In this document: positions 1-64,000 of the stretch, in pieces
Numbering within the stretch: position 1 is the stretch's first letter
Layout: each line of letters begins with the position of its first letter
Assembly: GCA_038531165.1 (NCBI GenBank)
Contig: JBCBBZ010000011.1
Coordinates: 1,028 to 65,027, forward strand
Direction: 5' to 3'
Origin: Pseudomonadota bacterium
GTDB lineage: Bacteria; Pseudomonadota; Alphaproteobacteria; Caulobacterales; Hyphomonadaceae
DNA length: 64,000 nucleotides
Position numbers and translations under genes: made by a program
The notes under the pieces: generated by a model
The model's database searches: none
What the model was told of the DNA's origin: nothing
What the model saw: the letters and a program-made list of their open reading frames with translations, nothing else

Positions 1-112
1 CCTCCAACAGGTCGGGTCGAGCCCAAACTTCATCACAATACGGACAAGCCACCCAGTCTCGGTTGAGTTGTTCAACTGCAATGAGTCGGGATGGTCTAGA
101 TTGGACATTCAT
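1..112 (-). CDS. 5' end of a CDS that runs off the window (MNVQSRPSRLIAVEQLNRDWVACPYCDEVWARPDLLE...); possibly PqiA-like
   Basis: ATG at 112..110 on the minus strand, open to the window edge. Absent from the ORF track because it is too short in-window. The ACPYCD CxxC motif resembles the PqiA N-terminus only weakly. Confidence 0.25.
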   Translation of the reverse strand, partial: MNVQSRPSRLIAVEQLNRDWVACPYCDEVWARPDLLE

Positions 113-414
113 CCCCAAGTCCTCGGATTCCAGTTTCGCCAAATTTGAGACAAACAGTTTTTTTGGAACCCGCAAGTACACTCATCGCGCATCAAGCGTG
201 CGTTGATGCAAAGCCTCGGAAAATAGATGAGCCTCGGAGCATCAATTCGCGGCTCGAGCCAAGTTTGCAGCGCGAGTGAATGCGATGTCTCCCGTCAAGG
301 ACGCAATTGGCAAAACGCGATTAAATCGGCCGCTACGTCAGAAACGGGAGAGTGCTGATTGCAGTCACCTTGCCATTCATGAGATGAATGAGACTTCTGA
401 ACAAGGAGCCTCGA

Positions 415-1392
415 TCAGTAAAGTAGGCTTGCGCTAAAAGTCAGTTCCCAATCATTCCCGCCAGTTGCGGTTTCTACCAAACTGTAAGCGCCAATTCGAT
501 AAGACAGCGCCTTGTTTGATTTTAGAATAAACGTTTTACCTGCGCTCAGACCAACTGGTACTTCCCACTCATTTTCGTCGGCAGACCAATCATAGGTAAT
601 CGAATTATTGTAACCGAAGAACCAATCTCCAATTCCGGGGGTGTTCAGGTTGTAGAATACAATTGGTTGGATCGTGGAGGTACTATAGTCATCTTCTCCC
701 CAAAGGTGATTTACGATCGCGCCGTAAGTTAAAGGCCCTGAGGCACCGAAAGCTGCGGTAGCGACCCCGCCGCCCCACCCTGCTCCTTGAGTGGCGTCGT
801 CAGTATGAGTGTCTAATGACAATTGCGGACCAAACGCAAAAGTGAGCGGGCCGCTTTGATTGGATGGAATGACGAACGCCTGAAGGATCGTATCGCTGAT
901 CCCCCATTCGGTTTCTCGACCCGTGGGTGTTCCGTCTGGCACCGGCACGCCAAGAACGGGAATTACGCCCCGAAGTAGGACATTGCCCCAGTCTCTTTGA
1001 GCGACTGTCGCGATTGGCTGCACCTGAAAGTTATATAACGTGTCATCGCTCGATGGCCCGAATCCAATCGAGTTGCTGAGGAAAAACCCGTTTACCGCGG
1101 CAGTTGGATCTTGAGACTCTCGGGTTGCCTGGCAAACTTCATCACAATCCGATTGCGCCTGCTCTTGCGCGAATGCCGGCACAGCTGAGCACACGTGAAC
1201 GAGCGCTAATATCGCGCTCGATAGGAAATAGGGCTTGGTCCGATCGAAATTGTTCCGAACAATATCATCTGGTCTTTGCTCCCGCTGAACTGGTACAAGC
1301 TCTCGACGGGTGGATTGGCAATTCTGTTTCGATTTCGTTTTGTGGTTCTGCATGTTCGTCGTCGATCCTCGTATTTCTTCTTTCATCCGCAA
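415..1392 (-). CDS. Outer-membrane beta-barrel protein (uncharacterised transporter/MetA-pathway-like family)
   Basis: Signal-like segment LSSAILALVHVCSAVPAFAQ, Gly/aromatic-rich alternating strands, and a C-terminal ...TFSASLLY aromatic end. The true start is uncertain: there is no in-frame ATG just before the signal peptide. Confidence 0.55.
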   Translation of the reverse strand: MRMKEEIRGSTTNMQNHKTKSKQNCQSTRRELVPVQREQRPDDIVRNNFDRTKPYFLSSAILALVHVCSAVPAFAQEQAQSDCDEVCQATRESQDPTAAVNGFFLSNSIGFGPSSDDTLYNFQVQPIATVAQRDWGNVLLRGVIPVLGVPVPDGTPTGRETEWGISDTILQAFVIPSNQSGPLTFAFGPQLSLDTHTDDATQGAGWGGGVATAAFGASGPLTYGAIVNHLWGEDDYSTSTIQPIVFYNLNTPGIGDWFFGYNNSITYDWSADENEWEVPVGLSAGKTFILKSNKALSYRIGAYSLVETATGGNDWELTFSASLLY

Positions 1393-1662
1393 GGATGCAT
1401 TGACTAAGGCCGGTCTCGATCGGTCTTGGTCTTCCCGAAAGCGATAGCGTGATCAAATATCGAGGCCGCTCAAGACCCCTCAACGCGCAGCCAAAGCGCG
1501 TTTGCGAAATCCTGCACCGGAACAAACTCAAATATTGGGAATTTCTTCGCTTTCACCGCAAGCGCACAACACCTGCGCGCTGGGTCGAGTTAAATCACGC
1601 TTATTAGAATGATATGTTCTGCGTTTGGTGTCGTTTTATCATGCAAAAGGACCTGACGGAGC

Positions 1663-2265
1663 ATGCGCCTCGCAACGCAAATTGGAGTGATCCTCGCAAT
1701 GACATTGGGAATGTCCAGTAAAGCTCTAGCTGATGAGGCTTGCGAACAATTCATGGACGCGTCTGTTCAGAGCGCTTTGATCCAATTTGAGGATCGAACG
1801 TCAGATCACCTTAAAAGCTCGTTGCAAGATTTCGTTGTCGATAGGGTCGATATAGCGCGCATCGCCAGATTCACATTGGGCAAATACTCTCAACGCCAGT
1901 CGGATGCGAACATGCAGCGCTTGATCACTGCGCTTCAAGGCTATTTTGCTGACATGCTTTATAATTCGGTTTCCACTTCAAGCGGAGCAAGCGCGGAAAT
2001 TCTCGGATCGTATGACCGCCGGCCAACAGATTGCATAGTAGAGACAGTTTTTCATTTAGGTGATGCTGGCGATAGTGTTTTATTGTGGCGGGTCTTTCAT
2101 CAAGGAGAAGAATACAAGATCTATGATGTCGCCTTGCGCGACCGCGGAAACACACTCTGGTTGTCAATGGAGCTCAGAGCACAATTTGCATCTCTCCTCG
2201 ATCAAAGAAATGGCTCTATAGATTTGCTGATAGAAAATTTGGCCGCTCGAACCTCAGGATCCTAA
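1663..2265 (+). CDS. MlaC/Ttg2D-family periplasmic lipid-binding protein
   Basis: Signal peptide MRLATQIGVILAMTLGMSSKALA. YKIYDVAL...LWLSMELRAQFASLL...GSIDLLIENL fits the MlaC/toluene-tolerance pattern. Confidence 0.65.
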   Translation: MRLATQIGVILAMTLGMSSKALADEACEQFMDASVQSALIQFEDRTSDHLKSSLQDFVVDRVDIARIARFTLGKYSQRQSDANMQRLITALQGYFADMLYNSVSTSSGASAEILGSYDRRPTDCIVETVFHLGDAGDSVLLWRVFHQGEEYKIYDVALRDRGNTLWLSMELRAQFASLLDQRNGSIDLLIENLAARTSGS

Positions 2266-2814
2266 ATGAATATTCTCGCCTTTGCCGCTTCCAATAGTCG
2301 TCACTCGATCAATCGGGAGCTCGTTCAGTTCGCTGCAAATAAGTTGAAGTCAGACATTCTGCCAGATGCTGAGTTCCAGTTTGTGGATTTAAACAATTTT
2401 GAGATGCCCATTTATTCGATCGATCGCGAGCACGAACAAGGCATCCCTAAACAGGCAAGAGACTTTTTTGAGCGCATCGGCACTTCGGATGCAGTCTTGG
2501 TTTCCTTTGCCGAGCACAACGGAAATGTAACCGCAGCCTGGAAAAACATTTACGATTGGATGAGCAGAATTGACGCGAGGGTTTGGCAAGACAAACCCAT
2601 GGTCGTTATGTGCGCAACTCCTGGGAAGCGGGCCGGCGCGAGTGTCTTGGGATTGTTAGAAGCGCAGCTGCCATTCTTTGGAGGAAAAGCAATAGCTTTT
2701 TGTGGGATCGGATCGTGGAGCAACGTATGGAATCCGGACAAAAAAAAGCTTGAGGATGACCGCGATGAGGCCAGACTGCTCTCAGCGTTGAGTTTGCTGG
2801 CTGGTGAGATTTAG
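2266..2814 (+). CDS. NAD(P)H-dependent FMN reductase-like flavodoxin-fold oxidoreductase
   Basis: MNILAFAASNSRHSINREL N-terminus and overall length. The start directly abuts the upstream stop (taaATG), which suggests co-transcription. Confidence 0.65.
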   Translation: MNILAFAASNSRHSINRELVQFAANKLKSDILPDAEFQFVDLNNFEMPIYSIDREHEQGIPKQARDFFERIGTSDAVLVSFAEHNGNVTAAWKNIYDWMSRIDARVWQDKPMVVMCATPGKRAGASVLGLLEAQLPFFGGKAIAFCGIGSWSNVWNPDKKKLEDDRDEARLLSALSLLAGEI

Positions 2815-3467
2815 AGATCGAACACGCGATTTTGGTGCGCCACGCAAACCAGTCGGTTTCCCTTAGAAAGATGTGTTTCTGCTCAACTTGTGGAACCAAT
2901 CACTGGATTGTGGCCTGAAGAGAGCAAACTCGGGAATTCACCGTTGCGAAACCTGTTCCCCTGTTGTTCAAGCAGCACTTGCGACGAGGCGACAAAGTTT
3001 TGTTCTATGAAGCGAGGAGAGCAAAACGCGTCCCCACCAAGCACTACTGCGCGACAGCCAGACTTGGTCGTTAGAACTGGCGCCGCATTGGATTGAAACA
3101 ATGGCACCGTACAAATCTGCAGGGGCACGTCGTTCAGCGACGCATCTCCTGGTCTGCACCCTGAAAAGTGGTCCATGCTGGTCTTTTTTCGCTCTTGTCG
3201 GCGCCATCGCGACGCACCTGTTTTCGGGTGAGCCTTTCTCGGCGATGGCGGCATCAATTGTCTTCTGGATTCTGATTGTCGGTAGCTACACTCTGGAAAG
3301 GAATAACGCGTCAGATTCCACCGGCCCTCGATACTAAACGTCGATCCACGGCACTTTCCCGCTGATCCATCGCCACTCCGCCTAGTGGATCATTAAGCGA
3401 GCAGCTCATTGAGTAAGGAAGCTGCGAGTTCTCGCGAATACCTATCGCAGAAAGAAAGCTGCCTCGC

Positions 3468-4307
3468 TCAATCGGGACCTGCCACCGTATAAAATTGAAT
3501 GTAACTTGGTTTAGATTTCTGCCCGTCTCTCGCTTTTAAAGGTTGGTCGAATAAATCCGACAGCCGATTCCCCGCAATGTCTTCCAATACGGGATCAACT
3601 TTGATCGTATATTCGGCATCCTCCCAGGGTGTTTTCGGCGTGAAAGTCCATTCCCGTTCCTCAGCTCCGATATCGATCCGTCCGGGAATCGGCACGCCGG
3701 AAGAAGACAACACGCGTATTCGATATGCGAGTGATAAGTGATCAATCATCTCGTTTGTTTCGATTTTCAATCCATCGACGCTCTCCGCTCGGGGAGCGTT
3801 GATAGACCAAAGCAAAGGATTCGGAACAGAACTGTCTCGGCCGCTCACCCCAAAAAATTTTGAATGAGCTTCATCCAGAGCGCATCCCATTCTGTTCCTA
3901 GCCGAATTTCCGATCAAAAGCGTGTAGCGCTCATCTTCTTTCAATGCAGGACCAAGCATATCACTCGCGTGAAGACCTGTTTTAACTCTGCCCGGGTCCA
4001 TAAGCAGCGTCAGTCGCGTTCGATCTGGCGACCACAGGTCATCGGCTTTGAGAAAAGCTCCCTCCACCAGCCGCCCGTTTGCATCGTTCAATGAAATAGC
4101 TGGAAATACCGTGGCTTCATCCATGGGGGCGCTGAAATAGATGTAAAACCGCAATGTGTTTTGGGGTAGCCGATCTGATGACGGATACACCTCCATAACG
4201 CTCGGAGAAGCGTCGAGGGAGCAAGTATCAGGCCCCAGCTGCGCTTGAGCTGACGAAAGTATCAGCAAAGAAAGAGCAGCCAACAAGAATTGGCGCAATG
4301 CCATCAA
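3468..4307 (-). CDS. Secreted protein of unknown function, Ig-like (SbsA/Big_5-like) N-terminal region
   Basis: Signal peptide MMALRQFLLAALSLLILSSAQAQ. The pattern EVYPSSDRLPQNTLRFYIYFSAPMDEATV resembles Ig-like surface-layer-type domains. Confidence 0.5.
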   Translation of the reverse strand: MMALRQFLLAALSLLILSSAQAQLGPDTCSLDASPSVMEVYPSSDRLPQNTLRFYIYFSAPMDEATVFPAISLNDANGRLVEGAFLKADDLWSPDRTRLTLLMDPGRVKTGLHASDMLGPALKEDERYTLLIGNSARNRMGCALDEAHSKFFGVSGRDSSVPNPLLWSINAPRAESVDGLKIETNEMIDHLSLAYRIRVLSSSGVPIPGRIDIGAEEREWTFTPKTPWEDAEYTIKVDPVLEDIAGNRLSDLFDQPLKARDGQKSKPSYIQFYTVAGPD

Positions 4308-4321
4308 AACGTTTCAAGCCC

Positions 4322-5677
4322 CTAATTGCGAACAAGTTCCGGATAGCCCTCCATTGGCTTGACCATATTATGGAACATCTGTGTCATAGCTTGCCCGTCT
4401 GGATACTCGTAGTCCGGGAAGTTGTACTCACTCACAAAATCAGAAAGTCGGAAGTAGACCCCCTTCATTTGTGACACCAGTTCTACTTCACCAGAATCTA
4501 TATTTCTCTTGAGCATGAGAATGAATTGAGCATCTTGGACGTCCGCCTGTATGACGCCGCTTAAGGGGTGGCGAGTGTTATCAACTCCCATAGTGTCTCC
4601 GAGGCCCTTGAACGCGGTTGTGATACCCGGAGCAGCAGCCGCAGCAGCTAGATCTTCCATTCGAATGAGATTGGCGCTCATTTCGCGATTAATCACGAGC
4701 ACGAACTCTTCAGGCTGTTGGGTTTGCATATTCATCGTTGAGATCGATAGAACTTCAATTGGGACATTTCCGTATCCGAGCTCTGCGATCGTTTTGCCGA
4801 AAACATGTTCTCCATCTTGCAACGAAGCAGTCGGGATAGTGACCAATGGCGTACAAGTGTATGCGGCAATTAACGTGCGTTCGCCGTTAATCGTCGCGAC
4901 AGTCATGGCCCTGATTGGAGCTCGAGTTTCGTTTTGATTATGCGCTGTGTGGAACATCTCAATGCTGGAAGAGCTGACTTTTTCAGCGAACGGAAAGTCA
5001 ATAATCCGAAGCGTAGATGCAAACTCGCCGGTCGATAGCCCGGCAACGAGCAGCTTGCCATCGCTAAACTCTAAGTCAGTAACTGTCAGTGATGCCGCCG
5101 GGATTTCACGCCAAAAAACGATGTCTTCATTCGCCGGATCAGCGAGCTCGATCGTCTCATAGTCGAGTTCACCTGTATTGATGATTGATAGGGTTCCGGT
5201 TTGGTCTATTCTGATAAGCGCCGGAAAATCTTCAGTCCCCATCCGCACGGCAACACTCAGATAGGCCTCGGTAGAAATCGGATGAACCGCGAGATCGTTG
5301 TAAGTTATGTCCAAGGGCTGAACGTCAAAAAACTGGGATAGGTCCGTACCCAATGTCTCCAAATTGAAAGGAATTGGTTGATCTGGAGCTTTGCCGACAT
5401 TGCTGTCGCGAAGTTGAAATGCGTATACAGATTCTGTCTCATTGCTCGCAGCAAAGAGTGTATTGTCCGGCCCGAACTCAAGTTCGCTCAGCTCCGGTCC
5501 AGCCGCGAGTTTCATATCAGTTTCGGTTGTCGCTTGATCTATATTTTCAACGCGTTCAACCTCAGGAATCTCAACTGAACCTGCCCTTTCAGAATTCGTC
5601 GTCGGAGAACAACTGGCCGCACATAGCGCCCCTGCTGCGACAACCAATGGTACCCAAGCATTGTTGTTTTTAAGCAT
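4322..5677 (-). CDS. Lipoprotein of unknown function (possible beta-propeller)
   Basis: Lipobox ...AAGALCAASC. 451-aa ORF, 14 bp upstream of the 3468..4307 gene on the same strand. Confidence 0.5.
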   Translation of the reverse strand: MLKNNNAWVPLVVAAGALCAASCSPTTNSERAGSVEIPEVERVENIDQATTETDMKLAAGPELSELEFGPDNTLFAASNETESVYAFQLRDSNVGKAPDQPIPFNLETLGTDLSQFFDVQPLDITYNDLAVHPISTEAYLSVAVRMGTEDFPALIRIDQTGTLSIINTGELDYETIELADPANEDIVFWREIPAASLTVTDLEFSDGKLLVAGLSTGEFASTLRIIDFPFAEKVSSSSIEMFHTAHNQNETRAPIRAMTVATINGERTLIAAYTCTPLVTIPTASLQDGEHVFGKTIAELGYGNVPIEVLSISTMNMQTQQPEEFVLVINREMSANLIRMEDLAAAAAAPGITTAFKGLGDTMGVDNTRHPLSGVIQADVQDAQFILMLKRNIDSGEVELVSQMKGVYFRLSDFVSEYNFPDYEYPDGQAMTQMFHNMVKPMEGYPELVRN

Positions 5678-6059
5678 GATAACTGCTCCTTATTTCGCGC
5701 GAATGCTTCCGAGTTTACGTCTCAAGGTAAAAACATACAGGCCAAGAAACGCTGCAAAGACGCACTCCCGATGTGCGTTGGTCCAGGAGCGTATTTCAAA
5801 TGCTCTGAGTTCGACCCTGGATCAACCTGCGGGATCCCGTTAACGGCAATCAGGTTGGACTTGCACAAAGCCCTAAAAGATAGAGTTTTTTTGTGTTGGA
5901 AATTGACCCAGATCAATAATATTTATTCGCACCTCGTGTAAGAAATCGATCCACGAAATGCTCACACGCAGTTGGTCTCATTTGCCAAGGGGAAATTATG
6001 AGTTTTGGTCAAAACAACGAAGACGAGTCCGCACCAAAAGAAGAAGAAGGCTCAAAACT

Positions 6060-6869
6060 GGAAATGTCAGCGGAAAGTGAGCTTTAACCGCCCTGCTCTA
6101 ACGTGAGTTCATGACCAAGAACCCATTTCGCTATTTCAAAACGTCACCTGAAATCATCCAGCTTGCTGTGATGATGTACGTTCGATTTCCGCTTTCCCTC
6201 CGCAATGTCGAAGACCTGCTCCATGAGCGCGGGATAGATATCTGCCACGAAAGCGTTCGGACTTGGGTCGATCGATTTGGTCCAGTCTTCGCGGGTAAGA
6301 TCCGGACGAAGCGAGCTTCCTACATGCGTCAGCACACTCAATGGCAGTGGCACTTGGACGAGGTTTTCGTGAAGATAAATGGCGTGCAACACTTTCTCTG
6401 GCGCGCCGTCGATCACGAAGGCGAAGTCCTGGAAAGTTACGTTACCAAAACCCGGGATAAGCAGGCTGCACTTAGGTTTTTGAAGAAAACCATGAAACGA
6501 TATGGATCACCCAAGACGGTCATCACTGACCGACTTCGGTCTTACGGTGCAGCGATGAAAGAGATCGGAAACGAAGACCGCCAGGAGGTTGGTCGTCACC
6601 TCAATAATCGGGCTGAAAATAGCCACCTCCCATTCCGACGAAGAGAGCGGGCAATGTCTCGTTTCAGGCGAATGTCCAACCTACAGAAATTCGCTTCGAC
6701 CCACGCCTCATTCCACAATCACTTCAATCTAGATCGCCATATCAATCATCGCCAGACATTCAAATTGATGAGAAACGCCGCTCTCTCCGAATGGCGCCAA
6801 CTTCTGTCCGGATAAGCCCCGCTACCCAAGACGCTGCTGGAGACTAGTTCGCATTAGACTGACAGCACC
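6060..6869 (+). mobile_element. IS6-family insertion sequence, copy 1 (810 bp)
   Basis: Ends were defined by where three copies start and stop being alignable. IRL is GGAAATGTCAGCGGAAAGTG and the reverse complement of IRR is GGTGCTGTCAGTCTAATGCG (12/20 match). Single transposase ORF. Confidence 0.85.
6111..6815 (+). CDS. IS6-family DDE transposase
   Basis: 234 aa. MTKNPFRYFKTSPEIIQLAVMMYVRFPLSLRNVEDLL...WHLDEVFVKING...ITDRLRSYGAA...NNRAENSHLPFRRRER is the typical IS6/IS26-type transposase pattern. Confidence 0.9.
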   Translation: MTKNPFRYFKTSPEIIQLAVMMYVRFPLSLRNVEDLLHERGIDICHESVRTWVDRFGPVFAGKIRTKRASYMRQHTQWQWHLDEVFVKINGVQHFLWRAVDHEGEVLESYVTKTRDKQAALRFLKKTMKRYGSPKTVITDRLRSYGAAMKEIGNEDRQEVGRHLNNRAENSHLPFRRRERAMSRFRRMSNLQKFASTHASFHNHFNLDRHINHRQTFKLMRNAALSEWRQLLSG

Positions 6870-7727
6870 CTCTCGCCTGCTGCAGGCCCGACGATCACTC
6901 AGCTTGGCGACATCTGGCAAATCGGGTCTCACCGGCTGATTTGCGGTGATGCGCTAACGCCGGAGCTTTATGACCTCTTGCTGGAAGGCGGCAAAGCCGA
7001 TCTCGTCTTTACCGATCCGCCTTATAATGTGCCGATCGCAGGCCACGTGTCTGGCCTTGGCAAAAAGACACATGGTGAGTTTGCCATGGCCTCGGGCGAG
7101 ATGAGCCGGCCGCAGTTTGAACGCTTCTTGCGTTTAGCCTTCGCGCAGCTCGCCCGCGCTAGCCAAAACGGCTCTATCCATTTTGTCTGTATGGATTGGC
7201 GGCACATGCGCGAAGTTTTAGAGGCCGCAGACGGTGTTTACGCCGAGCTCAAAAATCTTTGCGTCTGGGCCAAGTCAAATGGCGGCATGGGCTCGCTCTA
7301 TCGCTCTCAACATGAACTGGTCTTTGTTTTTAAATCCGGCACTAAGCCTCACATCAACAATGTCAGCCTCGGCAAGCACGGGCGCAACCGCACAAATGTC
7401 TGGTCTTATGCCGGCGCCAATGCATTTAGCGAAACGCGCGCGGATGATTTGGCGATGCACCCGACAGTCAAACCGCTTGATCTGGTCAAAGACGCGATCC
7501 TGGATTGCTCGAAGCGCGGCGGCATTGTGCTCGATGCATTTGCTGGCAGTGGCACAACATTATTGGCTGCGCATCAAACTGGCCGCGTTGGCTGCGGTAT
7601 TGAGCTCGATCCGGCCTATTGCGACGTCATCCTTAAACGCTTTCTCGCCGCTGGCGTCGATGCTCAGCTTATTGGATCGGACGTCACCTTTTCCCGCGCG
7701 GTGAAGGGGGTCGATCATGTCGAGTGA
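6870..7727 (+). pseudogene. 5'-truncated beta-class (motif IV before motif I) N6-adenine/N4-cytosine DNA methyltransferase, ParB-methylase type
   Basis: The frame is open right up to the IS end (...LGDIWQIGSHRLICGDALTPELYDLL|LEGGKADLVFTDPPYNV). DPPY motif IV, then VLDAFAGSGTT motif I. The ParB-like N-terminal domain expected upstream of the GDxWxxGxHRLxCGD box is missing. Confidence 0.6.
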
Positions 7728-8400
7728 ATATGAAGTCGGATACGGCAAACCGCCAAAGCACACTCGGTTCAAAAAAGGCGAGTCCGGCAACCCGAATGGC
7801 CGACCTAAATCTTATAAGAGCGCAATTTCTGTTTTATCAGAACCGGTCTCGATGCAGGTTGAAGGCAAGGTCCGAAGAGTATCTGGATTTGAAGCCGCGT
7901 TTAGGAAGACCGCTCAAAATGCGATTGAAGGTAAAATGGTCTCAATCAAGCGGTTTATAAACCAGCTCGATAAGCTCAATTTATTGGATGAGCATGATGA
8001 CTTCCGGCCGCACGGCGTGGTGGTTATCCCCCGCGATTATGATGGCAAGAAAACACTTACCGACCTCGCCCGAGCCCAGCAGCGTGAACTGCGCAAGAAG
8101 ACCCGTGCTTCAAAAGCAGAACCAGAGCAGGTTCAAATTATAAGCAAGGTGGCGCACGAAAGGCATTATTTGCCTGCGCTCGAACGAAAGGTCAGTATTC
8201 TAGAACTGGTCTTGTTGAAGCTAAAAGAGCGCGCGCTCAAAGATCGCGTCGATGGCGCGCTCGCCTTCTTCGAGAAACTTGAGCTGAGACGGATGCCGGA
8301 TCTCAACGTGCCGGCCACAGGGTTCTTAGTCGTCCCGGAAGGCACGACACTCGAAACCACCCCGCTCATTGTCGAAGACGTCGAAGAAAACGAAGTCTAG
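7717..8400 (+). CDS. DUF5681-like phage/GTA-associated protein
   Basis: The N-terminal GYGKPPKHTRFKKGESGNPNGRPK box is typical of DUF5681. Overlaps the methylase stop by 11 bp. Confidence 0.55.
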   Translation: MSSEYEVGYGKPPKHTRFKKGESGNPNGRPKSYKSAISVLSEPVSMQVEGKVRRVSGFEAAFRKTAQNAIEGKMVSIKRFINQLDKLNLLDEHDDFRPHGVVVIPRDYDGKKTLTDLARAQQRELRKKTRASKAEPEQVQIISKVAHERHYLPALERKVSILELVLLKLKERALKDRVDGALAFFEKLELRRMPDLNVPATGFLVVPEGTTLETTPLIVEDVEENEV

Positions 8401-8425
8401 GCTGCGCCGAAACCTCCGTGATGGC

Positions 8426-9370
8426 TCACGCAGCGCGCGTCAGCACCCAATCGACCAAACCGGCATGGACCACGCGCTCCGCGAGCTCCGGGCCGGTCCA
8501 GACATGCATATTGTCATTTGCGACAAGCTCACCGCGCGGTGAGTGGCAGATGAAGAAACTTGTATCGGCCTGCATGTCGGCAAAGCGCATTGCATAATCG
8601 TCCAGCACGCTTTGATCGGCCGCTGACTTCACTTGCACAAACGCGCGCGCTTTAGTGGCGGGCTGCTCCAGAATGAGGTCAGTGTCTTTCTGCAAGCCGC
8701 CAAGTGCTGAAACCCGCACCCAGCCAAGGCGATTGAAGAGCAGATCTGTAAGCACCTCAAAGTCGGTCTCGTGAAGCGACTGGATGATGGGGAGCAAAGC
8801 CTCGACAAACGCGCCCTTAGCGGCCCTAGCGTGGATCACAGCGGGGTCTTCTTCGCCATTGATCAGCCTTACTGCATAGTCCTCAGCCTGCACCCTGCAG
8901 AGCGTCTGGCGATAGGCGGCGGTTTTGGTCAGTTTGCTTGAAATGTCGCTTATCACAAGCGAATGACCGAACCGGTCTGACGAACGCCAAGATCCGATCA
9001 CACGGCGGTAGCGAGATGCAGCGCCTTCGTTTGGCTGATCATGGAGAATGACATCAGCCTCCGCAAACGCCCACCAGAGCCGTCCCTGCGCGAAAGTGAT
9101 CCAAAGGCAATCGCTGCCTTGGCTGTAAAAGTCTTTGACCTCGCGCAGGAAATCGCTGGCTTTTGCGGGAGATGTGCCTGCGGACCAAACTGCGCGAACC
9201 GCGTCCCAATCGCCGGTCAGCGCTGCTTCATGCGGAACAACATGATGGCCGAAATCTATGCGGTCGTTTGCAAGGCAGTCTTCGAACCAGAGATTGTTGG
9301 GGCCAAGCTTTATGTATCTCACACACGCTGGCCTGATGGGGGCAAAATGAGGGGGCTCATCTTCAATCAT
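8426..9370 (-). CDS. Two-domain protein: uncharacterised N-terminal domain + C-terminal Mrr-like PD-(D/E)xK restriction-endonuclease fold
   Basis: C-terminus FEVLTDLLFNRLGWVRVSALGGLQKDTDLILEQPATKARAFVQVKS has the D...E-x-K (DLILEQ...VQVK) arrangement of Mrr_cat domains. Start taken at the ATG at 9370; the track starts at TTG 9391. Confidence 0.5.
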   Translation of the reverse strand: MIEDEPPHFAPIRPACVRYIKLGPNNLWFEDCLANDRIDFGHHVVPHEAALTGDWDAVRAVWSAGTSPAKASDFLREVKDFYSQGSDCLWITFAQGRLWWAFAEADVILHDQPNEGAASRYRRVIGSWRSSDRFGHSLVISDISSKLTKTAAYRQTLCRVQAEDYAVRLINGEEDPAVIHARAAKGAFVEALLPIIQSLHETDFEVLTDLLFNRLGWVRVSALGGLQKDTDLILEQPATKARAFVQVKSAADQSVLDDYAMRFADMQADTSFFICHSPRGELVANDNMHVWTGPELAERVVHAGLVDWVLTRAA

Positions 9371-9534
9371 GCCCCGTGTGGAGCCATGCAATCACGACGC
9401 AGTCAACGCTGGAGCATCGGATTTTTCTAGGCTTGCGAACTGGGTCTAGGCAATTGGTAGAATTCGATAATTCCCCAATATGGGAAAATTCCAGGACACA
9501 TTATGATAACGCTTTCCTTTTCAAGCAACAATCA

Positions 9535-10095
9535 TCAATCTTCCGCATTAAGTACGACGTTGGCTTGATAGGCAAAAGCTCGGCCATCGGTGACGACGAT
9601 GCGTTCAAACCCCAAGATCGCAGCCATATTGTAAACATCCATCTCTTGGCTAATACCCATTTCCGTGATCGCTGGCGCAAATCGAAGGACCGACGTTATG
9701 CGCGCGAGCATTGCCTTTGCGATGTAGGGTGTAGGCCTCCCGTCTCGCCCCAAAGGCATGAAGAGCAAGGTTTTGTTTTCAGTCCCAACGGCTTGAACAA
9801 CAATCGCAATATCTCTTTCGGAGTTAGTTGAAGCGCGATTGATCTGATCTACGAAAAACTGACGCTCTTGGGGCCCCGCGCCAAGAATAGGACCAAATCT
9901 GATTTCTGGTTGATCGGATACCGTCACTTTAGGGTAGTAGAGCCCCTCTCCTGTTGCAGCATCCGCTTCGATAAGCGCGTCCGCACTGACGAAATTCGTG
10001 TTGCTTGCAACCGGTGATGTTTCACAGGCCGAAACAAGCCCAGTGGCAAGCAAACACATGGCGATCATTTTGCCAAAAGTCGATTTATAAATCAT
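9535..10095 (-). CDS. Lipoprotein of unknown function, downstream of the RND operon
   Basis: Lipobox LLATGLVSAC. Same strand, 68 bp after the RND permease stop. Confidence 0.5.
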   Translation of the reverse strand: MIYKSTFGKMIAMCLLATGLVSACETSPVASNTNFVSADALIEADAATGEGLYYPKVTVSDQPEIRFGPILGAGPQERQFFVDQINRASTNSERDIAIVVQAVGTENKTLLFMPLGRDGRPTPYIAKAMLARITSVLRFAPAITEMGISQEMDVYNMAAILGFERIVVTDGRAFAYQANVVLNAED

Positions 10096-10163
10096 GGAAA
10101 TGTAATCCTATTCAGAGGTAACGAGTTTGCATGGAATGGCTTGGTAAGATCGTTCTTCTTCAA

Positions 10164-13100
10164 TCATACAAGTGCCGGATCAAGCTTTGCCACGGGCATA
10201 GATTTCGGCGCCCCAATCGCGAGGCAGGCCGGGACCAAGACCAAAATTAAGAAGCTAGAAAATACAATTCCGAAGGCGATACTGAGCGCCATCGGGATGA
10301 GGAATTGAGCCTGAATACTGGTTTCTGCAATCATTGGGACGAGCCCAATAAACGTGGTCAAGGTGGTGATCAGAATTGGGCGGAAACGTCGCCGAACGGA
10401 TTCGACGATATTGTTCAGCCGATCGCCGCCTTTGGTCTCTAACGTGTTGAAATAGTCAATCAAAACGATGCTGTCATTGATGATCACACCGGATAAGGCG
10501 ACGACTCCAAAAAGCGACAGAAACGAGAGGTCATACCCGAGCAACATATGGCCAAAAATTGCTCCAACCAAACCAAACGGAATGATCGCCATGATGACCA
10601 AGGGCTGCACGTAGGACTTTAGGACACTTGCGATGAGCGCATAGATGAGAAGGATCGCGATCAGGAAGTTTCTAAGCAGCCCGCCCATTTCTTCGGCTTG
10701 GCTCCGCGCTTGGCCTTCTGAGGAGGCTCGAAGGCCTGGAAAATCGTCGAGGATCGCCTGTAGTAATTCGTCTTGAATCAGCGCTGTAACGGCGTTGGGC
10801 GTCGTGACCGCTTCATCGACATCCGCTTCAATTGAGATCACGCGTTGACCGTCAACACGATCAATCGTGACGAAGCTTCGCGTTTCCTCAATGCTCGCGA
10901 CTGTGCTGAGCGCAACTTCGTCGCCGCTGGCGAGCGGGATACGCAAACGGGCAAGATCGGCCAAGCTTCGTCGCTCTGACTCAGGAAACCGGATGAACAC
11001 CTCAATCTCTTCCCCGTCCCTCTGGAAGCGTTGGACTTCCTCACCAAAGTATGAGCGGCGAATGGTCCGGGCTAAATCATCCACGGTCAGCCCCGCGGCG
11101 GCGCCTGCGGATGTCAAGCTAAAATCTATTTGTCGTTTTCCGGGTTGCGCCGTGGATTCGATTTCCCCAACGCCCGCAATGTCGGCCATTTGTGCGGCGA
11201 GCCGAGCGCTTGCCACCAGCAAAGCGTCTTCATCTGGATGCGAGAGATTGAAGCTAATATCTGCGCCGCCAGATAGGCCTGACGACTCAAACGTCAGCGA
11301 TTTAACCCCCGAGATCGGCCCGACGGCTTCGCGCCATCGACGTTCAATTTCGGCTGAGGTTAGGCCGCGCAGTTCCGCCGGCGCCAGCTCTAGGGTTGCG
11401 ACCGCCATTTCTGTACGTAATTCCGTTCCTGCTGCGCCGAACCCGGACGATAACCGACCGCCAACCGTCAAAGACAAAGACCGGTAAAGGCCGGAGGCCT
11501 CATCACCGACCCCGACCTCAAGCGCATCGACGACGCGCTGCATGGCATTTTCGGTTTGCTCAAACGGTGTGCCAGCCGGCATTTCCAGCGCGACTGTGAT
11601 TTCGTCACCTTCAACCGTTGGGAAAAAGATGAAACGAATATGACCGCCTGAAACCAGACCAGACACAGCAATAAGCAGCGATAAGGCACTGGCGATTACC
11701 ACGTAAGGGAAGCGAACACTCAAGCGCGCCAGCGGAACGAAAATCGCGTCGCGAACCGAATTCATGCCTGATTGAACGATTGATTTAAGCTGGCGCATCG
11801 CGCCAGTACTCCACTCGCGTCCATGCGAAAGGTGGTTCGGTAGGATTAAAAACGCTTCTACCAATGAGATCAGCAAAACGCTCAAGACAACGATCGGCAC
11901 CGGACGAAGCATTTGCCCGATCAGACCAGTTGAAAGCAGCAGCGTCGCAAAAGCGAGCATTGAGGTCGTGACCCCGACCAGGACAGGAACGAATACGCCT
12001 TGCGCGCCTTGGATCGCGGAGAGCACGCCTGGGCCTTTAAGCTCTTGCTGTTCGTGAATGTTCTCGCCGACCACCACGGCATCATCCACGACAATGCCAA
12101 GCACCACGATGAGGCCGAGCAGAGAGGTCATGTTAATTGTTGTAAATTGACCAAAGAGAATGAAGCCGCCAATGAAGGCTGCGGGAATGCCAATGCTCGT
12201 CCAGAATGCCAGTCTGAGATCGAGCGTGAGTGCCAAGAATACGAAAACCAGGGCGAGTCCCATAATCGCATTTCGCGCCAGCAAATTTACACGATCGCCG
12301 ATAATTTCGGTTGTATCGGCCACCCCAAGGACCTCTATGCCTGACGGCGGTGAATAGGCGTCCATATAGTCCGAAACAGCTTGTCGCACGTCAAACGCAT
12401 CTTCGTCCGCGGCGCGGTCTATTTGCAGAAAGACGGCTGACTTATCATTGTAAGTGTTGATCAGCGGCGTTTCGACAAAGCCGTCTTTAATCACGGCAAT
12501 GTCTCCAAGACGGACCCGGCGCCCGTCTTCATCGCTTAGGACTATAATGTCCGCAAAAGCGGATGCGTCTCGCGCTTCATTGTCTGCCCGCAGTAATATG
12601 TCACCGCCTGATGACCGGATCGTGCCGAGCGAGAGGTTGAGCGAAGAATTGCGAACGGCCGCAGCGACCTGATCGATCCGCAATCCGTAGGAACTGAGAT
12701 CATCCTCAGAAACTTCAATTGAGATCTCATAGTCACGCACGCCCTGAAGGGTCACCAAGCTAATCCCATCCGTCGACAACAAATCCCGTCGAAGCGCCTC
12801 GGCGGATTGCTTTAAGCTTTTTTCTGAGACGTTGCCGGTCACCACGAGCCGCATAACTGAGGAAGTTGCGCTGGCTACAGAGACGCGAGGCTGATTGGCG
12901 TCTTGGGGCGGAAAATCCGCGAGCGCGTCAATGGCCGATTGCGCCTCCTCTTTTACCGCCTGCGCATCAACGAAATCATTCAGTTCAAGATTGATGGTGC
13001 CAATGTTCTCTGCGGCAGTAGAGCTGACGCGGTCCACCCCTTCGATCCCAATAACAGCGTCTTCAACCCGGCGCGTGATTCCGTCCTCGATCTCAGCCGG

Positions 13101-13289
13101 GGTTGCCCCCGGATATTCGACCGAGATGGTCACCATCCTAGGATCGATCTCGGGAAGAATCTCCGATTTGGTTTGCCCCATAATGATGATGCCGCCCACT
13201 AAGAGCGCAAACATCAAAATGTTCGCCGCGACAGAGTTTTGCGCGAAGAGTGCGATTAAGCCGCGCGGCGCTGACGAAGGCGGTGTCAT
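10164..13289 (-). CDS. RND efflux transporter permease (AcrB/HAE-type)
   Basis: 1041 aa with a 12-TM, two-large-loop architecture. 4-bp overlap with the adaptor gene. Confidence 0.9.
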   Translation of the reverse strand: MTPPSSAPRGLIALFAQNSVAANILMFALLVGGIIIMGQTKSEILPEIDPRMVTISVEYPGATPAEIEDGITRRVEDAVIGIEGVDRVSSTAAENIGTINLELNDFVDAQAVKEEAQSAIDALADFPPQDANQPRVSVASATSSVMRLVVTGNVSEKSLKQSAEALRRDLLSTDGISLVTLQGVRDYEISIEVSEDDLSSYGLRIDQVAAAVRNSSLNLSLGTIRSSGGDILLRADNEARDASAFADIIVLSDEDGRRVRLGDIAVIKDGFVETPLINTYNDKSAVFLQIDRAADEDAFDVRQAVSDYMDAYSPPSGIEVLGVADTTEIIGDRVNLLARNAIMGLALVFVFLALTLDLRLAFWTSIGIPAAFIGGFILFGQFTTINMTSLLGLIVVLGIVVDDAVVVGENIHEQQELKGPGVLSAIQGAQGVFVPVLVGVTTSMLAFATLLLSTGLIGQMLRPVPIVVLSVLLISLVEAFLILPNHLSHGREWSTGAMRQLKSIVQSGMNSVRDAIFVPLARLSVRFPYVVIASALSLLIAVSGLVSGGHIRFIFFPTVEGDEITVALEMPAGTPFEQTENAMQRVVDALEVGVGDEASGLYRSLSLTVGGRLSSGFGAAGTELRTEMAVATLELAPAELRGLTSAEIERRWREAVGPISGVKSLTFESSGLSGGADISFNLSHPDEDALLVASARLAAQMADIAGVGEIESTAQPGKRQIDFSLTSAGAAAGLTVDDLARTIRRSYFGEEVQRFQRDGEEIEVFIRFPESERRSLADLARLRIPLASGDEVALSTVASIEETRSFVTIDRVDGQRVISIEADVDEAVTTPNAVTALIQDELLQAILDDFPGLRASSEGQARSQAEEMGGLLRNFLIAILLIYALIASVLKSYVQPLVIMAIIPFGLVGAIFGHMLLGYDLSFLSLFGVVALSGVIINDSIVLIDYFNTLETKGGDRLNNIVESVRRRFRPILITTLTTFIGLVPMIAETSIQAQFLIPMALSIAFGIVFSSFLILVLVPACLAIGAPKSMPVAKLDPALV

Positions 13290-14488
13290 AGCGGCGCCTC
13301 GCTATCCGCGCCCGCTTGCCCGCCCATGATGACTGGATCGCCGGCTTGAGGATCATTCAGGGTCGTCACAACGATGCCGTCTGCACTGTCGAATGGGAGC
13401 GAGACAATGCTGCCGGCTTCGGCTGAAACCAATTGAGGAGTTCGCGGGGCTAGGACACCTGCCTCAACAACCCATACGGTTCGATTTTCTTGGAGCGCCC
13501 CTTCCGGAAAGATATGAGCATTCGGAACAACTGGGCCACTAATCTCAACATCCACAAAATCACCAGGCCGCAACTCAACATCGTCTTTGAGTTCGAGAAT
13601 GAGCCGCGCCAAGCGGGTTTGCGCATCAAGCTCGGCGTCTTCTCTCATCACTTCAGCGGCATAAGCAATCATTGGCTGCGCTAAGGCTGTTTGACGCGTG
13701 CGGACCACGGCTTCACGTCCGGCTGCAGGAGATAACCCGTCCAAGACAGCCGGGTTGACGGCGACCGAAATTTCGACACTCGAAGGGTCATAGGCGCGTC
13801 CGTAAGACTGACCAGCAGATAGGTTTTGACCGACTTCGATCGTGGTCGACAAAATCCGACCATCAAACGGCAGTGAATAAGTCACGCGCGATAAATCTAA
13901 GCGCGCATCTGCGAGGGCTGCTTCTGCGGACCGCACAGCCGCCTCAGCACGCGCCATTTGTGGCTCCCGCGCCACATTCGCCGGAATGGGTTCATTCGGC
14001 CGCACGAGTTGCCATTCATTTCGCGCGATTTCAGCTTCGGTTTGCTCAACTTGCAAGTCGGCTTGTCGGGACACTAAGTCGGCTCGGGCCCGGTCGATAT
14101 TCGCGCGATAATCGGAATCGTCTAAGCGAAAGAGCGTTTCACCCGCACGAAAAGTACCGCCTGATGCCAGTGCAGGATTAACCGAAACAACCCGGCCACT
14201 TACTTGCGGGCTGAGTTCAATCGAATTTCGAACCTGGACCGTTCCGGTCTCATTCACACGGATTTGCGTGTCTCGCATGATTGGCTGAACGACATCAACG
14301 GAGGCGACGGAAGAGGTCCCGGCACGAATTTGCGGTGCGGTCGATGTGCTGGATAAGATTTGGTTCGCCGCAATCCCTGCCCCAAGCACGCCGACAACTA
14401 AAACGATCTGGAGGATTCCATTTGACCGGGCTTTCGTGCTTTCTGCCGGTTGGGACTCTTCGTTTTGCGTGTTTTCCACTTCGGTCAT
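13286..14488 (-). CDS. RND efflux periplasmic adaptor (MFP/HlyD-like)
   Basis: N-terminal TM anchor, coiled-coil hairpin region (ANIDRARADLVSRQADLQVEQTEAEIARNEW) and barrel domains. 4-bp overlaps on both sides. Confidence 0.85.
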   Translation of the reverse strand: MTEVENTQNEESQPAESTKARSNGILQIVLVVGVLGAGIAANQILSSTSTAPQIRAGTSSVASVDVVQPIMRDTQIRVNETGTVQVRNSIELSPQVSGRVVSVNPALASGGTFRAGETLFRLDDSDYRANIDRARADLVSRQADLQVEQTEAEIARNEWQLVRPNEPIPANVAREPQMARAEAAVRSAEAALADARLDLSRVTYSLPFDGRILSTTIEVGQNLSAGQSYGRAYDPSSVEISVAVNPAVLDGLSPAAGREAVVRTRQTALAQPMIAYAAEVMREDAELDAQTRLARLILELKDDVELRPGDFVDVEISGPVVPNAHIFPEGALQENRTVWVVEAGVLAPRTPQLVSAEAGSIVSLPFDSADGIVVTTLNDPQAGDPVIMGGQAGADSEAPL

Positions 14489-15978
14489 CGTGCGCCCTTC
14501 CCATCAAATTCCGGACTTGACTGAGCAAACGCAGTCTCATCTTGCGCGGTCCACTCCCCGCCAAGGCTCAGAAACAAATCAATATGTGCATTTGCGATTG
14601 CTTGATCCGCCAAAATCAAATTCTGCTCGGCTAAGTCCAGGCTCCGCTGGGTTTCCAAAACCGAAAGAATTGACGCGAGACCCTGTCGATAGCGTCCTTG
14701 CGCCAGCTCGTTCGAGACCCGGGCAGTATCAAAGGCGTTGTGAAGCAAAATCCGTTGCCGCTTAAGTCCGTCGAGGTCACTCAACGCGATCTCGACATCG
14801 ATCACAGCCGCCAGCATGGTTCGCGCAAAGGCGGTCGCGAGCTCCGTCGCACGCGCTTGTTCAATCTGAATTTGGGCTTTTAGGCGCCCGCCTTGAAAGA
14901 CTGGCGCCGTAATCGAGTTTGCGAGGCTCGCAATATATTCATCCCAGTCGAAAATTTCGCCCGGTGTATCGGCTTGAAATGTTAGCGATGCACTGAGCGA
15001 TAATGCTGGATACAAATTTGCCCGCGCTGCGCCGACATCCTCTAGTGCTGCGAGGTATCGCAATTCAGAGGCCGCAACATCTGGGCGGTTGGCGAGCAGA
15101 TTAGCCGGCCGACCGATCGGTAGCGAAATGGGAGACAGTAGCTCGACACCGCCCTTAAAGGTCTCTTCGGTTTGTCCCGGGGACCGCGCTAACTGCTCAT
15201 CCAAAATGAGCAGCTGATTGGTCAGATCTGTTTCGATTTGCGGGATGTCTGAAAGCGCCGTGTCCAGGTTTTGTAGCGCAATTTGCACATCACTTGCGGA
15301 CGCTGTCGTAGATCCTCCCGTATAGCGCTGGTCGGTGAGTTCATATGTCGACCGAAAGCTCTCGGCGGTCCGCTCAGCCAGATTTAAACGCTTTTGCAGC
15401 GTGATCGCTGACACCCAATTCTTAGCAAGAATCGCGATTTCGCGTTGCTCAGTTGCTTGAACAGAAAGCTGACTCGCCAACGCATTCAGTTTCGCAGACC
15501 GTTCGGTTGCTCTAAATGCTCCAAAGATATCGGCATTAAAGTCAAAGATTAGTCCAGCCGAATACGCCTCGGACCATGAAAAATCGCCTGCGAAATCTGG
15601 GCCACGCACTGTCGACACATCGCCTAAGGCTGTCAAAGATGGCAGTCGCTGGCCGCGTGCTATTTTGGCGCTCTGAAGGGCCTGCTCAGCTTGCAAATTA
15701 GCCTCTTTCAATATGAATGATTGGGCACGCAAGACGGCGACCAGATCGTCGAGTTCTGAGCCGCCAGTACTCGACCACCAGCTCAGCATTTGAGGTTGAC
15801 CCGCCTCATTTGACACCGCGCCGAGGTACGTCTCCTGTTGGCTTAGATTATCAATCAAAAGGGGCTGCATTGGGTCGGGTGTCATGGCGCACCCGGTCGT
15901 CGCAGCGCTCAACAAAGCGGCGCCGAGTAATCGTTTTTTAGGTCTCGGTTTGTCGGCCATAAAGCGCTCAATCCTCAA
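14485..15978 (-). CDS. Efflux outer-membrane factor lipoprotein (NodT/TolC family)
   Basis: Lipobox LLSAATTGC. Two-repeat OEP-like sequence. First gene of the three-gene efflux operon. Confidence 0.85.
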   Translation of the reverse strand: MRIERFMADKPRPKKRLLGAALLSAATTGCAMTPDPMQPLLIDNLSQQETYLGAVSNEAGQPQMLSWWSSTGGSELDDLVAVLRAQSFILKEANLQAEQALQSAKIARGQRLPSLTALGDVSTVRGPDFAGDFSWSEAYSAGLIFDFNADIFGAFRATERSAKLNALASQLSVQATEQREIAILAKNWVSAITLQKRLNLAERTAESFRSTYELTDQRYTGGSTTASASDVQIALQNLDTALSDIPQIETDLTNQLLILDEQLARSPGQTEETFKGGVELLSPISLPIGRPANLLANRPDVAASELRYLAALEDVGAARANLYPALSLSASLTFQADTPGEIFDWDEYIASLANSITAPVFQGGRLKAQIQIEQARATELATAFARTMLAAVIDVEIALSDLDGLKRQRILLHNAFDTARVSNELAQGRYRQGLASILSVLETQRSLDLAEQNLILADQAIANAHIDLFLSLGGEWTAQDETAFAQSSPEFDGKGAR

Positions 15979-16086
15979 TTTCTATTGATATGCCAGTTCG
16001 CCAAACAGCATATGTCCGGTCGCCAGTTTTTCGTTCTTGCGACCGGACAATTTGCGTTTCGAGCGTATGAGCGCTGGGTCTCAAAA

Positions 16087-16500
16087 CTATTGCAAAGACT
16101 CGATTTCTTCCGCCGAGAGCACACCGTCCTCATTCACATCCGCGGTTGTGAACCGCGGCGCTGGCGCTTCCAACATTTCAGCTTTGGAAATGCTCCCATC
16201 ACCGTCGGCATCTGCATTGGCGGCTAGCTCTTCGAACGCCTCAGTAAAACGGACCTTCCCGGGACCGAACCTTGGACGGTCATCTAGATTAACCACGCCA
16301 TCTGAGTTGCGGTCCATTCTTTCGAAACCGGTCGCGCGCATATCGACAACTTCTTGCCACTCTATCGCACCATCTCCATTACGATCTGCAGCGGCGAGGC
16401 GTCCTCCATCTTGAGCGAGGGCAACGCCAGTTGTTGCAAGCAAAGACAGCCCTCCGAGACATGCAAGCAAACGCAGCTTACGGTGTTGTGTCAGTGTCAT
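16087..16500 (-). CDS. Secreted EF-hand calcium-binding protein (4 EF loops)
   Basis: Signal peptide. Loops DRNGDGAIEWQE, DRNSDGVVNLDD, DADGDGSISKAE, DVNEDGVLSAEE. Confidence 0.8.
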   Translation of the reverse strand: MTLTQHRKLRLLACLGGLSLLATTGVALAQDGGRLAAADRNGDGAIEWQEVVDMRATGFERMDRNSDGVVNLDDRPRFGPGKVRFTEAFEELAANADADGDGSISKAEMLEAPAPRFTTADVNEDGVLSAEEIESLQ

Positions 16501-16552
16501 ATTTGTTCTCCATAATGAGGTAAGGCCCCAAACTGCGACAAACGCAGCACCA

Positions 16553-16569
16553 TTAATGAATTACATTAA
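16553..16569. promoter_or_regulatory. Motif-A palindrome TTAATGAATTACATTAA
   Basis: Perfect ATTAATG/CATTAAT arms. 52 bp upstream of the EF-hand gene start. Confidence 0.6.
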
Positions 16570-16735
16570 TTTATTTCATTTGAAAACCCAGAGAGTTAGC
16601 GGTCACTGCATTAAAATACCGCAACCATATTCAGTTCCCGCCGCCCTTCAGCAGGACCCAATTTGCCCCACTCCAGCGCCGCGAAGCCTCTTCAGAGGGT
16701 TTAGGGTGCCGATCGATCTAAGTGTCAGCCCTCGA

Positions 16736-17182
16736 TCATCCGGCAACCATTCCCTTTGGACGAAGCCGCTCAAATATAAGTCCGCCGACGGCTCCGGCTG
16801 CCATCTGCATCAAGAGACCATAGGTTTCTTGCGCGCCCAGAATTGGGAACACCCCAAATCTCAAATACATTAAACTGAGCGCGGCCCCGATCGCAGCAGC
16901 GCCGGCGACCGGATAGGCAATGATGGCGAGGTTCGGAACAATTTGTTTGACCCCACGCGCCACTCCAAACGCAATCGCGAAGCCCAATAGAATAACCACA
17001 AGATAAGGCACCATATGTAGCACGGCATGGGTCATGCTAGAGACGTTATCTAAGAGTGAAATTTCGAGCCCCAGGCCCATTAATCCCATCAACACTACAA
17101 ATTGTGAGAACAGGGCCGCAAGCACATAAGAACCGATGCCACTCGCTAGCCAAGCGCCTAGTGTTCTCGGAAAACTCTTCAT
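16736..17182 (-). CDS. Small integral membrane protein, unknown function
   Basis: About four hydrophobic helices. Strong RBS GGGGGAGAGG directly upstream of the ATG at 17182; the track start at 17212 is less likely. Confidence 0.45.
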   Translation of the reverse strand: MKSFPRTLGAWLASGIGSYVLAALFSQFVVLMGLMGLGLEISLLDNVSSMTHAVLHMVPYLVVILLGFAIAFGVARGVKQIVPNLAIIAYPVAGAAAIGAALSLMYLRFGVFPILGAQETYGLLMQMAAGAVGGLIFERLRPKGMVAG

Positions 17183-17229
17183 AAACCTCTCCCCCTTGAC
17201 GACGATCTTCATGTGCTCGTAAGAAGCAA

Positions 17230-17246
17230 TTAATGCCCAACATTAC
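17230..17246. promoter_or_regulatory. Motif-A palindrome TTAATGCCCAACATTAC
   Basis: In the 82-bp divergent gap between the membrane protein (-) and the PQQ dehydrogenase (+). Confidence 0.55.
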
Positions 17247-17264
17247 AACGGGCAATCATGGAGT

Positions 17265-18422
17265 ATGTCAATGCGCTTCTTTTTGCTGGCCATCCTGACG
17301 CAGCTGGCTCTTAGTGGAGCCATCGGAGTCGAGGCCGAGGCACCCGGCTTCGGTTTGGCAGAACCCTTCCCAAGCGATGAATACGAGGTTGAGGTGATCG
17401 CTCAAGGGTTGGACACGCCCTGGGACATCACTTGGCTGCCAAATGGAGACACGCTGATCACCGAACGTGACGGCGCTTTACGATTGATGCGCGGCGGTGA
17501 ACTCTTGGCCACCCCAATTGATGGCTTACCCAGTGTTTATGCGAGCAGTCAGGCCGGGCTTTTCGAAATCGCGCCGCATCCACGGTTTGAAGATAATGGG
17601 TGGATCTATTTCTCATATGCGCATGGCACGAAAAGCAAAAATACGCTTCGGCTCGCACGCGCGCAATATGTGCCAACGGCGGCCGGTGCGCGCCTCGAAA
17701 ACCTGTCCGTTCTGTTTGAAGCGAATGCCTATCGAAATAGTCCGGCGCATTATGGGGGGCGGTTTGTCTTTTTAGCAGATGAAACCCTGCTGCTGACATC
17801 AGGTGAAGGATATGCCTTCCGTCATGAGGCCCAAAAACTCGACAGCCATTTCGGCAAAACGCTGCGACTGACCGATACGGGCAAACCGGTACCCGATAGC
17901 CCCTTTGTGGACACTGCAGGCGCGTTGCCCGAGATATGGTCTTATGGTCATCGCAACCATCAAGGAATTGCCGTTGCATCTGATGGGATTGTTTACTCAA
18001 ATGAGCACGGCGCGCGCGGCGGTGACGAGATCAATGTGATTGCCCCTGGCGTGAACTTTGGGTGGCCCCTTGTGACCTGGGGCGTGGATTATTCTGGGGC
18101 GCAAATTAGCCCCTACTCTGAAACCGACGGGACTGTTCAACCGATCCTTTATTGGACCCCGTCAATCGCCCCAAGCGCCCTGATGTATTATGATGGCACC
18201 GTCTTCCCGGAATGGCGCGGCTTGCTGTTCTCATCAGGACTCGCCACACGCGAAATTCGCGTCATTGACCCAGCCGCGCCAGACGCAAAACAGTTTTCGT
18301 TGCTGACCGAGCTTGATGTTCGCATCCGAGATGTTGCGATGGGGCCGGATGGCTACATCTACGCTCTAACGGAGGGGCCCGGCGGCGGCGAAGTGTTGAA
18401 ACTGAGGCCGGGCGCCGAGTGA
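17265..18422 (+). CDS. PQQ-dependent soluble sugar (aldose/sorbosone) dehydrogenase family
   Basis: Signal peptide. Motifs LDTPWDITWLPNGDTLITERDG, YGHRNHQG, GGDEINVI...GVNFGWP are typical of the YliI/sGDH beta-propeller family. Confidence 0.8.
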   Translation: MSMRFFLLAILTQLALSGAIGVEAEAPGFGLAEPFPSDEYEVEVIAQGLDTPWDITWLPNGDTLITERDGALRLMRGGELLATPIDGLPSVYASSQAGLFEIAPHPRFEDNGWIYFSYAHGTKSKNTLRLARAQYVPTAAGARLENLSVLFEANAYRNSPAHYGGRFVFLADETLLLTSGEGYAFRHEAQKLDSHFGKTLRLTDTGKPVPDSPFVDTAGALPEIWSYGHRNHQGIAVASDGIVYSNEHGARGGDEINVIAPGVNFGWPLVTWGVDYSGAQISPYSETDGTVQPILYWTPSIAPSALMYYDGTVFPEWRGLLFSSGLATREIRVIDPAAPDAKQFSLLTELDVRIRDVAMGPDGYIYALTEGPGGGEVLKLRPGAE

Positions 18423-18503
18423 TTACCGCCTGGGCGGATAGGGGCTCAATAGGAAAGCTTCAATGCAAGCTCTCACTGCACGGTCTTATCCTTGACCAAT
18501 GCA

Positions 18504-18520
18504 TTAATGTGTCACATTAT
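18504..18520. promoter_or_regulatory. Motif-A palindrome TTAATGTGTCACATTAT
   Basis: TAATGTG-T-CACATTA is a perfect 7-1-7. About 80 bp upstream of the NMO start. Confidence 0.6.
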
Positions 18521-18596
18521 TTTGAAGGTTTGAGAGCGTCTGTCGATGCGACCCAAACCAAGAGACGAAACATCAGATAGAGCAAGAGCGCGACAC

Positions 18597-19571
18597 ATGC
18601 GAACCAAACTCACCGAACTCCTCGGAATCAAGGCGCCGATCATTTGCGGAGGTATGATGCGTGTCGGGACCGCCGACTTGGCGGCGGCTGTCTCGAATGC
18701 AGGTGGTCTTGGTGTTATGACCGCTCTTACTCAAAAGACCGCGGACGGTCTCGAGACTGAAATCGCGCGTTGCCAATCGATGACGGACAAACCCTTTGGC
18801 GTAAACCTGACCGTCGGGGTCGTCTCGACAGCGATTGACTATGATGAATATGTCGATGTCATCATCAAAAGCGGCGTCAAAATTGTCGAGACTGCAGGGC
18901 GCAGCCCAGCGCCCTTTATGGAGCGTTTCAAAGCTGCTGGCATAAAAGTGATCCATAAATGCGTCGCGGTTCGCCATGCTCTGTCGGCTGAGAAACTGGG
19001 CGTCGATGTCGTCAGCATAGACGGGTTTGAATGCGCAGGACATCCAGGCGACAAGGACATTGGTGGCCTTGTACTGTTTCCTGCTGCAGCACGTGTGCTT
19101 GATATCCCGGTCGTCGCGTCTGGGGGAATTGCCGACGGCAAGGGCTTGGCCGCCGCTTTGGCGCTGGGATGCGATGGCGTGAACATGGGCACACGCTTTC
19201 TGGCCACCCAGGAAGCGCCTATCCACGATGGCATCAAGGACAAGATCGTCGCGATGGATGAAAACCAGACGCAAGTCATCTTTCGCACATTCAACAATAC
19301 AGTGCGCGTCTTCAGAAACTCGGTTTCGGAGAAAGTCGCAGCAGTGGAAGCGGCGGGCGGCACGTATAACGACATTCGCGAGCTTGTGTCTGGCGCCAAT
19401 CAGGAAATCGCCTGGCAAACCGGAGATATTGAAGCCGGGATGGTCAGTGCCGGACTATCCGGGGCGTTGGTCGAACAGGTCTTGACCTGTGAGGAACTGA
19501 TCGACTCGATTGTTGCCGAAGCAAAATCAATTATCACCGATCGCCTGACCGGAATGTTTGCGGAGGCTTAG
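18597..19571 (+). CDS. Nitronate monooxygenase (NMO/2-nitropropane dioxygenase, FabK-like TIM barrel)
   Basis: MRTKLTELLGIKAPIICGGM...GGLGVM...ASGGIADGKGLAAALALGCDGVNMGTRF. Start taken at the internal ATG 18597. Confidence 0.8.
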   Translation: MRTKLTELLGIKAPIICGGMMRVGTADLAAAVSNAGGLGVMTALTQKTADGLETEIARCQSMTDKPFGVNLTVGVVSTAIDYDEYVDVIIKSGVKIVETAGRSPAPFMERFKAAGIKVIHKCVAVRHALSAEKLGVDVVSIDGFECAGHPGDKDIGGLVLFPAAARVLDIPVVASGGIADGKGLAAALALGCDGVNMGTRFLATQEAPIHDGIKDKIVAMDENQTQVIFRTFNNTVRVFRNSVSEKVAAVEAAGGTYNDIRELVSGANQEIAWQTGDIEAGMVSAGLSGALVEQVLTCEELIDSIVAEAKSIITDRLTGMFAEA

Positions 19572-19606
19572 ACCTGTAACTCATCCAGTCGTGCGTGTTG
19601 GTGTCT

Positions 19607-20800
19607 TTAGAGGCCGAGCACGGTTTTCGCTATGATATTTCTTTGCACTTCGCTGGTTCCGCCGGCGACAGTTGCTGCTCTTTGATCGAAGTAGCGCGGC
19701 GTCGCTAGCAGCCAATGCTCCGGACCAATCATCTCTTCATTATTCCCAGGCCGCAGAGCTTCACGCTGACGGACCAAAGCGTAGGGCCCTGCAGCTTCAA
19801 CAAAAAGCGCGTCTATTTCCTGCAACAGTTCGCGCGTCATCACCCGGGTGAAAGAAGACAAAACGCCTGGCGACTCGCCTTGCCCCAAAGCGTGGCTAAT
19901 GCGCTGCTCGGTGGCATCGGCAGCCATCATTGCGATTTCATTCGCGGCAAAGCGCTCGCGAAAACCGGGATCATCGAACTGATTGACGACGCCTTTCGAC
20001 GTGTCGTCATTTATCGCACCAGAAATAAGTCCAAGATTGCGGCGCAGCGTTGGCGTGATACTTGAGCCACCGCGTTCAAACTCGAGAAGATATTTCGCCA
20101 CGCGCCAACCGGCATTTTCGTCACCGACGCGATTGGATTGAGGGACGCGAACCTCGTCCAAGTAAACGTGATTTTGTTCGTGAACGCCATTCAGATTCAA
20201 AATTGGTTCGACACTGATTCCAGGACTGGTCATGTCGATCAGCAGGAACGTAATACCCTGTTGGGGCCGCCCCTCTGTGGACGTGCGCACCAAACAAAAC
20301 ATGTGAGTCGCATCCTGCGCATTCGACGTCCAAATCTTCGCGCCAGTGACGATATAGTCTTCGCCATCTTTGATCGCTACAGTTCTAAGAGACGCCAAAT
20401 CCGATCCAGACCCTGGCTCAGAAAAGCCCTGGCACCACACATGCTCTGCTGAGAGAATACGAGGAAGGTAGAAGTCTTTCTGTGCTTTTGATCCATATCC
20501 GATCAAGCACGGTCCGCACATGTTTAGGCTCTGCTGATGCTCACCGGGCGCGTTGGCCAGAAGCGATTCTTCGCGGAAGATCTCCTTCTGTTTAGGATCC
20601 CACCCCGTGCCTCCGTATTCTTCAGGCCAAGCCGGCGCGCCCCAACCATGGGCATGACGGACTCTTTGCCATTCCAGTGCTTGTTCCATATGAGGGAACG
20701 CATATGTCTGCAGCCGTCCTGCTGCACGCATGGCGTCGGTCAAATGCGCGTTCAGGAAAGCTTTAACCTCTGCCCGAAACTCACAATAATTTATTTCCAT
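19607..20800 (-). CDS. Acyl-CoA dehydrogenase
   Basis: ACAD pattern including the C-terminal GGTSEVQRNIIAKTVLGL. Start at MEINYCEF (ATG 20800), 25 bp after the ligase stop. Confidence 0.8.
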   Translation of the reverse strand: MEINYCEFRAEVKAFLNAHLTDAMRAAGRLQTYAFPHMEQALEWQRVRHAHGWGAPAWPEEYGGTGWDPKQKEIFREESLLANAPGEHQQSLNMCGPCLIGYGSKAQKDFYLPRILSAEHVWCQGFSEPGSGSDLASLRTVAIKDGEDYIVTGAKIWTSNAQDATHMFCLVRTSTEGRPQQGITFLLIDMTSPGISVEPILNLNGVHEQNHVYLDEVRVPQSNRVGDENAGWRVAKYLLEFERGGSSITPTLRRNLGLISGAINDDTSKGVVNQFDDPGFRERFAANEIAMMAADATEQRISHALGQGESPGVLSSFTRVMTRELLQEIDALFVEAAGPYALVRQREALRPGNNEEMIGPEHWLLATPRYFDQRAATVAGGTSEVQRNIIAKTVLGL

Positions 20801-20825
20801 CGTCAGCTTCCTTCGACATGGTCTT

Positions 20826-22394
20826 CTATGAGATGGACCGTTCCTGATCCTGCCAATACGGCGCTCTGAGGTCACGCTTCAACACTTTCATTGCCCCAGA
20901 AAGCGGAAGCGGCTCGTCTCGAAACGCGATCGACTTTGGCACTTTGTACCCCGCAACTGAGGCGCGCGCATGATCCATCAGGTCTTCATCCGAAACGCTC
21001 GCGCCATCAATGGGCACGACTATCGCGTGAACCGCTTCCCCCCAGACATCGTCCGGAATGCCGATGACCGCGACCTGGCGCACTGCGGGATGGCTCGCGA
21101 TCGCATTTTCGACTTCGGTGGAATATACATTCTCGCCGCCCGTCACGATCATATCTTTGACGCGGTCGACGAGGAACAAGTATCCGTTTTCGTCCAGATA
21201 TCCGGCGTCACCGGTATGGTACCAGCCGTCGCGGAAAACCGCTTCGGTGGCCTCTCGCTTGTTCCAATACTCGGTCATAAAATTCCCGCCCCGCGCGCAG
21301 ACCTCGCCGATATTACCGGTCGCAACTTCTTGCCCGTCTTTATCGCGAATGGAGAGCTCAACGCCGATGACGGGTCGCCCAACCGAGCGTAAATAGGCCC
21401 CGCCCTCACGATGGTCTTCGGGTGAAAGACTGGTAAGGCTCGCCGAGCTCTCGGTCATTCCGTACCCTTGAAACAGCTCAAGCTCTGGAGACGCTGCCAG
21501 CAGTTTGCTGAGCAAGGCTCCAGGCATCGGAGAGGCGCCATATGTCATTTGCTCGAGAGACTTCAATCGCTGGGGTGAGAAGTCAGGATGCGCCATCATC
21601 ATCCCGATCATCGTTGGAACCATTGTGGTCGATGTCACCTGATTGCGTTCAATTTCATTCATAACCAACTGAGGTTCGAAGCCAGGAATGATAACGGTTG
21701 TTCCGCCAACGGCATATGTCGAAAGCAGCCCCCCGGTTGAAGCAACGTGAAACATTGGCGTTTGGATGAGGCTCACAGTCGAGTCATTCATTTTTGGGCG
21801 CGCCAGACGTCCATGATATTGATTGAGCATTTTCGCGCGCTGATTGAGAACCACGCCTTTGGGAAGTCCGGTTGTGCCGCCCGTATACATCAAGACGACG
21901 GGGTCTTCTTCTTCAGGTTCGCGCGGCAGGACCGGAGAAGCCGCTTCAATCATGTCCTCATAATGAAAATCCGCGGGATCACCGCCTTCTCCAATTAAAA
22001 TAGATTTGCGAATGGGGAAGCTGTTACTCTCGCTTAGAGCCAAGGCCAAAAGTGGCGCGAAATGCTTGTCGACGAAAACAATTTCAGCGCCGGAATCCTG
22101 AATGATATAATTCAGTTCTTTCGGGCTCAGTCTCAAATTGAGGGGATTGATGATCCCACCGCCGAGAAATGCTGCATGAAAAAGCTCGAGGTATTCATGT
22201 GAGTTTCGCGCGAGGACTGCGAAACGATCGCCTTTGGACACCCCGCACTGATGCTCGAGCGCATGGATCAAGCGATAGACGCGATCCGCGTGTTGTTCGA
22301 ATGTTGCCTCATAAGCCCCATCAATGACGGCGCGTTTCGTTTTGTACCGCTGTAGTGCGGGAATAAAATGGCGGTGATAAATGAGCTCTTTCAT
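20826..22394 (-). CDS. Acyl-CoA synthetase / AMP-dependent ligase
   Basis: AMP-binding signature YTGGTTGLPKGV; GWYHTGDAGYLDENGYLFLVDRVKDMI. Confidence 0.85.
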   Translation of the reverse strand: MKELIYHRHFIPALQRYKTKRAVIDGAYEATFEQHADRVYRLIHALEHQCGVSKGDRFAVLARNSHEYLELFHAAFLGGGIINPLNLRLSPKELNYIIQDSGAEIVFVDKHFAPLLALALSESNSFPIRKSILIGEGGDPADFHYEDMIEAASPVLPREPEEEDPVVLMYTGGTTGLPKGVVLNQRAKMLNQYHGRLARPKMNDSTVSLIQTPMFHVASTGGLLSTYAVGGTTVIIPGFEPQLVMNEIERNQVTSTTMVPTMIGMMMAHPDFSPQRLKSLEQMTYGASPMPGALLSKLLAASPELELFQGYGMTESSASLTSLSPEDHREGGAYLRSVGRPVIGVELSIRDKDGQEVATGNIGEVCARGGNFMTEYWNKREATEAVFRDGWYHTGDAGYLDENGYLFLVDRVKDMIVTGGENVYSTEVENAIASHPAVRQVAVIGIPDDVWGEAVHAIVVPIDGASVSDEDLMDHARASVAGYKVPKSIAFRDEPLPLSGAMKVLKRDLRAPYWQDQERSIS

Positions 22395-22494
22395 TCTGTG
22401 AACTCCATCAAAAAGCGATCAAAACAAAGGGCTTGAGGGTTCAGGCGGCTATTGCTCTTCCCTCGCTTGAAATATTTCGCCCTTGCGACTCATC

Positions 22495-22511
22495 TTAATG
22501 TATTACATTAA
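22495..22511. promoter_or_regulatory. Motif-A palindrome TTAATGTATTACATTAA
   Basis: Perfect 8-1-8 palindrome in the divergent ligase/SDR gap. Confidence 0.6.
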
Positions 22512-22665
22512 TACGTGTAACGAAGTCAATTTGAAAGCGTGTGACGTTCTAACAAAACTAAGCTCAAACTTGGCGGCACTGTTCAATCAAGCCTAACCTT
22601 CTGGCGACTGGATAAATGCCTGAATTTATACCCGTTCCGAAGAAACTGAATAAGGAAATATATCA

Positions 22666-23391
22666 ATGTCTGGATGCACAATTGTACTTGGAGCAGGCGC
22701 CTCTCAGGGGGTCGGCGGAGCGCTATCACGGCGGTTTGCCCGCGAAGGGCAGCACGTGATAATTGGCGGCCGCACGACCGAGCGCATTGAGGCGCTCGCG
22801 CAAGAGGTGAGCGATGCGGGCGGGTCAGCCGAGGGCATTTCCGTAGACGTCACAGCCGAAGCCGACCTTGATGCCTTATTTGAACATGCTGCGCAGAAAG
22901 GCCCTATCAACGCGGTCTTATACAATGTCGGAAATAATGCGATTATTCCATTTGAAAAACTGGAACCGAAAACCGTCGAGAGGTTTTGGCGGGTCGGCTG
23001 TTTCGGTGCCTTTCTTACCTCGAAGCTCGCCGTGCCGATTATGAAGGCGCAAGGCCATGGAAGCCTGTTTTTCACGGGGGCTTCTGGATCGATGCGCGGC
23101 AAGCCAAACTTCGCCCATTTTGCATCCATGAAAGCAGGACTTCGCATGCTCGCTCAGTCACTCGCTCGAGAATTTGGACCCGATGGCATTCATGTCGCCC
23201 ATTTTGTCATTGATGGCGTAATCGATGGTGAAATGGTTCGCAGCCGTTTCGGCGAATATGTCGAAAAGCTTGGCGAAGATGGCTGCCTGTCACCCGATGC
23301 CATAGCGGAGGCTTATTGGCACGTGCATTCGCAGCCAAAATCAGCCTGGACTCATGAAATGGATCTTCGCCCATTCAAGGAGCGCTGGTAG
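22666..23391 (+). CDS. SDR-family oxidoreductase
   Basis: Rossmann motif LGAGASQGVGGAL. GASGSMRG...FASMKAGLRMLAQSLAREFGPDGIHVAHFVIDG. The usual catalytic Tyr position reads Phe/His (HFASMK). Confidence 0.75.
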   Translation: MSGCTIVLGAGASQGVGGALSRRFAREGQHVIIGGRTTERIEALAQEVSDAGGSAEGISVDVTAEADLDALFEHAAQKGPINAVLYNVGNNAIIPFEKLEPKTVERFWRVGCFGAFLTSKLAVPIMKAQGHGSLFFTGASGSMRGKPNFAHFASMKAGLRMLAQSLAREFGPDGIHVAHFVIDGVIDGEMVRSRFGEYVEKLGEDGCLSPDAIAEAYWHVHSQPKSAWTHEMDLRPFKERW

Positions 23392-23441
23392 CAAAGCAGA
23401 GTCCGGTCGGCTTGGCCGAAAAAGTGATCATTCGATAACTT

Positions 23442-24554
23442 TTAGTTTTCTACATTCGGAGCTGCACCTTCCGGCGCATCCATCAGCGAACCCTCAACGC
23501 GCTCCGAGACCGCCGCCGTAGGTTCAGCCTCAAGCTCTTCGACCACACGCATGATTGCAGCTGCAATCTCGACGGGCACTTCTTCCTGCAAGAAATGCCC
23601 GGCCTGCGTTTCTGTAACGCGCGCATTTGGGAAGAAGTTCTTCATTGCAGGCAATGCTCTGGCGAAGATCGGATCGCTCATGCCCCAAACGATCTCGGCA
23701 GGCACATCAAGCGACGTGACATATGCCTGAATATTGCGAAGCTCTGCCGAACTTGGATGATCGGGACCGTCCGGCACCATTCGCATCAGCGCCAGTGGGG
23801 CCTTCTTGTTTCCGCTTTCGATGACGGGGCGACCGTAAAGGTCAGCGACCTCTTTTGGAAAAGAGGCTGGATCACCCTGGGTCTCATGTAGACGATCAAA
23901 AATGGAGACGAGGTTCTCCATCAATAATTCGCCGACGACCGGAGTTTTGGCGAGATCATGCGCCCGCGACAGGCTCATTTTTTCGGTAGGTGCATTGAAA
24001 CCCGTGTTCAGCACAACTGCGCCGCTTAGAAGCTCGGGCGATTGCATAAGAGCCCCTACACCAACTGCGCCGCCCCAATCCTGCCCGACATATACGAGGT
24101 CCTCAAGCTGCAACTGCCGCAAGGCTGAATTCATCCAACGCATATGATTTTCGAGCGTGTGCTCGCTCGCAGAAATTTTGGTCGAAAAGCCGAGCCCAAC
24201 CATTGTCGGCATGATCACCCGCACTCGATCTATCGGCAGTTCAGCAACCACTTTGCGATACAGAAGCCCAGAGGTCGGATTTCCGTGCTGCGCATAAACT
24301 GGATACCCCTCACCGACTTCGAGAACATGAATTTTGATCCCTGGTTCAACCTCAACGAAGTAGCTTTTATAATCCTCTGAGAGGACCTCAGCCGCGTAGT
24401 CCGGCAATGCAAAGGCCTCAAACGTCCCGGCATCCAGGGTGACCGTGCCCTCGCCTTTCGGGACGATCTGCTTGCCATCGCGCGTTATAGTGAAAACCAG
24501 GATCACACCCGCGAGGATGATAACGCCCAAAACAATCAGTGACATTTTCAACAT
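23442..24554 (-). CDS. Alpha/beta hydrolase, haloalkane-dehalogenase (HLD-I)-like, N-terminally membrane anchored
   Basis: N-terminal TM MLKMSLIVLGVIILAGVILVF. HGNPTSGLLYRK; GQDWGG (Asp nucleophile + Trp, not GxSxG); C-terminal AGHFLQEEVP. Confidence 0.65.
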   Translation of the reverse strand: MLKMSLIVLGVIILAGVILVFTITRDGKQIVPKGEGTVTLDAGTFEAFALPDYAAEVLSEDYKSYFVEVEPGIKIHVLEVGEGYPVYAQHGNPTSGLLYRKVVAELPIDRVRVIMPTMVGLGFSTKISASEHTLENHMRWMNSALRQLQLEDLVYVGQDWGGAVGVGALMQSPELLSGAVVLNTGFNAPTEKMSLSRAHDLAKTPVVGELLMENLVSIFDRLHETQGDPASFPKEVADLYGRPVIESGNKKAPLALMRMVPDGPDHPSSAELRNIQAYVTSLDVPAEIVWGMSDPIFARALPAMKNFFPNARVTETQAGHFLQEEVPVEIAAAIMRVVEELEAEPTAAVSERVEGSLMDAPEGAAPNVEN

Positions 24555-24569
24555 GGTCTCTTCGCCTAC

Positions 24570-25670
24570 CTAATCGACGCTTGTCTCAGGCCCAATCGGT
24601 GCCGCAAGGTCGCTTTGCGGCGCTGCCACCTCGTTATTGGGTTGCACCTGATCGAGGACGCGAAGAACCGCTGCAGCGATCACATCCGGTACTTCCTCTT
24701 GTAGGAAGTGACCCGCATCGGTCTCGGTCGTGGGCGCGTTTGGAAAATGCGCCTGCATGGCAGGCAACGCCTTTGCTGCAATTGGGTCATTCATACCCCA
24801 AACAATCTCCGTTGGCACATCCAGACTTCGAACAAATGTAATAAGCTCCGCCATAGGCGCTGTACTCGGGTGGTCGGGGGCATGCGGCACCATGCGCATC
24901 AGGGCCAAACCGCCTTTGATATTGCCGCTGTCTTGGACCGGCCGGCCGTAAAGGTCTCTGACCTCTGGTGACATCGAATTTGGGTCACCTTGAACGCGCT
25001 CCATGCCCCTAAAGCCGCCACGCGATACCACTTCGATTAGGAATTCGCCGACAATCGGCGTCCTGACGAGATCGTGCAGACGTGTCAGGTTCATTTTTTC
25101 TGTCGGCGCGAAAATCGCGGTGTTCATTATTACTATGCCATCAATGAGTTCAGGCGATAAGGACAGGGCACCAAAGCCAACAATCCCGCCCCAATCCTGA
25201 CCCACATAGATCAAACCGTCCAGGTCGAGTTCCTTTAGCGCCGCGTTTAGCCAGCGATTGTGATTAACCACCGTGTGATCTTTCACCGGCACTTTGGAAG
25301 AAAAGCCGAGCCCGACCATTGTCGGCATGATGACGCGCACACGATCGAGCGGAAGCTCTTCAACGACTTTGCGATACAGGAAGCCAGAACTTGGGTTGCC
25401 ATGCTGCATGTAAATTGGATAGCCCGTGCCCACTTCCAGCATGTGAACTTTAATGCCAGGTTCAACTTCAATGAAGTAGCTTTTATAGTCTTCGGTGACG
25501 AAACTCGCAGCATAGTCAGGCAGCGGCATTCTTTCGAAGACTTTGTCGCCAATTCGGACCTCGCCCTCGCCTGTCGGCGTTACCAGCTTTCCGCCTCTGG
25601 TGATCCAGAACGCGCCAATCAGGCCCAAGGCAATTAGGCCTAGAAGAATGTATCCCAGAATCCGCCACAT
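24570..25670 (-). CDS. Alpha/beta hydrolase, haloalkane-dehalogenase (HLD-I)-like, N-terminally membrane anchored (tandem paralogue)
   Basis: N-terminal TM MWRILGYILLGLIALGLIGAF. HGNPSSGFLYRK; GQDWGG; AGHFLQEEVP. Collinear with the neighbouring paralogue. Confidence 0.65.
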   Translation of the reverse strand: MWRILGYILLGLIALGLIGAFWITRGGKLVTPTGEGEVRIGDKVFERMPLPDYAASFVTEDYKSYFIEVEPGIKVHMLEVGTGYPIYMQHGNPSSGFLYRKVVEELPLDRVRVIMPTMVGLGFSSKVPVKDHTVVNHNRWLNAALKELDLDGLIYVGQDWGGIVGFGALSLSPELIDGIVIMNTAIFAPTEKMNLTRLHDLVRTPIVGEFLIEVVSRGGFRGMERVQGDPNSMSPEVRDLYGRPVQDSGNIKGGLALMRMVPHAPDHPSTAPMAELITFVRSLDVPTEIVWGMNDPIAAKALPAMQAHFPNAPTTETDAGHFLQEEVPDVIAAAVLRVLDQVQPNNEVAAPQSDLAAPIGPETSVD

Positions 25671-25714
25671 GGTTTTTATTCCTTCCTGCGAGAAAACCGC
25701 TAACCCAATTTCAC

Positions 25715-25731
25715 TTAATGTAATGCATTAC
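25715..25731. promoter_or_regulatory. Motif-A palindrome TTAATGTAATGCATTAC
   Basis: 45 bp upstream of the HLD-like gene start at 25670. Confidence 0.55.
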
Positions 25732-25800
25732 TTCTGGCAAGAAAAGCCTTGTAGATTCGAAAGAGGACTCAATGGAAGATTTAGCGACCGCATCGCCATT

Positions 25801-26412
25801 TTATTTCATGGTAATGGCGGTCTGAAAATGCGGGCGGTCTGTAATCCGTTGAACATAAGCTTTCAAATCAGCCATTTCGTCGCTCACGCACCCCATCCGG
25901 TTGGCCATAAAACACGCATGTCCAAGCATGATATCTGCACCAGAAAAATCGCCAATTAGATAGTCTTTGCCCGCCAAGGTTTGATTAACCGGTGCCAATG
26001 ATTTCGTCAGCAGGCGCTGAGCCTGGCCCAAGACGGATTCATCTCGCCGTTCCTTAGGCAGCAACACAGTTTGCACGACAATTGTATTAATCGGCGGCAT
26101 CACCATGCCTTCGCAATAATGGAACCATTGCTGGTATTTTGGCCAAGTGGGGTCATCAACCGCTGGCTTGAGCCCGCCATTCTTATGACGCTCGAGAATG
26201 TATTCGACGATTGCACCCGACTCCCATAACAGCACGTCGCCGTCTTCGAGCACTGGAATTCTTCCAAGCGGATGCCGCGCTCTGTGCTCGTCGGACTTTA
26301 GGTCCTTAGGGTGGAAGCTCATCTTGTTGTGTTCATATGCAAGTCCAAGTTCTTCCAAAAGCCAGACGATGCGCCCGGCGCGGGAGTTTGGAGCGAAGTG
26401 AAGTTTCAGCAT
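25801..26412 (-). CDS. Glutathione S-transferase
   Basis: MLKLHFAPNSRAGRIVWLLEELGL thioredoxin-like N-domain (IPVLEDGDVLLWESGAIVEY) plus a helical C-domain. Confidence 0.8.
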   Translation of the reverse strand: MLKLHFAPNSRAGRIVWLLEELGLAYEHNKMSFHPKDLKSDEHRARHPLGRIPVLEDGDVLLWESGAIVEYILERHKNGGLKPAVDDPTWPKYQQWFHYCEGMVMPPINTIVVQTVLLPKERRDESVLGQAQRLLTKSLAPVNQTLAGKDYLIGDFSGADIMLGHACFMANRMGCVSDEMADLKAYVQRITDRPHFQTAITMK

Positions 26413-26479
26413 GATGTTCGAGAATCCTTTTCAGCAAATCCGATGTTGAAATTTTGCGAAGTTGCGTTGCCACCTGTGT

Positions 26480-27172
26480 TCAGCTCAGGTCGACCTTGTT
26501 TGGCAAGAAATTGCTGAACATGGCGGTGCAGTTTTGAAGATTTTCAGCAAAGCCTGGGCTCGCCTTCATTATCTCGGTATGTTTGACCAAGCCGGGCCAT
26601 TTGCCAGCGTCGGGCAGGCCCGCCACTAAATCAAGCTGAGTCATTTGAGCGGCAACGGCGATATCGGCAACGGTTGCGCTGTCGCCGACAAAATAGTCAT
26701 TCCCGTCCAGAGACGCTTCGAGATAGTCAAAGTATTTCGGAAGCTTTTCGTTCCAGGTTTTCTTTGCGGTGTCGACATCGGAGGCCTCGCCTTTAAAAAT
26801 CGGGAAGACAATCGGCCGGAAAAGTTCCAGGCCGAGCGTCATTGCGAACCCGGTATCCATGTATTCTTCATACCAAGCGGCGCGGCCCGCATCAAAAGGA
26901 TTTGATCCATACAGGCCGACATCGAAGCGGCGTTCCAGATACATGCAAATGGCGGACGAATCTGGGATTGTGCCAGGAATGCCTTCTGTTGCTATGGATT
27001 TATCGCGGAGAACAGGAATACGCCGCGATGGGCTGATCTCAACAAACCAGTCGGGCATGTCCATTATGTTGATATTCACCAATTCGTATTCCGCGCCGGC
27101 CTGGTGAAGGGCCGCTTCGGCCTTGCGCACGAAGGGGGACATGGGTGTTCCGTAAAGGACGAAGTCAGTCAT
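26480..27172 (-). CDS. Glutathione S-transferase
   Basis: Start taken at MTDFVLYGTPMSPFVRK (ATG 27172, RBS AGGAAAG). RIPVLRD...SSAICMYLE GST N-domain pattern. Confidence 0.7.
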   Translation of the reverse strand: MTDFVLYGTPMSPFVRKAEAALHQAGAEYELVNINIMDMPDWFVEISPSRRIPVLRDKSIATEGIPGTIPDSSAICMYLERRFDVGLYGSNPFDAGRAAWYEEYMDTGFAMTLGLELFRPIVFPIFKGEASDVDTAKKTWNEKLPKYFDYLEASLDGNDYFVGDSATVADIAVAAQMTQLDLVAGLPDAGKWPGLVKHTEIMKASPGFAENLQNCTAMFSNFLPNKVDLS

Positions 27173-27330
27173 GAGAGAACGCTTTCCTGGTTGATCTCTT
27201 CGTTCATATGTTGCGCACCTGAACGATGTCGGAGCGTCATTATCAGCATCTGGCGCGGAGACATGCAAACGGGCAGACACCGATGAGCGGCCGAACTCGG
27301 AGGCCTCTTATCGGTCAATACTCCAAGGTT

Positions 27331-30018
27331 TTAGAACGCCTTACGGATGGTCACGCCAAATGTGCGAGGCTGGTTCGGAAAGCCATTATAGTTTCCATCG
27401 AGCGGTGCCGGCGACGTGGCGATAAGATACTCGTCTTCGAATAGATTGCGCGCCCAAACGGATACGCCAATACCATTCTCTGTCATAAGACCGGCGGACG
27501 CATTGAGGATATTTTGTTCTCGAGAATAGCCAGCTGCTTCAATGAGCGCCTGGTCGGCCGGGTTATCACTGAACGCCGAGTCGCCGACATATTGCCAGTC
27601 ACTGCGAACAAAACCACCCATGTTTCGAACTCGGAAGTTGAAGTTCGCTCCGACCGTGAATTGGGTGTCGGCAATGCCTTGCGGGGTTTGGCCAGACAGA
27701 TCGATGGGATTGCCATTTTCATCAACCGCTCCGCCGGCGAAGCTGTCATATTCCGCGTCTAGGAACGTTCCGGCGAATGTCAGGGTGAGCGGCGGGATCG
27801 GCCGCCAAGTGGCGTCCAATTCGAGCCCCAAAGTCGACTGCTCCTCAGCATTCCTTAGCGCAAAACCGCCAGTGCCACTAAAGACGCTTGATTGGAACCC
27901 TTCGATGGATTGATCAAAAACGGCCACGTTAAACGCGACCGTGTCGAATTGAGCTTTTAGACCTAGCTCAAACACGGTCGCCATTTCAGGACCAGCCAGC
28001 CGCGTTCCAACAGGCAGATTGGTCGTGTATAGCCCTGCATCTGTGACCGGAGATGATGGTGTCACGAACAGGGCTTGGCCCGTAATCGGATCGACAATCG
28101 GGTTCCCTTGAATGAGGTCTGCCGAGGACGGTGCGCTTTGACGCTGTAGATTCCATGACGAGGCCTTAAAGCCGGTCGCATAAGTGCCGTAGACGTTGAT
28201 ATTATCGTTCACATCATAAGCCAGCCTCAGCGTGTAGGTCGTATCGCTATCGCTTGACTGTCCATCTTCGACTGCGTTCGGGAAGCTGAGGAATGGCGGG
28301 AAGATCTGTATTCCACGCAGAACGTCGAAAGGGTTGTTTGGACTTTGGGCAACTGCCAAAGCTTGCTGCTGGAACTGCGCATAAGCTTGAGGATTGCCTT
28401 GCACGAACGGCCCAATTGAGGCTGGGTTTTGAACATCTATCCCCTGCATGGCCAATAAGTTTGCGAGCGTAGCTGCATACCCGATTTGCTCTAGATTGAC
28501 GGTCGCGAGGGCATCTGTCGTGAGGACATTCATGCTCACGTCTTTTTCATCTTCGGTATAGTTTAGACCGACAGTCGCCGTCAGGCGGTCTGTCAGGTGG
28601 AAATCGACCTTCCCGAAAACCGAAAAGGCCTCGTTTTCCTGAGAAATCTCTTCAAAGCTTCCCTGCCCGGCGCCGAGGAACGCGCCGGGAGGGACGCCAA
28701 CAAAACTCTCAAGACCAGGAATGAGCGCTGGATTTCCAACCAGCCCATTCACGTAGGCTCGAAAGTCTTGCCCAAAGGCAACCGATGAGTCGACATCGAT
28801 CGACTCGTCAAAATAGAACGCGCCGATCATCCAGTCGAAACGATTGTCCGATGGATTGGAGGTCACCCTGAATTCCTGGGTGAAAGTGTCAATTTCCGTG
28901 TCTGAGCCAAAGAAACCGAACAGATCGAGATCTGTGGTGTCCGGATCGCTATTCTCGACGGCATTCGAATTTCGAAACGCTACAATATTGGTAATGGTTG
29001 CAAATCCGAGGTCATAATTGCTGTTAAGCGAGAGGCCCGAATTTTCGATTTCATTGGTCGGCGGGAAAGTGACAAACGCGTTATAGGAATACGGATCTTC
29101 AGCAACGATCGAGCCACCCAGAGCCTGGATGCTGGTATTCGGCACAATTGGCTCAGCCGCGGTTGGATCAGCACTCACAACGTTTGACAAAAGGCAGCAA
29201 TCTTCGTCGATCTCCTCATAATCGGCTATAAGACGGACATTGAGCCTCTCATTTGGGGCGAATAAAAGCTCGCCGCGAACGCCCCAGCGATCCCGCTCAT
29301 TATAGAGATCACCGGTCCCAAGGTCTTCGGCATAACCATCGCGTTGGTTCACACTGCCTGACAAGCTGTAAGCCAGCGTATCTGTAATCGGGCCAGTAAT
29401 GTCGCCCTTGGCGCGGAACGCATTGAAGTTGCCAAGACTGGCTTCAAAGCTCCCTGATCTTTCGAACTCTGGGCCTCGGGTGACAACCGAAACGACGCCG
29501 GCTGATGCATTCTTGCCGAACAGCGTGGATTGCGGCCCTCGAAGGACCTCCACACGCTCAAGGTTTGGCAAGTCCGGGATGTAGGCGGCGGCGCGAGAGC
29601 GATATACGCCGTCAATGAAAATGCCGACCGATGGCTCAATGCCAATTGCGTTAGAACCGTTCCCGAACCCGCGAATGAAGAAGCTTGTATTCGCCGAGGT
29701 CTGCCCCTGGCGAACCGTCAAGGATGGAACGAGGCTTTGTAAGTCATTGAGGTCTTGGATTTCCGCTCGCTCAATGTCTTCGGCCTGAACGACGGATATC
29801 GCCACCGGAGTGTCCTGCAGCGTGCCCTCTCGCTTTGTCCCGGTTACCGTTATGGTCCCGAGCCTCGCAGTCTCATCGGCCCCTTCTTGTTGCGCCGTAT
29901 CCGGCTCTTGACTGGCCGCGGTCGGTACGACCCCAGCCATCAAAGCCGCCAGCGCAACGCTTACGGAAAGGATCGCTTTTGGTTGGCGGAAATAGGGCGC
30001 AGTTTGGCAATGTCTCAT
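27331..30018 (-). CDS. TonB-dependent outer-membrane receptor
   Basis: Signal peptide, plug region (TVTGTKREGTLQDTPVAISVV...VEVLRGPQSTLFGKNASAGVV), 895 aa, C-terminal ...TFGVTIRKAF. Confidence 0.9.
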   Translation of the reverse strand: MRHCQTAPYFRQPKAILSVSVALAALMAGVVPTAASQEPDTAQQEGADETARLGTITVTGTKREGTLQDTPVAISVVQAEDIERAEIQDLNDLQSLVPSLTVRQGQTSANTSFFIRGFGNGSNAIGIEPSVGIFIDGVYRSRAAAYIPDLPNLERVEVLRGPQSTLFGKNASAGVVSVVTRGPEFERSGSFEASLGNFNAFRAKGDITGPITDTLAYSLSGSVNQRDGYAEDLGTGDLYNERDRWGVRGELLFAPNERLNVRLIADYEEIDEDCCLLSNVVSADPTAAEPIVPNTSIQALGGSIVAEDPYSYNAFVTFPPTNEIENSGLSLNSNYDLGFATITNIVAFRNSNAVENSDPDTTDLDLFGFFGSDTEIDTFTQEFRVTSNPSDNRFDWMIGAFYFDESIDVDSSVAFGQDFRAYVNGLVGNPALIPGLESFVGVPPGAFLGAGQGSFEEISQENEAFSVFGKVDFHLTDRLTATVGLNYTEDEKDVSMNVLTTDALATVNLEQIGYAATLANLLAMQGIDVQNPASIGPFVQGNPQAYAQFQQQALAVAQSPNNPFDVLRGIQIFPPFLSFPNAVEDGQSSDSDTTYTLRLAYDVNDNINVYGTYATGFKASSWNLQRQSAPSSADLIQGNPIVDPITGQALFVTPSSPVTDAGLYTTNLPVGTRLAGPEMATVFELGLKAQFDTVAFNVAVFDQSIEGFQSSVFSGTGGFALRNAEEQSTLGLELDATWRPIPPLTLTFAGTFLDAEYDSFAGGAVDENGNPIDLSGQTPQGIADTQFTVGANFNFRVRNMGGFVRSDWQYVGDSAFSDNPADQALIEAAGYSREQNILNASAGLMTENGIGVSVWARNLFEDEYLIATSPAPLDGNYNGFPNQPRTFGVTIRKAF

Positions 30019-30066
30019 AAGATCCTCCCATATGCCATTCGCATTTATGATGCTTATAATTAATTT

Positions 30067-30083
30067 TTAATGCTATGCATTAT
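30067..30083. promoter_or_regulatory. Motif-A palindrome TTAATGCTATGCATTAT
   Basis: About 50 bp upstream of the TonB receptor start at 30018. Confidence 0.55.
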
Positions 30084-30195
30084 TTTTCAAAAAGCAAGCG
30101 GAAATCTGAGACCGTTGAGCGATGATCAGGCCAGCATGACCTGCCCGCAGTCTCACCGTTCGGTCTTTACCTTTAGGAGTCCGTTACCAGTGACC

Positions 30196-31884
30196 TCAGT
30201 TGGCCCAAGTCACATATTCATCACTGACATCAAAGGGGTCTGTATTGGTTTTATCGATCCGAACCGGCCACTCCATCGCGTGAGGAAAGAGTGGCGATCT
30301 CGCGTTTCGCCAGTGCTGATCAATAAGGCTTCTCAGCTCCGCAAGTTTCTCCGGTTGCGTTGCCGACAGCTCAACTTGCTCGGTTGGATCTTGGGCCAGA
30401 TTGAACAGCCATTGCTTGTTTTGTCGCTCATCAATTTGTAGTTTCCAATCTCCGGCACGAACTGCTTTGTAAAAACCGCTCGACCAATAGATGGCATCAT
30501 CTGGGCGTTGCACAGCGGCTGCTTCGCCCACCGCGAGCGGCAATATGTTTTGACCATCAATGACAACGTCACTCGGTAAATCTACGCCTGCAACAGCGGC
30601 TAGAGTTGGCATTAGGTCAATATGACTGACCGGCTCTGATATCACCGCTCCCGATGGGATACGGTCTGGCCATTTGACAAAAAATGGAACCCGAATTCCG
30701 CCTTCAAAAAAAGAGCTCTTCCAACCCCGATAGGGTTGGTTCAAATCGGATAGTCCAATATAGCCTGCGCCGCCATTGTCCGACGAGAATATGACAATTG
30801 TGTTTTCGGCGATGCCCTCTTGCTCGAGCTTGTCGAGCACCCGACCAACCGACCGGTCGACTGCACGCACCATGCCAGCATAGACCCGCAAACGGTGTGG
30901 CTCGATCTCGCCAACAGCGTCATAATCCTCTCGGGTCGTTTGCAATGGCGTATGCGGGCCCCAGTGCGCTAGGTATATGAAAAAAGGTCTGTTTTTGTTC
31001 TTCTCTATGACGTTGAGCGCTTCGTCGGTGAAGTAATCCGTAAGGTATCCTTTCGGCTCAAACCACTCCTCCGTCAGCGCTCCGCCTACTTGATCAAAGT
31101 CGACGGCGTGCTGCATACGCGCCCAAAGAAATTTGTCCAGTGGGTCGAAATCGAGCTTGGCATTAACAGCTTCGGGGTCATCTTCTTTGATGAACAAACC
31201 GCTCGTCATCATCAAGCTTTCGTCAAAACCTTGCGACACAGCTCGCGAGGGCTCCGATCGCCCCAAATGCCATTTTCCGATATGCACTGTGTGATAGTCG
31301 GCCGGCTGCAATACTTCAGCAACCGTGACCTCTTCGCCAGGCAAACCTTTCTCCAAAAAGGGTATATCCGCCTCTGCATGCGCTGGGTTGTGACGCAAAG
31401 CAGGCAAGCCAAATTCCACCTGGTCATTATTCGTCACACGAGCAATCACGCGCGCCATTGAAGCGGGGGCAGGTGTAAATTCTTGTCCTGTTCGCGTCGG
31501 ATACCGCCCTGTCATAAGCATCGCGCGGGAAGGGGCACAGGTTGCTGCACCGGCATAGGCATTGATAAAAGTCGCGCCGCTAGCGGCGAGACGATCAATA
31601 TTTGGCGTTGGAACTTTGCCGCCCGCCACACCGCCGCCGAAGGTCGAAATATCATTAATTCCCAAATCATCTGCGAGAATAAAAACGATGTTCGGTGGGC
31701 GGTCTGAACCGCTTCCAACCGGCGCAATCGGCCCCGCCTGCCACTCTATCGGGGTATTCGGCGCAACATCCGTTTTGCCAGTATTTGAGATCACGAATAT
31801 AAAGAGTGCCGTCCGATTGAACCAGACGGTCAAGGCTAGGATCAGCATGAACACGCTCATGCCGATGAGGGCTTTTTTCCACAT
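30196..31884 (-). CDS. Arylsulfatase-family sulfatase (Cys-type formylglycine)
   Basis: CAPSRAMLMTGRYPTR (C-x-P-x-R) signature; NIVFILADDLG. N-terminal hydrophobic anchor or signal. Confidence 0.85.
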   Translation of the reverse strand: MWKKALIGMSVFMLILALTVWFNRTALFIFVISNTGKTDVAPNTPIEWQAGPIAPVGSGSDRPPNIVFILADDLGINDISTFGGGVAGGKVPTPNIDRLAASGATFINAYAGAATCAPSRAMLMTGRYPTRTGQEFTPAPASMARVIARVTNNDQVEFGLPALRHNPAHAEADIPFLEKGLPGEEVTVAEVLQPADYHTVHIGKWHLGRSEPSRAVSQGFDESLMMTSGLFIKEDDPEAVNAKLDFDPLDKFLWARMQHAVDFDQVGGALTEEWFEPKGYLTDYFTDEALNVIEKNKNRPFFIYLAHWGPHTPLQTTREDYDAVGEIEPHRLRVYAGMVRAVDRSVGRVLDKLEQEGIAENTIVIFSSDNGGAGYIGLSDLNQPYRGWKSSFFEGGIRVPFFVKWPDRIPSGAVISEPVSHIDLMPTLAAVAGVDLPSDVVIDGQNILPLAVGEAAAVQRPDDAIYWSSGFYKAVRAGDWKLQIDERQNKQWLFNLAQDPTEQVELSATQPEKLAELRSLIDQHWRNARSPLFPHAMEWPVRIDKTNTDPFDVSDEYVTWAN

Positions 31885-31974
31885 TTTTAATTCAATCTAT
31901 TCGTTGACGAACAACGGGAGGAAACGCGTGTTTAAGTCTTTTTTGTATGTTTTAGGATAATAATGAGAGTCAAT

Positions 31975-31991
31975 TTAATGTCTAGCATTAT
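31975..31991. promoter_or_regulatory. Motif-A palindrome TTAATGTCTAGCATTAT
   Basis: About 90 bp upstream of the sulfatase start at 31884. Confidence 0.55.
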
Positions 31992-32013
31992 TTTGCCGCG
32001 TACCAACAGCGCG

Positions 32014-33483
32014 TCACGCATTTAATTTTTCCAGGTTCTGCTCGTGCGCGTCTTTGTCGATCCGGTAAGTCGAAATGACGGCGATCATGGTCAACCACAA
32101 GCTCAAAACAAGCGGCACGTAATAGGCGCCCATTTTCCAGATAGCAGCGTCGCTCACCTCTTCAACGCCAGCCCCTGTGGGAAAGTCCGCAAGCGCCAGA
32201 ACGATGGTTGCGGCCAGCACGCCAAAGCCTTGAACTGATTTTTTCACAAAGGTTTCTGCCGCAGTGAAAACCCCTTCTGACCTTCGCCCCGTTTTTAGCT
32301 CGCTCTCCTCGACGAGATCAGCGATCATAGACGCAAACAGGATTTGAAAACAGATGATCAAGCCGACATCTATCACGTTCGTGATCGTCACAAACCAAAA
32401 AACAAACGGCGTCCCATTGGGCGGTAGCAAATCTAGCAAACGCAATACAATCGGCAATGGCGCGCCGCCAAACGCAATCAGACCGACGATCATGGCGCCG
32501 CGCTTTTTCCCGATCTTGCGAGACACTAATGGTGCGAGAACAAGCCCGATCGCGGCCGCAACGAACGTTCCGAGGAACACCATACCCGTCTGAATATCGG
32601 TAAAGCCCCAAAAATAGGTGAAAAAGTAAAGCGAAAGGCCGGCTGCAACGCCGCTCGCCACAGCGCCGAGCAAAGCCGCGATAAAGAGTGCGATGAAGGA
32701 CCGGTTTGCGAGGGTTTCAAACACTTCACGAAATATGGTTGCGATCGTCATCGACCTTGGCGGCGGGGGCTTTTTAAGGTGCGGTATCCGAGAATGCGTC
32801 CCCACAGAAGACACCATGATTGACACAAAGATCATCGCCGAGCCGATCAAACCATAGAGCACATATGCGTCTTTGTTGAACCGACCGTCGCTAATCGTGT
32901 CGGTTACAAAAGTTGGAAACATAATGAAGAACATCAACACCGTGAGGGCATTGGCACCTGTCCAAGCGCAAAAGAATCTCAAGCTAAAAATGGAGGTGCG
33001 CTCATCATAGTCCTGCGTCAAATCCGGCACTAATGCGCTGCTCGGTGTACGGTAGAATGTGATCGCCGTCCGAACAATCACGGCCAGGCTCAAAACATAC
33101 CAAAACAACACGGTTTGACTGGCATTCTCTGGTGGTGCCCATAAGAAGAAGAAGCTCAGCGTAACGGGTATCGCCGACGCATACATGAAGGGGTGTCGCC
33201 GCCCCCAACGCGATCGAAGATTATCTGACCAGTAGCCAACGACTGGGTCGCTTACAGCGTCAAAAATCAGCGCGATGAGAATGGCCAAGCCGACCAAGCG
33301 CGCATCAAGACCAATCACTTGACTGTAAAAGATCAATAAAAAGAAATCAAAAGCCCCGGTCGTGACGCCGCCAGCGACGGCGCCTAGACCGAATGTAAGC
33401 TTTGTCCCCCGCCCCAAAGGGGGTGGCGTCATTCGGAGCGTGCGAGCGGGGTCCGATCCGAAACTGCGCTCTTCAGCATTCAT
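32014..33483 (-). CDS. MFS transporter, glycoside-pentoside-hexuronide (GPH) cation symporter-like
   Basis: Multi-TM. DPVVGYWSDNLRSRWGRRHPF matches the GPH loop motif. Start taken at MNAEERSF (ATG 33483). Confidence 0.7.
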   Translation of the reverse strand: MNAEERSFGSDPARTLRMTPPPLGRGTKLTFGLGAVAGGVTTGAFDFFLLIFYSQVIGLDARLVGLAILIALIFDAVSDPVVGYWSDNLRSRWGRRHPFMYASAIPVTLSFFFLWAPPENASQTVLFWYVLSLAVIVRTAITFYRTPSSALVPDLTQDYDERTSIFSLRFFCAWTGANALTVLMFFIMFPTFVTDTISDGRFNKDAYVLYGLIGSAMIFVSIMVSSVGTHSRIPHLKKPPPPRSMTIATIFREVFETLANRSFIALFIAALLGAVASGVAAGLSLYFFTYFWGFTDIQTGMVFLGTFVAAAIGLVLAPLVSRKIGKKRGAMIVGLIAFGGAPLPIVLRLLDLLPPNGTPFVFWFVTITNVIDVGLIICFQILFASMIADLVEESELKTGRRSEGVFTAAETFVKKSVQGFGVLAATIVLALADFPTGAGVEEVSDAAIWKMGAYYVPLVLSLWLTMIAVISTYRIDKDAHEQNLEKLNA

Positions 33484-33699
33484 TTGAGTTATGTCGTTAT
33501 GTGTTTGCACAAGATGAAATCCGATTGGTAACGGGTTGGGTTTCGCGGAAGGGGTTTTACCGGCGCACCCGATCGACTCTCGATGTTGCGCATTTGGTTT
33601 CGGTATGATGCCGTTCGCGTCCCTAATTGACGCCGGCATGCGCTGGAGTTGCGGACACCGCTTGTTTTTTTTATCGTTTTGTTAGACACTCCAGGGTAA

Positions 33700-33716
33700 T
33701 TAATTATACTGATTAA
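33700..33716. promoter_or_regulatory. Motif-A variant TTAATTATACTGATTAA
   Basis: Overlaps the next site. In the divergent MFS/TetR gap. Confidence 0.4.
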
Positions 33717-33729
33717 TATACTGCATTAG
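33713..33729. promoter_or_regulatory. Motif-A variant TTAATATACTGCATTAG
   Basis: 11 bp upstream of the TetR ATG. This placement is consistent with autoregulation. Confidence 0.5.
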
Positions 33730-33739
33730 GAAGATAACG

Positions 33740-34363
33740 ATGCGAAAGTCAACTCGCCAAGATACCAGGTCCGCCTTGATGCAGTCGGCGGAGCGCCTTT
33801 TTTCTGAGAAAGGCATTGGCACTGTATCGGTAAAAGAAATCACGTCGGCGGCGGGCGCGCGCAATCTGAGCGCCGTGCACTACCATTTTGGATCGATCGA
33901 AGCTCTGATAAAAGAGCTTTTCATCGAACGATATCAGCGCATTGAGCATGATCGTTTGGTACGCCTTGCGAAAGTAGATGCGTCTTCGTCGGATAATCGT
34001 TTATTCGACCTACTCTATGCCGCAATAGCCCCCTTCCTGGAGACATGCTTGGACGAGAAAGGACGACAATATGTTCATTTCGTTATTCAGCTCACGCATG
34101 ATCCACGATTTGATGTCGCTGAGATTGTTGCAGAGGCAGAGAGTGTGAGTGTCCTGACCCTCCGAGGCCTTCTTGTGGATTGTTTGAAACATTTGCCGGC
34201 AGAAATACTTGCGGCGCGGTTAAGACAAGGCTTTAAAATCAACATGCTTCAGGCGGCCGACTATGCCCGGCTTGTAGAGGATGGATCAGCTCCCCCTATT
34301 GAAGATGCTATTCGCGAAGCTGCACATACTCTGGCCGGATACTTGAACGCTCCAGCAAGCTAG
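33740..34363 (+). CDS. TetR-family transcriptional regulator
   Basis: N-terminal HTH ALMQSAERLFSEKGIGTVSVKEITSAAGARNLSAVHYHFGSIEAL. Divergent from the MFS gene. Confidence 0.85.
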   Translation: MRKSTRQDTRSALMQSAERLFSEKGIGTVSVKEITSAAGARNLSAVHYHFGSIEALIKELFIERYQRIEHDRLVRLAKVDASSSDNRLFDLLYAAIAPFLETCLDEKGRQYVHFVIQLTHDPRFDVAEIVAEAESVSVLTLRGLLVDCLKHLPAEILAARLRQGFKINMLQAADYARLVEDGSAPPIEDAIREAAHTLAGYLNAPAS

Positions 34364-34417
34364 CTTCCATACTCGAGAGGGCTTGCTGGATCTCAGGAAA
34401 GCTGATACTCAGCAGAA

Positions 34418-34434
34418 TTAATGCAGTGCATTAT
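34418..34434. promoter_or_regulatory. Motif-A palindrome TTAATGCAGTGCATTAT
   Basis: TAATGCA-G-TGCATTA is a perfect 7-1-7. About 105 bp upstream of the BVMO ATG. Confidence 0.6.
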
Positions 34435-34538
34435 TCTTGCGGGTGGTACGAACGTACTGGAAGCAACGATCCATCGGGGTCGTCGACCAGATCAGAAACT
34501 CCTCCCGCACGCGTTATGTTGTTCAGGAGATTCCGCCC

Positions 34539-36437
34539 ATGTCGTCGTCGCAATTGCTCGATAAAGCCGCTATCAAAGACAAATATGCCAAGGAGCGGGC
34601 CAAGAGACTGCGGCCGGAAGGCAATGCGCAATATCAGCGTCTCGAGGGGAAGTTTGAGTCTTATGCAGGCGACCCTCATACGCCGCTCCGCGAGAGAGAT
34701 CCGGTTAGAGATCATGTAACGTTTGCCTTCATCGGTGCGGGGCTTTCCGGACTGGTGGTTGGCGCCCGACTGAAAGAAGCCGGTATCAAAGATGTCCGGC
34801 TTATAGAGAAAGGCGGCGATGTTGGCGGCACGTGGTATTGGAACAGATATCCAGGCGTACGATGCGATACGGCGGCGATGATCTACCTGCCTTTGCTCGA
34901 AGAGACGGGCTATATACCCAGCGAAAAATATGTCCGCGGGCCCGAAATTCTCGAGCATTGCGAGCGGATCGCCAAGCATTACGATCTACGCGAAAAAGCC
35001 CTCTTTCATACTGAAGTCCATTCGCTCGAATGGCAAGAAGATCAACAAGTTTGGCGAATTAAGACATCGCGTGGAGACGATTTCACCGCAAAATATCTCG
35101 GCATGGGTACGGGTCCATTACATGTTGCGAAGCTTCCGGGCATTCCCGGAATCGAAAGTTTTACGGGTAAATCCTTCCACACAAGCCGCTGGGATTACGA
35201 ATATACGGGCGGCGATGCCTATGGTGCGCCCATGGACAAGCTGACCGACAAGCGTGTGGCTGTAATCGGCACTGGCGCGACTGGCGTCCAGTGCATCCCG
35301 CAGCTCGCCAAAACCGCCAAGGAACTCTTTGTCTTTCAGCGCACGCCCTCTTCGGTCGACGAGCGCCGAAATCACGCCATTGATGACAAATGGATCAAGG
35401 CGAATGCCAAACCCGGCTGGCAAAAACGTTGGATGGATAATTTTGTTGAGAACATGGGCGGCGGGATCCCATCCGAAGACCTGGTCGATGATGGTTGGAC
35501 GGAAATCTCACGCAGCATTCGCGAGAAGATGTTGAATGGCACACCGCCCTGGCTTGCCCGCCTTGTCTTGCGCACACGCAAGGTCTTCGGTGCATCGCCG
35601 TCGCAGAGAAGTACAGACCGCGTGCGCGCCGCGTTCGAAGAAGCAGACCTCGAGAAAATGGAGCAGATCCGCGCCCGCGTCGATGCGGAGGTGAAGGATG
35701 ATGAGACGGCGCAAAACCTGAAAGCTTGGTACTCGCAGCTCTGCAAGCGGCCCTGTTTTAGCGATGAATATCTGCCGGCGTTTAATTCCCCAAACACAAC
35801 GCTCGTGGATACTGATGGCAATGGTGTCGAGCGGATCGACGAGACGGGCCTCGTCGCCAACGGTACGCATTATGAGGTGGACTGCATCGTCTATGCGTCA
35901 GGCTTCGAGTATGGCGCAAATTTTCAGCTCAAATCCGGGTTTGACCTCACGGGACGAAATGGCCAGCGCCTTTCAGAGCATTGGGCAAACGGGCTGAGAA
36001 CGCTACACGGGCTTCATATGCACGGCTTCCCGAATGCGTTCATGATCCAAATGAACCAAGGGGCGAATATGGCTTCGAATATTCCGCATAACATTGTCGA
36101 TCATGCGGCCACTGTTGCTCAAGTTGTCTCTCACGCTGAAGCGAATGGATTTGCATCTGTTGAACCCACGGCAGAGGCTGAGGCGGCATGGGTCGAGCTT
36201 ATCCTGACCAACCAAGGCTCCCTGATCGGATCGACCGAATGCACGCCGGGATTTTGGAACAATGAGGGACAGGGCTGGAGCCAAGAGTTTCGACAAGCCC
36301 AAGGTCACCCCGGCGGCGCGCAAGGTTACTTCAAACACATTCAAGCTTGGCGCGAGGCCGGTGATTTTGAAGGCTTAGTCTTTAGTGTAGCGCCAACGAA
36401 CGACGCTGTGCCGGCACATGCCGAACTGGCCAGCTAA
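34539..36437 (+). CDS. Type I Baeyer-Villiger (flavin-containing) monooxygenase
   Basis: FIGAGLSG FAD site; GGTWYWNRYPGVRCD; BVMO fingerprint FTGKSFHTSRWD; second Rossmann VAVIGTGATG. Start at ATG 34539 with an AGGAG RBS. Confidence 0.85.
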   Translation: MSSSQLLDKAAIKDKYAKERAKRLRPEGNAQYQRLEGKFESYAGDPHTPLRERDPVRDHVTFAFIGAGLSGLVVGARLKEAGIKDVRLIEKGGDVGGTWYWNRYPGVRCDTAAMIYLPLLEETGYIPSEKYVRGPEILEHCERIAKHYDLREKALFHTEVHSLEWQEDQQVWRIKTSRGDDFTAKYLGMGTGPLHVAKLPGIPGIESFTGKSFHTSRWDYEYTGGDAYGAPMDKLTDKRVAVIGTGATGVQCIPQLAKTAKELFVFQRTPSSVDERRNHAIDDKWIKANAKPGWQKRWMDNFVENMGGGIPSEDLVDDGWTEISRSIREKMLNGTPPWLARLVLRTRKVFGASPSQRSTDRVRAAFEEADLEKMEQIRARVDAEVKDDETAQNLKAWYSQLCKRPCFSDEYLPAFNSPNTTLVDTDGNGVERIDETGLVANGTHYEVDCIVYASGFEYGANFQLKSGFDLTGRNGQRLSEHWANGLRTLHGLHMHGFPNAFMIQMNQGANMASNIPHNIVDHAATVAQVVSHAEANGFASVEPTAEAEAAWVELILTNQGSLIGSTECTPGFWNNEGQGWSQEFRQAQGHPGGAQGYFKHIQAWREAGDFEGLVFSVAPTNDAVPAHAELAS

Positions 36438-36455
36438 GGTTTAAAGGTAGCTCCT

Positions 36456-37103
36456 ATGTCTAATGTAATCGACGTCTTCTGGTCCTTCCGAAGCCCCTAT
36501 TCTCGGCTCATCACAGCCGATCTTTTGGATCTCCAAAACGACTACAATGTCGATATACAGGTCAGACCGGTGCTGCCTTTGGCCATTCGATTTCCGGAAT
36601 CACTCTTCAATGTCGATGACCGACGTGCGCCGAGATACATCGCGATGGACAGCCAGAGACGCGGTGAAATGCTTGGCAGACCGATTATCTGGCCCAATCC
36701 TGACCCGGTCGTTCAAGACTTCAAGACGATGACGGTTTCATCTGAACAGCCCTATATCTATCGATTGACCAAATTAGGCGTGGAAGCATCGCGGCGCGGT
36801 AAGGGACTGGAATTCATTCACCACGTCTCAGACCTGATCTTTGGCGGGACGCCTGAATGGGACCGAGGCGAAAAGTTAAAAGACGCCGCGGCAAAAGCCG
36901 GCATAGACCTCGCGGAGCTCGATCAAGCGATTGAATCTGGCGATCATATGAGTGAGATTGAAAGCAATCACGAGGCCCTCGACGCCTCGGGGCATTGGGG
37001 CGTTCCAACTTTGGTCTTTCGAGATGAACCCTTCTTTGGTCAAGACCGGGTTGATACCCTGCGTTGGCGTTTGGACCAGAGCGGATTGTCCAAACAAACA
37101 TGA
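36456..37103 (+). CDS. DsbA-family 2-hydroxychromene-2-carboxylate isomerase-like protein
   Basis: VIDVFWSFRSPYSRL N-terminus (SPYS in place of CxxC) and C-terminal GHWGVPTLVF, as in the HCCA isomerase family. Confidence 0.7.
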   Translation: MSNVIDVFWSFRSPYSRLITADLLDLQNDYNVDIQVRPVLPLAIRFPESLFNVDDRRAPRYIAMDSQRRGEMLGRPIIWPNPDPVVQDFKTMTVSSEQPYIYRLTKLGVEASRRGKGLEFIHHVSDLIFGGTPEWDRGEKLKDAAAKAGIDLAELDQAIESGDHMSEIESNHEALDASGHWGVPTLVFRDEPFFGQDRVDTLRWRLDQSGLSKQT

Positions 37104-37112
37104 GAGGCTGAC

Positions 37113-37526
37113 GTGCTGCATACTGATTCAAAACAGGCAGACAGACTGCCTTTATGGCTGACCATTATCATTATTCTGGAAACGCTGCCCATGTTTATCG
37201 GGCCGGTGATTGCACTCACCCGACCAGCGATGATGGGGGGTCCGGAGGCTGACTCGATCAATCAAGCAGCTTTCATTTACGCCGCTCGGAATGTTGCCGT
37301 CGGGATCGCTTTAATCATCGCCTTTGTGCTCAAAAACAAGCACATGTTGTTCGCCTTGATCCTGGTTAGGCTTTTAACCGATATCGTGGATCTGCCCACG
37401 CTTTTGTACTTTGGCCTGGCTTCTAATCAGATCCTGGTGATCTCAATCTTTGTCTTCTTGTATTACATTCCGGCAGTCATCGCGCTGAGATTTCTTTGGG
37501 AATCTTCGCGAAGAGCCGCGCCGTAA
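37113..37526 (+). CDS. Small integral membrane protein (DUF4345-like?)
   Basis: Four predicted helices. GTG start 10 bp after the upstream stop. Confidence 0.4.
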   Translation: MLHTDSKQADRLPLWLTIIIILETLPMFIGPVIALTRPAMMGGPEADSINQAAFIYAARNVAVGIALIIAFVLKNKHMLFALILVRLLTDIVDLPTLLYFGLASNQILVISIFVFLYYIPAVIALRFLWESSRRAAP

Positions 37527-37586
37527 CCGACAACACCTGAAATAATCAAACACCATAAAAACGATAATAATCGACCGGGAGAAAAA

Positions 37587-38378
37587 ATGTCAGACCCCCT
37601 AGTGCTTGAGCGCCGCGGCCCCGTCGCTATCATCTCGATCAATGACGCGCCCTACAATCGCATGACCCTAGAATTTATGGACCAATTGGAAAGCACGGTT
37701 GATGAACTGGGCAATGATACCTCAGTGCGCGCCATTGTCTTCACATCAGAGGGCGACCAGAATTTCTCTGTCGGAATGAACCTCAAACAAATGCGCGATG
37801 GCATCGCCGCTAAAGGCAGCATTGATGGCGTATTCGACCAACGCTGGCGCGTCTTGGATAAGATCGAACGCATGGGGAAACCTTCAATCGTCACCCTATT
37901 CGGGTATTGCCTCGGGGGCGGGTTAGAGCTTCCCTTGGCCTGCCACTTTCGCTTCGCCGCCGAAGAAGGCGCCCAAATCGGGCTCCCGGAAATGGATCTC
38001 GGCACAGTGCCCGCATGGGGCGGTTTAGCGCGCCTACCGAGATGCGTCGGACGAGATCATGCACTTGATATGATTTTGCGCGGCAAAAAGATCTCCGGTC
38101 CCGAAGCGCTTCATATTGGCCTGGTCAGTGAGGTCTGGCCCCTCTCCGAACTGAAAGGACGAGCGATCGCCCTTGCCGAAGAATTGGCATCCATGCCGCG
38201 TTTGGCCGTCAAATCGGTCCTCGATACGGTGATTGGATTTGAAGCAAAAAGTCTTTTCGAATCTTTGGCGGATGAACGCAGAGCCGTGCACTCCAATGCC
38301 CGAACTGCCGATGCGAAAGAAGGCATGATGGCGTTTATAGAAAAGCGGGACCCGGTCTTCAATCAAAGCGATGATTAG
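37587..38378 (+). CDS. Enoyl-CoA hydratase/isomerase (crotonase family)
   Basis: VAIISINDAPYNRM...LFGYCLGGGLELPLACHFRFA...EGMMAFIEKRDPVF. Confidence 0.8.
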   Translation: MSDPLVLERRGPVAIISINDAPYNRMTLEFMDQLESTVDELGNDTSVRAIVFTSEGDQNFSVGMNLKQMRDGIAAKGSIDGVFDQRWRVLDKIERMGKPSIVTLFGYCLGGGLELPLACHFRFAAEEGAQIGLPEMDLGTVPAWGGLARLPRCVGRDHALDMILRGKKISGPEALHIGLVSEVWPLSELKGRAIALAEELASMPRLAVKSVLDTVIGFEAKSLFESLADERRAVHSNARTADAKEGMMAFIEKRDPVFNQSDD

Positions 38379-38467
38379 CAGGCGCGCTTAAGTCCGACTG
38401 AAAGATGAGAGCCGTTATCGCGACCCATGAGCCTTCATACAACCCCCTATATTACTCGAGCAATTCG

Positions 38468-40249
38468 ATGATCCGCTACATAATGAGCCTCATAATATGT
38501 TTGGTCTTTCTGCCCCTATATTCGGCGGCGCAAATTGAGCGCCCAAACTTTGTCGTGATTGTTGTTGATGACGCCGCGCTGATGGATTTCGGCGTTTATG
38601 GCGGCGAAGCCTCGACCCCTCATATTGACGATTTGGCCGGAAGCGGGATGCTTTTTAAGCAACACCGGGCCACACCGTTTTGCGCCCCGAGCCGCGCTAT
38701 GCTCATGACCGGCTTAGACAATCATCTCGCTGGCTTTGGAACCATTCCAGAAGTCTTGCCCCCGGAGCATCGCGGCCAACCTGGTTACATGATGGCGCTT
38801 GAACCTGGCGTCGAAACCATTGCGACAAAACTTAAGCGAGCGGGCTACCGTACCTATACGACTGGCAAATGGCATCTTGGGCATGGACCTGGCGAATTGC
38901 CGGACTCTCATGGTTTTGATCGCTCTTTCGTCCTCGATGCCTCGGGCGCGGACAGCTGGGAAGATAAGCCTTACTTGCCCTATTACAAAGAAGCGCCCTG
39001 GTTTGAGGATGGCGAACCCGCCGACCTGCCGGCGGAGTTCTACTCCTCTACCTTCATTGCCGACACGATGCAGGCTTATCTCGAAGCAGATCAAGACAGC
39101 CCTGAACCGTTTTTCGCCTATCTGTCCTTTTACTCGAACCACATTCCAGTCCAGGCGCCGCGCGAATACACTGAAAAATATATCGACACCTATGAGAGCG
39201 GTTGGAATGACCTGCGCCAAAATCGATGGCAACGCGCGCAAGCGCTTGGCCTCGTGCGAGACGGGGCACCGCGTGCGGAGCAACCCGAAACGATCCCGCG
39301 TTGGGAGGCGCTGACGCAGGCCGAACAACAGATCGCCGCGAAGAGCTTAGCCGTTCATGCCGGAGCCTTGGAAGCCATGGATGCTGAGCTTGGTGAGTTC
39401 ATCGCCTATCTCAAAAGTACAGGACAATTCGAAAACACTGTCTTTGTTGTTTCATCTGACAATGGACCAGAAGCTGGCGACCCGTGGGGTACGCAGCTTC
39501 AATTCTGGTTCGATCTTATGGGATATCATCGCGACTATGAGACGCTCGGGGAAAAAGGGAGCTATGTCGCAATTGGATCAGGCGGCGCGAGCGCAGCCGC
39601 AGGCCCTAATCACTTGTTTAAATTTCACGCAGGCGATGGCGGCCTTAGGGTCCCGCTAATCCTTTCAGGGCCCGGCATACCGGTTGCTGAAAACGTCAAT
39701 GAGTTCACTTTGATGGCTGATATTGCACCGACTTTGTTAGACCTCGCCAATGTAACCGACACACCGCCCGCCGGCACCAAACCGTTTACAGGTCGCTCCC
39801 TCGCGCCGCTTCTCAAGGGTGCCGCCAATTATGTCTACGGCCCCGAGGATGCTGTTGGCTTCACCACGTCTGGCCAAGCAGCCCTGATCAAAGGAAACTA
39901 CAAGCTTGTCCGCAATTTGCCCCCGCATGGCGATAGTGTCTGGCGCTTGTTCGATCTCGCAGAAGACCCCGGCGAAACCATGGATCTGAGCGATGTTTTG
40001 CCTGATTTGAAAGCGGAACTGATGCAAGACTACCGAGCTTATGCGGACCGGGTTGGGGTGCTGGAGCTTCCTGAAGGGTATCAGGTGGAACGACAAATCG
40101 GTCGCAACGTGATGGCCAAACTTTGGCAGTATTACTGGCCGTGGATTGTCGCAGCGGGCTTCACGATCCTCGCGCTTTTCGGTTTGCTCCTTTGGTCTCT
40201 TGCCAAGCTTACGCTCGTCGTTCGACGGCGTATGGCCGCAAACGGATAA
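38468..40249 (+). CDS. Arylsulfatase-family sulfatase (Cys-type), with C-terminal TM helix
   Basis: Signal MIRYIMSLIICLVFLPLYSAAQ. NFVVIVVDDAA; CAPSRAMLMTGL. C-terminal YYWPWIVAAGFTILALFGLLLWSLAKL hydrophobic segment. Confidence 0.85.
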   Translation: MIRYIMSLIICLVFLPLYSAAQIERPNFVVIVVDDAALMDFGVYGGEASTPHIDDLAGSGMLFKQHRATPFCAPSRAMLMTGLDNHLAGFGTIPEVLPPEHRGQPGYMMALEPGVETIATKLKRAGYRTYTTGKWHLGHGPGELPDSHGFDRSFVLDASGADSWEDKPYLPYYKEAPWFEDGEPADLPAEFYSSTFIADTMQAYLEADQDSPEPFFAYLSFYSNHIPVQAPREYTEKYIDTYESGWNDLRQNRWQRAQALGLVRDGAPRAEQPETIPRWEALTQAEQQIAAKSLAVHAGALEAMDAELGEFIAYLKSTGQFENTVFVVSSDNGPEAGDPWGTQLQFWFDLMGYHRDYETLGEKGSYVAIGSGGASAAAGPNHLFKFHAGDGGLRVPLILSGPGIPVAENVNEFTLMADIAPTLLDLANVTDTPPAGTKPFTGRSLAPLLKGAANYVYGPEDAVGFTTSGQAALIKGNYKLVRNLPPHGDSVWRLFDLAEDPGETMDLSDVLPDLKAELMQDYRAYADRVGVLELPEGYQVERQIGRNVMAKLWQYYWPWIVAAGFTILALFGLLLWSLAKLTLVVRRRMAANG

Positions 40250-40261
40250 TACTTTAGTGAA

Positions 40262-40654
40262 TTGGAGAAAAGAATGATTTGGGTTGCACGTATCACAGGA
40301 ACACTGGTCTTCCTGTTTTCAACGCTTTTGGGCGCAGTGGCTTTATTGAACCCGCACCAAGCCGCAGAATCCCTCGGCCTCGCGCCCTTGAGCGATATGG
40401 GGCGAAACTCTGTCCGCGCAGATATTGTCGGCTTTGCCTGGACGGCTGCGCTCCTTAGCGCGGGCGGACTGTTCGCTGGTCGCGGGAAATGGTTTTATGG
40501 CGCGGCTATAGTGTTTGGGATTGCCGTATTCGGGCGCACCTTCGACGTGGTGATCGCCGGCGGCGCCGCTGATGCTCCCCGCGCAATTATCGTGGAACTC
40601 ATCGTCGTGGTGTTTGCCTTGATTGCTGCACGATGGTTGCCGTCTTCCCGCTAG
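40262..40654 (+). CDS. Small integral membrane protein (DUF4345-like?)
   Basis: Four hydrophobic helices. Last gene before IS6 copy 2. The likely real start is ATG 40274. Confidence 0.4.
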   Translation: MEKRMIWVARITGTLVFLFSTLLGAVALLNPHQAAESLGLAPLSDMGRNSVRADIVGFAWTAALLSAGGLFAGRGKWFYGAAIVFGIAVFGRTFDVVIAGGAADAPRAIIVELIVVVFALIAARWLPSSR

Positions 40655-40757
40655 AAGCGAGTTTAGGGGCGCCGGTAGCAGATTCTGCAACACATAGAAT
40701 GAAGGTAGGAGTTTAAATTTTCTTTTGGCACCCTCAAAATTCTCTAGTCGTCTGGCG

Positions 40758-41567
40758 GGAATTGTCAACGGAAAGTGGGCTTTAACCGCCATGCTCTAGC
40801 TTGGGTTCATGACCAAGAACCCATTTCGCTATTTCAAGACGTCGCCCGAGATCATTCAGCTCGCGGTGATGATGTATGTCCGTTTCCCGCTTTCGCTTCG
40901 CAACGTTGAGGACCTTCTGCATGAGCGCGGCATCGATATCTGCCATGAAAGTGTGAGGCTCTGGGTTGATCGTTTTGGTCCGTTCTTCGCCGGGAAGATC
41001 CGAACGAAACGTGCCTCATACATGCGCCAGCACGCTCAATGGCAATGGCACCTGGATGAGGTCTTCGTAAAGATCAATGGTGTCCAGCATTACCTTTGGC
41101 GCGCTGTCGATCATGAGGGCGAAGTTCTGGAAAGCTACGTCACCAAAACCCGGGATAAGCCTGCAGCACTTAGGTTTCTGAAGAAAGCGATGAAGCGATA
41201 TGGATCGCCGCAGATCGTTGTTACGGATCGGCTTCGATCTTATGGCGCCGCAATGAAAGAGATCGGAAACGAAGACCGCCAGGAGGTCGGTCGTCACTTG
41301 AACAATCGAGCAGAGAACAGCCACCTGCCCTTTCGACGACGAGAACGAGCAATGTCCAGGTTTAGGCGAATGTCGAACTTACAGAAGTTCGCTTCAACAC
41401 ACGCCTCCTTCCACAATCACTTCAATCTAGACCGCCACATCAACCATCGTCAGACATTCAAATCGATGAGAAACGTCGCTCTCTTGGAATGGCGCCAGCT
41501 TTTGGCTGGATAAGAACCCCTACCCCAACCGATGCTGGATACTGGTTCGCATTAGACTGACACCACC
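40758..41567 (+). mobile_element. IS6-family insertion sequence, copy 2 (810 bp), same orientation as copy 1
   Basis: IRL is GGAATTGTCAACGGAAAGTG and the reverse complement of IRR is GGTGGTGTCAGTCTAATGCG. About 85% nt identity to copy 1 over the first 120 nt of the CDS that I counted; the encoded protein is about 94% identical. Confidence 0.85.
40809..41513 (+). CDS. IS6-family DDE transposase
   Basis: 234 aa, collinear with the 6111..6815 product. The differences are mostly synonymous at the nt level. Confidence 0.9.
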   Translation: MTKNPFRYFKTSPEIIQLAVMMYVRFPLSLRNVEDLLHERGIDICHESVRLWVDRFGPFFAGKIRTKRASYMRQHAQWQWHLDEVFVKINGVQHYLWRAVDHEGEVLESYVTKTRDKPAALRFLKKAMKRYGSPQIVVTDRLRSYGAAMKEIGNEDRQEVGRHLNNRAENSHLPFRRRERAMSRFRRMSNLQKFASTHASFHNHFNLDRHINHRQTFKSMRNVALLEWRQLLAG

Positions 41568-41666
41568 AGTTGAACCACTCGTTGCACAGCCAGTCAGCGC
41601 CAGGGATCCGCTGAAGCCAGCTGCGTATGCCAAGAAATTGCGGCGGTTTACAGCCCCGCCAAACAT
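41568..41666 (-). pseudogene. 5' fragment of a Tat-exported lipoprotein gene, cut by IS6 copy 2
   Basis: MFGGAVNRRNFLAYAAGFSGSLALTGCATSGSTGG has a twin-arginine motif plus lipobox. It then runs straight into the IS right end. Confidence 0.45.
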
Positions 41667-41779
41667 GGACTCGGCCACACCGGATCTCCTCGTAAATGGC
41701 ACACGAATTTGCCTTGCCGACGTCGCAGCAACTCGCCGAAAACGGGCACGCTTCGGCGCCTCATATCAAGCCGGGGACA

Positions 41780-41914
41780 GCTAGTACTTTTGAGACGCTC
41801 AGTGATGTGCCACGTTATTTCGTCGCCCCTTTGGCGCATCGACGACCTCACCTTAACCGGATCTGCAAGCAGCTCCTGCACCGGCCGGGCCTTATCAATC
41901 CCAGCATCGGTCAT
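41780..41914 (-). pseudogene. Fragment homologous to the C-terminal half of a DUF861-type cupin
   Basis: ...RGDEITWHITERLK aligns with ...KGSKMTWHITERLRK of the 49835..50194 cupin. 23/24 nt are identical (41797..41820 vs 49867..49890). The rest of the 88-aa ORF is Arg-rich and non-homologous. Confidence 0.35.
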
Positions 41915-41949
41915 TGTTCATCCTCTCGCTATAGGTTCGCAGAGGCAGA

Positions 41950-42348
41950 TTAAGCCTCGGCGCCTTGAAGCGTGTTGATGACAACAAATTCTCGATACTT
42001 CTCCGGCATGTGCCAGGTCCCGACATAACCCTCCGGAATCAGCAAGTGATCACCCGCCTTGAACTCCTGCGGTTCGCCGCCCTTCGGCGTGAGGATCAAA
42101 CGGCCTTCAAGCACGTGAACATACTCATCATAGGGAAGCCCATCGATTTGCACGGTTCCTGGATCTGTTTCGAACACATAGGCGGAAATCTTGCCCTCAT
42201 GGAACAAGTGTGTGCTGTAATTGATTGGGGCCTCAGTCGTGATGCCCTCATCCGCTTGAGCCGTTGAAGGGTCGATGACGGTTAGTCCCTCACCCTCCAG
42301 ATAGCTTTGAGCGATACTCATGGGCAGTTTCGTTGGGTCAGCAGGCAT
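41950..42348 (-). CDS. Cupin-domain protein (DUF861/EutQ-like)
   Basis: 132 aa. HVLEGRLILTPKGGEPQEFKAGDHLLIPEGYVGTWHMPEKYREFVVI. Confidence 0.7.
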   Translation of the reverse strand: MPADPTKLPMSIAQSYLEGEGLTVIDPSTAQADEGITTEAPINYSTHLFHEGKISAYVFETDPGTVQIDGLPYDEYVHVLEGRLILTPKGGEPQEFKAGDHLLIPEGYVGTWHMPEKYREFVVINTLQGAEA

Positions 42349-42375
42349 GTCGAATTCCTTCTTTGTTGGTGTGGC

Positions 42376-44256
42376 TTAGGCGAGCTGTTCTTGAACTGCG
42401 CGATGCGCAGCATTGATGGCAGCCTCGAGCGTGGGCACAGCTTCCGAATCGGAATTCGCGATACTGATCCGACCAAAAGCCTTTCTGCCGAGCTCATGCG
42501 GTGCACCGCCTTCGGGCCATTCGGGATCAAAAAGCTCAAACCCGCTATAGGCATAGCCATGTGACCAGCGGTTCAGCGTGATCGCCTCAATGTCGCGGTC
42601 TGCATCAAAGCCATTGGCGCCGAACATACGCGTGAGCTGCCCTTTGATCTCTTCTTCAAAAGCCTCAAAAGGCTTGGTGTAGAGTCCATGTCGCCCCTGG
42701 CGATAGAGTTCGCGCGCGGACTGGAAACCATCGCTCAGTGTCGGCGCCGGCGCGGCCAGCAAATAGACGACCATTGGATCTTCTGGATTGTCTGAGGTCT
42801 CATAGTCGCCGAGACTTGTTGGCGGCACTTTTGTCACAACGTCATACGGGCTCGCCGGACAGTAATACATCTCAGTGTCGCCTGAATAGAAGGCCCGTCC
42901 GTTTTTGAGCAGGACATTGGCGATCACCATGGGCCCCTTCACGCAATAGGCGAGATTCTCTTTCTGTGCCTCTGGCAGATCCGGGCAAAGATACGGGATC
43001 AACGCGTTGTAGCAGGCTAAAATACAGCGTTTCGTTTTAACCCGATACGCCTCACCTTGCTGAACATAGGCGACTGAGACTGTCTGATCCTCGGCCTCTT
43101 GCACGTTCACGACAGTAGAGTTCAAGCGCAACTGCACCGGCCGGTCAGGCTGATCCAACTGGCTGTAGTCGAACCGTGCAGTCAGCAAGTCATCAATCGT
43201 AGAGCCGCTCGCGACCTGTGGGATCAGGCGCCGCACCATTTGGCGCGCCAGTGAGGCATTGCCATCAGGCATCCAGACAATGTCATATCCCTCGTCTTCT
43301 TCAGGGAGATCGAGCGCCGCGAAGGCTACTTCGCCCAACACGTTCAGCCCCGGAAGACCCGACAAGATCCCTTCTCGAACCGATAGGCAGTCAACGCCAA
43401 CCAGATAAGTCAGCCTCATAACGGGTTCGAGTAGCGTACAGGTTTCCGAGGCCAGACCAACATGTTCGGTAATAAAGTTTCGATAGCTGAGTTCTCTCAG
43501 CACGGTCGACAAATCGCCTTCCGGCAATGGGGTTTCCAATGGTCGGCTACCCTCGATGAAGCCGATCAGTTTCGATTGTTCGTCTTCCGAAAGCGGCAGT
43601 GCCTCGACCAATTCGCGGTAGTTGCCCGCACCGTGCCAGGCATAGTTCCAGTTACCATGCACCATGGCACTTTCACGCGTCAGCGGCGCCTCAACAAACA
43701 TGCCGATGTCACCCCCAAAGGTGCTTGCGCCACCCCCAGCGCGGACCCGGTCCAGATCAAAGCCAAGCTCGGTGATCAGATCCGTGGTCTCTGGGGAGTA
43801 GGCATTCGCGTTCTCGAAATTGGCACTGCCACCGGGCCCGAGGATCATTCGCCCCTGAGATTCAAATTCGTTGCGGGTTGCATGTCCGCCAAATTCGCCG
43901 TGATTATCGAGCAGCAGAATACGCGCATCTTCACCGACTTCTTTGCGGTAAAGGTATGCGGCAGCCAAACCGCTTATCCCAGCCCCAACGACGACGAGAT
44001 CATATTCGTCGTCCAGGTCCGTGTATTCCGTTGGCTTCTCCCCCGCCCAAGCCAAAGCATGCGCGACCTCGTATGACCCCTCATGACTACCACGCAATCC
44101 ATTTAACAAGGGCGGGTAATAGTCGTTCGGAAGACCTGGGATGCTCACGGCTTCAGGGGCCGAAGGCGAGACTTGCGAACACGCCGGCAGAGCCGCGCTG
44201 GCCAAGATCAATGCGGAGCCATTTAAATAATCTCGTCGAGTGATGTTGTGCGCCAT
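42376..44256 (-). CDS. Tat-exported FAD-dependent oxidoreductase, spermidine-dehydrogenase (SpdH)-like
   Basis: MAHNITRRDYLNGSALILASAALPAC Tat signal. YYPPLLNGLRGSHEGSYEVAHAL; dinucleotide site DLVVVGAGISGLAAAY. Start taken at ATG 44256 (RBS AGAGGG). Confidence 0.65.
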   Translation of the reverse strand: MAHNITRRDYLNGSALILASAALPACSQVSPSAPEAVSIPGLPNDYYPPLLNGLRGSHEGSYEVAHALAWAGEKPTEYTDLDDEYDLVVVGAGISGLAAAYLYRKEVGEDARILLLDNHGEFGGHATRNEFESQGRMILGPGGSANFENANAYSPETTDLITELGFDLDRVRAGGGASTFGGDIGMFVEAPLTRESAMVHGNWNYAWHGAGNYRELVEALPLSEDEQSKLIGFIEGSRPLETPLPEGDLSTVLRELSYRNFITEHVGLASETCTLLEPVMRLTYLVGVDCLSVREGILSGLPGLNVLGEVAFAALDLPEEDEGYDIVWMPDGNASLARQMVRRLIPQVASGSTIDDLLTARFDYSQLDQPDRPVQLRLNSTVVNVQEAEDQTVSVAYVQQGEAYRVKTKRCILACYNALIPYLCPDLPEAQKENLAYCVKGPMVIANVLLKNGRAFYSGDTEMYYCPASPYDVVTKVPPTSLGDYETSDNPEDPMVVYLLAAPAPTLSDGFQSARELYRQGRHGLYTKPFEAFEEEIKGQLTRMFGANGFDADRDIEAITLNRWSHGYAYSGFELFDPEWPEGGAPHELGRKAFGRISIANSDSEAVPTLEAAINAAHRAVQEQLA

Positions 44257-44364
44257 TAAGCCCTCTTTATTCAATCGTTGTACAAATGAGATGCATCGAA
44301 CAACATGGAAAACTCCGTTCAAAGCCTGACTGACACGCTAGCAGCTATCTGCAACTGTTCAAGT

Positions 44365-44376
44365 TTGTGATCACAA
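44365..44376. promoter_or_regulatory. Motif-B palindrome TTGTGATCACAA
   Basis: Perfect 12-bp palindrome, about 110 bp upstream of the SpdH-like gene start at 44256. Confidence 0.5.
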
Positions 44377-44542
44377 TTTTTTTGACGAATAGGCTCCGAT
44401 AAATAGGCTGTCGATCGATGTTGCAAGAAAGACATATCAATCAATACAGTGCTTTGGGTTGGTGAAGAACGCGAACTTCTCGCTCTAAACAATTTTTGCG
44501 ATCGCACCTGATTTGAGTTTTGATCGTTAAAAGTCTCACGCA

Positions 44543-44887
44543 GGAATTGTCAGCGGAAAGTGAGCTTTGAGCTACATCATTTAGATTCGGTTCTTGACCA
44601 AATCCCCATTTCAACATCTCAGCAACAGGGCAGAGAACAACGACCTACCCTTCCGACGAAGAGAGCGCCCGATGGCGAGACTTCGAAGGATGTCGAACCT
44701 TCAGAAATTCGTTTCGACCCATGCCGCGTTCCACAATCACTTCAACTTAGACCGCCACATCAACCACCGTTCTACATTCAAATCGATGAGAAACGCCGCG
44801 CTCTCGGAATGGCGCGGGCTTCTGGCTGGGAAAGAACCGCTGCGTCGGTCGACGCTGGAGACAGGCTCGCATTAGACAGACAGCACC
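44543..44887 (+). mobile_element. 345-bp internally deleted IS6 derivative (MITE-like) retaining both terminal repeats
   Basis: The left end GGAATTGTCAGCGGAAAGTGAGCTTT and right end ...CGCATTAGACAGACAGCACC align with the full copies. The first ~7 codons are fused to the last ~80 codons (…NRAENNDLPFRRRER…), and the start codon is mutated (TTG). Confidence 0.8.
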
Positions 44888-44893
44888 CATGCT

Positions 44894-46054
44894 TTAGGTT
44901 GTGAGACCAGAAACCAACGCCCGCATCGCTTGAAACGTATTCGCATAGGCGTGGTCATCGGCTGGCGCGGGGTGGGTAGAAAGTTTCACAATGACCATGC
45001 CAGAAGGCTGATGCACGTAAATCGTCTGACCATAGATACCAATACAGACAAGGAGGCCCTCAGACGCGCTTGCCCATGTCTGATTGCTGTAGTGGCCATT
45101 GTCGAACATTGGAGCGTAGTCGGTTTCAGCGAACAACTGCCTCAAGCGCTCGTTGCCGTTCCGTGTCGCTTGAACCCAATTGGCGGGAACGACTTGCTCT
45201 CCGTCTACCATACCGTCGTCCAGGAGCATTTGTCCGAACCGCATCAAGTCCCTGGCGGTGGCGCTAATGCCCGCGCCGCAATACGGAAAGCCTTCCGCAT
45301 CTAAGACAATGTTTGCGTCGTATTCGGGCTTGAGCTTCTGCCATAGGCGCTGCTCCATGAGCTCTTGGACGGGTGTCCGGGTTGCCTCTTCAATCGCCAT
45401 TGCGACCACATTGGTCAATAAAGTGCGATAATGAAGATGCCCACCATTTGGTTGGTCGGTTTCGGTTCGGCTGTACGCATACCTTTTCAGCGATGTTGTC
45501 CCAGCTTTGGACGCAAGATCAGGGCGCCAACCGAGCACCGCAGTTTCGATCCAGAAGTCATCTCCGGGCGAGGCGTAGTCTTCGCTAAAGGTCACCGCGC
45601 CAGTCATGTTTAGCGCCTGATCCAGAGTCGTACCCTGCATCGCCGTACCGGCAAAATCCGGAACGTAATCGGTCAGGGGCGCAGCCGGATCAAGTAGACC
45701 ATCACCAACAAGAATCCCCGCAAGCATTCCAGTAAAAGTCTTCGAAATGGAATTGATCAGATGAAGACTATCAGCCTGCATACCATTTCCATATTGCTCG
45801 AAGATAAGCTTGCCTTCGCGCATGATGAGCAGCGCGTCGGTTTGCGATGCTGCGATGAATTCCGGCAGCGTATGCTGCTCGCGATCCGTGCCACGGAATG
45901 AAATGTGATCGATCGGGAGCGGATCAACGCCCCATGCTGTCGGCTCTGCTGTCCCCTTTCGCAGACGTGCCGTCGGAAAGAGCGATTGAACCTGCTGAAA
46001 GCTTTCGCGGTTGTATGGTGGGGTTAGCCAGTTATCACGCGAAAAGGATCTCAT
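44894..46054 (-). CDS. Serine hydrolase of the beta-lactamase/6-aminohexanoate-dimer hydrolase (NylB)-like family
   Basis: S-x-x-K motif LINSISKTF. The N-terminal NWLTPPYNRESFQQVQSLFPTARL resembles NylB-type amidases as I recall them. Start at ATG 46054 (RBS GGTGGAG), 14 bp after the amine oxidase stop. Confidence 0.7.
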   Translation of the reverse strand: MRSFSRDNWLTPPYNRESFQQVQSLFPTARLRKGTAEPTAWGVDPLPIDHISFRGTDREQHTLPEFIAASQTDALLIMREGKLIFEQYGNGMQADSLHLINSISKTFTGMLAGILVGDGLLDPAAPLTDYVPDFAGTAMQGTTLDQALNMTGAVTFSEDYASPGDDFWIETAVLGWRPDLASKAGTTSLKRYAYSRTETDQPNGGHLHYRTLLTNVVAMAIEEATRTPVQELMEQRLWQKLKPEYDANIVLDAEGFPYCGAGISATARDLMRFGQMLLDDGMVDGEQVVPANWVQATRNGNERLRQLFAETDYAPMFDNGHYSNQTWASASEGLLVCIGIYGQTIYVHQPSGMVIVKLSTHPAPADDHAYANTFQAMRALVSGLTT

Positions 46055-46068
46055 TACGCAGGCTCCAC

Positions 46069-47976
46069 CTATTTTCCGCACTTTGCCGAGGGCGGCACAT
46101 CCAGCGATGGATTGCGATCGAAGAATCCATATGGCATCAGCATAAAGCCAGCATACTCGACCGGCATGATCGGCCAATCCTCCGGACGCGGCACATGCGT
46201 CACCCCGAAGGTGTGCCAAACGACAACATCTTTATTTTCAACTGAGCGGTTCTGCGATGCGTACTCAGAGAGGCCCACGCCGCCGGAATGCAAATTGGTG
46301 AACGGGCCAGCACCGGCATAGTGCTCAGATTTCTCATACGGCGTGACCCAAAGATTGTTCCGCGCAAATCCTCCGCGTTTACCCGATACAGTGTCGGCGC
46401 CCGGCAGCATTGTGGGCGAAGACTGCGGGAGCAGTTTGTAAGCGACAGGATTGCCAAGGCCATTCTTCACATTCGGGTTTTCGATCCGCCAATTCCGGCT
46501 GCGCATCGGATCGATCTTCCGCTGCGCCTCCGACTCTGTGGCCAAGACAGTCCGTGTGGCCTCAAAACCAGCTCCATAAGGATGTGGGTCATTCGCTATG
46601 GGCTGAACATTGGATTCCACCACAGTGTTTTCTGGCCCATCCAGATTGAAATCCAGCCTGAAACAGAACAAGTGCTGGTGAATGGGCGACGTGATACCGG
46701 GCGCCACCAGAGGAGAGGTCGTGGACCCCTCGCCATCTTCCGGAACGGACACACCTATGATGCCTGTCAGCTTGACTTCAAGTTGGATGTTACCGTCCTG
46801 ATAGAAGTACCAGAAAAAGCCGTACTCATAGTTTCCAATCGTATGGATCATTGACACGACAAGTCGGCGTGACCGTCGCACTTCCGGCGGAAGGTCAGGT
46901 CGAAACACATTGGTGTGTTTCCACAAAATACCGAAGTCTTCCTCATGCAAGCAGACAGCGTTCTCGACTGTGTAAGGCGTCCCGTCTGGTCCGAGCATGG
47001 AGGCATCAAAATAGTAGATCTCACCGAGGCAATCGCAGCCAAGTTTTAGGGAATTTGCTTGCTGACCCAAGGCGGTTTCGCCCGCATCAAACGCATGCTT
47101 CCAGAATTGGATAGGATCAGCATCACCGTAAGGCACAACCATTTCTGACAGCGATGCGCGATAAAGAATGGATCTGTCCTTGCCGTCATCATTGTAGCGG
47201 ACATCATGCAGGATCAGCCCCTCGATTGGGTGCACTGAAATACGGATATGCCATTTCTGCCATTTGATCACATGACCTTCGACCTCAAAACTCGGCCCAT
47301 CAGGTTGAGTAATATCGAGTGGTTTTAAGTCCTCGCGCATTGTTTCAATAAATTGCGCAGCATAGTCTGCAGGTGCATCTGGAATCGGCAAGACGCCGTG
47401 ATCTTGCACAATGACCTTGCCGCTATCGGCATCGATCAGGGCGACCAGACCTGCAACAGGACGCGCATAATGATTGTCATCTGGATGTGTGTGCAAAAAG
47501 GCGAGGGCACGCATCACGCGCCCTTCTGGCATCTCGGGAGGCCGCACACCGGCAAGCCACGGTTCGATGTGCACGGTCGACAAATCCGTGATGCCGCGCT
47601 TTGCAAGAGCGGCAAGCCAATCTGGATGTTCGCTCAACGCGATAAAGACTTCTTGCACATCTTCGCCGTTCAATGGGGCTTGTCCATTGTCGATCCAGCG
47701 AAACTCGGCCAGTTGCTTGTCATCAAGCGAAACGATCGCCTCAAAGCTTTGGCCCTTATCACGGTCATGCCCAACGATCTGAATGTTCCGGGAGATTGGC
47801 TTGTCTGGCGCGTGGGCAAGGACATCCTCCTTGTCCGGCTCGACGCGCACACCAAAGGAGAAGAAGCTTCGTTTGCTGAGGCCAGCTTCGCTTTGCACAA
47901 TGTCGACCGCCTGTGCGAGCTCTTTAGCATTCGCCGGTTCGAGCGGATGGGTGATCTCTTCCAGCACTGCGGTCAT
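46069..47976 (-). CDS. tynA: Copper-containing primary-amine oxidase (topaquinone enzyme)
   Basis: TPQ consensus TIGNYEYGFFWYFYQDG. His ligands (WHTFGVTHVPRPEDWP). 635 aa. Confidence 0.85.
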   Translation of the reverse strand: MTAVLEEITHPLEPANAKELAQAVDIVQSEAGLSKRSFFSFGVRVEPDKEDVLAHAPDKPISRNIQIVGHDRDKGQSFEAIVSLDDKQLAEFRWIDNGQAPLNGEDVQEVFIALSEHPDWLAALAKRGITDLSTVHIEPWLAGVRPPEMPEGRVMRALAFLHTHPDDNHYARPVAGLVALIDADSGKVIVQDHGVLPIPDAPADYAAQFIETMREDLKPLDITQPDGPSFEVEGHVIKWQKWHIRISVHPIEGLILHDVRYNDDGKDRSILYRASLSEMVVPYGDADPIQFWKHAFDAGETALGQQANSLKLGCDCLGEIYYFDASMLGPDGTPYTVENAVCLHEEDFGILWKHTNVFRPDLPPEVRRSRRLVVSMIHTIGNYEYGFFWYFYQDGNIQLEVKLTGIIGVSVPEDGEGSTTSPLVAPGITSPIHQHLFCFRLDFNLDGPENTVVESNVQPIANDPHPYGAGFEATRTVLATESEAQRKIDPMRSRNWRIENPNVKNGLGNPVAYKLLPQSSPTMLPGADTVSGKRGGFARNNLWVTPYEKSEHYAGAGPFTNLHSGGVGLSEYASQNRSVENKDVVVWHTFGVTHVPRPEDWPIMPVEYAGFMLMPYGFFDRNPSLDVPPSAKCGK

Positions 47977-48605
47977 GCGGTCTCTCCCTGTTTCAATCTA
48001 GCTTTGTCTGTTCGCTTGGCGCCGCTCAATACAGCTCGAAGGCGTCTTCGAAGCTCATCCGGATCTGATTTCGGATGGGTCAAGTGTTCCAATTCAAATG
48101 CCCGGGCAACGGCCAGCATGACTGTTGCTGTTAGTCGCCCATCCTCAACCCCTATTTGATCCAGCTGCGCTTCAATTTGCGTGATGAGTCTGTTTTCCCA
48201 GGTCCGGAACTCCTGCCGAATATCCTGATGCCGGGCGGCAAACACAATCAACTCATACTCAGCAAGGACGCGATCAGGGTCGAAGAACTCCTGTTGATGG
48301 AACTGCACCATTGTTTCGATCAGCTCATCAAGAGACTTGTCAGTCTTGTCCTGCGACACCTCGTCAATGAGGCTGTGCACGGTTTCAATGTAATGGCGAA
48401 ACGCAGCAAGTAAGATCTCGTCCCTTGAAGCAAAGTGATAGGTTACGGCGCCGCGTGTGAGCCTCGCTTCATCAGCAACGCTTCGGTGGGTGACGGCCCC
48501 TACCCCTCTGTCGGCAATGATGCGCAGGGCGGCTTCGAGCAATTGCTCACGACTTCGCTCGCCCTTCGATTTTGAGACTTTTTCTGTTCCGGCTTGCCGT
48601 TCCAT
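47973..48605 (-). CDS. TetR-family transcriptional regulator
   Basis: HTH LLEAALRIIADRGVGAVTHRSVADEARLTRGAVTYHFASRDEIL. 4-bp overlap with the amine oxidase start. Confidence 0.85.
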   Translation of the reverse strand: MERQAGTEKVSKSKGERSREQLLEAALRIIADRGVGAVTHRSVADEARLTRGAVTYHFASRDEILLAAFRHYIETVHSLIDEVSQDKTDKSLDELIETMVQFHQQEFFDPDRVLAEYELIVFAARHQDIRQEFRTWENRLITQIEAQLDQIGVEDGRLTATVMLAVARAFELEHLTHPKSDPDELRRRLRAVLSGAKRTDKARLKQGETA

Positions 48606-48627
48606 AAGTTTCGCGTATACAAAAAAA

Positions 48628-48639
48628 TGACATTTGTCA
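48628..48639. promoter_or_regulatory. Palindrome TGACATTTGTCA, candidate operator of the adjacent TetR
   Basis: Perfect 5-2-5 inverted repeat 22 bp upstream of the TetR start at 48605, in the divergent gap with the PhyH gene. Confidence 0.35.
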
Positions 48640-48750
48640 CGCAGAGACTATGGAATTCTGAAAGACACTCGCCTGGTTGCGTTTTGAGCGCGGAAGTATC
48701 GCTTCACATCTAGCAGAAATTGGTCGACGGTCTTTTTCAAGGAGATCAGG

Positions 48751-49557
48751 ATGTCGATCCCACAATTCACAGCAGAAACTCCAACAGACCTCATTGCCGA
48801 AGGGTTAGAGGAAGCCGGATGCGCAGTGGTCACAGGCTGCATTAGCCAAGAAGAAATCGCAAATGTTCGGACGGAACTCGCGCCCCATATGGCGCGCGCG
48901 AGCACTGCCCGCGAAAAAACGGCGGACGACTTCTATCCCGGTCTAACGCGAAGAGTGACGGCTTTGGTCGCCAGATCCCCAACCGTCGCCAATACGTTGC
49001 TGACGCATCCCGTATCAATGGATGCCTGCGAGCGGTTCCTGCTACCGAACAGTGAGTTTGGCTATCAGCTGCATGTGACAGCTGCGCTGGAGATTGGGCC
49101 AGGCGCGCGCGGGCAAGTGCTTCACCGCGAAGAAGACACGTTCACTTTCTTCCCGCTACCGCGTCCTAACCTTATCGTCGCCAGCATGTGGGCAATTTCC
49201 GACTTCCGATCGGATAACGGTGCGACCTTAGTTGTCCCAGGAAGCCACATGTGGACTGAAGACCGCATTGCTGAAGACCACGAAATCCTGCCCGCAGAAA
49301 TGCCTGCCGGTTCGGTATTCTTCTGGTTAGGCGGTTTGCTCCATGGCGCAGGCGCCAACACTTCGGACGATTGGAGGTATGGCGTGATCTTGACCTATTC
49401 AGCGGGCTGGGTCCGGCAGGAAGAAAATCAGTATCTCGACATTCCAGCCGAGCAGCTCGAGCGTCTTACGCCAGAGGTTCGAAAAATCGCAGGATTCGAA
49501 ATGTACCGCGCACTAGGCTTCTCGGATCCGACAGTCACAGCAGACCCAATAGGCTAG
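48751..49557 (+). CDS. Phytanoyl-CoA dioxygenase (PhyH)-family Fe(II)/2-oxoglutarate oxygenase
   Basis: 268 aa. LHREED... and distal LLHGAGAN His; NGATLVVPGSH pattern. Confidence 0.65.
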   Translation: MSIPQFTAETPTDLIAEGLEEAGCAVVTGCISQEEIANVRTELAPHMARASTAREKTADDFYPGLTRRVTALVARSPTVANTLLTHPVSMDACERFLLPNSEFGYQLHVTAALEIGPGARGQVLHREEDTFTFFPLPRPNLIVASMWAISDFRSDNGATLVVPGSHMWTEDRIAEDHEILPAEMPAGSVFFWLGGLLHGAGANTSDDWRYGVILTYSAGWVRQEENQYLDIPAEQLERLTPEVRKIAGFEMYRALGFSDPTVTADPIG

Positions 49558-49575
49558 ATTAAGAAGGAAGGCACG

Positions 49576-49830
49576 ATGGACGACATCCGATCCAATTCCC
49601 TGTTCGAGAAAGATCGACGCCATCTCTTGGATCCTTATGCTTCCTTCCCCGATTTTCTTGAGAATGGATCTCGGTTTTTCGAATCTGCGAATTGGGTGCA
49701 TATCCGAGGCGCAGATGGCAAAGACTATCTCGACGGAAATGGCGGGCTGTGGTGCGTCAACATCGGCTATGGCCGAAAAGAAATGGCCGCCGCGATCGCC
49801 GCGGCAACCAACGCAATCGGCTCAGCTTAG
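49576..49830 (+). pseudogene. N-terminal 84-codon fragment of a class-III (omega) aminotransferase
   Basis: RBS GAAGGAAGG. ...HIRGADGKDYLDGNGGLWCVNIGYGRKEMAAAIAAA is the typical first ~85 aa of a ~450-aa enzyme. It stops 4 bp before the convergent cupin gene. Confidence 0.6.
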
Positions 49831-49834
49831 CGTG

Positions 49835-50194
49835 CTAGGCCGACGTCATGTAATATTTGCGAAGCCGCTCAGTGATGTGCCACGTCATTTTTGACCCCTT
49901 TGCAGCATACACCACTTCCCCAGGCCCAAACGATTCCTCTACGCCGTCTGCATTTGTGATTTTGAGCATTCCAGAGATAATCACCATCATCTCCTCAATC
50001 GGATAGGCCTCGATCTCGATTTTACAGGGCGGACACTCCCAGACGCCTGCACCAACAGCCCCGCTGTCAGATTGGTAAAACGACATGGTCGTTTCATCGG
50101 TTGCGTCGGTGGTAAAGCACGCCTTAGGGATCAAGTTCGATGGCTTCTTCTCACCCGCAGCGTCCGGAAGAATTTTGAATGTGTCGATTGTCAT
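49835..50194 (-). CDS. Cupin-domain protein (DUF861-like)
   Basis: 119 aa. ...MMVIISGMLKITNADGVEESFGPGEVVYAAKGSKMTWHITERLRKYYM. Confidence 0.7.
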   Translation of the reverse strand: MTIDTFKILPDAAGEKKPSNLIPKACFTTDATDETTMSFYQSDSGAVGAGVWECPPCKIEIEAYPIEEMMVIISGMLKITNADGVEESFGPGEVVYAAKGSKMTWHITERLRKYYMTSA

Positions 50195-50297
50195 GGCTAT
50201 ACCTTTCTATGTTACTGATGCTGAATGAATTTGTCTGAGTTTCAGGGGCTTAGTCGCTGGTTGATCCAGCGCACATCTCATACGGCGAAAAGCAGAT

Positions 50298-51106
50298 CTA
50301 ACGACCATGGAACTCAGGATCTCTACGCTCCATGAAGGCGGTCATGCCCTCTTTGAAGTCTTCCGACTTCAAAAGCGGAATAAGCTGCAGAAAAACGCGG
50401 TAAACATGATCTTCGAACCCTTCATCTAGCCCCATGCGCATCATTCGCTTCGACGACTGCACAGCGAGTGGTGCGTTCGCGGCGATCTCATTTGCCAGCT
50501 CAATCGCACTGTCGAGGAGCTCGTCATCTTCAACACAATCAGACACAAGCCCCATGTCTTTAGCTTGTTCGGCTGTGAGCACGCGGCCGGTAAAGATCAG
50601 TTCAGCGGCTTTCGACCAACCGAGTAATCGCGGAAGAAACCATGTGCCGCCTGACTCAGGCGTGACCCCGCGCTTAACGAAGGCGGCGGAGATCTTTGCG
50701 CTCTTCGCAACAAGTCGAATATCGCAGCCCAAGGCGAGATCCAATCCATAACCGGCTGACGAACCCATGGCGCATATGATGGGCTTATTGATCTTGTTCA
50801 GCACCGTGGGCGGCGTATTGCGCAGATCCAGTTCTGGAATACGCTGACTCTTGGTAAGATTAGCCGCCACCCCGCTCCCGCGGAGATCCAGTCCGCCACA
50901 GAAGAACCGGCCCCGACCATTAAGGATTATCACTCTAATGTCGGGATCCGCTTCGGCCTCCAGCAGCCGCTCACATAGCGTATCCAGCATCAGCGATGTG
51001 ATGGTGTTCTGGACCTCTGGGCGATTGAGGGTGATCACAGCCAAATGATCTTGCTTTTAAGCAGCACCTCATCCTCGACATCGGTAATATTGGGTTGCGT
51101 CGTCAT
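50298..51106 (-). pseudogene. Enoyl-CoA hydratase/isomerase with an apparent frameshift near the 5' end
   Basis: The crotonase body (AVITLNRPE...FCGGLDL...) begins without a proper N-terminus. An RBS (GGAG) plus ATG at 51106 opens a 23-codon frame (MTTQPNITDVEDEVLLKSK...). That frame meets the main frame at a T4/A4 run at 51055..51058. Confidence 0.55.
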
Positions 51107-51148
51107 AGGCTTAGTCTCCGAAAAAGATGCGAGTTGGTTTACAGCGGG

Positions 51149-52288
51149 TCATGCTAAAACTCTCTCGGCCGCAGCTTCCCATTGCCGTTGAACTTCATCC
51201 AAATGCTCATTCAAGTCAGCGGTCTTTTCAATGCTCGGCGGGTAGGCCACAGGATCCGCCAACACATCCTCAATACCGAGGACACCCTCAAGGACCGCAT
51301 AGGCGCAAAATGCTGTATAGGTCAGCGCGTATCCGCCTTCCTGCATGAGCAACAATCGGCCATTGCAATGGGTATCCGCGATGCTTTTCGCCATACGTCC
51401 GAGCATTCTATAACCGCGCATGCTGAGAAGATTGCGTCCGTTTAAGTCAAACTGATTGGCATCTTGTCCATTGGCGATAATCAAAAGCTCGGGCTGAAAC
51501 GCGTCCAGCGCCGGCTTCACCAACCGCTCCATGGTGCGCTCATAGGCTTGATCGCCCGCGCCATATGGAAGTGGGATATTCAGGTTGTAGCCTTTGCCAG
51601 CGCCAGCGCCGACCTCTTCGGGTGTTCCCAACTCAGGGTGATTGTCGCCCCAGGACCCCAGCGGCATGTGCATTGAAATCGTGAGCACATTATCGTGCTC
51701 GTAGAAACTCGCCTGCGTTCCGTTGCCGTGATGAACGTCCCAATCCAAAATAGCGATCTTGTTGACACCCAGTTTCAGCGCCCGCTCCACGGCAACGCCG
51801 ATATTGTTGATGATGCAATAGCCATCGGGCAATGACCTCGACGCGTGGTGCCCGGGAGGACGAATGAGCGCATATGCTATTTGGTCGGGGCCAGATAGAA
51901 CGGTCTCGACGGCGTTGATCGCGCAGCCAGCGGCAGCGTGAACGGCGTCTAGCGTGCCCGTATTGATCACCGTGCTCACACCATCAATACGAACCGGCTG
52001 ACCAGAGCTCTCAACCTGCGCCGCAATTTTATAGACTTCTTCGAGATAGATTGGGTCCGCAAACGCGGCCAAAACGAAACGGTCGGCATGATCGCCTTCA
52101 TGCCAATTCACGCGAGACTTCAGCGGTCCCTTTTCGAGGATTGATTTGATGTTGATCAGTCGCTCAGCGGTTTCCGGGTGCGGCTCTAGAACCTCAATCA
52201 AGGGTGAGCCTGGCAGATCATAGCACCCGCGACCCGTATCGTGTTTGAAACAGTCCGGGTGCCAAAAAACATCAACAGATTGGCTCAT
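51149..52288 (-). CDS. Histone-deacetylase-family amidohydrolase (acetylpolyamine amidohydrolase-like)
   Basis: IRPPGHHASR, ILDWDVHHGNGTQ, EGGYAL motifs. Confidence 0.8.
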   Translation of the reverse strand: MSQSVDVFWHPDCFKHDTGRGCYDLPGSPLIEVLEPHPETAERLINIKSILEKGPLKSRVNWHEGDHADRFVLAAFADPIYLEEVYKIAAQVESSGQPVRIDGVSTVINTGTLDAVHAAAGCAINAVETVLSGPDQIAYALIRPPGHHASRSLPDGYCIINNIGVAVERALKLGVNKIAILDWDVHHGNGTQASFYEHDNVLTISMHMPLGSWGDNHPELGTPEEVGAGAGKGYNLNIPLPYGAGDQAYERTMERLVKPALDAFQPELLIIANGQDANQFDLNGRNLLSMRGYRMLGRMAKSIADTHCNGRLLLMQEGGYALTYTAFCAYAVLEGVLGIEDVLADPVAYPPSIEKTADLNEHLDEVQRQWEAAAERVLA

Positions 52289-52312
52289 CGCATGCCGTCC
52301 TAATCTGCCGCC

Positions 52313-53590
52313 CTAAGCCGCTGTCGCTCTGACGGCATCGCTGAACCGTTCGAGTCCCTGATCGAGCACATCCATCGGTATGGTCAGGGCTGGGAGGAAA
52401 CGGATGACGTTGCCGCGCACACCGCAGGATAGCAGGACTAAGCCGCGATCGCGCGCTTCGGCAACGATCGCTTTCGTCCGATCCGCATCGGGCACTTTTG
52501 GATCGCCGTCTTTGACGAACTCGATCGCCGTCATGGCGCCATGGCCTCGAACGTCACCAATGCCGAGATCCGACTGGCGTAAGGCCTCGCCGGCGCGTTT
52601 GATCTTGTCACCGATCTCGAGCGCCCGTTCGCACAGCTTCTCTTCCTCGATGATGTCGAGCACAGCGAGACCTGCCGCGCAGCCGAGCGGTGAGCCCCCA
52701 TAAGTGCCGCCGAGACCGCCTGCTGCCGGCGCGTCCATGATCTCCGCCTTACCTATGACACCCGAGATCGGAAAGCCTCCCGCCATGGCTTTTGCGACTG
52801 TCATCAGATCGGGCTCAATGCCCGCATATTCTGTGGCGAACATTTTTCCTGTTCGCGCGAAGCCAGACTGGATCTCGTCGCAAATCAGCAAGATGCCATG
52901 CTCATCGCAAACAGCGCGGAGCTTTTGCATGAATTCAGGCGACGCAACGTAGAAGCCACCTTCGCCTTGAATCGGCTCGATGATGATTGCTGCCACGCGT
53001 GCGGGCTCCAAAGTAGATTTGAACAAAGCTTCAAGGGCTTCGAACGCGCAGAATTCGGGGACACCAAGATATGTCGCCGGGAATGGGAGATGATAGACGT
53101 CTGAGGGCAGCGGGCCAAAACCCGCCTTGTAGGGCGCAACTTTTCCGGTCAGCGCCATGCTCATCATGGTGCGCCCGTGGAAGCCGCCCGTAAACGAGAT
53201 GACAGCTTGGCGGCCTGTCGCAGAGCGCGCTATTTTCACCGCATTTTCAACCGCTTCGGCACCGGTCGTCAGAAAGATGGTTTTCTTTGGCGTGTCGCCA
53301 GGCGCAGCCTCGTTCAGGCGCTCCGCAAGCTCGATATAGGACTTGTAAGGCGAGACCTGGAAACAGACATGCGAGAAGGCTTCGAGCTGTTCCTGAACAG
53401 CCTTTTGGATGCGGGGGTGGTTGTGGCCGGTATTGTTGACCGCAATACCAGATGCAAAGTCGATAAAGTGGTTTCCCTCTTCGTCCCAGATCTCAGCGTT
53501 CTCAGCCCGCTGGGCAAAGACTTGGTGCATATTGCCGACCCCTCGCGGGATAGCGGCCTCACGGCGGTTCCATAGATCACTGTTTTGCAT
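52313..53590 (-). CDS. gabT: 4-aminobutyrate--2-oxoglutarate aminotransferase
   Basis: Class-III aminotransferase: DEIQSGFARTGKMFA, TVAKAMAGGFP. Start at MQNSDLW (ATG 53590, RBS AAGGAAG). Confidence 0.8.
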   Translation of the reverse strand: MQNSDLWNRREAAIPRGVGNMHQVFAQRAENAEIWDEEGNHFIDFASGIAVNNTGHNHPRIQKAVQEQLEAFSHVCFQVSPYKSYIELAERLNEAAPGDTPKKTIFLTTGAEAVENAVKIARSATGRQAVISFTGGFHGRTMMSMALTGKVAPYKAGFGPLPSDVYHLPFPATYLGVPEFCAFEALEALFKSTLEPARVAAIIIEPIQGEGGFYVASPEFMQKLRAVCDEHGILLICDEIQSGFARTGKMFATEYAGIEPDLMTVAKAMAGGFPISGVIGKAEIMDAPAAGGLGGTYGGSPLGCAAGLAVLDIIEEEKLCERALEIGDKIKRAGEALRQSDLGIGDVRGHGAMTAIEFVKDGDPKVPDADRTKAIVAEARDRGLVLLSCGVRGNVIRFLPALTIPMDVLDQGLERFSDAVRATAA

Positions 53591-53606
53591 AGCAGTCTTC
53601 CTTCTC

Positions 53607-55058
53607 TCAGGCGCTGAGGCCACCCATCAGCATGTATTTGATCTCTAAATAGTCATCTAGGCCATAGTGCGAGCCTTCCCGGCCCATGCCGGATTGTTTC
53701 ACCCCGCCAAACGGCGCTGCGGCATTGGAGATCGCCCCCTCATTGATGCCGACCATGCCATAGTCGAGCGCCTCGCCCATGCGCCAGGCACGGCCGATGT
53801 CTCGCGTGTAAAGATAGGCAGCAAGACCATAGGGTGTGTCATTCGCCATGGTGATCACGTCTTCTTCAGACGAGAATGGGATCAGCGCGGTGACAGGGCC
53901 GAAAATCTCTTCGCGGGCCACCGGCATGTCGGGGGTCACGCCTAACAGAATGGTCGGCTCAAAGAACAATGCGCCGGCTTCGTGTCGCTCCCCACCCTGT
54001 GTCAGCGTCGCGCCAGCAGCCACCGACTCAGACACCAGCCGTTCAACTTTGGACACAGCGGCTTCATTGATGAGCGGCCCAATCTCAGAGCCGGCTTGAT
54101 CACCTGGGGCCACTTTGAGGTCCGCGATCTTCGGTTGGATCAGCTGAGAGAAGGCCTCCATCCGGTCTTCGTGCACAAAGACCCGGTTGGAGCAGACACA
54201 AGTTTGGCCGGCGTTGCGATATTTAGACGCCATCAAACCCGTCGCCGCGGCATCGAGGTCCGCATCCTCGCAAACGATGAAAGGCGCGTTTCCGCCGAGC
54301 TCCATTGAGACTTTTTTGACTGTGCCAGCGGCCTGTTGGAGCAGGATTTTGCCGGTTTGAGTTGAGCCGGTGAAGCTGATTTTTTTGACCAATTCATGTC
54401 CCGTCAGGACACCGCCGACTTCCGCCGGCTTTGAGGTTGGCACAACGCTGAAAACGCCAGCGGGGATGCCTGCATCCAATGCGAGCTTCGCCAAAGCGAG
54501 CGCCGAGAGCGGTGTGTCTTCTGCCGGCTTTGCCACCATGGTGCAGCCCGCCGCGAGCGCCGCGGCAACTTTGCGGGCCAACATCGCATTCGGAAAGTTC
54601 CAGGGCGTGATCGCGGCGCACACGCCAACCGGCTGTTTGATAACAACGATCCGGCGATCATTTGCCGGTGATGGGATCACGTCGCCATAAACGCGTTTTG
54701 CTTCTTCCGCGAACCATTCGAGATAGGCTGCTCCATAGAGGATTTCGCCTTTGGCTTCGGCAAGGGGTTTGCCCATCTCCGCAGTTAGAAGCGCTGCGAG
54801 TTCATCGGCATTGGCAACCAACAGCTCTTGCCATTTGCGCAATAGTTTCGAGCGCTCCTGTGCGGAGGTTGCGGCCCAGGACGGGAACGCGCGATGGGCC
54901 GCCTCGACCGCCGCTGTCGCTTCCGCCGCGCCGCAGTCCGCGACAGCCCCGATGCGCTCTCCATTTGCTGGATTAGAAACCGGAAATGTCTCACCGCCAA
55001 TTGCGGGCGCCCAACGCCCGTCAATGAGGGCTTCGGTGAAGAGAAAGGCGTTTTGCAT
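53607..55058 (-). CDS. gabD: NAD(P)-dependent succinate-semialdehyde dehydrogenase
   Basis: ALDH motifs [16 protein letters not shown], catalytic GQTCVCSNR. Directly upstream of gabT. Confidence 0.8.
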
Positions 55059-55132
55059 CGCTCTTAATCCGTTTCAACTGATGGACGTTCCGATTTTGCG
55101 TAGCATCCATTCTGAGCACCAAAGTAGGTTTT

Positions 55133-55144
55133 TTGTGATCACAT
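55133..55144. promoter_or_regulatory. Motif-B palindrome TTGTGATCACAT
   Basis: About 80 bp upstream of the gabD start at 55058. Confidence 0.5.
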
Positions 55145-55255
55145 TTAGCTGATACTTCCTTCAGCCCGATACCGCAAGAAGAAATCTAGACAAGCTTGCC
55201 ATCAAACGTTTCCGCGCACCATACTCCTCTATGGCTGGGGCCACCGAAAATAAGT

Positions 55256-55521
55256 ATGACAAAAACAGCATTCTCGATACTTGCCGGCGGAAAAGGTGTT
55301 CGCATTGGAGGGCGAAAAGCGCACACACCATTCGACGGTGCGCCGATGTTGCCGCCACACTATCTTCAATTCTTGCATCTGGCGCGCATCCGCCCCTGCA
55401 TCGCTTGATCGAAGATATTGGCGGCACAAAGGCGCAACGGCCCAACGACCAACTTTCACTGAACGTCAACACAAGAGACGATCTCAAACTTGCAGAGCAA
55501 TTCCTATTGGATCAGCGCTGA
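55256..55521 (+). pseudogene. mobA: Remnant of molybdenum cofactor guanylyltransferase gene (internal deletion + frameshift)
   Basis: One frame gives MTKTAFSILAGGKGVRIGGRKAHTPFDGAPML (MobA N-terminal ILAGGxxxRMGGxDK-like box). Another frame gives ...LSLNVNTRDDLKLAEQFL (MobA C-terminal F-N-x-N-T-xxDL-like box). The total span is only 266 bp versus about 600 bp expected. Confidence 0.45.
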
Positions 55522-55582
55522 TGATTATCTGTACGCTGGCAAGCTTAGCTTTTAGAAAAGCCTACCTTCGTATCGGTTTATA

Positions 55583-55594
55583 ACGTGATCACAA
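55583..55594. promoter_or_regulatory. Motif-B site ACGTGATCACAA(TAT)
   Basis: About 80 bp upstream of the molybdoenzyme ATG at 55669. Shares the 14-mer CGTGATCACAATAT with the site at 59221. Confidence 0.5.
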
Positions 55595-55668
55595 TATGCT
55601 ACATCTTGATTGAACGAGGCGTATTGCTACGCGATTGGACAACCATTGCAGAAGAATGGAAACGATAA

Positions 55669-57927
55669 ATGACCTATAAGGACCGCTCGGTATGCGACCC
55701 GAATTGCCATGCCAATCCGAAATGCGGTTTGGCGGTCACGGTAGAAGACGGCAAAATCACATCTGTGGGCGCAGCCGACTATCCGATCCCTGGTTACGAA
55801 AACCGGATCTGCCTTATGGGGCGTTCGCGACTCGAATATCAATACCATCCCGACCGGTTAACCAGGCCTTTAAAGCGGATCGGCGCCCGCGGTGAGGGCA
55901 AGTGGGAAGAAATTTCCTGGGACGAAGCGGTATCGCTGTTCGTTGAGAAACAAAAAGAGATTACCGCCAAGTATGGGTCACAAGCTGTTTTGTTCTCGCA
56001 ATCTTCCGGCGCTTTTGGGCTTTTAACCCGAGGCTCAGCGCTCCGCTATTCAGGGCTGACAAACGCAACCTCGATCCGCCCGAGCGGTGTGGATTATGGT
56101 GTTGCCAAAGGACTCGAATACGCCTTCGGGATCAGCGCAGCGAGCTTTTTCGGACCAGGCGGTCATTCCTTCACTGACGCCAAGAATTCCGATTTGACGA
56201 TCATCTGGGGCTGTAATCCTGCGGTGACGCGTAGCGTCGATCACAGCGCGCTGAAGGATGCACGCAAATCCGGAACAAAACTGATCTGCCTTGATCCAGT
56301 AAACAGCGAGACCGCCAAATTGTGCGATGAGTGGATTTCACTGGAACCTGGTACGGATGGCGCCCTGGCCCTCGCAATGGCGCATGACATTATCGAGCAT
56401 GGACTGTTCGACGAAGCCTTTCTCCGCCAGCATTCCAACATGCCATTCCTTGTCAACACTGAGACCGGCGCTCTGTTGCGAGGCAAGGACCTCACTGGCG
56501 GAGACAGCTCAGAGCCACTGGTTTGGTGTTCGGAATGCGACGCGCCCGTTCCTCTGTCGAAAGCGCACAGCCCGCAATTGCAAGCGTCTGCGAGCGTTAA
56601 GCTGGCGACCGGCGAAGACGTTTCAGCCAAATCCGTCTTCTCTTTGACCGAAGAGCTTGTCGCTCAACATCCGCCAGCTGAAGCGGCCGAGCGCACCGGC
56701 GTCCCGGCTACGACGATATCCGACCTTGCTGAGCGTTATGCCAAAGCCGGCCGCGCTTCGATCCGGATCGGCTATGGTGTCGATCGTTGGTATCATGCCG
56801 ACCTGACCGGGCGCGCCATCGCGATGCTCGCAACCCTTTGCGGCTATATTGGCCTTCCCGGCGGCGGTGTAAGTTTGGTGGATGGTGGCAAAAGCGTGCC
56901 AGTGAAAGGCAGCCGCTTCTATATGGCGGATGGGAAGCTGCCGAAGTTCTTGAACGCGATGGAGGCCGATGAAGCGGTGCGCGAGGGAACTCCTTATCCC
57001 ATCAAGATGGAATGCGTATCGCTCGGCAATCCCTACAACCAAGTGAAGCCCAACCGAAACAAAGTGCTCAAAGACTATATTGGCGGCTTGGAGTTCATTG
57101 CGGTCATCGATCACTTCATGACGGACACCGCCAAACAAGCCGATCTCGTCCTTCCGGCTTGCACCGTTTTCGAGCGTACGGACATCGTCGTCGATAAGTT
57201 CATCCAGCTCCAGCAGCGCATTGTCGAACCGCTTGGTGAGACCAAATCGGATTTCGAGATTTTCCAGGCCTTTGCGCGCGCTTATGGCATTGGCGAATAT
57301 TTCGAGAAGACGCCGGAAGCCTATATTGACGATATGCTGGATGCGCCCTCACCGCTGCTCGATGGCATTGATTTCAAGCGTCTTCAGAAAGAGAAAGTCA
57401 TCTATCCCTGGCCGTCCGATGAGCCGTTCGTTGGTCTCGCCGATCGCAACTTTCCGACCCCTTCTGGGCGTATTGAGATCTATAAGGAAGACCAAGTCGA
57501 ATACGCTTCCGAGCTGCCTGTGTTCAAGGAGCCGATCGAAGCGACCCGCAAGAACCCGCTTTTCCAGAAATATCCCTTGATGCTCCTCTCTTCGCATAGC
57601 CGTTACCGGATCCACTCCACCTTTGCGAATATGGAGACGGTGAAACGGCATGAGCCAGAGCCAATTGTCAGGATCCACCCGAGAGACGCAAAACAGAGAA
57701 CAATCGAAGACGGGTCAATCGTCGAGCTGCGCAATGACCGGCATTTTTTGAAGATCAAATGCCGTATCGATGATGGACTTCGCGAAGGGTGCGTCTTGGT
57801 CAGCGAGGGGCACTGGATCGATCAATTCATCGAAGGCGACCCGTACGGGCTCACCCATGATCACTCGAGCCCGACGACCGAAAACTACGCCCACTATGAC
57901 GTGCTGGTCGAAATGAGCGCGACCTAA
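55669..57927 (+). CDS. Molybdopterin (bis-MGD) oxidoreductase, DMSO-reductase superfamily, cytoplasmic
   Basis: 752 aa. N-terminal Cys cluster CDPNCHANPKCG...ICLMG, no Tat signal, and a C-terminal molydopterin dinucleotide-binding-like beta-barrel region (VRIHPRDA...GSIVELRNDRHFLKIKCRIDDGLREGCVLV). Confidence 0.8.
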   Translation: MTYKDRSVCDPNCHANPKCGLAVTVEDGKITSVGAADYPIPGYENRICLMGRSRLEYQYHPDRLTRPLKRIGARGEGKWEEISWDEAVSLFVEKQKEITAKYGSQAVLFSQSSGAFGLLTRGSALRYSGLTNATSIRPSGVDYGVAKGLEYAFGISAASFFGPGGHSFTDAKNSDLTIIWGCNPAVTRSVDHSALKDARKSGTKLICLDPVNSETAKLCDEWISLEPGTDGALALAMAHDIIEHGLFDEAFLRQHSNMPFLVNTETGALLRGKDLTGGDSSEPLVWCSECDAPVPLSKAHSPQLQASASVKLATGEDVSAKSVFSLTEELVAQHPPAEAAERTGVPATTISDLAERYAKAGRASIRIGYGVDRWYHADLTGRAIAMLATLCGYIGLPGGGVSLVDGGKSVPVKGSRFYMADGKLPKFLNAMEADEAVREGTPYPIKMECVSLGNPYNQVKPNRNKVLKDYIGGLEFIAVIDHFMTDTAKQADLVLPACTVFERTDIVVDKFIQLQQRIVEPLGETKSDFEIFQAFARAYGIGEYFEKTPEAYIDDMLDAPSPLLDGIDFKRLQKEKVIYPWPSDEPFVGLADRNFPTPSGRIEIYKEDQVEYASELPVFKEPIEATRKNPLFQKYPLMLLSSHSRYRIHSTFANMETVKRHEPEPIVRIHPRDAKQRTIEDGSIVELRNDRHFLKIKCRIDDGLREGCVLVSEGHWIDQFIEGDPYGLTHDHSSPTTENYAHYDVLVEMSAT

Positions 57928-57933
57928 GCGGCC

Positions 57934-58425
57934 TCACGCCGCCTGCGCGTTATACTTGTCCATATAGGCGCGCAGCATGTCGGCGCCTTCTTGGCTTTTT
58001 CCGTCAATTCGGAAGGGCAGCACATCCACTTGCAGCCGTTCTTGATCGACAACATAGTTGAAGAAGTCCTTGTCTTCCTCGGTCGCAATGTCCGCCAGTT
58101 CTTGGAGCTGATCGCAATATTTCGCGGTCTCCTTCAGCATGTATTTCATGACCGAGGTTTCGGAGATGAGCCGCGCGGCGACATCGCCAATCCGGGCTTG
58201 CAGCTTGGCGCCAAAGCCTGGCTCCAGGCTGAAACCATATTTCTTTGCAACCGGCGCAAAGTTCCTCTTGTGAAATTCTTCCCAGTCGAGCCAGGCAGAA
58301 TACCAGACGACATCATCAGGTTTCTTGACACGCTTCATCATGATCTTGGTGGCGTAAAGCGCAAAGGCCCGGTTCTGGATTTCTGCTTCGAATAATTTCA
58401 AGAATTTCGGATCTGGTTGAGTCAT
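57934..58425 (-). CDS. Hypothetical all-helical protein, paralogue of the upstream gene
   Basis: 163 aa with no recognisable motif. Aligns with the 58472..59011 product (LDWEEFHKRNFAPVAKKYGFS ~ LQLETEGKARLRPMMSKLGIS; ELADIATEEDKDFFNYVVDQE ~ ELATLVTEEEDAEAYRLATFMGDHE). Confidence 0.5.
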   Translation of the reverse strand: MTQPDPKFLKLFEAEIQNRAFALYATKIMMKRVKKPDDVVWYSAWLDWEEFHKRNFAPVAKKYGFSLEPGFGAKLQARIGDVAARLISETSVMKYMLKETAKYCDQLQELADIATEEDKDFFNYVVDQERLQVDVLPFRIDGKSQEGADMLRAYMDKYNAQAA

Positions 58426-58471
58426 GGCCTACCCCGCAATGTGTTCGAGTGGATCTGAGCAACTGAGAACG

Positions 58472-59011
58472 TCATCCCTCGTCCCAGACTGGCCCTTCAC
58501 CATAGTTTGCTGGCTTCAAAAGCGGGAATTGAAGAAGATCTACAACTGGCGCAATCGGATTTGGCTTGTCCGCCGCTAAGTTTGCGGTCGCAACCATAAT
58601 TGCATATTCATGGTCACCCATGAAAGTCGCCAGCCGATAGGCTTCGGCATCCTCTTCTTCTGTCACAAGAGTCGCGAGCTCGCGATACTTCGCCAGGAAC
58701 TCCGCCTCGATGCCAGCCGCCATCGCTGCGAACTGATCCTTCCAGGGCATGTGCGCCATGGATTCAACCAAAGCCGCGGCATCCGCCTTTGCCTTAGCAT
58801 CCTCAGCGGTCGAGATTCCGAGTTTCGACATCATCGGCCTAAGCCGTGCTTTGCCCTCAGTCTCCAACTGCAAGAAGGAGCCAATGACATATTTCTGTTT
58901 GTCGTCTTCCGCGCTGCGGAGAACCGCGTCGAAGATGGCTTCGCCTTCTTGTTCGCCGCGATAAATATCGATCAAGCACTCTTGGTATAATTTGCTCACC
59001 ATAAGCGACAC
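58472..59011 (-). CDS. Hypothetical all-helical protein (possible four-helix-bundle/ferritin-like)
   Basis: 179 aa, acidic, helical composition. First gene of a two-gene unit. Confidence 0.5.
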   Translation of the reverse strand: MSLMVSKLYQECLIDIYRGEQEGEAIFDAVLRSAEDDKQKYVIGSFLQLETEGKARLRPMMSKLGISTAEDAKAKADAAALVESMAHMPWKDQFAAMAAGIEAEFLAKYRELATLVTEEEDAEAYRLATFMGDHEYAIMVATANLAADKPNPIAPVVDLLQFPLLKPANYGEGPVWDEG

Positions 59012-59219
59012 TCCCTCATAAATGTCCGTTCTAATAATTTGACCGAAGCGAAGCGTTCATGGGCGGTCTTACCGACAAGGAAAATGACGCCCCAGTGTCC
59101 TGGCTCAAAACTATCGCGCTTAAACACACGCTCAGACTCCCCTTACATCGGTTTCGGACCCGGTTAGACCCCGGTTTGGATACGCTTTCATACCTGCCTC
59201 ACTCTGCTTCAAATTGCAA

Positions 59220-59231
59220 TCGTGATCACAA
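59220..59231. promoter_or_regulatory. Motif-B site TCGTGATCACAA(TAT)
   Basis: In the divergent gap between the helical-protein pair (-) and the MFS (+). Confidence 0.5.
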
Positions 59232-59320
59232 TATTTCGAAATAACTGAAGCAATTGTCGGTTCAGAGCTTGACACTTAAAGCCGTCTCAGACCGAACATG
59301 TTTGGCGTTTTTGAAAGGAA

Positions 59321-60493
59321 GTGGGCAGCGTGGGAAAGAATCCGATTGGCACCGTCCTCGCCTTAAGCTTTGTCAGCGCGACGGCGTTGCTAATCCTCAA
59401 TCTACAACCCCAATTCATTGGATCGGTCGGGCGAGAGTTCGAATTGAGTGATGTTGAGCTCGGCTATTTTGCGACCTGGCCTCTATTAGCGTCGGTTGTG
59501 GTGTTCGTGTCAGCGCCGATATGGCTCTACCGCTTCTCCATGCAAACACTGATTTACTTCGGCGGTATCGTCGCGGTTTGCGCGCTTCTGGCGATGACAT
59601 TGACGAGCACCATTTTGCCGCTGACCCTGTGTTTTGTGGTGTATGTCATCGGCATTTCAATCATTCAGGTGCCGGCCCTGGTCGCGTTGGGGCAGATGCC
59701 AGACCCGGAGTCAGCGTTTGGCGCCTATGTGGCGGCGTCCGTCCTTTTGGCCGGCGTGCTTGCTTTTTTGATCCCAGCCTTTGTCGAACCCGCTTTTGGC
59801 TTCCATGGCTTTCTAGGCTTGATCGCCTTGACCACCATCGCGTCGATCTTCTGTGTTCGCAGCCTGTCCGATCGCCCCCTTCAAGCCGATGAAGACAGCG
59901 TTGATTCTAAGGAGGCGACTGTCTGGACCCCTCGTATTTTTGTGGCGCTCGTCGGGCTGGCGATTTTCTATCTCGGCATTATGGCGTCATGGTCGTTTTT
60001 GGAGCGCGTAGGCGAACAGGCCGGATTAGAGGACGGCGCCGCCCTTGGTCTGAGCTTCGGCTTAGCGCTTCTTTTCGGCGCTTTGGGTCCGCTGGCTGGC
60101 GCCCATTTTGGAGATCGCATTTCCGCACCGCTCGCAATCATGCTCACCGCAGCGATGTTTCTCGGATTCATCTTATTGTTGACTGTCGGGAATTTAGACA
60201 TGGTGAAGTTTGCGCTTGCTTTGATCGCCTTCAATATTGCTTGGAACTTTGGCATCACATATTTGTTGGCTGTCGCCAGCAAGGCCGATTCCTCTGGCCG
60301 GGGGTTTGCCCTCGCGCCGGCAGCCATGTCGATCGGAGCAGCCTTCGGACCGGCTCTGGGCGGAAACGCACTGTCCGCCTATGGTGCGACAGGCTTGTTC
60401 GCGGCGTTTGGTGGTGTGCTCGCACTTGCCTTCATGGCGATGTTGTGGGTCGATTCTCAAAGCAAGAAACAGGCTTTAAAGGGCCAATTGTGA
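59321..60493 (+). CDS. MFS transporter
   Basis: About 12 hydrophobic helices. GTG start. Confidence 0.7.
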   Translation: MGSVGKNPIGTVLALSFVSATALLILNLQPQFIGSVGREFELSDVELGYFATWPLLASVVVFVSAPIWLYRFSMQTLIYFGGIVAVCALLAMTLTSTILPLTLCFVVYVIGISIIQVPALVALGQMPDPESAFGAYVAASVLLAGVLAFLIPAFVEPAFGFHGFLGLIALTTIASIFCVRSLSDRPLQADEDSVDSKEATVWTPRIFVALVGLAIFYLGIMASWSFLERVGEQAGLEDGAALGLSFGLALLFGALGPLAGAHFGDRISAPLAIMLTAAMFLGFILLLTVGNLDMVKFALALIAFNIAWNFGITYLLAVASKADSSGRGFALAPAAMSIGAAFGPALGGNALSAYGATGLFAAFGGVLALAFMAMLWVDSQSKKQALKGQL

Positions 60494-60499
60494 TCACGA
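60488..60499. promoter_or_regulatory. Motif-B site (inverted) TTGTGATCACGA
   Basis: The reverse complement reads TCGTGATCACAAT. It overlaps the MFS stop codon in the convergent MFS/P450 gap, so its role is unclear. Confidence 0.3.
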
Positions 60500-60597
60500 A
60501 GAAATGAAATTTCAGCGCTCCCCATCACCCCCATCAAAACCTTAAAAGTCAGCTACACCGAAGCTTGCTCTGAGATCGCGCCGAGTGATGCATTGGG

Positions 60598-61872
60598 TCA
60601 TGCAACGGTCTCCAGTGACAAGGCCATGTCGATCGGGAGTGATTTAATCCCGCCGACGAAATTTGCCTGCATGTATTTTGGCGCACCGCTGAGTTTCAAC
60701 GTGTCGACGCGCGCGGCCAATGCTTTGAGAAAGGCCGTTATCTCCTGCCGCGCGAGATGCATCCCGAGGCACATGTGCGCGCCATGGCCGAAAGCCGCGT
60801 GCCGTGTACTTTGATCGCGGTCAATATTAAAGTGATGAGGGTCCTCGAAGACATCTTCATCACGACTTCCGGACGGATACCAAAGAATCACAGACTCGCC
60901 GGCATTGATCGGCTTGCCCCCAAGCGTCGTGTCGTGCGCTGCTGTCCGAATGAAGTGACGCACCGCAGAAGCATATCGGATCGCCTCCTCCGTCACCAAA
61001 GGAACAACAGTATCTGGATCCGACTTCAATCGAGCGAACAGCTCAGGATCCTTCGCCAATTGGTGAACCGCCTCTGACAAGGAATAACTGGTTGTGTCAT
61101 GGCCCGCCGTTGCAACGATGATGTAGTAGCCAAGCTTGGCCATATCATCGAGCGGTTCACCATCAACGACCGCATTTGCAACAATTGAGGCGACGTCATC
61201 CTTGGGATCCGCCATTTTCGCTTTCGTGAGCTCGGTGAAGTAGGCAAACATTTCAAGAATGGTCTGCTCTTGCGCGGCGTCAGCGCTAACACCCTCTTCA
61301 ACATCGCGGCGCGTGTCAGGATCTTCGGGACCGAAGAGCTCTTGGGTCAGGCGCAAGAGCATTCCATAGTCGCCTTCAGGAACACCAAGGACATCCATGA
61401 TCACACGAAGTGGATACTCTGTCGCGACATCGCTAGCAAAATCACAATTGCCATTCCGCGCGTCGATTTCTGAAAAGGCACGCTCAACAGAACCGCCGAT
61501 CTTAGACTGCAGTTTGCTCAAATTCTTCGGCATAAACCAAGACTGGGTAAGAAGACGCAGCTTCATATGCTCTGGCGCATCATAAGTAACTAGCGATCGA
61601 ATGCGATTAAGCGAGCCGCCGGTTTCTTCCCGGATCTGCGTTTCTTGTTCGCGATTGAAAATGATCAAGCGGGGTTCGTTCAAAAAGTCCTTGGTTCTGC
61701 GCTCTACATCAAAAATATCGGCGTGCTTGGTGACGTGCCAAAGATCTGGAAAGATCGCGCTCTCGCAAAAATGGACAGGGTCTTCCGCTCGCATTTGGGC
61801 AAAGAGTTTGTGGATTGCGTCGTTGTCGCTCCAGCTGCTGGGGTCGTAAAGTTGTGATGCGTCAAATGACAA
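60598..61872 (-). CDS. Cytochrome P450 monooxygenase
   Basis: Heme-binding FGHGAHMCLGMHLA; I-helix ATAGHDTTS; ExxR (EEAIRY). Confidence 0.9.
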   Translation of the reverse strand: MSFDASQLYDPSSWSDNDAIHKLFAQMRAEDPVHFCESAIFPDLWHVTKHADIFDVERRTKDFLNEPRLIIFNREQETQIREETGGSLNRIRSLVTYDAPEHMKLRLLTQSWFMPKNLSKLQSKIGGSVERAFSEIDARNGNCDFASDVATEYPLRVIMDVLGVPEGDYGMLLRLTQELFGPEDPDTRRDVEEGVSADAAQEQTILEMFAYFTELTKAKMADPKDDVASIVANAVVDGEPLDDMAKLGYYIIVATAGHDTTSYSLSEAVHQLAKDPELFARLKSDPDTVVPLVTEEAIRYASAVRHFIRTAAHDTTLGGKPINAGESVILWYPSGSRDEDVFEDPHHFNIDRDQSTRHAAFGHGAHMCLGMHLARQEITAFLKALAARVDTLKLSGAPKYMQANFVGGIKSLPIDMALSLETVA

Positions 61873-61894
61873 TATTACCTCCTACCAATTCTGA

Positions 61895-62608
61895 TTACCG
61901 TTTTAAAAACTGCTTGATCTCCGCTTGGATGATGTCTTGGTCGACCGACTGCTCGAGTGTCCCCAAAGAGTGGGTCGCAAAGCCTGGATCTAGCATTGAT
62001 GGGGTGCGCAGCTCAATCAAGTCGCGGACATAATCGCGCGTGAATTCTGGATGCGCCTGGAAGGAGATAGCGATATCTTCATATGCCAATCCGGCAATCG
62101 CACAAAACTCAGAGTGCGCAATGACCTTTGCTCCTGGCGGCGGGGCGACAATCTGGTCTTGATGCCAAGCACACAGAGAGATCGGCGCCTGCGCCCCATC
62201 TTGGCGCGCTAGCGCATAATCCATAACGCCAATACCAAATCCTTTGTCGCTTTTTTCCACAACGCCGCCTAAGGCCCTGGCAATGATCTGGTGACCGAAA
62301 CAAATGCCAATCAGCTTTTGTTTGCGGGAATAGGCTTCGCGGATCAGCGTCTCCAAACGTGGGATCCAGTCATACGCCTCATAAACACCGTGCCGAGACC
62401 CAGTGATCAAGAGCACATCATAAGCTTCGGGCTCGACCGGAAACTCCCCGTCTAAAATAGCATATGTCGTTGCCTCATTTGGCTTTAGACCAAGTAATGC
62501 TTTGCACATGCTGTCATAGTCGCCGTGTTGAGCTTGGAGCTCGTCCGGGGCGCGGCCTGTCTGCAAGACGGCAATGTTCAATCTGCGGGCGATGGCTTGA
62601 AGTGACAT
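61895..62608 (-). CDS. Class-I glutamine amidotransferase-like protein (gamma-glutamyl-amide hydrolase candidate)
   Basis: KLIGICFGHQIIARALGG nucleophile elbow (Cys-His). 237 aa. Confidence 0.75.
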   Translation of the reverse strand: MSLQAIARRLNIAVLQTGRAPDELQAQHGDYDSMCKALLGLKPNEATTYAILDGEFPVEPEAYDVLLITGSRHGVYEAYDWIPRLETLIREAYSRKQKLIGICFGHQIIARALGGVVEKSDKGFGIGVMDYALARQDGAQAPISLCAWHQDQIVAPPPGAKVIAHSEFCAIAGLAYEDIAISFQAHPEFTRDYVRDLIELRTPSMLDPGFATHSLGTLEQSVDQDIIQAEIKQFLKR

Positions 62609-62622
62609 GTCGATCTCCCCGC

Positions 62623-63981
62623 CTATACCGATGTCAGGTAGGCGCCATACTCAGTGGACGGAATATCGCGCGCCAGCGTGTCTCTCTCTTGCCGTTTGCC
62701 GGCGGCGTATACATCGACAAGTAAGTCACCGAAGACACTGCGCGCACGTGCCGATGCATCGAAACGGTCGATGGCAGCGTCCCAAGTCGTCGGTAATCTG
62801 GCACCATCCCCATCATAGGCGTTGCCAATCGATGGCGCGATCGGTCGGACTTCGGCCTCTATGCCGTCAAGCGCCGCACCGAGAATGGCGGCAAGCACCA
62901 AATACGGATTGGCATCGGCGCCGGCCACACGGTGTTCGACCCGCCGCGAGACATCAGATCCGGCCGGAATCCGCACCGCCACCGTCCGATTGTCATAGCC
63001 CCAGCTAACATTTGCCGGAGCATGCGACCCAATCCGCAGCCGTCGAAATGAATTTGCATGTGGCGCAAAGACAAGCATCGTTTCGGGCAGCGCCTCGAGC
63101 AGACCGTTCACGGCAAACTGAAGGGCGTCAGAACCCGCTTCATCACCACTCGAAAATATGTTCTGACCTTGTGTATCGAGCACACTCATATGGGTGTGAA
63201 ACCCATTCCCGGAATCTGTCGCATAAGGCTTGGCCATGAAGGTCACCCCCAGCCCGGCCTTTTGCGCAATGCGCTTCACGATGTACTTGAACAAAACAGC
63301 ATCATCGGCCGCCTTTAGTGGATCTGGCGCATGCGTGAAGGTGACTTCGAACTGACCGCTCCCGGCTTCAGAAATGGCCGTTTGCGCAGCAATGCCAGCC
63401 GCGGCGCAGGCTTCATAAATATGATCCAAAAAGGGCTCAAACGCATCGAGCTCATTGATTGAGTAAGTGTTCGCAGCTGGTTTGCTCTTAAGACGCGGAT
63501 CCGGCGACGGAGGACGCAAAACACCGTCCCCGGCATTTGGATCATAGAGGTAGAATTCGAGCTCAACGGCGCACACGGGCGTCAACCCCTTGGCTTGATA
63601 TCGATCTGCCACGCGGCGCAAGGCATTGCGAGGGTCAGCCGGATACGGCTCTCCACTGGTCAAGCTCATTGTGTGCTGGAAGATCGCTTCTTCTGTGCCG
63701 TCCTTGAACGACAGGACCAGCGGCCCGCGCTCTGTAAGCACGAGCTTCCCATCATGGTCCCCCGTTTCGAGCACACGTCCGGTGCTGTAGACATCGCGTC
63801 CCCAAATGTCGAAGAAGATCGACGTCAGCGGCATTTTTAGGCCGCCTGAGGCAACCATTTCGACTTCTGACACAGGCAAGCGTTTGCCACGAAACACACC
63901 ATTCAAGTCGCACACGATAGGTTTAAGCGTTTTCAAGGCTGGCCGCGCCTGAACCCAGTCTATGAGATCATTCTCCGTCAC
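62623..63981 (-). CDS. Glutamine synthetase-family gamma-glutamyl-amine ligase (PuuA/IpuC-like)
   Basis: GS motifs VELEFYLY, FMAKPY...GNGFHTHMSV, NSFRRL, WGYDNRTVAVRIP. Confidence 0.8.
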   Translation of the reverse strand: MTENDLIDWVQARPALKTLKPIVCDLNGVFRGKRLPVSEVEMVASGGLKMPLTSIFFDIWGRDVYSTGRVLETGDHDGKLVLTERGPLVLSFKDGTEEAIFQHTMSLTSGEPYPADPRNALRRVADRYQAKGLTPVCAVELEFYLYDPNAGDGVLRPPSPDPRLKSKPAANTYSINELDAFEPFLDHIYEACAAAGIAAQTAISEAGSGQFEVTFTHAPDPLKAADDAVLFKYIVKRIAQKAGLGVTFMAKPYATDSGNGFHTHMSVLDTQGQNIFSSGDEAGSDALQFAVNGLLEALPETMLVFAPHANSFRRLRIGSHAPANVSWGYDNRTVAVRIPAGSDVSRRVEHRVAGADANPYLVLAAILGAALDGIEAEVRPIAPSIGNAYDGDGARLPTTWDAAIDRFDASARARSVFGDLLVDVYAAGKRQERDTLARDIPSTEYGAYLTSV

Positions 63982-64000
63982 GCGCCCTGTCTCCTAAATG

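Follow-up and report, generated by a model that had tools for sequence, protein, structure and literature searches.

A short palindrome that recurs in one promoter gap after another raises the question of whether the genes behind it answer to a single regulator and, if so, to which one. Such a case is found in a 64,000-nt stretch of DNA (the window, by which we mean this whole stretch and whose positions are used throughout) from a member of the Hyphomonadaceae (Caulobacterales, Alphaproteobacteria; assembly GCA_038531165.1, contig JBCBBZ010000011.1). A regular expression scan of the window recovered eight exact copies of the 15-bp palindrome TAATG-N5-CATTA, beginning at 16554, 17231, 18505, 22496, 25716, 30068, 31976 and 34419 and all within 16.5-34.5 kb, which is the number of exact copies reported in the initial annotation. 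Shuffled sequence leads one to expect 0.02 copies, and none of 100 shuffles gave eight. Intergenic DNA makes up 10.6% of the window and holds all eight copies; shuffling the intergenic segments alone gave an expectation of 0.007. The initial annotation had described the sites as intergenic and had proposed that a similar density in coding DNA would speak against a regulon. No exact copy is coding, and the two variant sites that it described also lie between genes, in the gap between the MFS gene and tetR. When every pair of 5-mer half-sites spaced by 0-12 nt was counted in the intergenic DNA, TAATG-N5-CATTA ranked first with its eight copies, and the runners-up were shifted forms of the same dyad.

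The motif is sharply bounded. A palindromic position weight matrix (PWM) scored the eight exact sites at 22-29 bits, sharply apart from the rest of the window, and the next-ranked matches, at 33714 (13.3 bits) and 33701 (11.2 bits), both fall in the MFS/tetR gap. With one mismatch allowed, the core matched 12 times in the window against 1.2 expected. The extra matches are at 33714, on the tetR promoter, and at 32922 (inside the MFS gene), 38481 (the first codons of the second sulfatase gene) and 41540 (the end of an IS6 copy), the latter three being at chance level. No site lies in the remaining 46 kb, and the earlier statement that there is no copy outside 16.5-34.5 kb holds for exact copies, with one-mismatch matches there at chance level. 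Beyond the core arms, information comes only from positions 6 (Y) and 10 (R), and the flanks contribute almost nothing. The 17-bp form first proposed, TTAATG-N5-CATTA(A/T), is not universal, since the sites at 17231 and 25716 end in C, although its core is exact in all eight; the sites themselves had been placed correctly, with coordinates one lower because the flanking T was included. Distances to start codons are 11-105 bp, inside the 11-110 bp first given, except for an SDR gene on one side of a divergent gap, which starts 155 bp away.

Which genes would be controlled? At the left end, O1 (TAATGAATTACATTA, 16554-16568, 28.4 bits) is 53 bp 5' of the start of an EF-hand periplasmic protein gene (16500, minus strand), which is followed on the same strand by an OEP-MFP-RND efflux system, the whole extending over 10164-16500. 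Its counterpart in locus L025 is 54 bp 5' of the EF-hand ortholog, and a weak second site with two mismatches lies at +13 bp (16567-16581). The order EF-hand to OEP-MFP with a site before the EF-hand gene is also found in L025-L027, and the 108-126 bp gap before OEP has no site. By this arrangement the RND efflux operon, absent from the list in the initial annotation, is probably a regulon member. O2 (TAATGCCCAACATTA, 17231-17245), the lowest-scoring exact site at 22.3 bits, occupies a 52-bp divergent gap between the genes of a 158-aa membrane protein (minus strand, start at 17212 or 17182) and a GSDH/PQQ-type dehydrogenase (plus strand, start at 17265 or 17271), for which the label 'PQQ dehydrogenase' holds at the family level only. 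O3 (TAATGTGTCACATTA, 18505-18519), a perfect 7+1+7 palindrome with an exact core, precedes an NMO-family oxidoreductase gene (plus strand) that likely starts at 18597, as its orthologs align from residue 18. The L028/L029 cluster has an ortholog with 81% identity, and the genes under O2 and O3 together extend over 16736-19571. O4 (TAATGTATTACATTA, 22496-22510), again a perfect palindrome and the top-scoring site at 28.6 bits, is common to a long-chain acyl-CoA ligase and acyl-CoA dehydrogenase (ACAD) pair (minus strand, start at 22394, 101 bp away) and the divergent SDR gene (plus strand, start at 22666), these genes occupying 19607-23391; in L005, ACAD and ligase also come after a BVMO-hydrolase arrangement.

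O5 (TAATGTAATGCATTA, 25716-25730, exact core) is 45 bp 5' of two tandem membrane-anchored alpha/beta hydrolases (23442-25670, minus strand, start at 25670) resembling haloalkane dehalogenases (HLDs). The pair has HGNP, DWG, DPI and GHFLQE, which align to HLD structures and correspond to the catalytic and halide-binding motifs of that family (Asn, nucleophile-Trp, acid and His), and scores 135, 108 and 102 bits against NCBIfam HLD models with cut-offs of 265, 241 and 466; we would call it HLD-like, at the family level only. A site of this kind is found at orthologous hydrolase promoters in L003, L004, L007, L011-L013, L015, L018, L025 and L028. O6 (TAATGCTATGCATTA, 30068-30082, exact core) is 49 bp 5' of a TonB-dependent receptor gene (start at 30018, minus strand), after which two GST genes follow at gaps of 50 and 67 bp (25801-30018). 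The receptor-GST-GST order is the same in L003 and L025, and the three genes probably form one unit under O6. A weak auxiliary site with two mismatches lies 20 bp off (30048-30062), and L003 and L025 have a pair with this 20-bp spacing as well. O7 (TAATGTCTAGCATTA, 31976-31990, exact core) is 91 bp 5' of sulfatase 1 (30196-31884, minus strand, start at 31884), a formylglycine-type S1 enzyme with an N-terminal membrane anchor; the site is kept in L001, L003 and L025 and in sulfatase/TonB-receptor gaps of Sphingomonadales.

Next comes the divergent gap between an MFS_2 (GPH-family) transporter gene (32014-33639, minus strand) and tetR, a pairing kept in L004, L008, L011-L013, L015 and L025. Here two overlapping degenerate sites cover 33701-33728: 33701-33715 (TAATTATACTGATTA, 11.2 bits, two core mismatches) and 33714-33728 (TAATATACTGCATTA, 13.3 bits, one core mismatch), the latter ending 11 bp ahead of the tetR ATG. 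These are the overlapping variants on the tetR promoter to which attention had been drawn; they are indeed the next-best PWM matches, in clearly degenerate form. O9 (TAATGCAGTGCATTA, 34419-34433, exact core) is 56 bp past the tetR stop and 105 bp 5' of a type I Baeyer-Villiger monooxygenase (BVMO) gene (start at 34539). The operon behind it (34539-40654, plus strand; assignments from Pfam, PDB and NCBIfam) continues with a DSBA-like/HCCA-isomerase-like protein, a DUF4267 membrane protein, an enoyl-CoA hydratase (ECH), sulfatase 2 and a 130-aa membrane protein. Its gene order is the same in L002, L003, L025 and L030, and a site in the O9 position occurs in 16 orthologous loci.

The proposed reader of these sites is the product of tetR itself (33740-34363, plus strand), a 207-aa TetR-family regulator. 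It matches PF00440 over residues 14-60 (34.2 bits, cut-off 24) and TetR_C_30 (27.5 bits against a cut-off of 26.3), its AlphaFold2 model (pLDDT 93.2) has ten helices in a TetR fold, and the leading Foldseek matches of the model in the PDB are all TetR-family proteins. We estimate a probability of roughly 80% that the TAATG-N5-CATTA sites are operators of this protein, acting as a ligand-released repressor of the genes of the island. Neither in the window nor in L012 does the conserved cluster contain any regulator gene other than tetR, and tetR has candidate sites before and after it, at 33701/33714 and 34419 in the window and likewise in orthologous loci. The window's own putative autoregulatory sites are degenerate, at 13 and 11 bits against at least 22 bits for the exact sites, and this counts against the TetR reading.

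Comparison with other genomes bears directly on the assignment. We assembled 18 loci that encode an ortholog of this TetR (50-99% identity, GC 52-66%), from Sphingomonadales, a Paracoccaceae MAG and others. Of these 18 loci, 17 have the exact core, and it is found in none of six unrelated TetR loci (114 kb), controls whose GC content of 60-74% makes an AT-rich motif rarer anyway. The sites precede orthologous sulfatase/TonB-receptor, dehalogenase-like hydrolase, MFS/tetR, BVMO and EF-hand genes. Co-occurrence of motif and orthologous genes in relatives, which had been put forward as a check, is seen at the same promoters. Site density peaks within 2 kb on either side of tetR, at 17 and 14 sites per ~32 kb, and the locus flanks beyond 8 kb on either side have no sites. 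Nine diverged loci (L004, L005, L008, L009, L011-L015) and L025 have a perfect core that ends 11-12 bp ahead of the tetR ATG, which is the position of the degenerate 33714 site in the window; L018 has the same position with one mismatch. In loci whose tetR follows the hydrolase gene in the same orientation, it is the hydrolase promoter that has the site. The helix-turn-helix (HTH; residues 29-51) is nearly invariant in 57 orthologs, also at overall identities of 50-60%. Co-occurrence, shared promoters, clustering, the tetR-proximal site and the conserved HTH together support the view, already taken in the initial annotation, of one regulon under an autoregulated TetR.

Might the palindrome instead be bound by a different regulator encoded elsewhere, with TetR controlling its own promoter or something else only? 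The tetR-proximal sites are the weakest in the window, a 17-bp AT-rich dyad would suit several HTH families, and the motif comparisons are confined to the window and the loci, which leaves room for sites outside the island or in genomes without this TetR. Against this, the motif travels with the TetR ortholog across genomes of 52-66% GC and different orders, on an island that looks mobile and carries TetR as its only regulator, and most orthologous loci have the perfect site at a constant distance ahead of tetR. No copy of the motif lies near the window's second TetR gene (47973-48605). We consider a regulator from elsewhere unlikely.

If TetR is the reader, does it repress? Several features of promoter geometry bear on this. 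In 12 of 16 loci the BVMO site comes 3 nt after the end of a TTGA(C/T)A box (11 TTGACA and one TTGATA), and TTGCCA ends 3 nt before the tetR site in eight Sphingomonadales loci; TTGCCA can also be read 4 nt ahead of O5 on the minus strand. A site placed just 3' of a conserved TTGACA/TTGCCA box would be the geometry of a repressor. Within the window, the right half-site of O3 falls on the -10 hexamer of the promoter-like match TTGACC-17-CATTAT (18492-18520), O6 is bracketed by TTGAAA-16-AAAAAT on the minus strand, O7 overlaps TAGACA-16-TATTAT, and the sites in the MFS/tetR gap overlap TAGACA-16-TATACT (33683-33710). Because promoter-like matches are no commoner at 16-35 kb than in shuffles (15 against 14.8), these overlaps with promoters are no more than suggestive. 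One could argue from the wide range of distances to start codons (11-155 bp), from the window sites that have no convincing -35/-10 overlap, and from the few TetR-family proteins that activate, that TetR binds these sites as an activator or dual regulator. The great majority of characterized TetR-family members are repressors, and in many orthologous loci the sites lie inside the core promoter, 3 nt after TTGACA/TTGCCA, which makes an activating or dual role very unlikely in our judgment.

Second sites add to the picture. Of 71 exact sites, 9 have a companion at +13 bp, against an estimated ~0.6 by chance, and such companions recur at tetR and TonB-receptor promoters, with the second site always the weaker. 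The pairs at 13-bp offset share CATTAATG. The sole other offset found more than once is 20 bp (two sites). These weaker sites suggest that two dimers may be bound at those promoters.

That the repeats are not protein sites at all and are RNA hairpins or terminators, alternative sigma factor promoter elements, miniature repeats or chance AT-rich palindromes is scarcely credible: 25-nt windows do fold into small hairpins (-2 to -5.7 kcal/mol) and single copies of one operator 16-mer do turn up by chance in AT-rich metagenomic DNA, yet the hairpins are weak with no T-runs after them and no Rfam match, a perfect two-fold symmetry used in both orientations fits a sigma promoter poorly, the chance expectation is only 0.007-0.02, the unconserved flanks argue against a repeat element, and in 61 exact sites from the window and 15 diverged loci (logo TAATGY-N3-RCATTA) the arms are invariant without compensatory changes and the loop varies, so that conservation is base-specific rather than structural.

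In the mechanism that we favor, a TetR homodimer would read the half-sites TAATGY and RCATTA, whose centers are ~10-11 bp apart and would thus lie on the same face of the helix. With the operator occupying the spacer or -10 region at most promoters, RNA polymerase would be kept off. If the palindrome is a TetR binding site in nine promoter gaps, then ~20-25 genes form one switchable unit, and control would span ~11 transcription units; we infer these operon boundaries, along with binding by the protein, the direction of control, and the nature of effector and substrate. The regulon would include uptake genes (the TonB-dependent receptor and the MFS_2 transporter), two sulfatases, two dehalogenase-like hydrolases, two GSTs and the DSBA-like protein, a PockeMO/PtlE-like BVMO, beta-oxidation-type genes (CoA ligase, ACAD, ECH, SDR and the NMO-family enzyme), the EF-hand protein, tetR itself and probably the RND efflux pump. 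The effector would be lipophilic, namely the sulfated substrate or an intermediate further down the pathway, possibly an acyl-CoA; by binding the C-terminal domain it would free the repressor and turn on the whole island.

A TetR repressor that is released by its ligand and acts through ~10 operators of a mobile catabolic island would be a switch of a known kind, although this one has not been described before; we found no paper on a TAATG-N5-CATTA motif and no close characterized homolog of this TetR. Its best match is PsrA (PA3006), the fatty-acid-responsive TetR repressor of beta-oxidation genes in Pseudomonas aeruginosa, which is the best PDB sequence match (2fbq, E = 6.5e-9, in the HTH region), the top structural match (TM 0.75, 21% identity) and the top NCBIfam match. 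Autoregulation, as we propose it here, and acyl-CoA-type catabolic targets extend the likeness. The NF053516 equivalog model for PsrA, however, gives 48.8 bits against a cut-off of 300, over the N-terminal half only, and the protein is therefore not a PsrA ortholog. The PsrA operator, G/CAAAC-N2-4-GTTTG/C, is unrelated to TAATG-N5-CATTA, and the PsrA regulon is not known to include sulfatases, BVMO, TonB receptor or dehalogenase-like genes.

The regulatory logic is closer to that of KstR and KstR2 of Mycobacterium and Rhodococcus, autoregulated TetR repressors of steroid catabolism that use one palindrome in many promoter gaps and respond to a lipophilic or CoA-thioester effector. KstR2 is among the weak PDB matches of our TetR. 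The KstR system is actinobacterial, however, shows no significant full-length similarity and uses another motif, whereas the system described here includes sulfatases, a TonB receptor and dehalogenase-like hydrolases and is smaller (~10 sites), on an apparently mobile island. In the EthR-EthA and EthR2 (Rv0078) systems of M. tuberculosis, too, a TetR repressor gene stands beside a Baeyer-Villiger or flavin monooxygenase gene, with the type I BVMO as the presumed target of repression, and EthR2/Rv0078 structures are among the leading Foldseek matches (~20% identity). EthR controls a single divergent gene from a long operator that takes several dimers; here, the BVMO gene follows tetR in the same orientation behind an operator of its own, and the set takes in eight more promoter gaps. 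QacR places two TetR-family dimers on one extended operator, as the sites overlapping at 13-bp offset would do, but in the present set a second site is confined to the 9 of 71 and is never the stronger.

What the island is for can be approached through its gene content. The island looks mobile, with IS6 copies on its flanks in the window and an integrase at its end in L012. It is common to marine and freshwater Alphaproteobacteria. Hints at the substrate come from the two membrane-anchored sulfatases, the two HLD-like hydrolases, the two GSTs, the kappa-GST-like protein, the PockeMO/PtlE-type BVMO and the beta-oxidation genes. Such enzymes would suit a sulfated substrate of alicyclic, terpenoid or steroid-like character or a long-chain secondary alkyl substrate, possibly halogenated as well. 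We tentatively suggest, as a possibility on the doubtful side, that the operator set delimits a mobile catabolic island for an unstudied natural sulfated lipophilic compound, with TetR as its specific sensor. If this is true, the regulon would give the dehalogenase-like enzymes a physiological context, and TetR with its operator would be a ready-made biosensor with which to search for the inducer.

Pattern scanning of the window located eight exact copies of the palindromic core TAATG-N5-CATTA (16554, 17231, 18505, 22496, 25716, 30068, 31976 and 34419), against 0.02 expected from dinucleotide-preserving shuffles. All eight lie in intergenic DNA, which makes up 10.6% of the window in a gene model built from Pfam-supported ORFs, and shuffling the intergenic segments only gives an expectation of 0.007. 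The initial annotation had described eight exact cores and an exclusively intergenic location; both descriptions hold, and a chance origin of the sites is excluded by these statistics (0.007–0.02 expected). When all 5-mer dyads with gaps of 0–12 were enumerated, TAATG-N5-CATTA was the top-ranked intergenic dyad with 8 copies, and the dyads ranking below it were shifted readings of the same motif. Outside the 10 core bases, information was present only at positions 6 and 10 (Y and R). The palindrome had also been said to extend over 17 bp; its core stands, and the full 17-bp form was slightly overstated because two sites end in C.

The scan allowing one mismatch, which the initial annotation had proposed, returned 12 matches in the window versus 1.2 expected. 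Besides the exact sites these comprise 33714, 11 bp before the TetR start codon, and three positions at chance level: 32922 within the MFS gene, 41540 where an IS6 copy ends, and 38481 in the opening codons of the sulfatase 2 gene. This last match, TAATGAGCCTCATAA at 38481–38495 (gene-caller start of the gene, 38468), is kept only in the near-identical locus L002 and is absent from locus L025; it is probably due to chance, and could be a weak internal operator. A palindromic PWM derived from the eight exact sites was used to score the whole window. The exact sites score 22–29 bits, 33714 follows with 13.3 bits and 33701 with 11.2 bits as the window-wide runners-up, and no position in the coding DNA of the window exceeds 11 bits. 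The two variant sites previously placed at the tetR promoter are thus the next-best positions in the window. Measured to RBS-supported starts, the distance from site to start codon is 11–105 bp, with 155 bp for the SDR gene in its shared divergent gap.

Searches of Pfam, NCBIfam and PDB confirmed, at family level, the gene labels assigned initially. On the minus strand lie the EF-hand protein gene (16087–16500), with an OEP-MFP-RND efflux system downstream of it (10164–15978); a 158-aa membrane protein gene (16736–17212); a long-chain acyl-CoA ligase and an ACAD (19607–22394); two membrane-anchored haloalkane-dehalogenase-like hydrolases (23442–25670); a TonB-dependent receptor and then two GST genes (25801–30018); sulfatase 1 (30196–31884); and an MFS_2/GPH transporter (32014–33639). 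On the plus strand are a GSDH/PQQ-type dehydrogenase (17265–18422), an NMO-family enzyme (18546–19571), the SDR (22666–23391), the TetR (33740–34363), and a run encoding a BVMO, a DSBA-like protein, DUF4267, an ECH, sulfatase 2 and a small membrane protein (34539–40654). An independent gene caller confirmed the starts of the BVMO and sulfatase 2 genes.

The best PDB match of the BVMO (34539–36437) is the fungal polycyclic-ketone monooxygenase PockeMO (5mq6, 4e-128), and NCBIfam places it as PtlE-like (pentalenolactone BVMO) at 659 bits, below the cut-off of 1100. PockeMO and PtlE rank ahead of steroid and phenylacetone monooxygenases, which hints that the substrate may be bulky and alicyclic. 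Among its matches, sulfatase 1 lies closest to carrageenan-type S1 sulfatases, and steryl-sulfatase ranks lower; neither this sulfatase nor the BVMO passed a curated equivalog cut-off in NCBIfam. Both hydrolases carry a membrane anchor at the N-terminus, and their HGNP, DWG, DPI and GHFLQE motifs can be aligned with structures of haloalkane dehalogenases, a combination corresponding to an Asp-His-Asp plus Asn-Trp pentad; the pair scores below the NCBIfam HLD cut-offs. The two hydrolase genes (23442–24554 and 24570–25670) are tandem duplicates with 74% nucleotide identity.

A search for relatives of the TetR in one genome per species gave 24 loci. Three are near-identical (96–99%; a Henriciella MAG and two Pseudomonadota MAGs), and 15 are diverged (50–57% identity, GC 56–66%), from Qipengyuania, Erythrobacter, Porphyrobacter, Sandarakinorhabdus, Sphingomonas, Stakelama, Polymorphobacter and one Paracoccaceae MAG; the remaining 6 of 24 are HTH-only matches to unrelated TetRs. 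The exact core is present in 17/18 orthologous loci, typically in 4–6 copies, and in 0/6 unrelated TetR loci. Two more clades found through exact-protein look-ups, with TetRs 79% and 62% identical, show the same motif pattern. The conserved core mapped from the window's proteins consists of sulfatase 2, sulfatase 1 divergent from the TonB receptor, the DUF4267/4345 protein, the hydrolase, the MFS transporter divergent from TetR, the BVMO, DSBA and the EF-hand protein. In the orthologous loci, motif sites occupy the corresponding promoter gaps; the initial annotation had suggested checking for such a co-occurrence with orthologous gene sets.

Sites also concentrate around tetR itself. With 17 loci pooled, the two 2-kb bins beside the tetR start hold 17 and 14 exact sites, and site density declines on both sides to zero beyond ±8 kb. 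A perfect core ends 12 bp before the tetR ATG in 9 diverged loci (L018 has the same with one mismatch) and 11 bp before it in L025; the window's sequence at this autoregulatory position is TAATATACTGCATTA. Several loci have no site immediately 5' of tetR; in four of these (L006, L007, L017 and L018) tetR lies behind the hydrolase gene in the same orientation, with the operator upstream of the hydrolase gene instead. Across 57 TetR orthologues that are otherwise 50–60% identical, the HTH and its recognition helix (VSVKxITxAAGARNxSAVHYHFG) hardly vary, as would be expected of the counterpart of an invariant operator. The proposal of one regulon under the neighbouring TetR gains support from co-occurrence, promoter conservation, clustering and HTH conservation, all of them properties of the sequences. 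In locus L016, a paralogous TetR, 28% identical to that of the window, sits beside a second hydrolase-sulfatase pair, and the divergent gap at this gene contains a variant site, TAAGGCATGGCATTA (16624–16638); the two may form a diverged sister regulator-operator pair.

Binding of the palindrome by a different regulator is less likely, given that motif and tetR have moved together on an apparently mobile island; TetR is also the sole regulator gene within the conserved cluster, both in the window and at the annotated locus of Porphyrobacter. Apart from it, the window yielded one further regulator, a second TetR (47973–48605), which has no core motif nearby and was rejected as the regulator, its own promoter gap having neither the motif nor an obvious inverted repeat. 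The separate cluster around this gene (TetR_C_31; 41950–49557) encodes a copper amine oxidase, a beta-lactamase-fold protein, an FAD oxidoreductase, a cupin and a PhyH dioxygenase. An RNA element was rejected on the grounds that across 61 sites the arms do not vary and show no compensatory changes, and that the hairpins are weak (-2 to -5.7 kcal/mol); an Rfam search of the sites gave no match. A repeat element was rejected because the flanks are not conserved. Searching from motif to TetR, we looked in metagenome contigs for TAATGTAATGCATTAA, the most frequent form of the operator, and obtained at least 120 loci; among the matches listed, median GC is 0.38, nearly all are single-site, chance matches dominate, and no TetR orthologue is present. 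One of these contigs (L075, 1476 bp, GC 0.34) has 11 TAATG-N5-CATTA copies in 1.5 kb without regulon genes, and is an AT-rich tandem repeat that appears unrelated to the TetR regulon.

The half-sites TAATGY and RCATTA, with centres ~10–11 bp apart, would suit a dimer on two successive major grooves. In 12/16 loci the BVMO operator is preceded, after a 3-nt gap, by a TTGACA box (TTGATA in one locus), and the operator at the tetR promoter has TTGCCA at the same distance in 8 of the Sphingomonadales loci; the spacer is therefore taken up by the operator, which extends into the -10 region. In the window, the site at 18505 lies in TTGACC-17-CATTAT, its right half being the -10 hexamer; the site at 30068 is bracketed by TTGAAA-16-AAAAAT; the tetR sites are overlapped by TAGACA-16-TATACT; and TTGCCA lies 4 nt before the site at 25716 on the coding strand. 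These overlaps are only suggestive, because the total of sigma-70-like promoter matches in the window equals the shuffle mean, and the conserved boxes of the orthologous loci are the stronger evidence for promoter overlap. A weaker second site, offset by exactly 13 bp and sharing CATTAATG, accompanies 9/71 exact sites (~0.6 estimated by chance); such double operators lie at 33701–33728 in the window and, among the compared loci, at 4348/4361 in L004, 4137/4150 in L008, 9974/9987 in L011 and L014, 4135/4148 in L013, 2731/2744 in L015 and 9962/9975 in L025. A 20-bp-offset pair is found at the TonB-receptor promoter in the window (30048/30068), L003 and L025, and no other offset was seen more than once. 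This spacing points to two dimers possibly binding at some promoters. We conclude that the TetR is a putative ligand-released repressor, and infer its binding, the sign of its regulation and its effector from sequence.

The regulator passes the PF00440 cut-off and is confidently modelled by AlphaFold (pLDDT 93) with the canonical TetR fold, PA3006/PsrA being the closest structural neighbour (TM 0.75, 21% identity). PDB sequence matches are limited to the HTH (best PsrA, E = 6.5e-9), and the NCBIfam PsrA equivalog gives 48.8 bits against a cut-off of 300. No characterised close homologue was found in PDB, NCBIfam, cluster names or the literature; the database names of 145 homologous clusters are all generic, and a literature search returned nothing on the motif, the regulon or its gene combination. 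The system is KstR-like in that a single TetR serves many promoters of a catabolic cluster, but it is not a KstR member; similarly, the pairing of TetR with a BVMO resembles EthR-EthA, to which it does not belong. A TetR with a palindromic operator is a textbook arrangement, and this uncharacterised member is new and unsurprising to a specialist.

Two same-strand, ~83% identical IS6-family (DDE_Tnp_IS240) copies, at 6060–6870 and 40758–41568, bracket the RND pump and the whole TetR regulon in an arrangement that resembles a composite transposon. Another, incomplete copy follows after 3 kb (44543–44888). Near-identical clusters occur in the Henriciella MAG and the two other Pseudomonadota MAGs. 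Isolates with the cluster include Porphyrobacter sp. AAP60 (NZ_LJHV01000008), Sandarakinorhabdus sp. AAP62 (NZ_ANFY01000007) and Qipengyuania sp. ASV99. The cluster of Porphyrobacter sp. AAP60 (L012) ends in a phage-type integrase (15629–16978; Arm-DNA-bind_3, Phage_int_M, Phage_integrase), a second hint of island mobility; megablast of 16.0–40.9 kb against a plasmid collection gave no match. Beside the first IS6 copy (6978–9391) are genes for an N6/N4 DNA methylase, a DUF5681 protein and a protein with an Mrr-like restriction endonuclease domain, probably mobile-element cargo. Regulation of the island would survive horizontal transfer because its own regulator and ~10 matching operators are carried along.

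A plausible function can be drawn at family level only. A probably sulfated substrate would be taken up via the TonB receptor and the GPH-type transporter and desulfated by the two anchored S1 sulfatases, with calcium perhaps supplied by the EF-hand protein. Oxidation to a ketone would be followed by Baeyer-Villiger insertion by the bulky-substrate-type BVMO, by hydrolysis or dehalogenation-type chemistry involving the HLD-like pair and GSTs, and by CoA activation and beta-oxidation; the RND pump, probably within the functional unit, would serve export.

The operator set groups ~20–25 vaguely annotated genes into one functional unit, conserved across Sphingomonadales and other Alphaproteobacteria, that combines sulfatases, dehalogenase-like hydrolases, a bulky-ketone-type BVMO, a TonB receptor, a GPH-type transporter and beta-oxidation enzymes. 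TetR and its operator offer a direct handle for finding the inducer, and hence the substrate, and the regulon could supply a natural role for dehalogenase-like enzymes. Repressor and operator together provide a clean, testable handle on a conserved, mobile catabolic island.

Follow-up and report, generated by a model that had tools for sequence, protein, structure and literature searches.

A conserved TetR-associated regulon of Alphaproteobacteria with a putative role in the catabolism of an amphiphilic organic sulfate ester

The window analysed here, a 64,000-nucleotide stretch of DNA from a marine alphaproteobacterium of the Hyphomonadaceae that is close to Henriciella, carries a run of transcription units between positions 10164 and 40654, each of which has a copy of the palindrome TAATG-N5-CATTA. 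When up to one mismatch is allowed, the window holds 12 matches to this motif against 1.22 expected, a number reached in none of 100 shuffles, and nine of the 12 are intergenic, 11-105 bp 5' of start codons. These nine copies, eight exact and one with a single mismatch, are spread over 16.5-34.4 kb: TAATGAATTACATTA (16554-16568, 53 bp 5' of the start of an EF-hand gene), TAATGCCCAACATTA (17231-17245, within a 52-bp divergent region), TAATGTGTCACATTA (18505-18519, preceding an NMO/FabK-like gene, with TTGACC 7 nt upstream and a right half-site that resembles a -10 box), TAATGTATTACATTA (22496-22510, between the ligase and SDR genes), TAATGTAATGCATTA (25716-25730, 45 bp 5' of the hydrolase gene HLD1), TAATGCTATGCATTA (30068-30082, 49 bp 5' of a TonB receptor gene), TAATGTCTAGCATTA (31976-31990, 91 bp 5' of the gene for sulfatase 1), the one-mismatch copy TAATATACTGCATTA (33714-33728, between divergent MFS and tetR genes, 11 bp from the tetR start), and TAATGCAGTGCATTA (34419-34433, upstream of the BVMO operon).

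Domains were assigned by profile searches with Pfam and NCBIfam. On the reverse strand at the left end, a gene for a periplasmic EF-hand calcium-binding protein (16087-16500; Pfam EF-hand families) is the first behind operator 16554. Downstream of it sits an RND efflux operon (10164-15978, reverse strand), which encodes an OMF (14485-15978; Pfam OEP, and 210.2 bits with the NCBIfam model for NodT-type OMFs, whose cutoff is 210.05), a membrane-fusion protein (13286-14488; HlyD_3) and the RND permease (10164-13289; ACR_tran). The sequence-only reading had the reported units right and placed the left boundary too far inward: because site 16554 precedes the EF-hand gene and then the OMF, membrane-fusion and RND genes, an arrangement shared by one related locus (L005), the regulon extends left to 10164. 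Operator 17231 is common to a soluble PQQ-dependent glucose/sorbosone-type dehydrogenase (GSDH) with a signal peptide (17265-18422, forward; PF07995, 368 bits) and a divergent 158-residue hydrophobic open reading frame (16736-17212, reverse) without a family match. As the latter has no homologue in the related loci, its membership of the regulon is weak. GSDH, by its own absence from those loci, is a lineage-specific accessory.

The next operator precedes the gene for an FMN-dependent NMO/FabK-like oxidoreductase (18546-19571, forward; PF03060 195.6 bits; FabK model 247.8 bits, below cutoff), which is operator-preceded in two further loci as well (L029 and L038). A ligase-ACAD operon on the reverse strand comprises an acyl-CoA ligase (20826-22394; 489 against a cutoff of 476 for an NCBIfam long-chain-fatty-acid-CoA ligase subfamily) and a PimC-like ACAD (19607-20875; NCBIfam PimC model 294.7 bits, below cutoff), and is followed by an accessory cytoplasmic SDR (22666-23391, forward; PF00106, 114.8 bits) with an orthologue (69%) in L007 only. 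Beyond a pair of hydrolase genes lie two GSTs, GSTa (25801-26412) and GSTb (26480-27280), both with Pfam GST_N/GST_C, and a TonB-dependent receptor (27331-30018), all on the reverse strand; the order TonB receptor, GSTb, GSTa recurs in L001, L005 and L006. An MFS_2/GPH-family cation symporter (32014-33639, reverse; PF13347, 311 bits) is related, among PDB entries, to MelB at 77 bits and to MFSD2A, a symporter of lysolipids, at 65 bits. The uptake genes proposed earlier are thus borne out at the domain level, the receptor by Plug plus barrel and the symporter by PF13347. The BVMO operon, on the forward strand, also contains a DUF4267 membrane protein (37113-37526; Pfam) and an enoyl-CoA hydratase (37587-38378; Pfam), a pair kept in marine lineages (L001, L003, L005, L008, L031 and L033-L035), and ends with a 130-residue membrane ORF (40262-40654) that lacks a family match; in 12 loci its homologues follow an operator site.

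The operator is presumably bound by the TetR-family repressor encoded at 33740-34363 (forward; Pfam TetR_N 34.2 bits, TetR_C_30 27.5 bits), whose best NCBIfam match is PsrA, at 48.8 bits where the cutoff is 300. Across the window and related loci (853 kb), 138 exact copies of the palindrome were found against 0.05 expected from mononucleotide shuffles, and the operator together with a core gene set lies beside BVMO orthologues in 48 alphaproteobacterial loci from Hyphomonadaceae, Sphingomonadales and others. Besides the TetR and the BVMO, this core comprises two sulfatases, one membrane-anchored and one AtsA-like, HLD-like hydrolases with a membrane anchor, the TonB receptor and GPH symporter, the EF-hand protein and a kappa-GST-like protein. 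The operator stands directly ahead of tetR in 37 loci and of the BVMO gene in 37, and ahead of genes for a sulfatase in 29, an MFS protein in 25, a TonB receptor in 23, an HLD-type hydrolase in 21, an EF-hand homologue in 21 and an MBL-type sulfatase-like protein in 15. Co-occurrence was counted in the 30 BVMO-carrying loci that span 16 kb or more: TetR is present, together with the operator, in 28, any sulfatase in 27 and any HLD-type hydrolase in 24. With nine intergenic sites, enrichment over chance and conservation in 48 loci, the shared-operator gene set is real, and the conservation of operator and core across alphaproteobacterial orders supports a single regulon of functionally linked genes.

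The pairing of a TetR with an RND operon is a classic arrangement, and detoxification is a typical task of GSTs and HLD-type enzymes, so that the locus could be read as modifying and expelling a toxic xenobiotic or natural product with no use of its carbon. We consider this improbable: dedicated uptake, by TonB receptor and symporter, belongs to the core, the RND operon is confined to a few lineages, and the CoA ligase, ACAD and enoyl-CoA hydratase point to assimilation.

Of the chemical features of the substrate, the sulfate ester has the best support. Both Cys-type sulfatases recognized in the sequence-only reading have PF00884 and the motif CAPSR (CxPxR), and they represent two subfamilies. 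Sulfatase 1 (30196-31884, reverse; 193.8 bits) is of the formylglycine type with an N-terminal membrane anchor; its orthologues have CxPxR in 33 of 33 cases and a hydrophobic N-terminus in 31 of 33. Sulfatase 2 (38405-40249, forward; 199 bits), also of the formylglycine type, is AtsA-like with a cleavable signal peptide, matches P. aeruginosa arylsulfatase 1HDH over its full length (321 bits), and has 19 orthologues that all carry CxPxR and among which signal peptides are seen. Sphingomonadales have in addition an MBL-fold protein as a third enzyme, whose closest match is an MBL-type arylsulfatase. No formylglycine-generating enzyme was found in the window by profile searches. Carbohydrate sulfatases are the closest solved structures for sulfatase 1, which is a counterpoint to a sulfate other than that of a sugar.

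Use of a sulfated oligosaccharide or glycoside, with GSDH oxidising the released aldose, would accommodate the structural neighbours of sulfatase 1 (carrageenan sulfatases S1_19 and S1_16, 246-221 bits, and GalNAc sulfatases), the match of the symporter to the GPH model and MelB, and the aldose substrates of the GSDH family. Carbohydrate sulfatases are, however, over-represented in the PDB, genes for glycoside hydrolases, lyases or SusD-like proteins are absent from the regulon of the window and from its recurrent members in the 48 loci, GSDH is missing from all related loci, and BVMO, HLD-type and CoA enzymes would have no role in glycan use; this reading is accordingly very unlikely. Hydrolysis of sulfate esters solely for their sulfate, for which Pseudomonas ats and sft are the models, has in its favour the resemblance of sulfatase 2 to AtsA and the precedent of Pseudomonas putida SftP, a TonB receptor for sulfate esters. 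We give it hardly any weight, since the presumed regulator is a local TetR whose sites lie at genes of carbon catabolism (BVMO, ligase, ACAD, enoyl-CoA hydratase, SDR), and the cluster has neither a sulfate/sulfonate transporter nor a CysB-/LysR-type regulator.

The two membrane-anchored Asp-nucleophile alpha/beta hydrolases, HLD1 (24570-25670) and HLD2 (23442-24554), are paralogues of the haloalkane dehalogenase type encoded on the reverse strand. Their nucleophile lies within a QDWGG motif, nearly all of the 60 PDB matches listed are haloalkane dehalogenases, and the HLD-III-type pentad is complete, with N92, D159, W160, D295 and H321 invariant in 122 sequences. The earlier assignment of these enzymes and of the two GSTs stands. 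An N-terminal transmembrane segment is present in 120 of 120 homologues, and charge bias favours a periplasmic catalytic domain. The HLD models of NCBIfam score 126-135 bits, below their cutoffs, and close paralogues occur in unrelated contexts, so the hydrolases may not be dehalogenases; a halogenated substrate is plausible.

The type I BVMO (34437-36437, forward; Pfam) has both of its motifs intact, GGTWYWNRYPGVRCD and FTGKSFHTSRWD, in agreement with its earlier identification. Since orthologues align only from about residue 34, its start is probably Met35, at 34539. Among characterised enzymes it is closest to PtlE, whose NCBIfam model it matches at 659 bits (cutoff 1100) and which, in a Streptomyces, is 46% identical to it, and to PockeMO (5MQ6, 432 bits), and by these matches the enzyme falls in the clade acting on bulky cyclic ketones. 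BVMOs also oxidise heteroatoms, so a ketone substrate is not guaranteed. Encoded directly behind it is a cytoplasmic kappa-class GST/HCCA-isomerase-like protein of DSBA fold (36456-37103, forward; PF01323), in which SPYS replaces CxxC and S10, S13, P14, Y15 and S16 are invariant. Its model (pLDDT 91.5) has 2IMD and 1R4W as best fold matches, with a TM of about 0.7.

The conserved core contains no dehydrogenase, which leaves the origin of the BVMO's ketone unexplained. Alcohol oxidation by an SDR and a PQQ enzyme had been proposed, and both domains are present; neither belongs to the core (0 of 30 long loci each), and the PQQ enzyme was rejected as a quinoprotein alcohol dehydrogenase, being of the aldose/sorbosone type according to its PF07995 match. 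The proposed order from sulfate to alcohol to ketone is weakened in turn, because without the SDR no conserved dehydrogenase would serve it. CoA activation and beta-oxidation fare similarly: ligase, ACAD and enoyl-CoA hydratase exist but are found in one, two and four of the 30 long loci, and the set lacks both hydroxyacyl-CoA dehydrogenase and thiolase. Judged by these counts, the genes for the SDR and for beta-oxidation are accessories of particular lineages. The absence of an esterase for ester cleavage, already suspected, is real, as no Ser hydrolase (esterase or lactonase) occurs among the regulon members of any lineage.

For the skeleton of the substrate, two proposals have to be weighed. 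A sulfated steroid, bile alcohol or terpenoid, with the BVMO lactonising a ring ketone and the CoA enzymes processing the side chain or opened ring, is a tentative possibility. It would account for a core without a dehydrogenase if the substrate already carries a ketone, and it agrees with the anchored sulfatase 1, which matches human steryl sulfatase (168 bits), and with the matches of ligase, enoyl-CoA hydratase and ACAD to the steroid/alicyclic CoA enzymes CasG, EchA19 and PimC. The substrates of PtlE and PockeMO are bulky cyclic or polycyclic ketones, and PockeMO converts steroids (PMC6315744). Nevertheless, every steroid-related match lies below its curated cutoff, KstD, KshA, Hsa-type and other ring-degrading genes are absent from the window and from the recurrent regulon members, and the HLD-type hydrolases are left without an explained role. 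A long-chain aliphatic sulfate (sec-alkyl sulfate, alkanediol disulfate or chlorosulfolipid), desulfated, dehalogenated, converted to a mid-chain ketone, split as an ester by the BVMO and beta-oxidised, would employ two different sulfatases, two HLD-type hydrolases and the GSTs, and is consistent with the membrane anchoring of the enzymes, a symporter related to a lysolipid transporter, a ligase passing the long-chain model, an RND pump for a detergent-like inducer and carriers that are, by record titles, mostly aquatic bacteria. The alkyl sulfatases known from bacteria, though, are metallo-beta-lactamase-type or dioxygenase-type enzymes and not formylglycine-type ones; SDR, ligase, ACAD and enoyl-CoA hydratase lie outside the core, an esterase is lacking, and the BVMO clade is known for cyclic and polycyclic ketones (PMC6315744), which makes this proposal doubtful. 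Of the sulfated and/or halogenated long-chain aliphatic substrate first suggested, the sulfated part is well supported and the halogenated part plausible, whereas the long-chain aliphatic part is weakened by the BVMO clade; overall, that interpretation is partly supported.

We therefore favour, with a probability of about 0.6, a substrate-inducible catabolic and tolerance regulon, repressed by TetR, for an organic sulfate ester that is amphiphilic and has a hydrophobic skeleton. The TetR, acting on the 15-bp palindrome, which overlaps each promoter, would control nine transcription units (10164-40654) with about 25 genes, and the conserved core would act on a sulfate ester whose skeleton may be an alkyl chain or a ring system of alicyclic, terpenoid or steroid type. 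We infer TetR binding to the motif, the step order and the nature of the substrate. The ester would cross the outer membrane through the TonB receptor and be desulfated on the periplasmic side of the inner membrane by the anchored formylglycine sulfatase and the soluble AtsA-like enzyme, possibly assisted by the EF-hand protein. The two anchored hydrolases may then replace a halide or other good leaving group on an sp3 carbon with OH, and the symporter would import the product. In the cytoplasm, the BVMO would insert oxygen beside a ketone, either pre-existing or, in the lineage of the window, made by the SDR, to give an ester or lactone, with the kappa-GST/HCCA-isomerase-like enzyme acting next to it. 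In the same lineage, CoA ligase, ACAD, enoyl-CoA hydratase and the NMO-type reductase could move the resulting acid towards beta-oxidation, and the RND pump might curb the toxicity of a surfactant-like inducer. Predicted locations fit this order: the sulfatases, hydrolases, GSDH and TonB receptor are predicted to have an anchor or signal peptide, and the BVMO, SDR, GSTs and CoA enzymes to have neither.

The sequence-only reading knew of no described operon set of such content, and no pathway of the same composition was found in the literature searched. Individual parts have counterparts. In subterminal alkane/ketone oxidation (MekAB, AcmAB) and in the breakdown of the large-ring ketones cyclododecanone (cddABCD) and cyclopentadecanone (cpd cluster), a type I BVMO likewise converts a ketone into an ester or lactone, with acid formation and CoA activation later. 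In those clusters a Ser esterase/lactonase and an alcohol dehydrogenase accompany the BVMO, whereas here an esterase is absent and the BVMO has as constant partners the uptake systems, the sulfatases, the HLD-type hydrolases and the kappa-GST-like protein. The N-terminal extension of the BVMO is typical of the CPDMO/PtlE/PockeMO group, and the pentalenolactone enzymes PtlE/PntE and fungal PockeMO are its closest characterised relatives by sequence; it differs from PtlE in scoring below the equivalog cutoff and in its catabolic context, as opposed to a terpenoid biosynthetic cluster. The gamma-hexachlorocyclohexane (lin) pathway of the alphaproteobacterium Sphingobium also combines an extracytoplasmic HLD-type hydrolase (the periplasmic LinB), an SDR that oxidises the resulting alcohol (LinC) and a GST-family enzyme (LinD). 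LinB is, however, a soluble HLD-II enzyme, in contrast to the HLD-III-like pentad and transmembrane anchor found here, and sulfatases, a BVMO and a shared TetR operator are all missing from the lin pathway. The Pseudomonas atsA arylsulfatase and sftR-sftP loci share an AtsA-like formylglycine sulfatase and a TonB-dependent receptor for organosulfates, but they serve sulfur supply under sulfate-starvation regulation, unlike the locus described here, which is presumably TetR-controlled and is tied to carbon-catabolic enzymes. Finally, the logic of control resembles that of TetR-family lipid and steroid catabolic regulons (KstR/KstR2, FadR-type, PsrA), in which one repressor acts on a palindromic operator repeated before many catabolic units, its own gene included; TAATG-N5-CATTA and the gene content set the present regulon apart from these.

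The regulon is held together by a 15-bp palindrome, TAATG-N5-CATTA, which occurs 12 times in the window at up to one mismatch against 1.22 expected, a count reached in 0 of 100 shuffles. Of these, nine are intergenic; they span 16554-34433 and lie 11–105 bp upstream of start codons, and each of the nine transcription units between 10164 and 40654 has such a site. A TTG-type −35 element is found just upstream of several sites and the right half-site falls at the position of the −10 box, a layout that would be expected for repression by promoter occlusion. The presumed repressor is a TetR protein (33740-34363), whose helix-turn-helix domain is recognized by the Pfam model TetR_N with 34.2 bits. 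One site is located 11 bp before tetR, suggesting that the gene is autoregulated, and the remaining sites are found at eight other promoters, an arrangement that is kept in 37 related loci. The combination of a TetR_N domain with a palindrome in front of both its own gene and the target genes is that of a TetR-family repressor regulon, and we infer that TetR binds these sites. Exact copies of the palindrome number 138 in the 853 kb made up of the related loci and the window, compared to 0.05 expected from mononucleotide shuffles.

For the genes within 17265-40654, ORF listing together with Pfam and NCBIfam scans bore out the inventory of the sequence-only reading. The region encodes a GSDH-type soluble PQQ dehydrogenase (17265-18422), an NMO/FabK-like flavoenzyme, a PimC-like acyl-CoA dehydrogenase (ACAD), an acyl-CoA ligase that passes the NCBIfam model for long-chain-fatty-acid-CoA ligases (489 bits, cutoff 476), an SDR, two paralogous alpha/beta hydrolases (HLD2, 23442-24554, and HLD1, 24570-25670), two GSTs, a TonB-dependent receptor, two sulfatases (30196-31884 and 38405-40249), an MFS_2/GPH symporter, the TetR, a flavin monooxygenase of the Baeyer-Villiger type (BVMO, 34437-36437), a DSBA-fold protein (36456-37103), a DUF4267 protein, an enoyl-CoA hydratase (ECH), and a small membrane ORF. 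Searches of PDB sequences returned only generic relatives for the symporter, namely MelB and the lysolipid symporter MFSD2A, and likewise for GSTa, one of the GSTs. The catalytic signatures are intact: CAPSR in both sulfatases, both type I motifs in the BVMO, and the Asp nucleophile in the hydrolases. For the BVMO and sulfatase 2, the longest ORFs probably begin too far upstream (34437-34539 and 38405-38470, respectively); the alignment of BVMO orthologues begins only at about residue 34, and sulfatase 2 orthologues have a stop codon upstream of the MIRYIMS start.

The left border that had been drawn at 17265 must be moved, since the regulon reaches 10164 by way of site 16554. Behind this site lies a gene for an EF-hand protein (16087-16500), after which come the three genes of an RND efflux system (outer-membrane factor, membrane-fusion protein, and permease), and the order of operator and genes is identical in one related locus (L005). 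The EF-hand protein is small and periplasmic, is a constant member of the regulon, stands directly behind a site in 21 related loci, and has a weak lanmodulin-like match (45 bits, cutoff 135); calcium supply to the sulfatases is one possible role. A 158-aa hydrophobic ORF (16736-17212) shares site 17231 with the divergent GSDH gene.

To place the regulon in a wider context, relatives of the BVMO were sought in one genome per species, which yielded 48 loci, all labelled alphaproteobacterial. The nearest come from Henriciella-like metagenome-assembled genomes (MAGs), with BVMO identities of 93–97%, followed at 64–79% by Parvularcula, Hyphobacterium, Caulobacteraceae, a Paracoccaceae MAG, and many Sphingomonadales, including Erythrobacter, Sphingomonas, Novosphingobium, Porphyrobacter, Qipengyuania, Sandarakinorhabdus, and Polymorphobacter. 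A gammaproteobacterial origin of the window was rejected, since its orthologues and near-identical loci belong to Alphaproteobacteria close to Henriciella. Several of the carriers are cultured strains, among them Hyphobacterium vulgare KCTC 52487 (L029), Erythrobacter donghaensis (L019), Porphyrobacter sp. AAP60 (L021), Sandarakinorhabdus sp. AAP62 (L045), and Sphingomonas sp. BE123 (L015). A fragmentary locus labelled gammaproteobacterial has TetR, BVMO, DUF4267, ECH, DSBA, HLD, and MFS genes in the same order. Orthologues of more than 60% identity were not found on plasmids, and a plasmid origin was therefore rejected.

The neighbourhood recurs across the loci when these are searched by tblastn with the proteins of the window. 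Among the 30 loci of at least 16 kb, the TetR is present in 28, a sulfatase of either kind in 27 (sulfatase 1 in 26, sulfatase 2 in 16), an HLD-like hydrolase in 24, the TonB receptor and the GPH symporter in 18 each, and the DSBA-fold protein in 15. Far fewer carry the ECH (4), the GSTs (3), the ACAD (2), the NMO (2), or the ligase (1), and the SDR and the GSDH are found in 0 of the 30. The ligase, SDR, GSTs, and RND genes occur in a few further marine lineages (L007, L033, and L038), partly on shorter contigs. Clustering of the ORFs directly behind operator sites defines a cross-genome regulon: the TetR and the BVMO take this position in 37 loci each, sulfatases in 29, the MFS transporter in 25, the TonB receptor in 23, HLD-like hydrolases in 21, homologues of the 130-aa ORF (40262-40654) in 12, a second short EF-hand protein in 9, and the NMO in 3. 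Several recurrent clusters of "unknown" ORFs overlap known genes, by their coordinates, in another frame or antisense, and were treated as spurious. Because both the neighbourhood and the operator are conserved, the regulon genes form a real functional unit and not a chance juxtaposition.

Collinearity with one related locus (L001, 89% nucleotide identity over 24430-40655) stops exactly at the start of the second of two insertion sequences, which makes the right border of the regulon a point of rearrangement. Both are IS6-family elements (DDE_Tnp_IS240) and are found in the same orientation at 6060-6870 and 40758-41568, with a third remnant at 44543-44888. The two copies are merely 83% identical, for which reason a recent IS6 composite transposon was rejected. 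Adjoining the first copy, 6978-9391 encodes an N6/N4 DNA methylase, a DUF5681 protein, and an Mrr-like nuclease, and resembles a small island of mobile or restriction type. To the right, 46069-55058 and 61895-63981 hold a separate catabolic set of amine or polyamine type, with a copper amine oxidase, a second TetR (TetR_C_31), a PhyH dioxygenase, an ECH, an HDAC-like amidohydrolase, a class III aminotransferase, and an aldehyde dehydrogenase, and further right a GATase and glutamine-synthetase-like pair; none of the genes in this set has the TAATG-N5-CATTA operator.

Both sulfatases combine the PF00884 domain (193.8 bits for sulfatase 1, 199.4 bits for sulfatase 2) with the C-x-P-x-R motif that defines formylglycine (S1) sulfatases, and the motif is retained in 33 of 33 orthologues of sulfatase 1 and 19 of 19 of sulfatase 2. 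No FGE or anSME maturase was found by Pfam scan among the ~55 larger ORFs of the window. Sulfatase 1 has an N-terminal anchor that is kept in 31 of 33 orthologues; sulfatase 2 has a cleavable signal peptide and aligns over its full length with AtsA from P. aeruginosa. The solved structures nearest to sulfatase 1 are those of carbohydrate sulfatases, as would suit a locus for the utilisation of sulfated polysaccharides. Such a locus would be marked by glycoside hydrolases or lyases and a SusD-like partner, which are absent from the regulon in the window and from the recurrent operator-linked families across the loci; in particular, none of these families is a glycoside hydrolase. Sphingomonadales have, in 15 loci, an operator followed by a gene for an MBL-fold protein with a TM anchor (6146-7291 in L019, and equivalents), which is absent from the window. 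This protein is nearest to the MBL-type arylsulfatase 8GYG, with matches also to GntH and RNase Z models, and would add a third sulfatase class to the regulon. We rejected it as a missing lactonase in view of its arylsulfatase and RNase Z-like affinities and its absence from the window.

The natural substrates of haloalkane dehalogenases (HLDs) are largely unknown. Almost all of the 60 PDB matches listed for the two alpha/beta hydrolases are HLDs. The Asp nucleophile is located in QDWGG, and N92 (in HGNP), D159, W160, D295, and H321 are invariant in 122 family sequences, with Asn at the β6 position compared to Glu in HLD-II. The hydrolases thus display an alpha/beta-hydrolase fold with the pentad of HLD-III, Asp-His-Asp plus Asn-Trp (PMC7182704). 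An epoxide hydrolase, which the sequence-only reading had allowed for, is not favored: the HGNP motif supplies an Asn, the sole invariant Tyr of the cap belongs to the HLD-shared YxxP, and the two-tyrosine signature is absent. The scores are about half the curated HLD cutoffs (135.3 and 126.2 bits compared to 265 for NF002043, and 107.5 compared to 241), and paralogues with 62% identity occur in unrelated contexts; we therefore call the enzymes only HLD-like. One such paralogue, within 5856-17647 of L050, has GST, SDR, and TonB receptor genes as its neighbours and lies near MBOAT, AMP-ligase, 80-aa ORF, and sulfotransferase genes, with no operator, BVMO, or sulfatase. These paralogues also led us to reject a strict linkage of HLD, sulfatase, and BVMO. 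An N-terminal transmembrane segment is present in 120 of 120 homologues, and its charge bias favors a periplasmic catalytic domain. The hydrolases constitute a separate TM-anchored HLD-like subfamily with putative dehalogenase activity.

The BVMO carries the type I fingerprint FxGxxxHxxxW[P/D] and the GGxWxxxxYPGxxxD motif, as defined in PMC6315744, in the form of FTGKSFHTSRWD and GGTWYWNRYPGVRCD, as well as the dinucleotide-binding motifs GAGLSG and GTGATG for FAD and NADPH (alignment to 5MQ6); its Pfam matches are NAD_binding_8, Pyr_redox_3, and FMO-like. The equivalog model for PtlE (neopentalenolactone/pentalenolactone D synthase) is matched over its full length with 659 bits, short of the cutoff of 1100, and Streptomyces PtlE is 46% identical. 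On these comparisons, the enzyme is a predicted member of the PtlE clade, yet not the same enzyme. The nearest solved structure is PockeMO (432 bits), well ahead of the steroid, phenylacetone, and cyclohexanone monooxygenases (~190–250 bits), which places the BVMO in the clade that has an N-terminal extension and is known for bulky cyclic ketones. A simple linear ketone, though possible, is consequently not favored as its substrate.

The most constant neighbour of the BVMO, the DSBA-fold protein, is also the best conserved of the set (66–85% identity in 29 sampled homologues from several lineages). Its predicted model (pLDDT 91.5) gives 2IMD, 1R4W, and 1YZX as top Foldseek matches, with TM scores of 0.69–0.72; the PDB sequence search returned nothing for this protein. 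S13-P14-Y15-S16 is invariant, and this SPYS in place of CxxC in a DSBA-like thioredoxin fold is characteristic of kappa-class GSTs and HCCA isomerases, where the Ser of the motif has a catalytic role. A disulfide oxidoreductase was accordingly rejected. For the ester that a Baeyer-Villiger reaction would produce, the gap that had been noted in the pathway is real: neither in the window nor in the 48 loci is a GxSxG serine hydrolase among the regulon members, nor is there the co-regulated Ser esterase or lactonase that marks BVMO/esterase modules for ketone degradation. Housekeeping enzymes could cleave the ester, or it could open of its own accord. Beyond the insertion sequence, 41950-46219 encodes a cupin, a 648-aa PigB-like FAD oxidoreductase, and a beta-lactamase-fold serine hydrolase (44894-46219); the latter, the only esterase-like gene nearby, has no operator.

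The predicted locations of the proteins give a natural order of steps, from which we infer the following scheme. The substrate would be taken up through the TonB receptor, and desulfation and Asp-hydrolase chemistry would then take place on the periplasmic side of the inner membrane. The symporter would import the product, which in the cytoplasm would undergo Baeyer-Villiger oxygenation and a glutathione-dependent step, followed in this lineage by CoA activation and partial beta-oxidation. The RND pump may protect the cell from a surfactant-like inducer. Sulfatase 1, both hydrolases, and elsewhere the MBL protein are tethered to the membrane, which speaks for a membrane-partitioning substrate. 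Since the conserved core contains no dehydrogenase, either the natural substrate already bears a ketone or housekeeping enzymes supply it. An alkyl skeleton, as in the long-chain aliphatic substrate first proposed, is given roughly equal weight to an alicyclic one. That the regulon encodes a catabolic route, the first of its kind, for natural halogenated sulfolipids, for example, algal chlorosulfolipids or alkanediol disulfates, is a long shot to which we assign a probability of about 0.12. If true, the membrane-anchored HLD-III-like enzymes would be dehalogenases with a physiological substrate, and the HLD family would have a natural role.

Two or three sulfatase classes, HLD-type hydrolases, and a BVMO for bulky substrates are brought together under one conserved operator in several alphaproteobacterial orders. 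For organosulfates, this points to an unrecognised route in aquatic bacteria for the turnover of sulfated lipids or terpenoids; for haloalkane dehalogenases, whose natural function has long been an open question, it provides a genomic starting point. The TetR and its operator would constitute a ready biosensor for activity-guided identification of the substrate.

A full-text search of the literature returned no description of such a cluster, in line with the initial impression that no described operon set combines these functions. Known systems resemble parts of it: the BVMO/esterase pathways for ketones; the lin pathway of sphingomonads, with its HLD, SDR, and GST; the sulfate-ester loci of Pseudomonas, where AtsA occurs with a TonB receptor; and TetR-controlled lipid regulons such as that of KstR. 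None of these systems is known to combine all of these elements. TetR-controlled catabolic regulons are common; this combination of enzymes appears to be undescribed.
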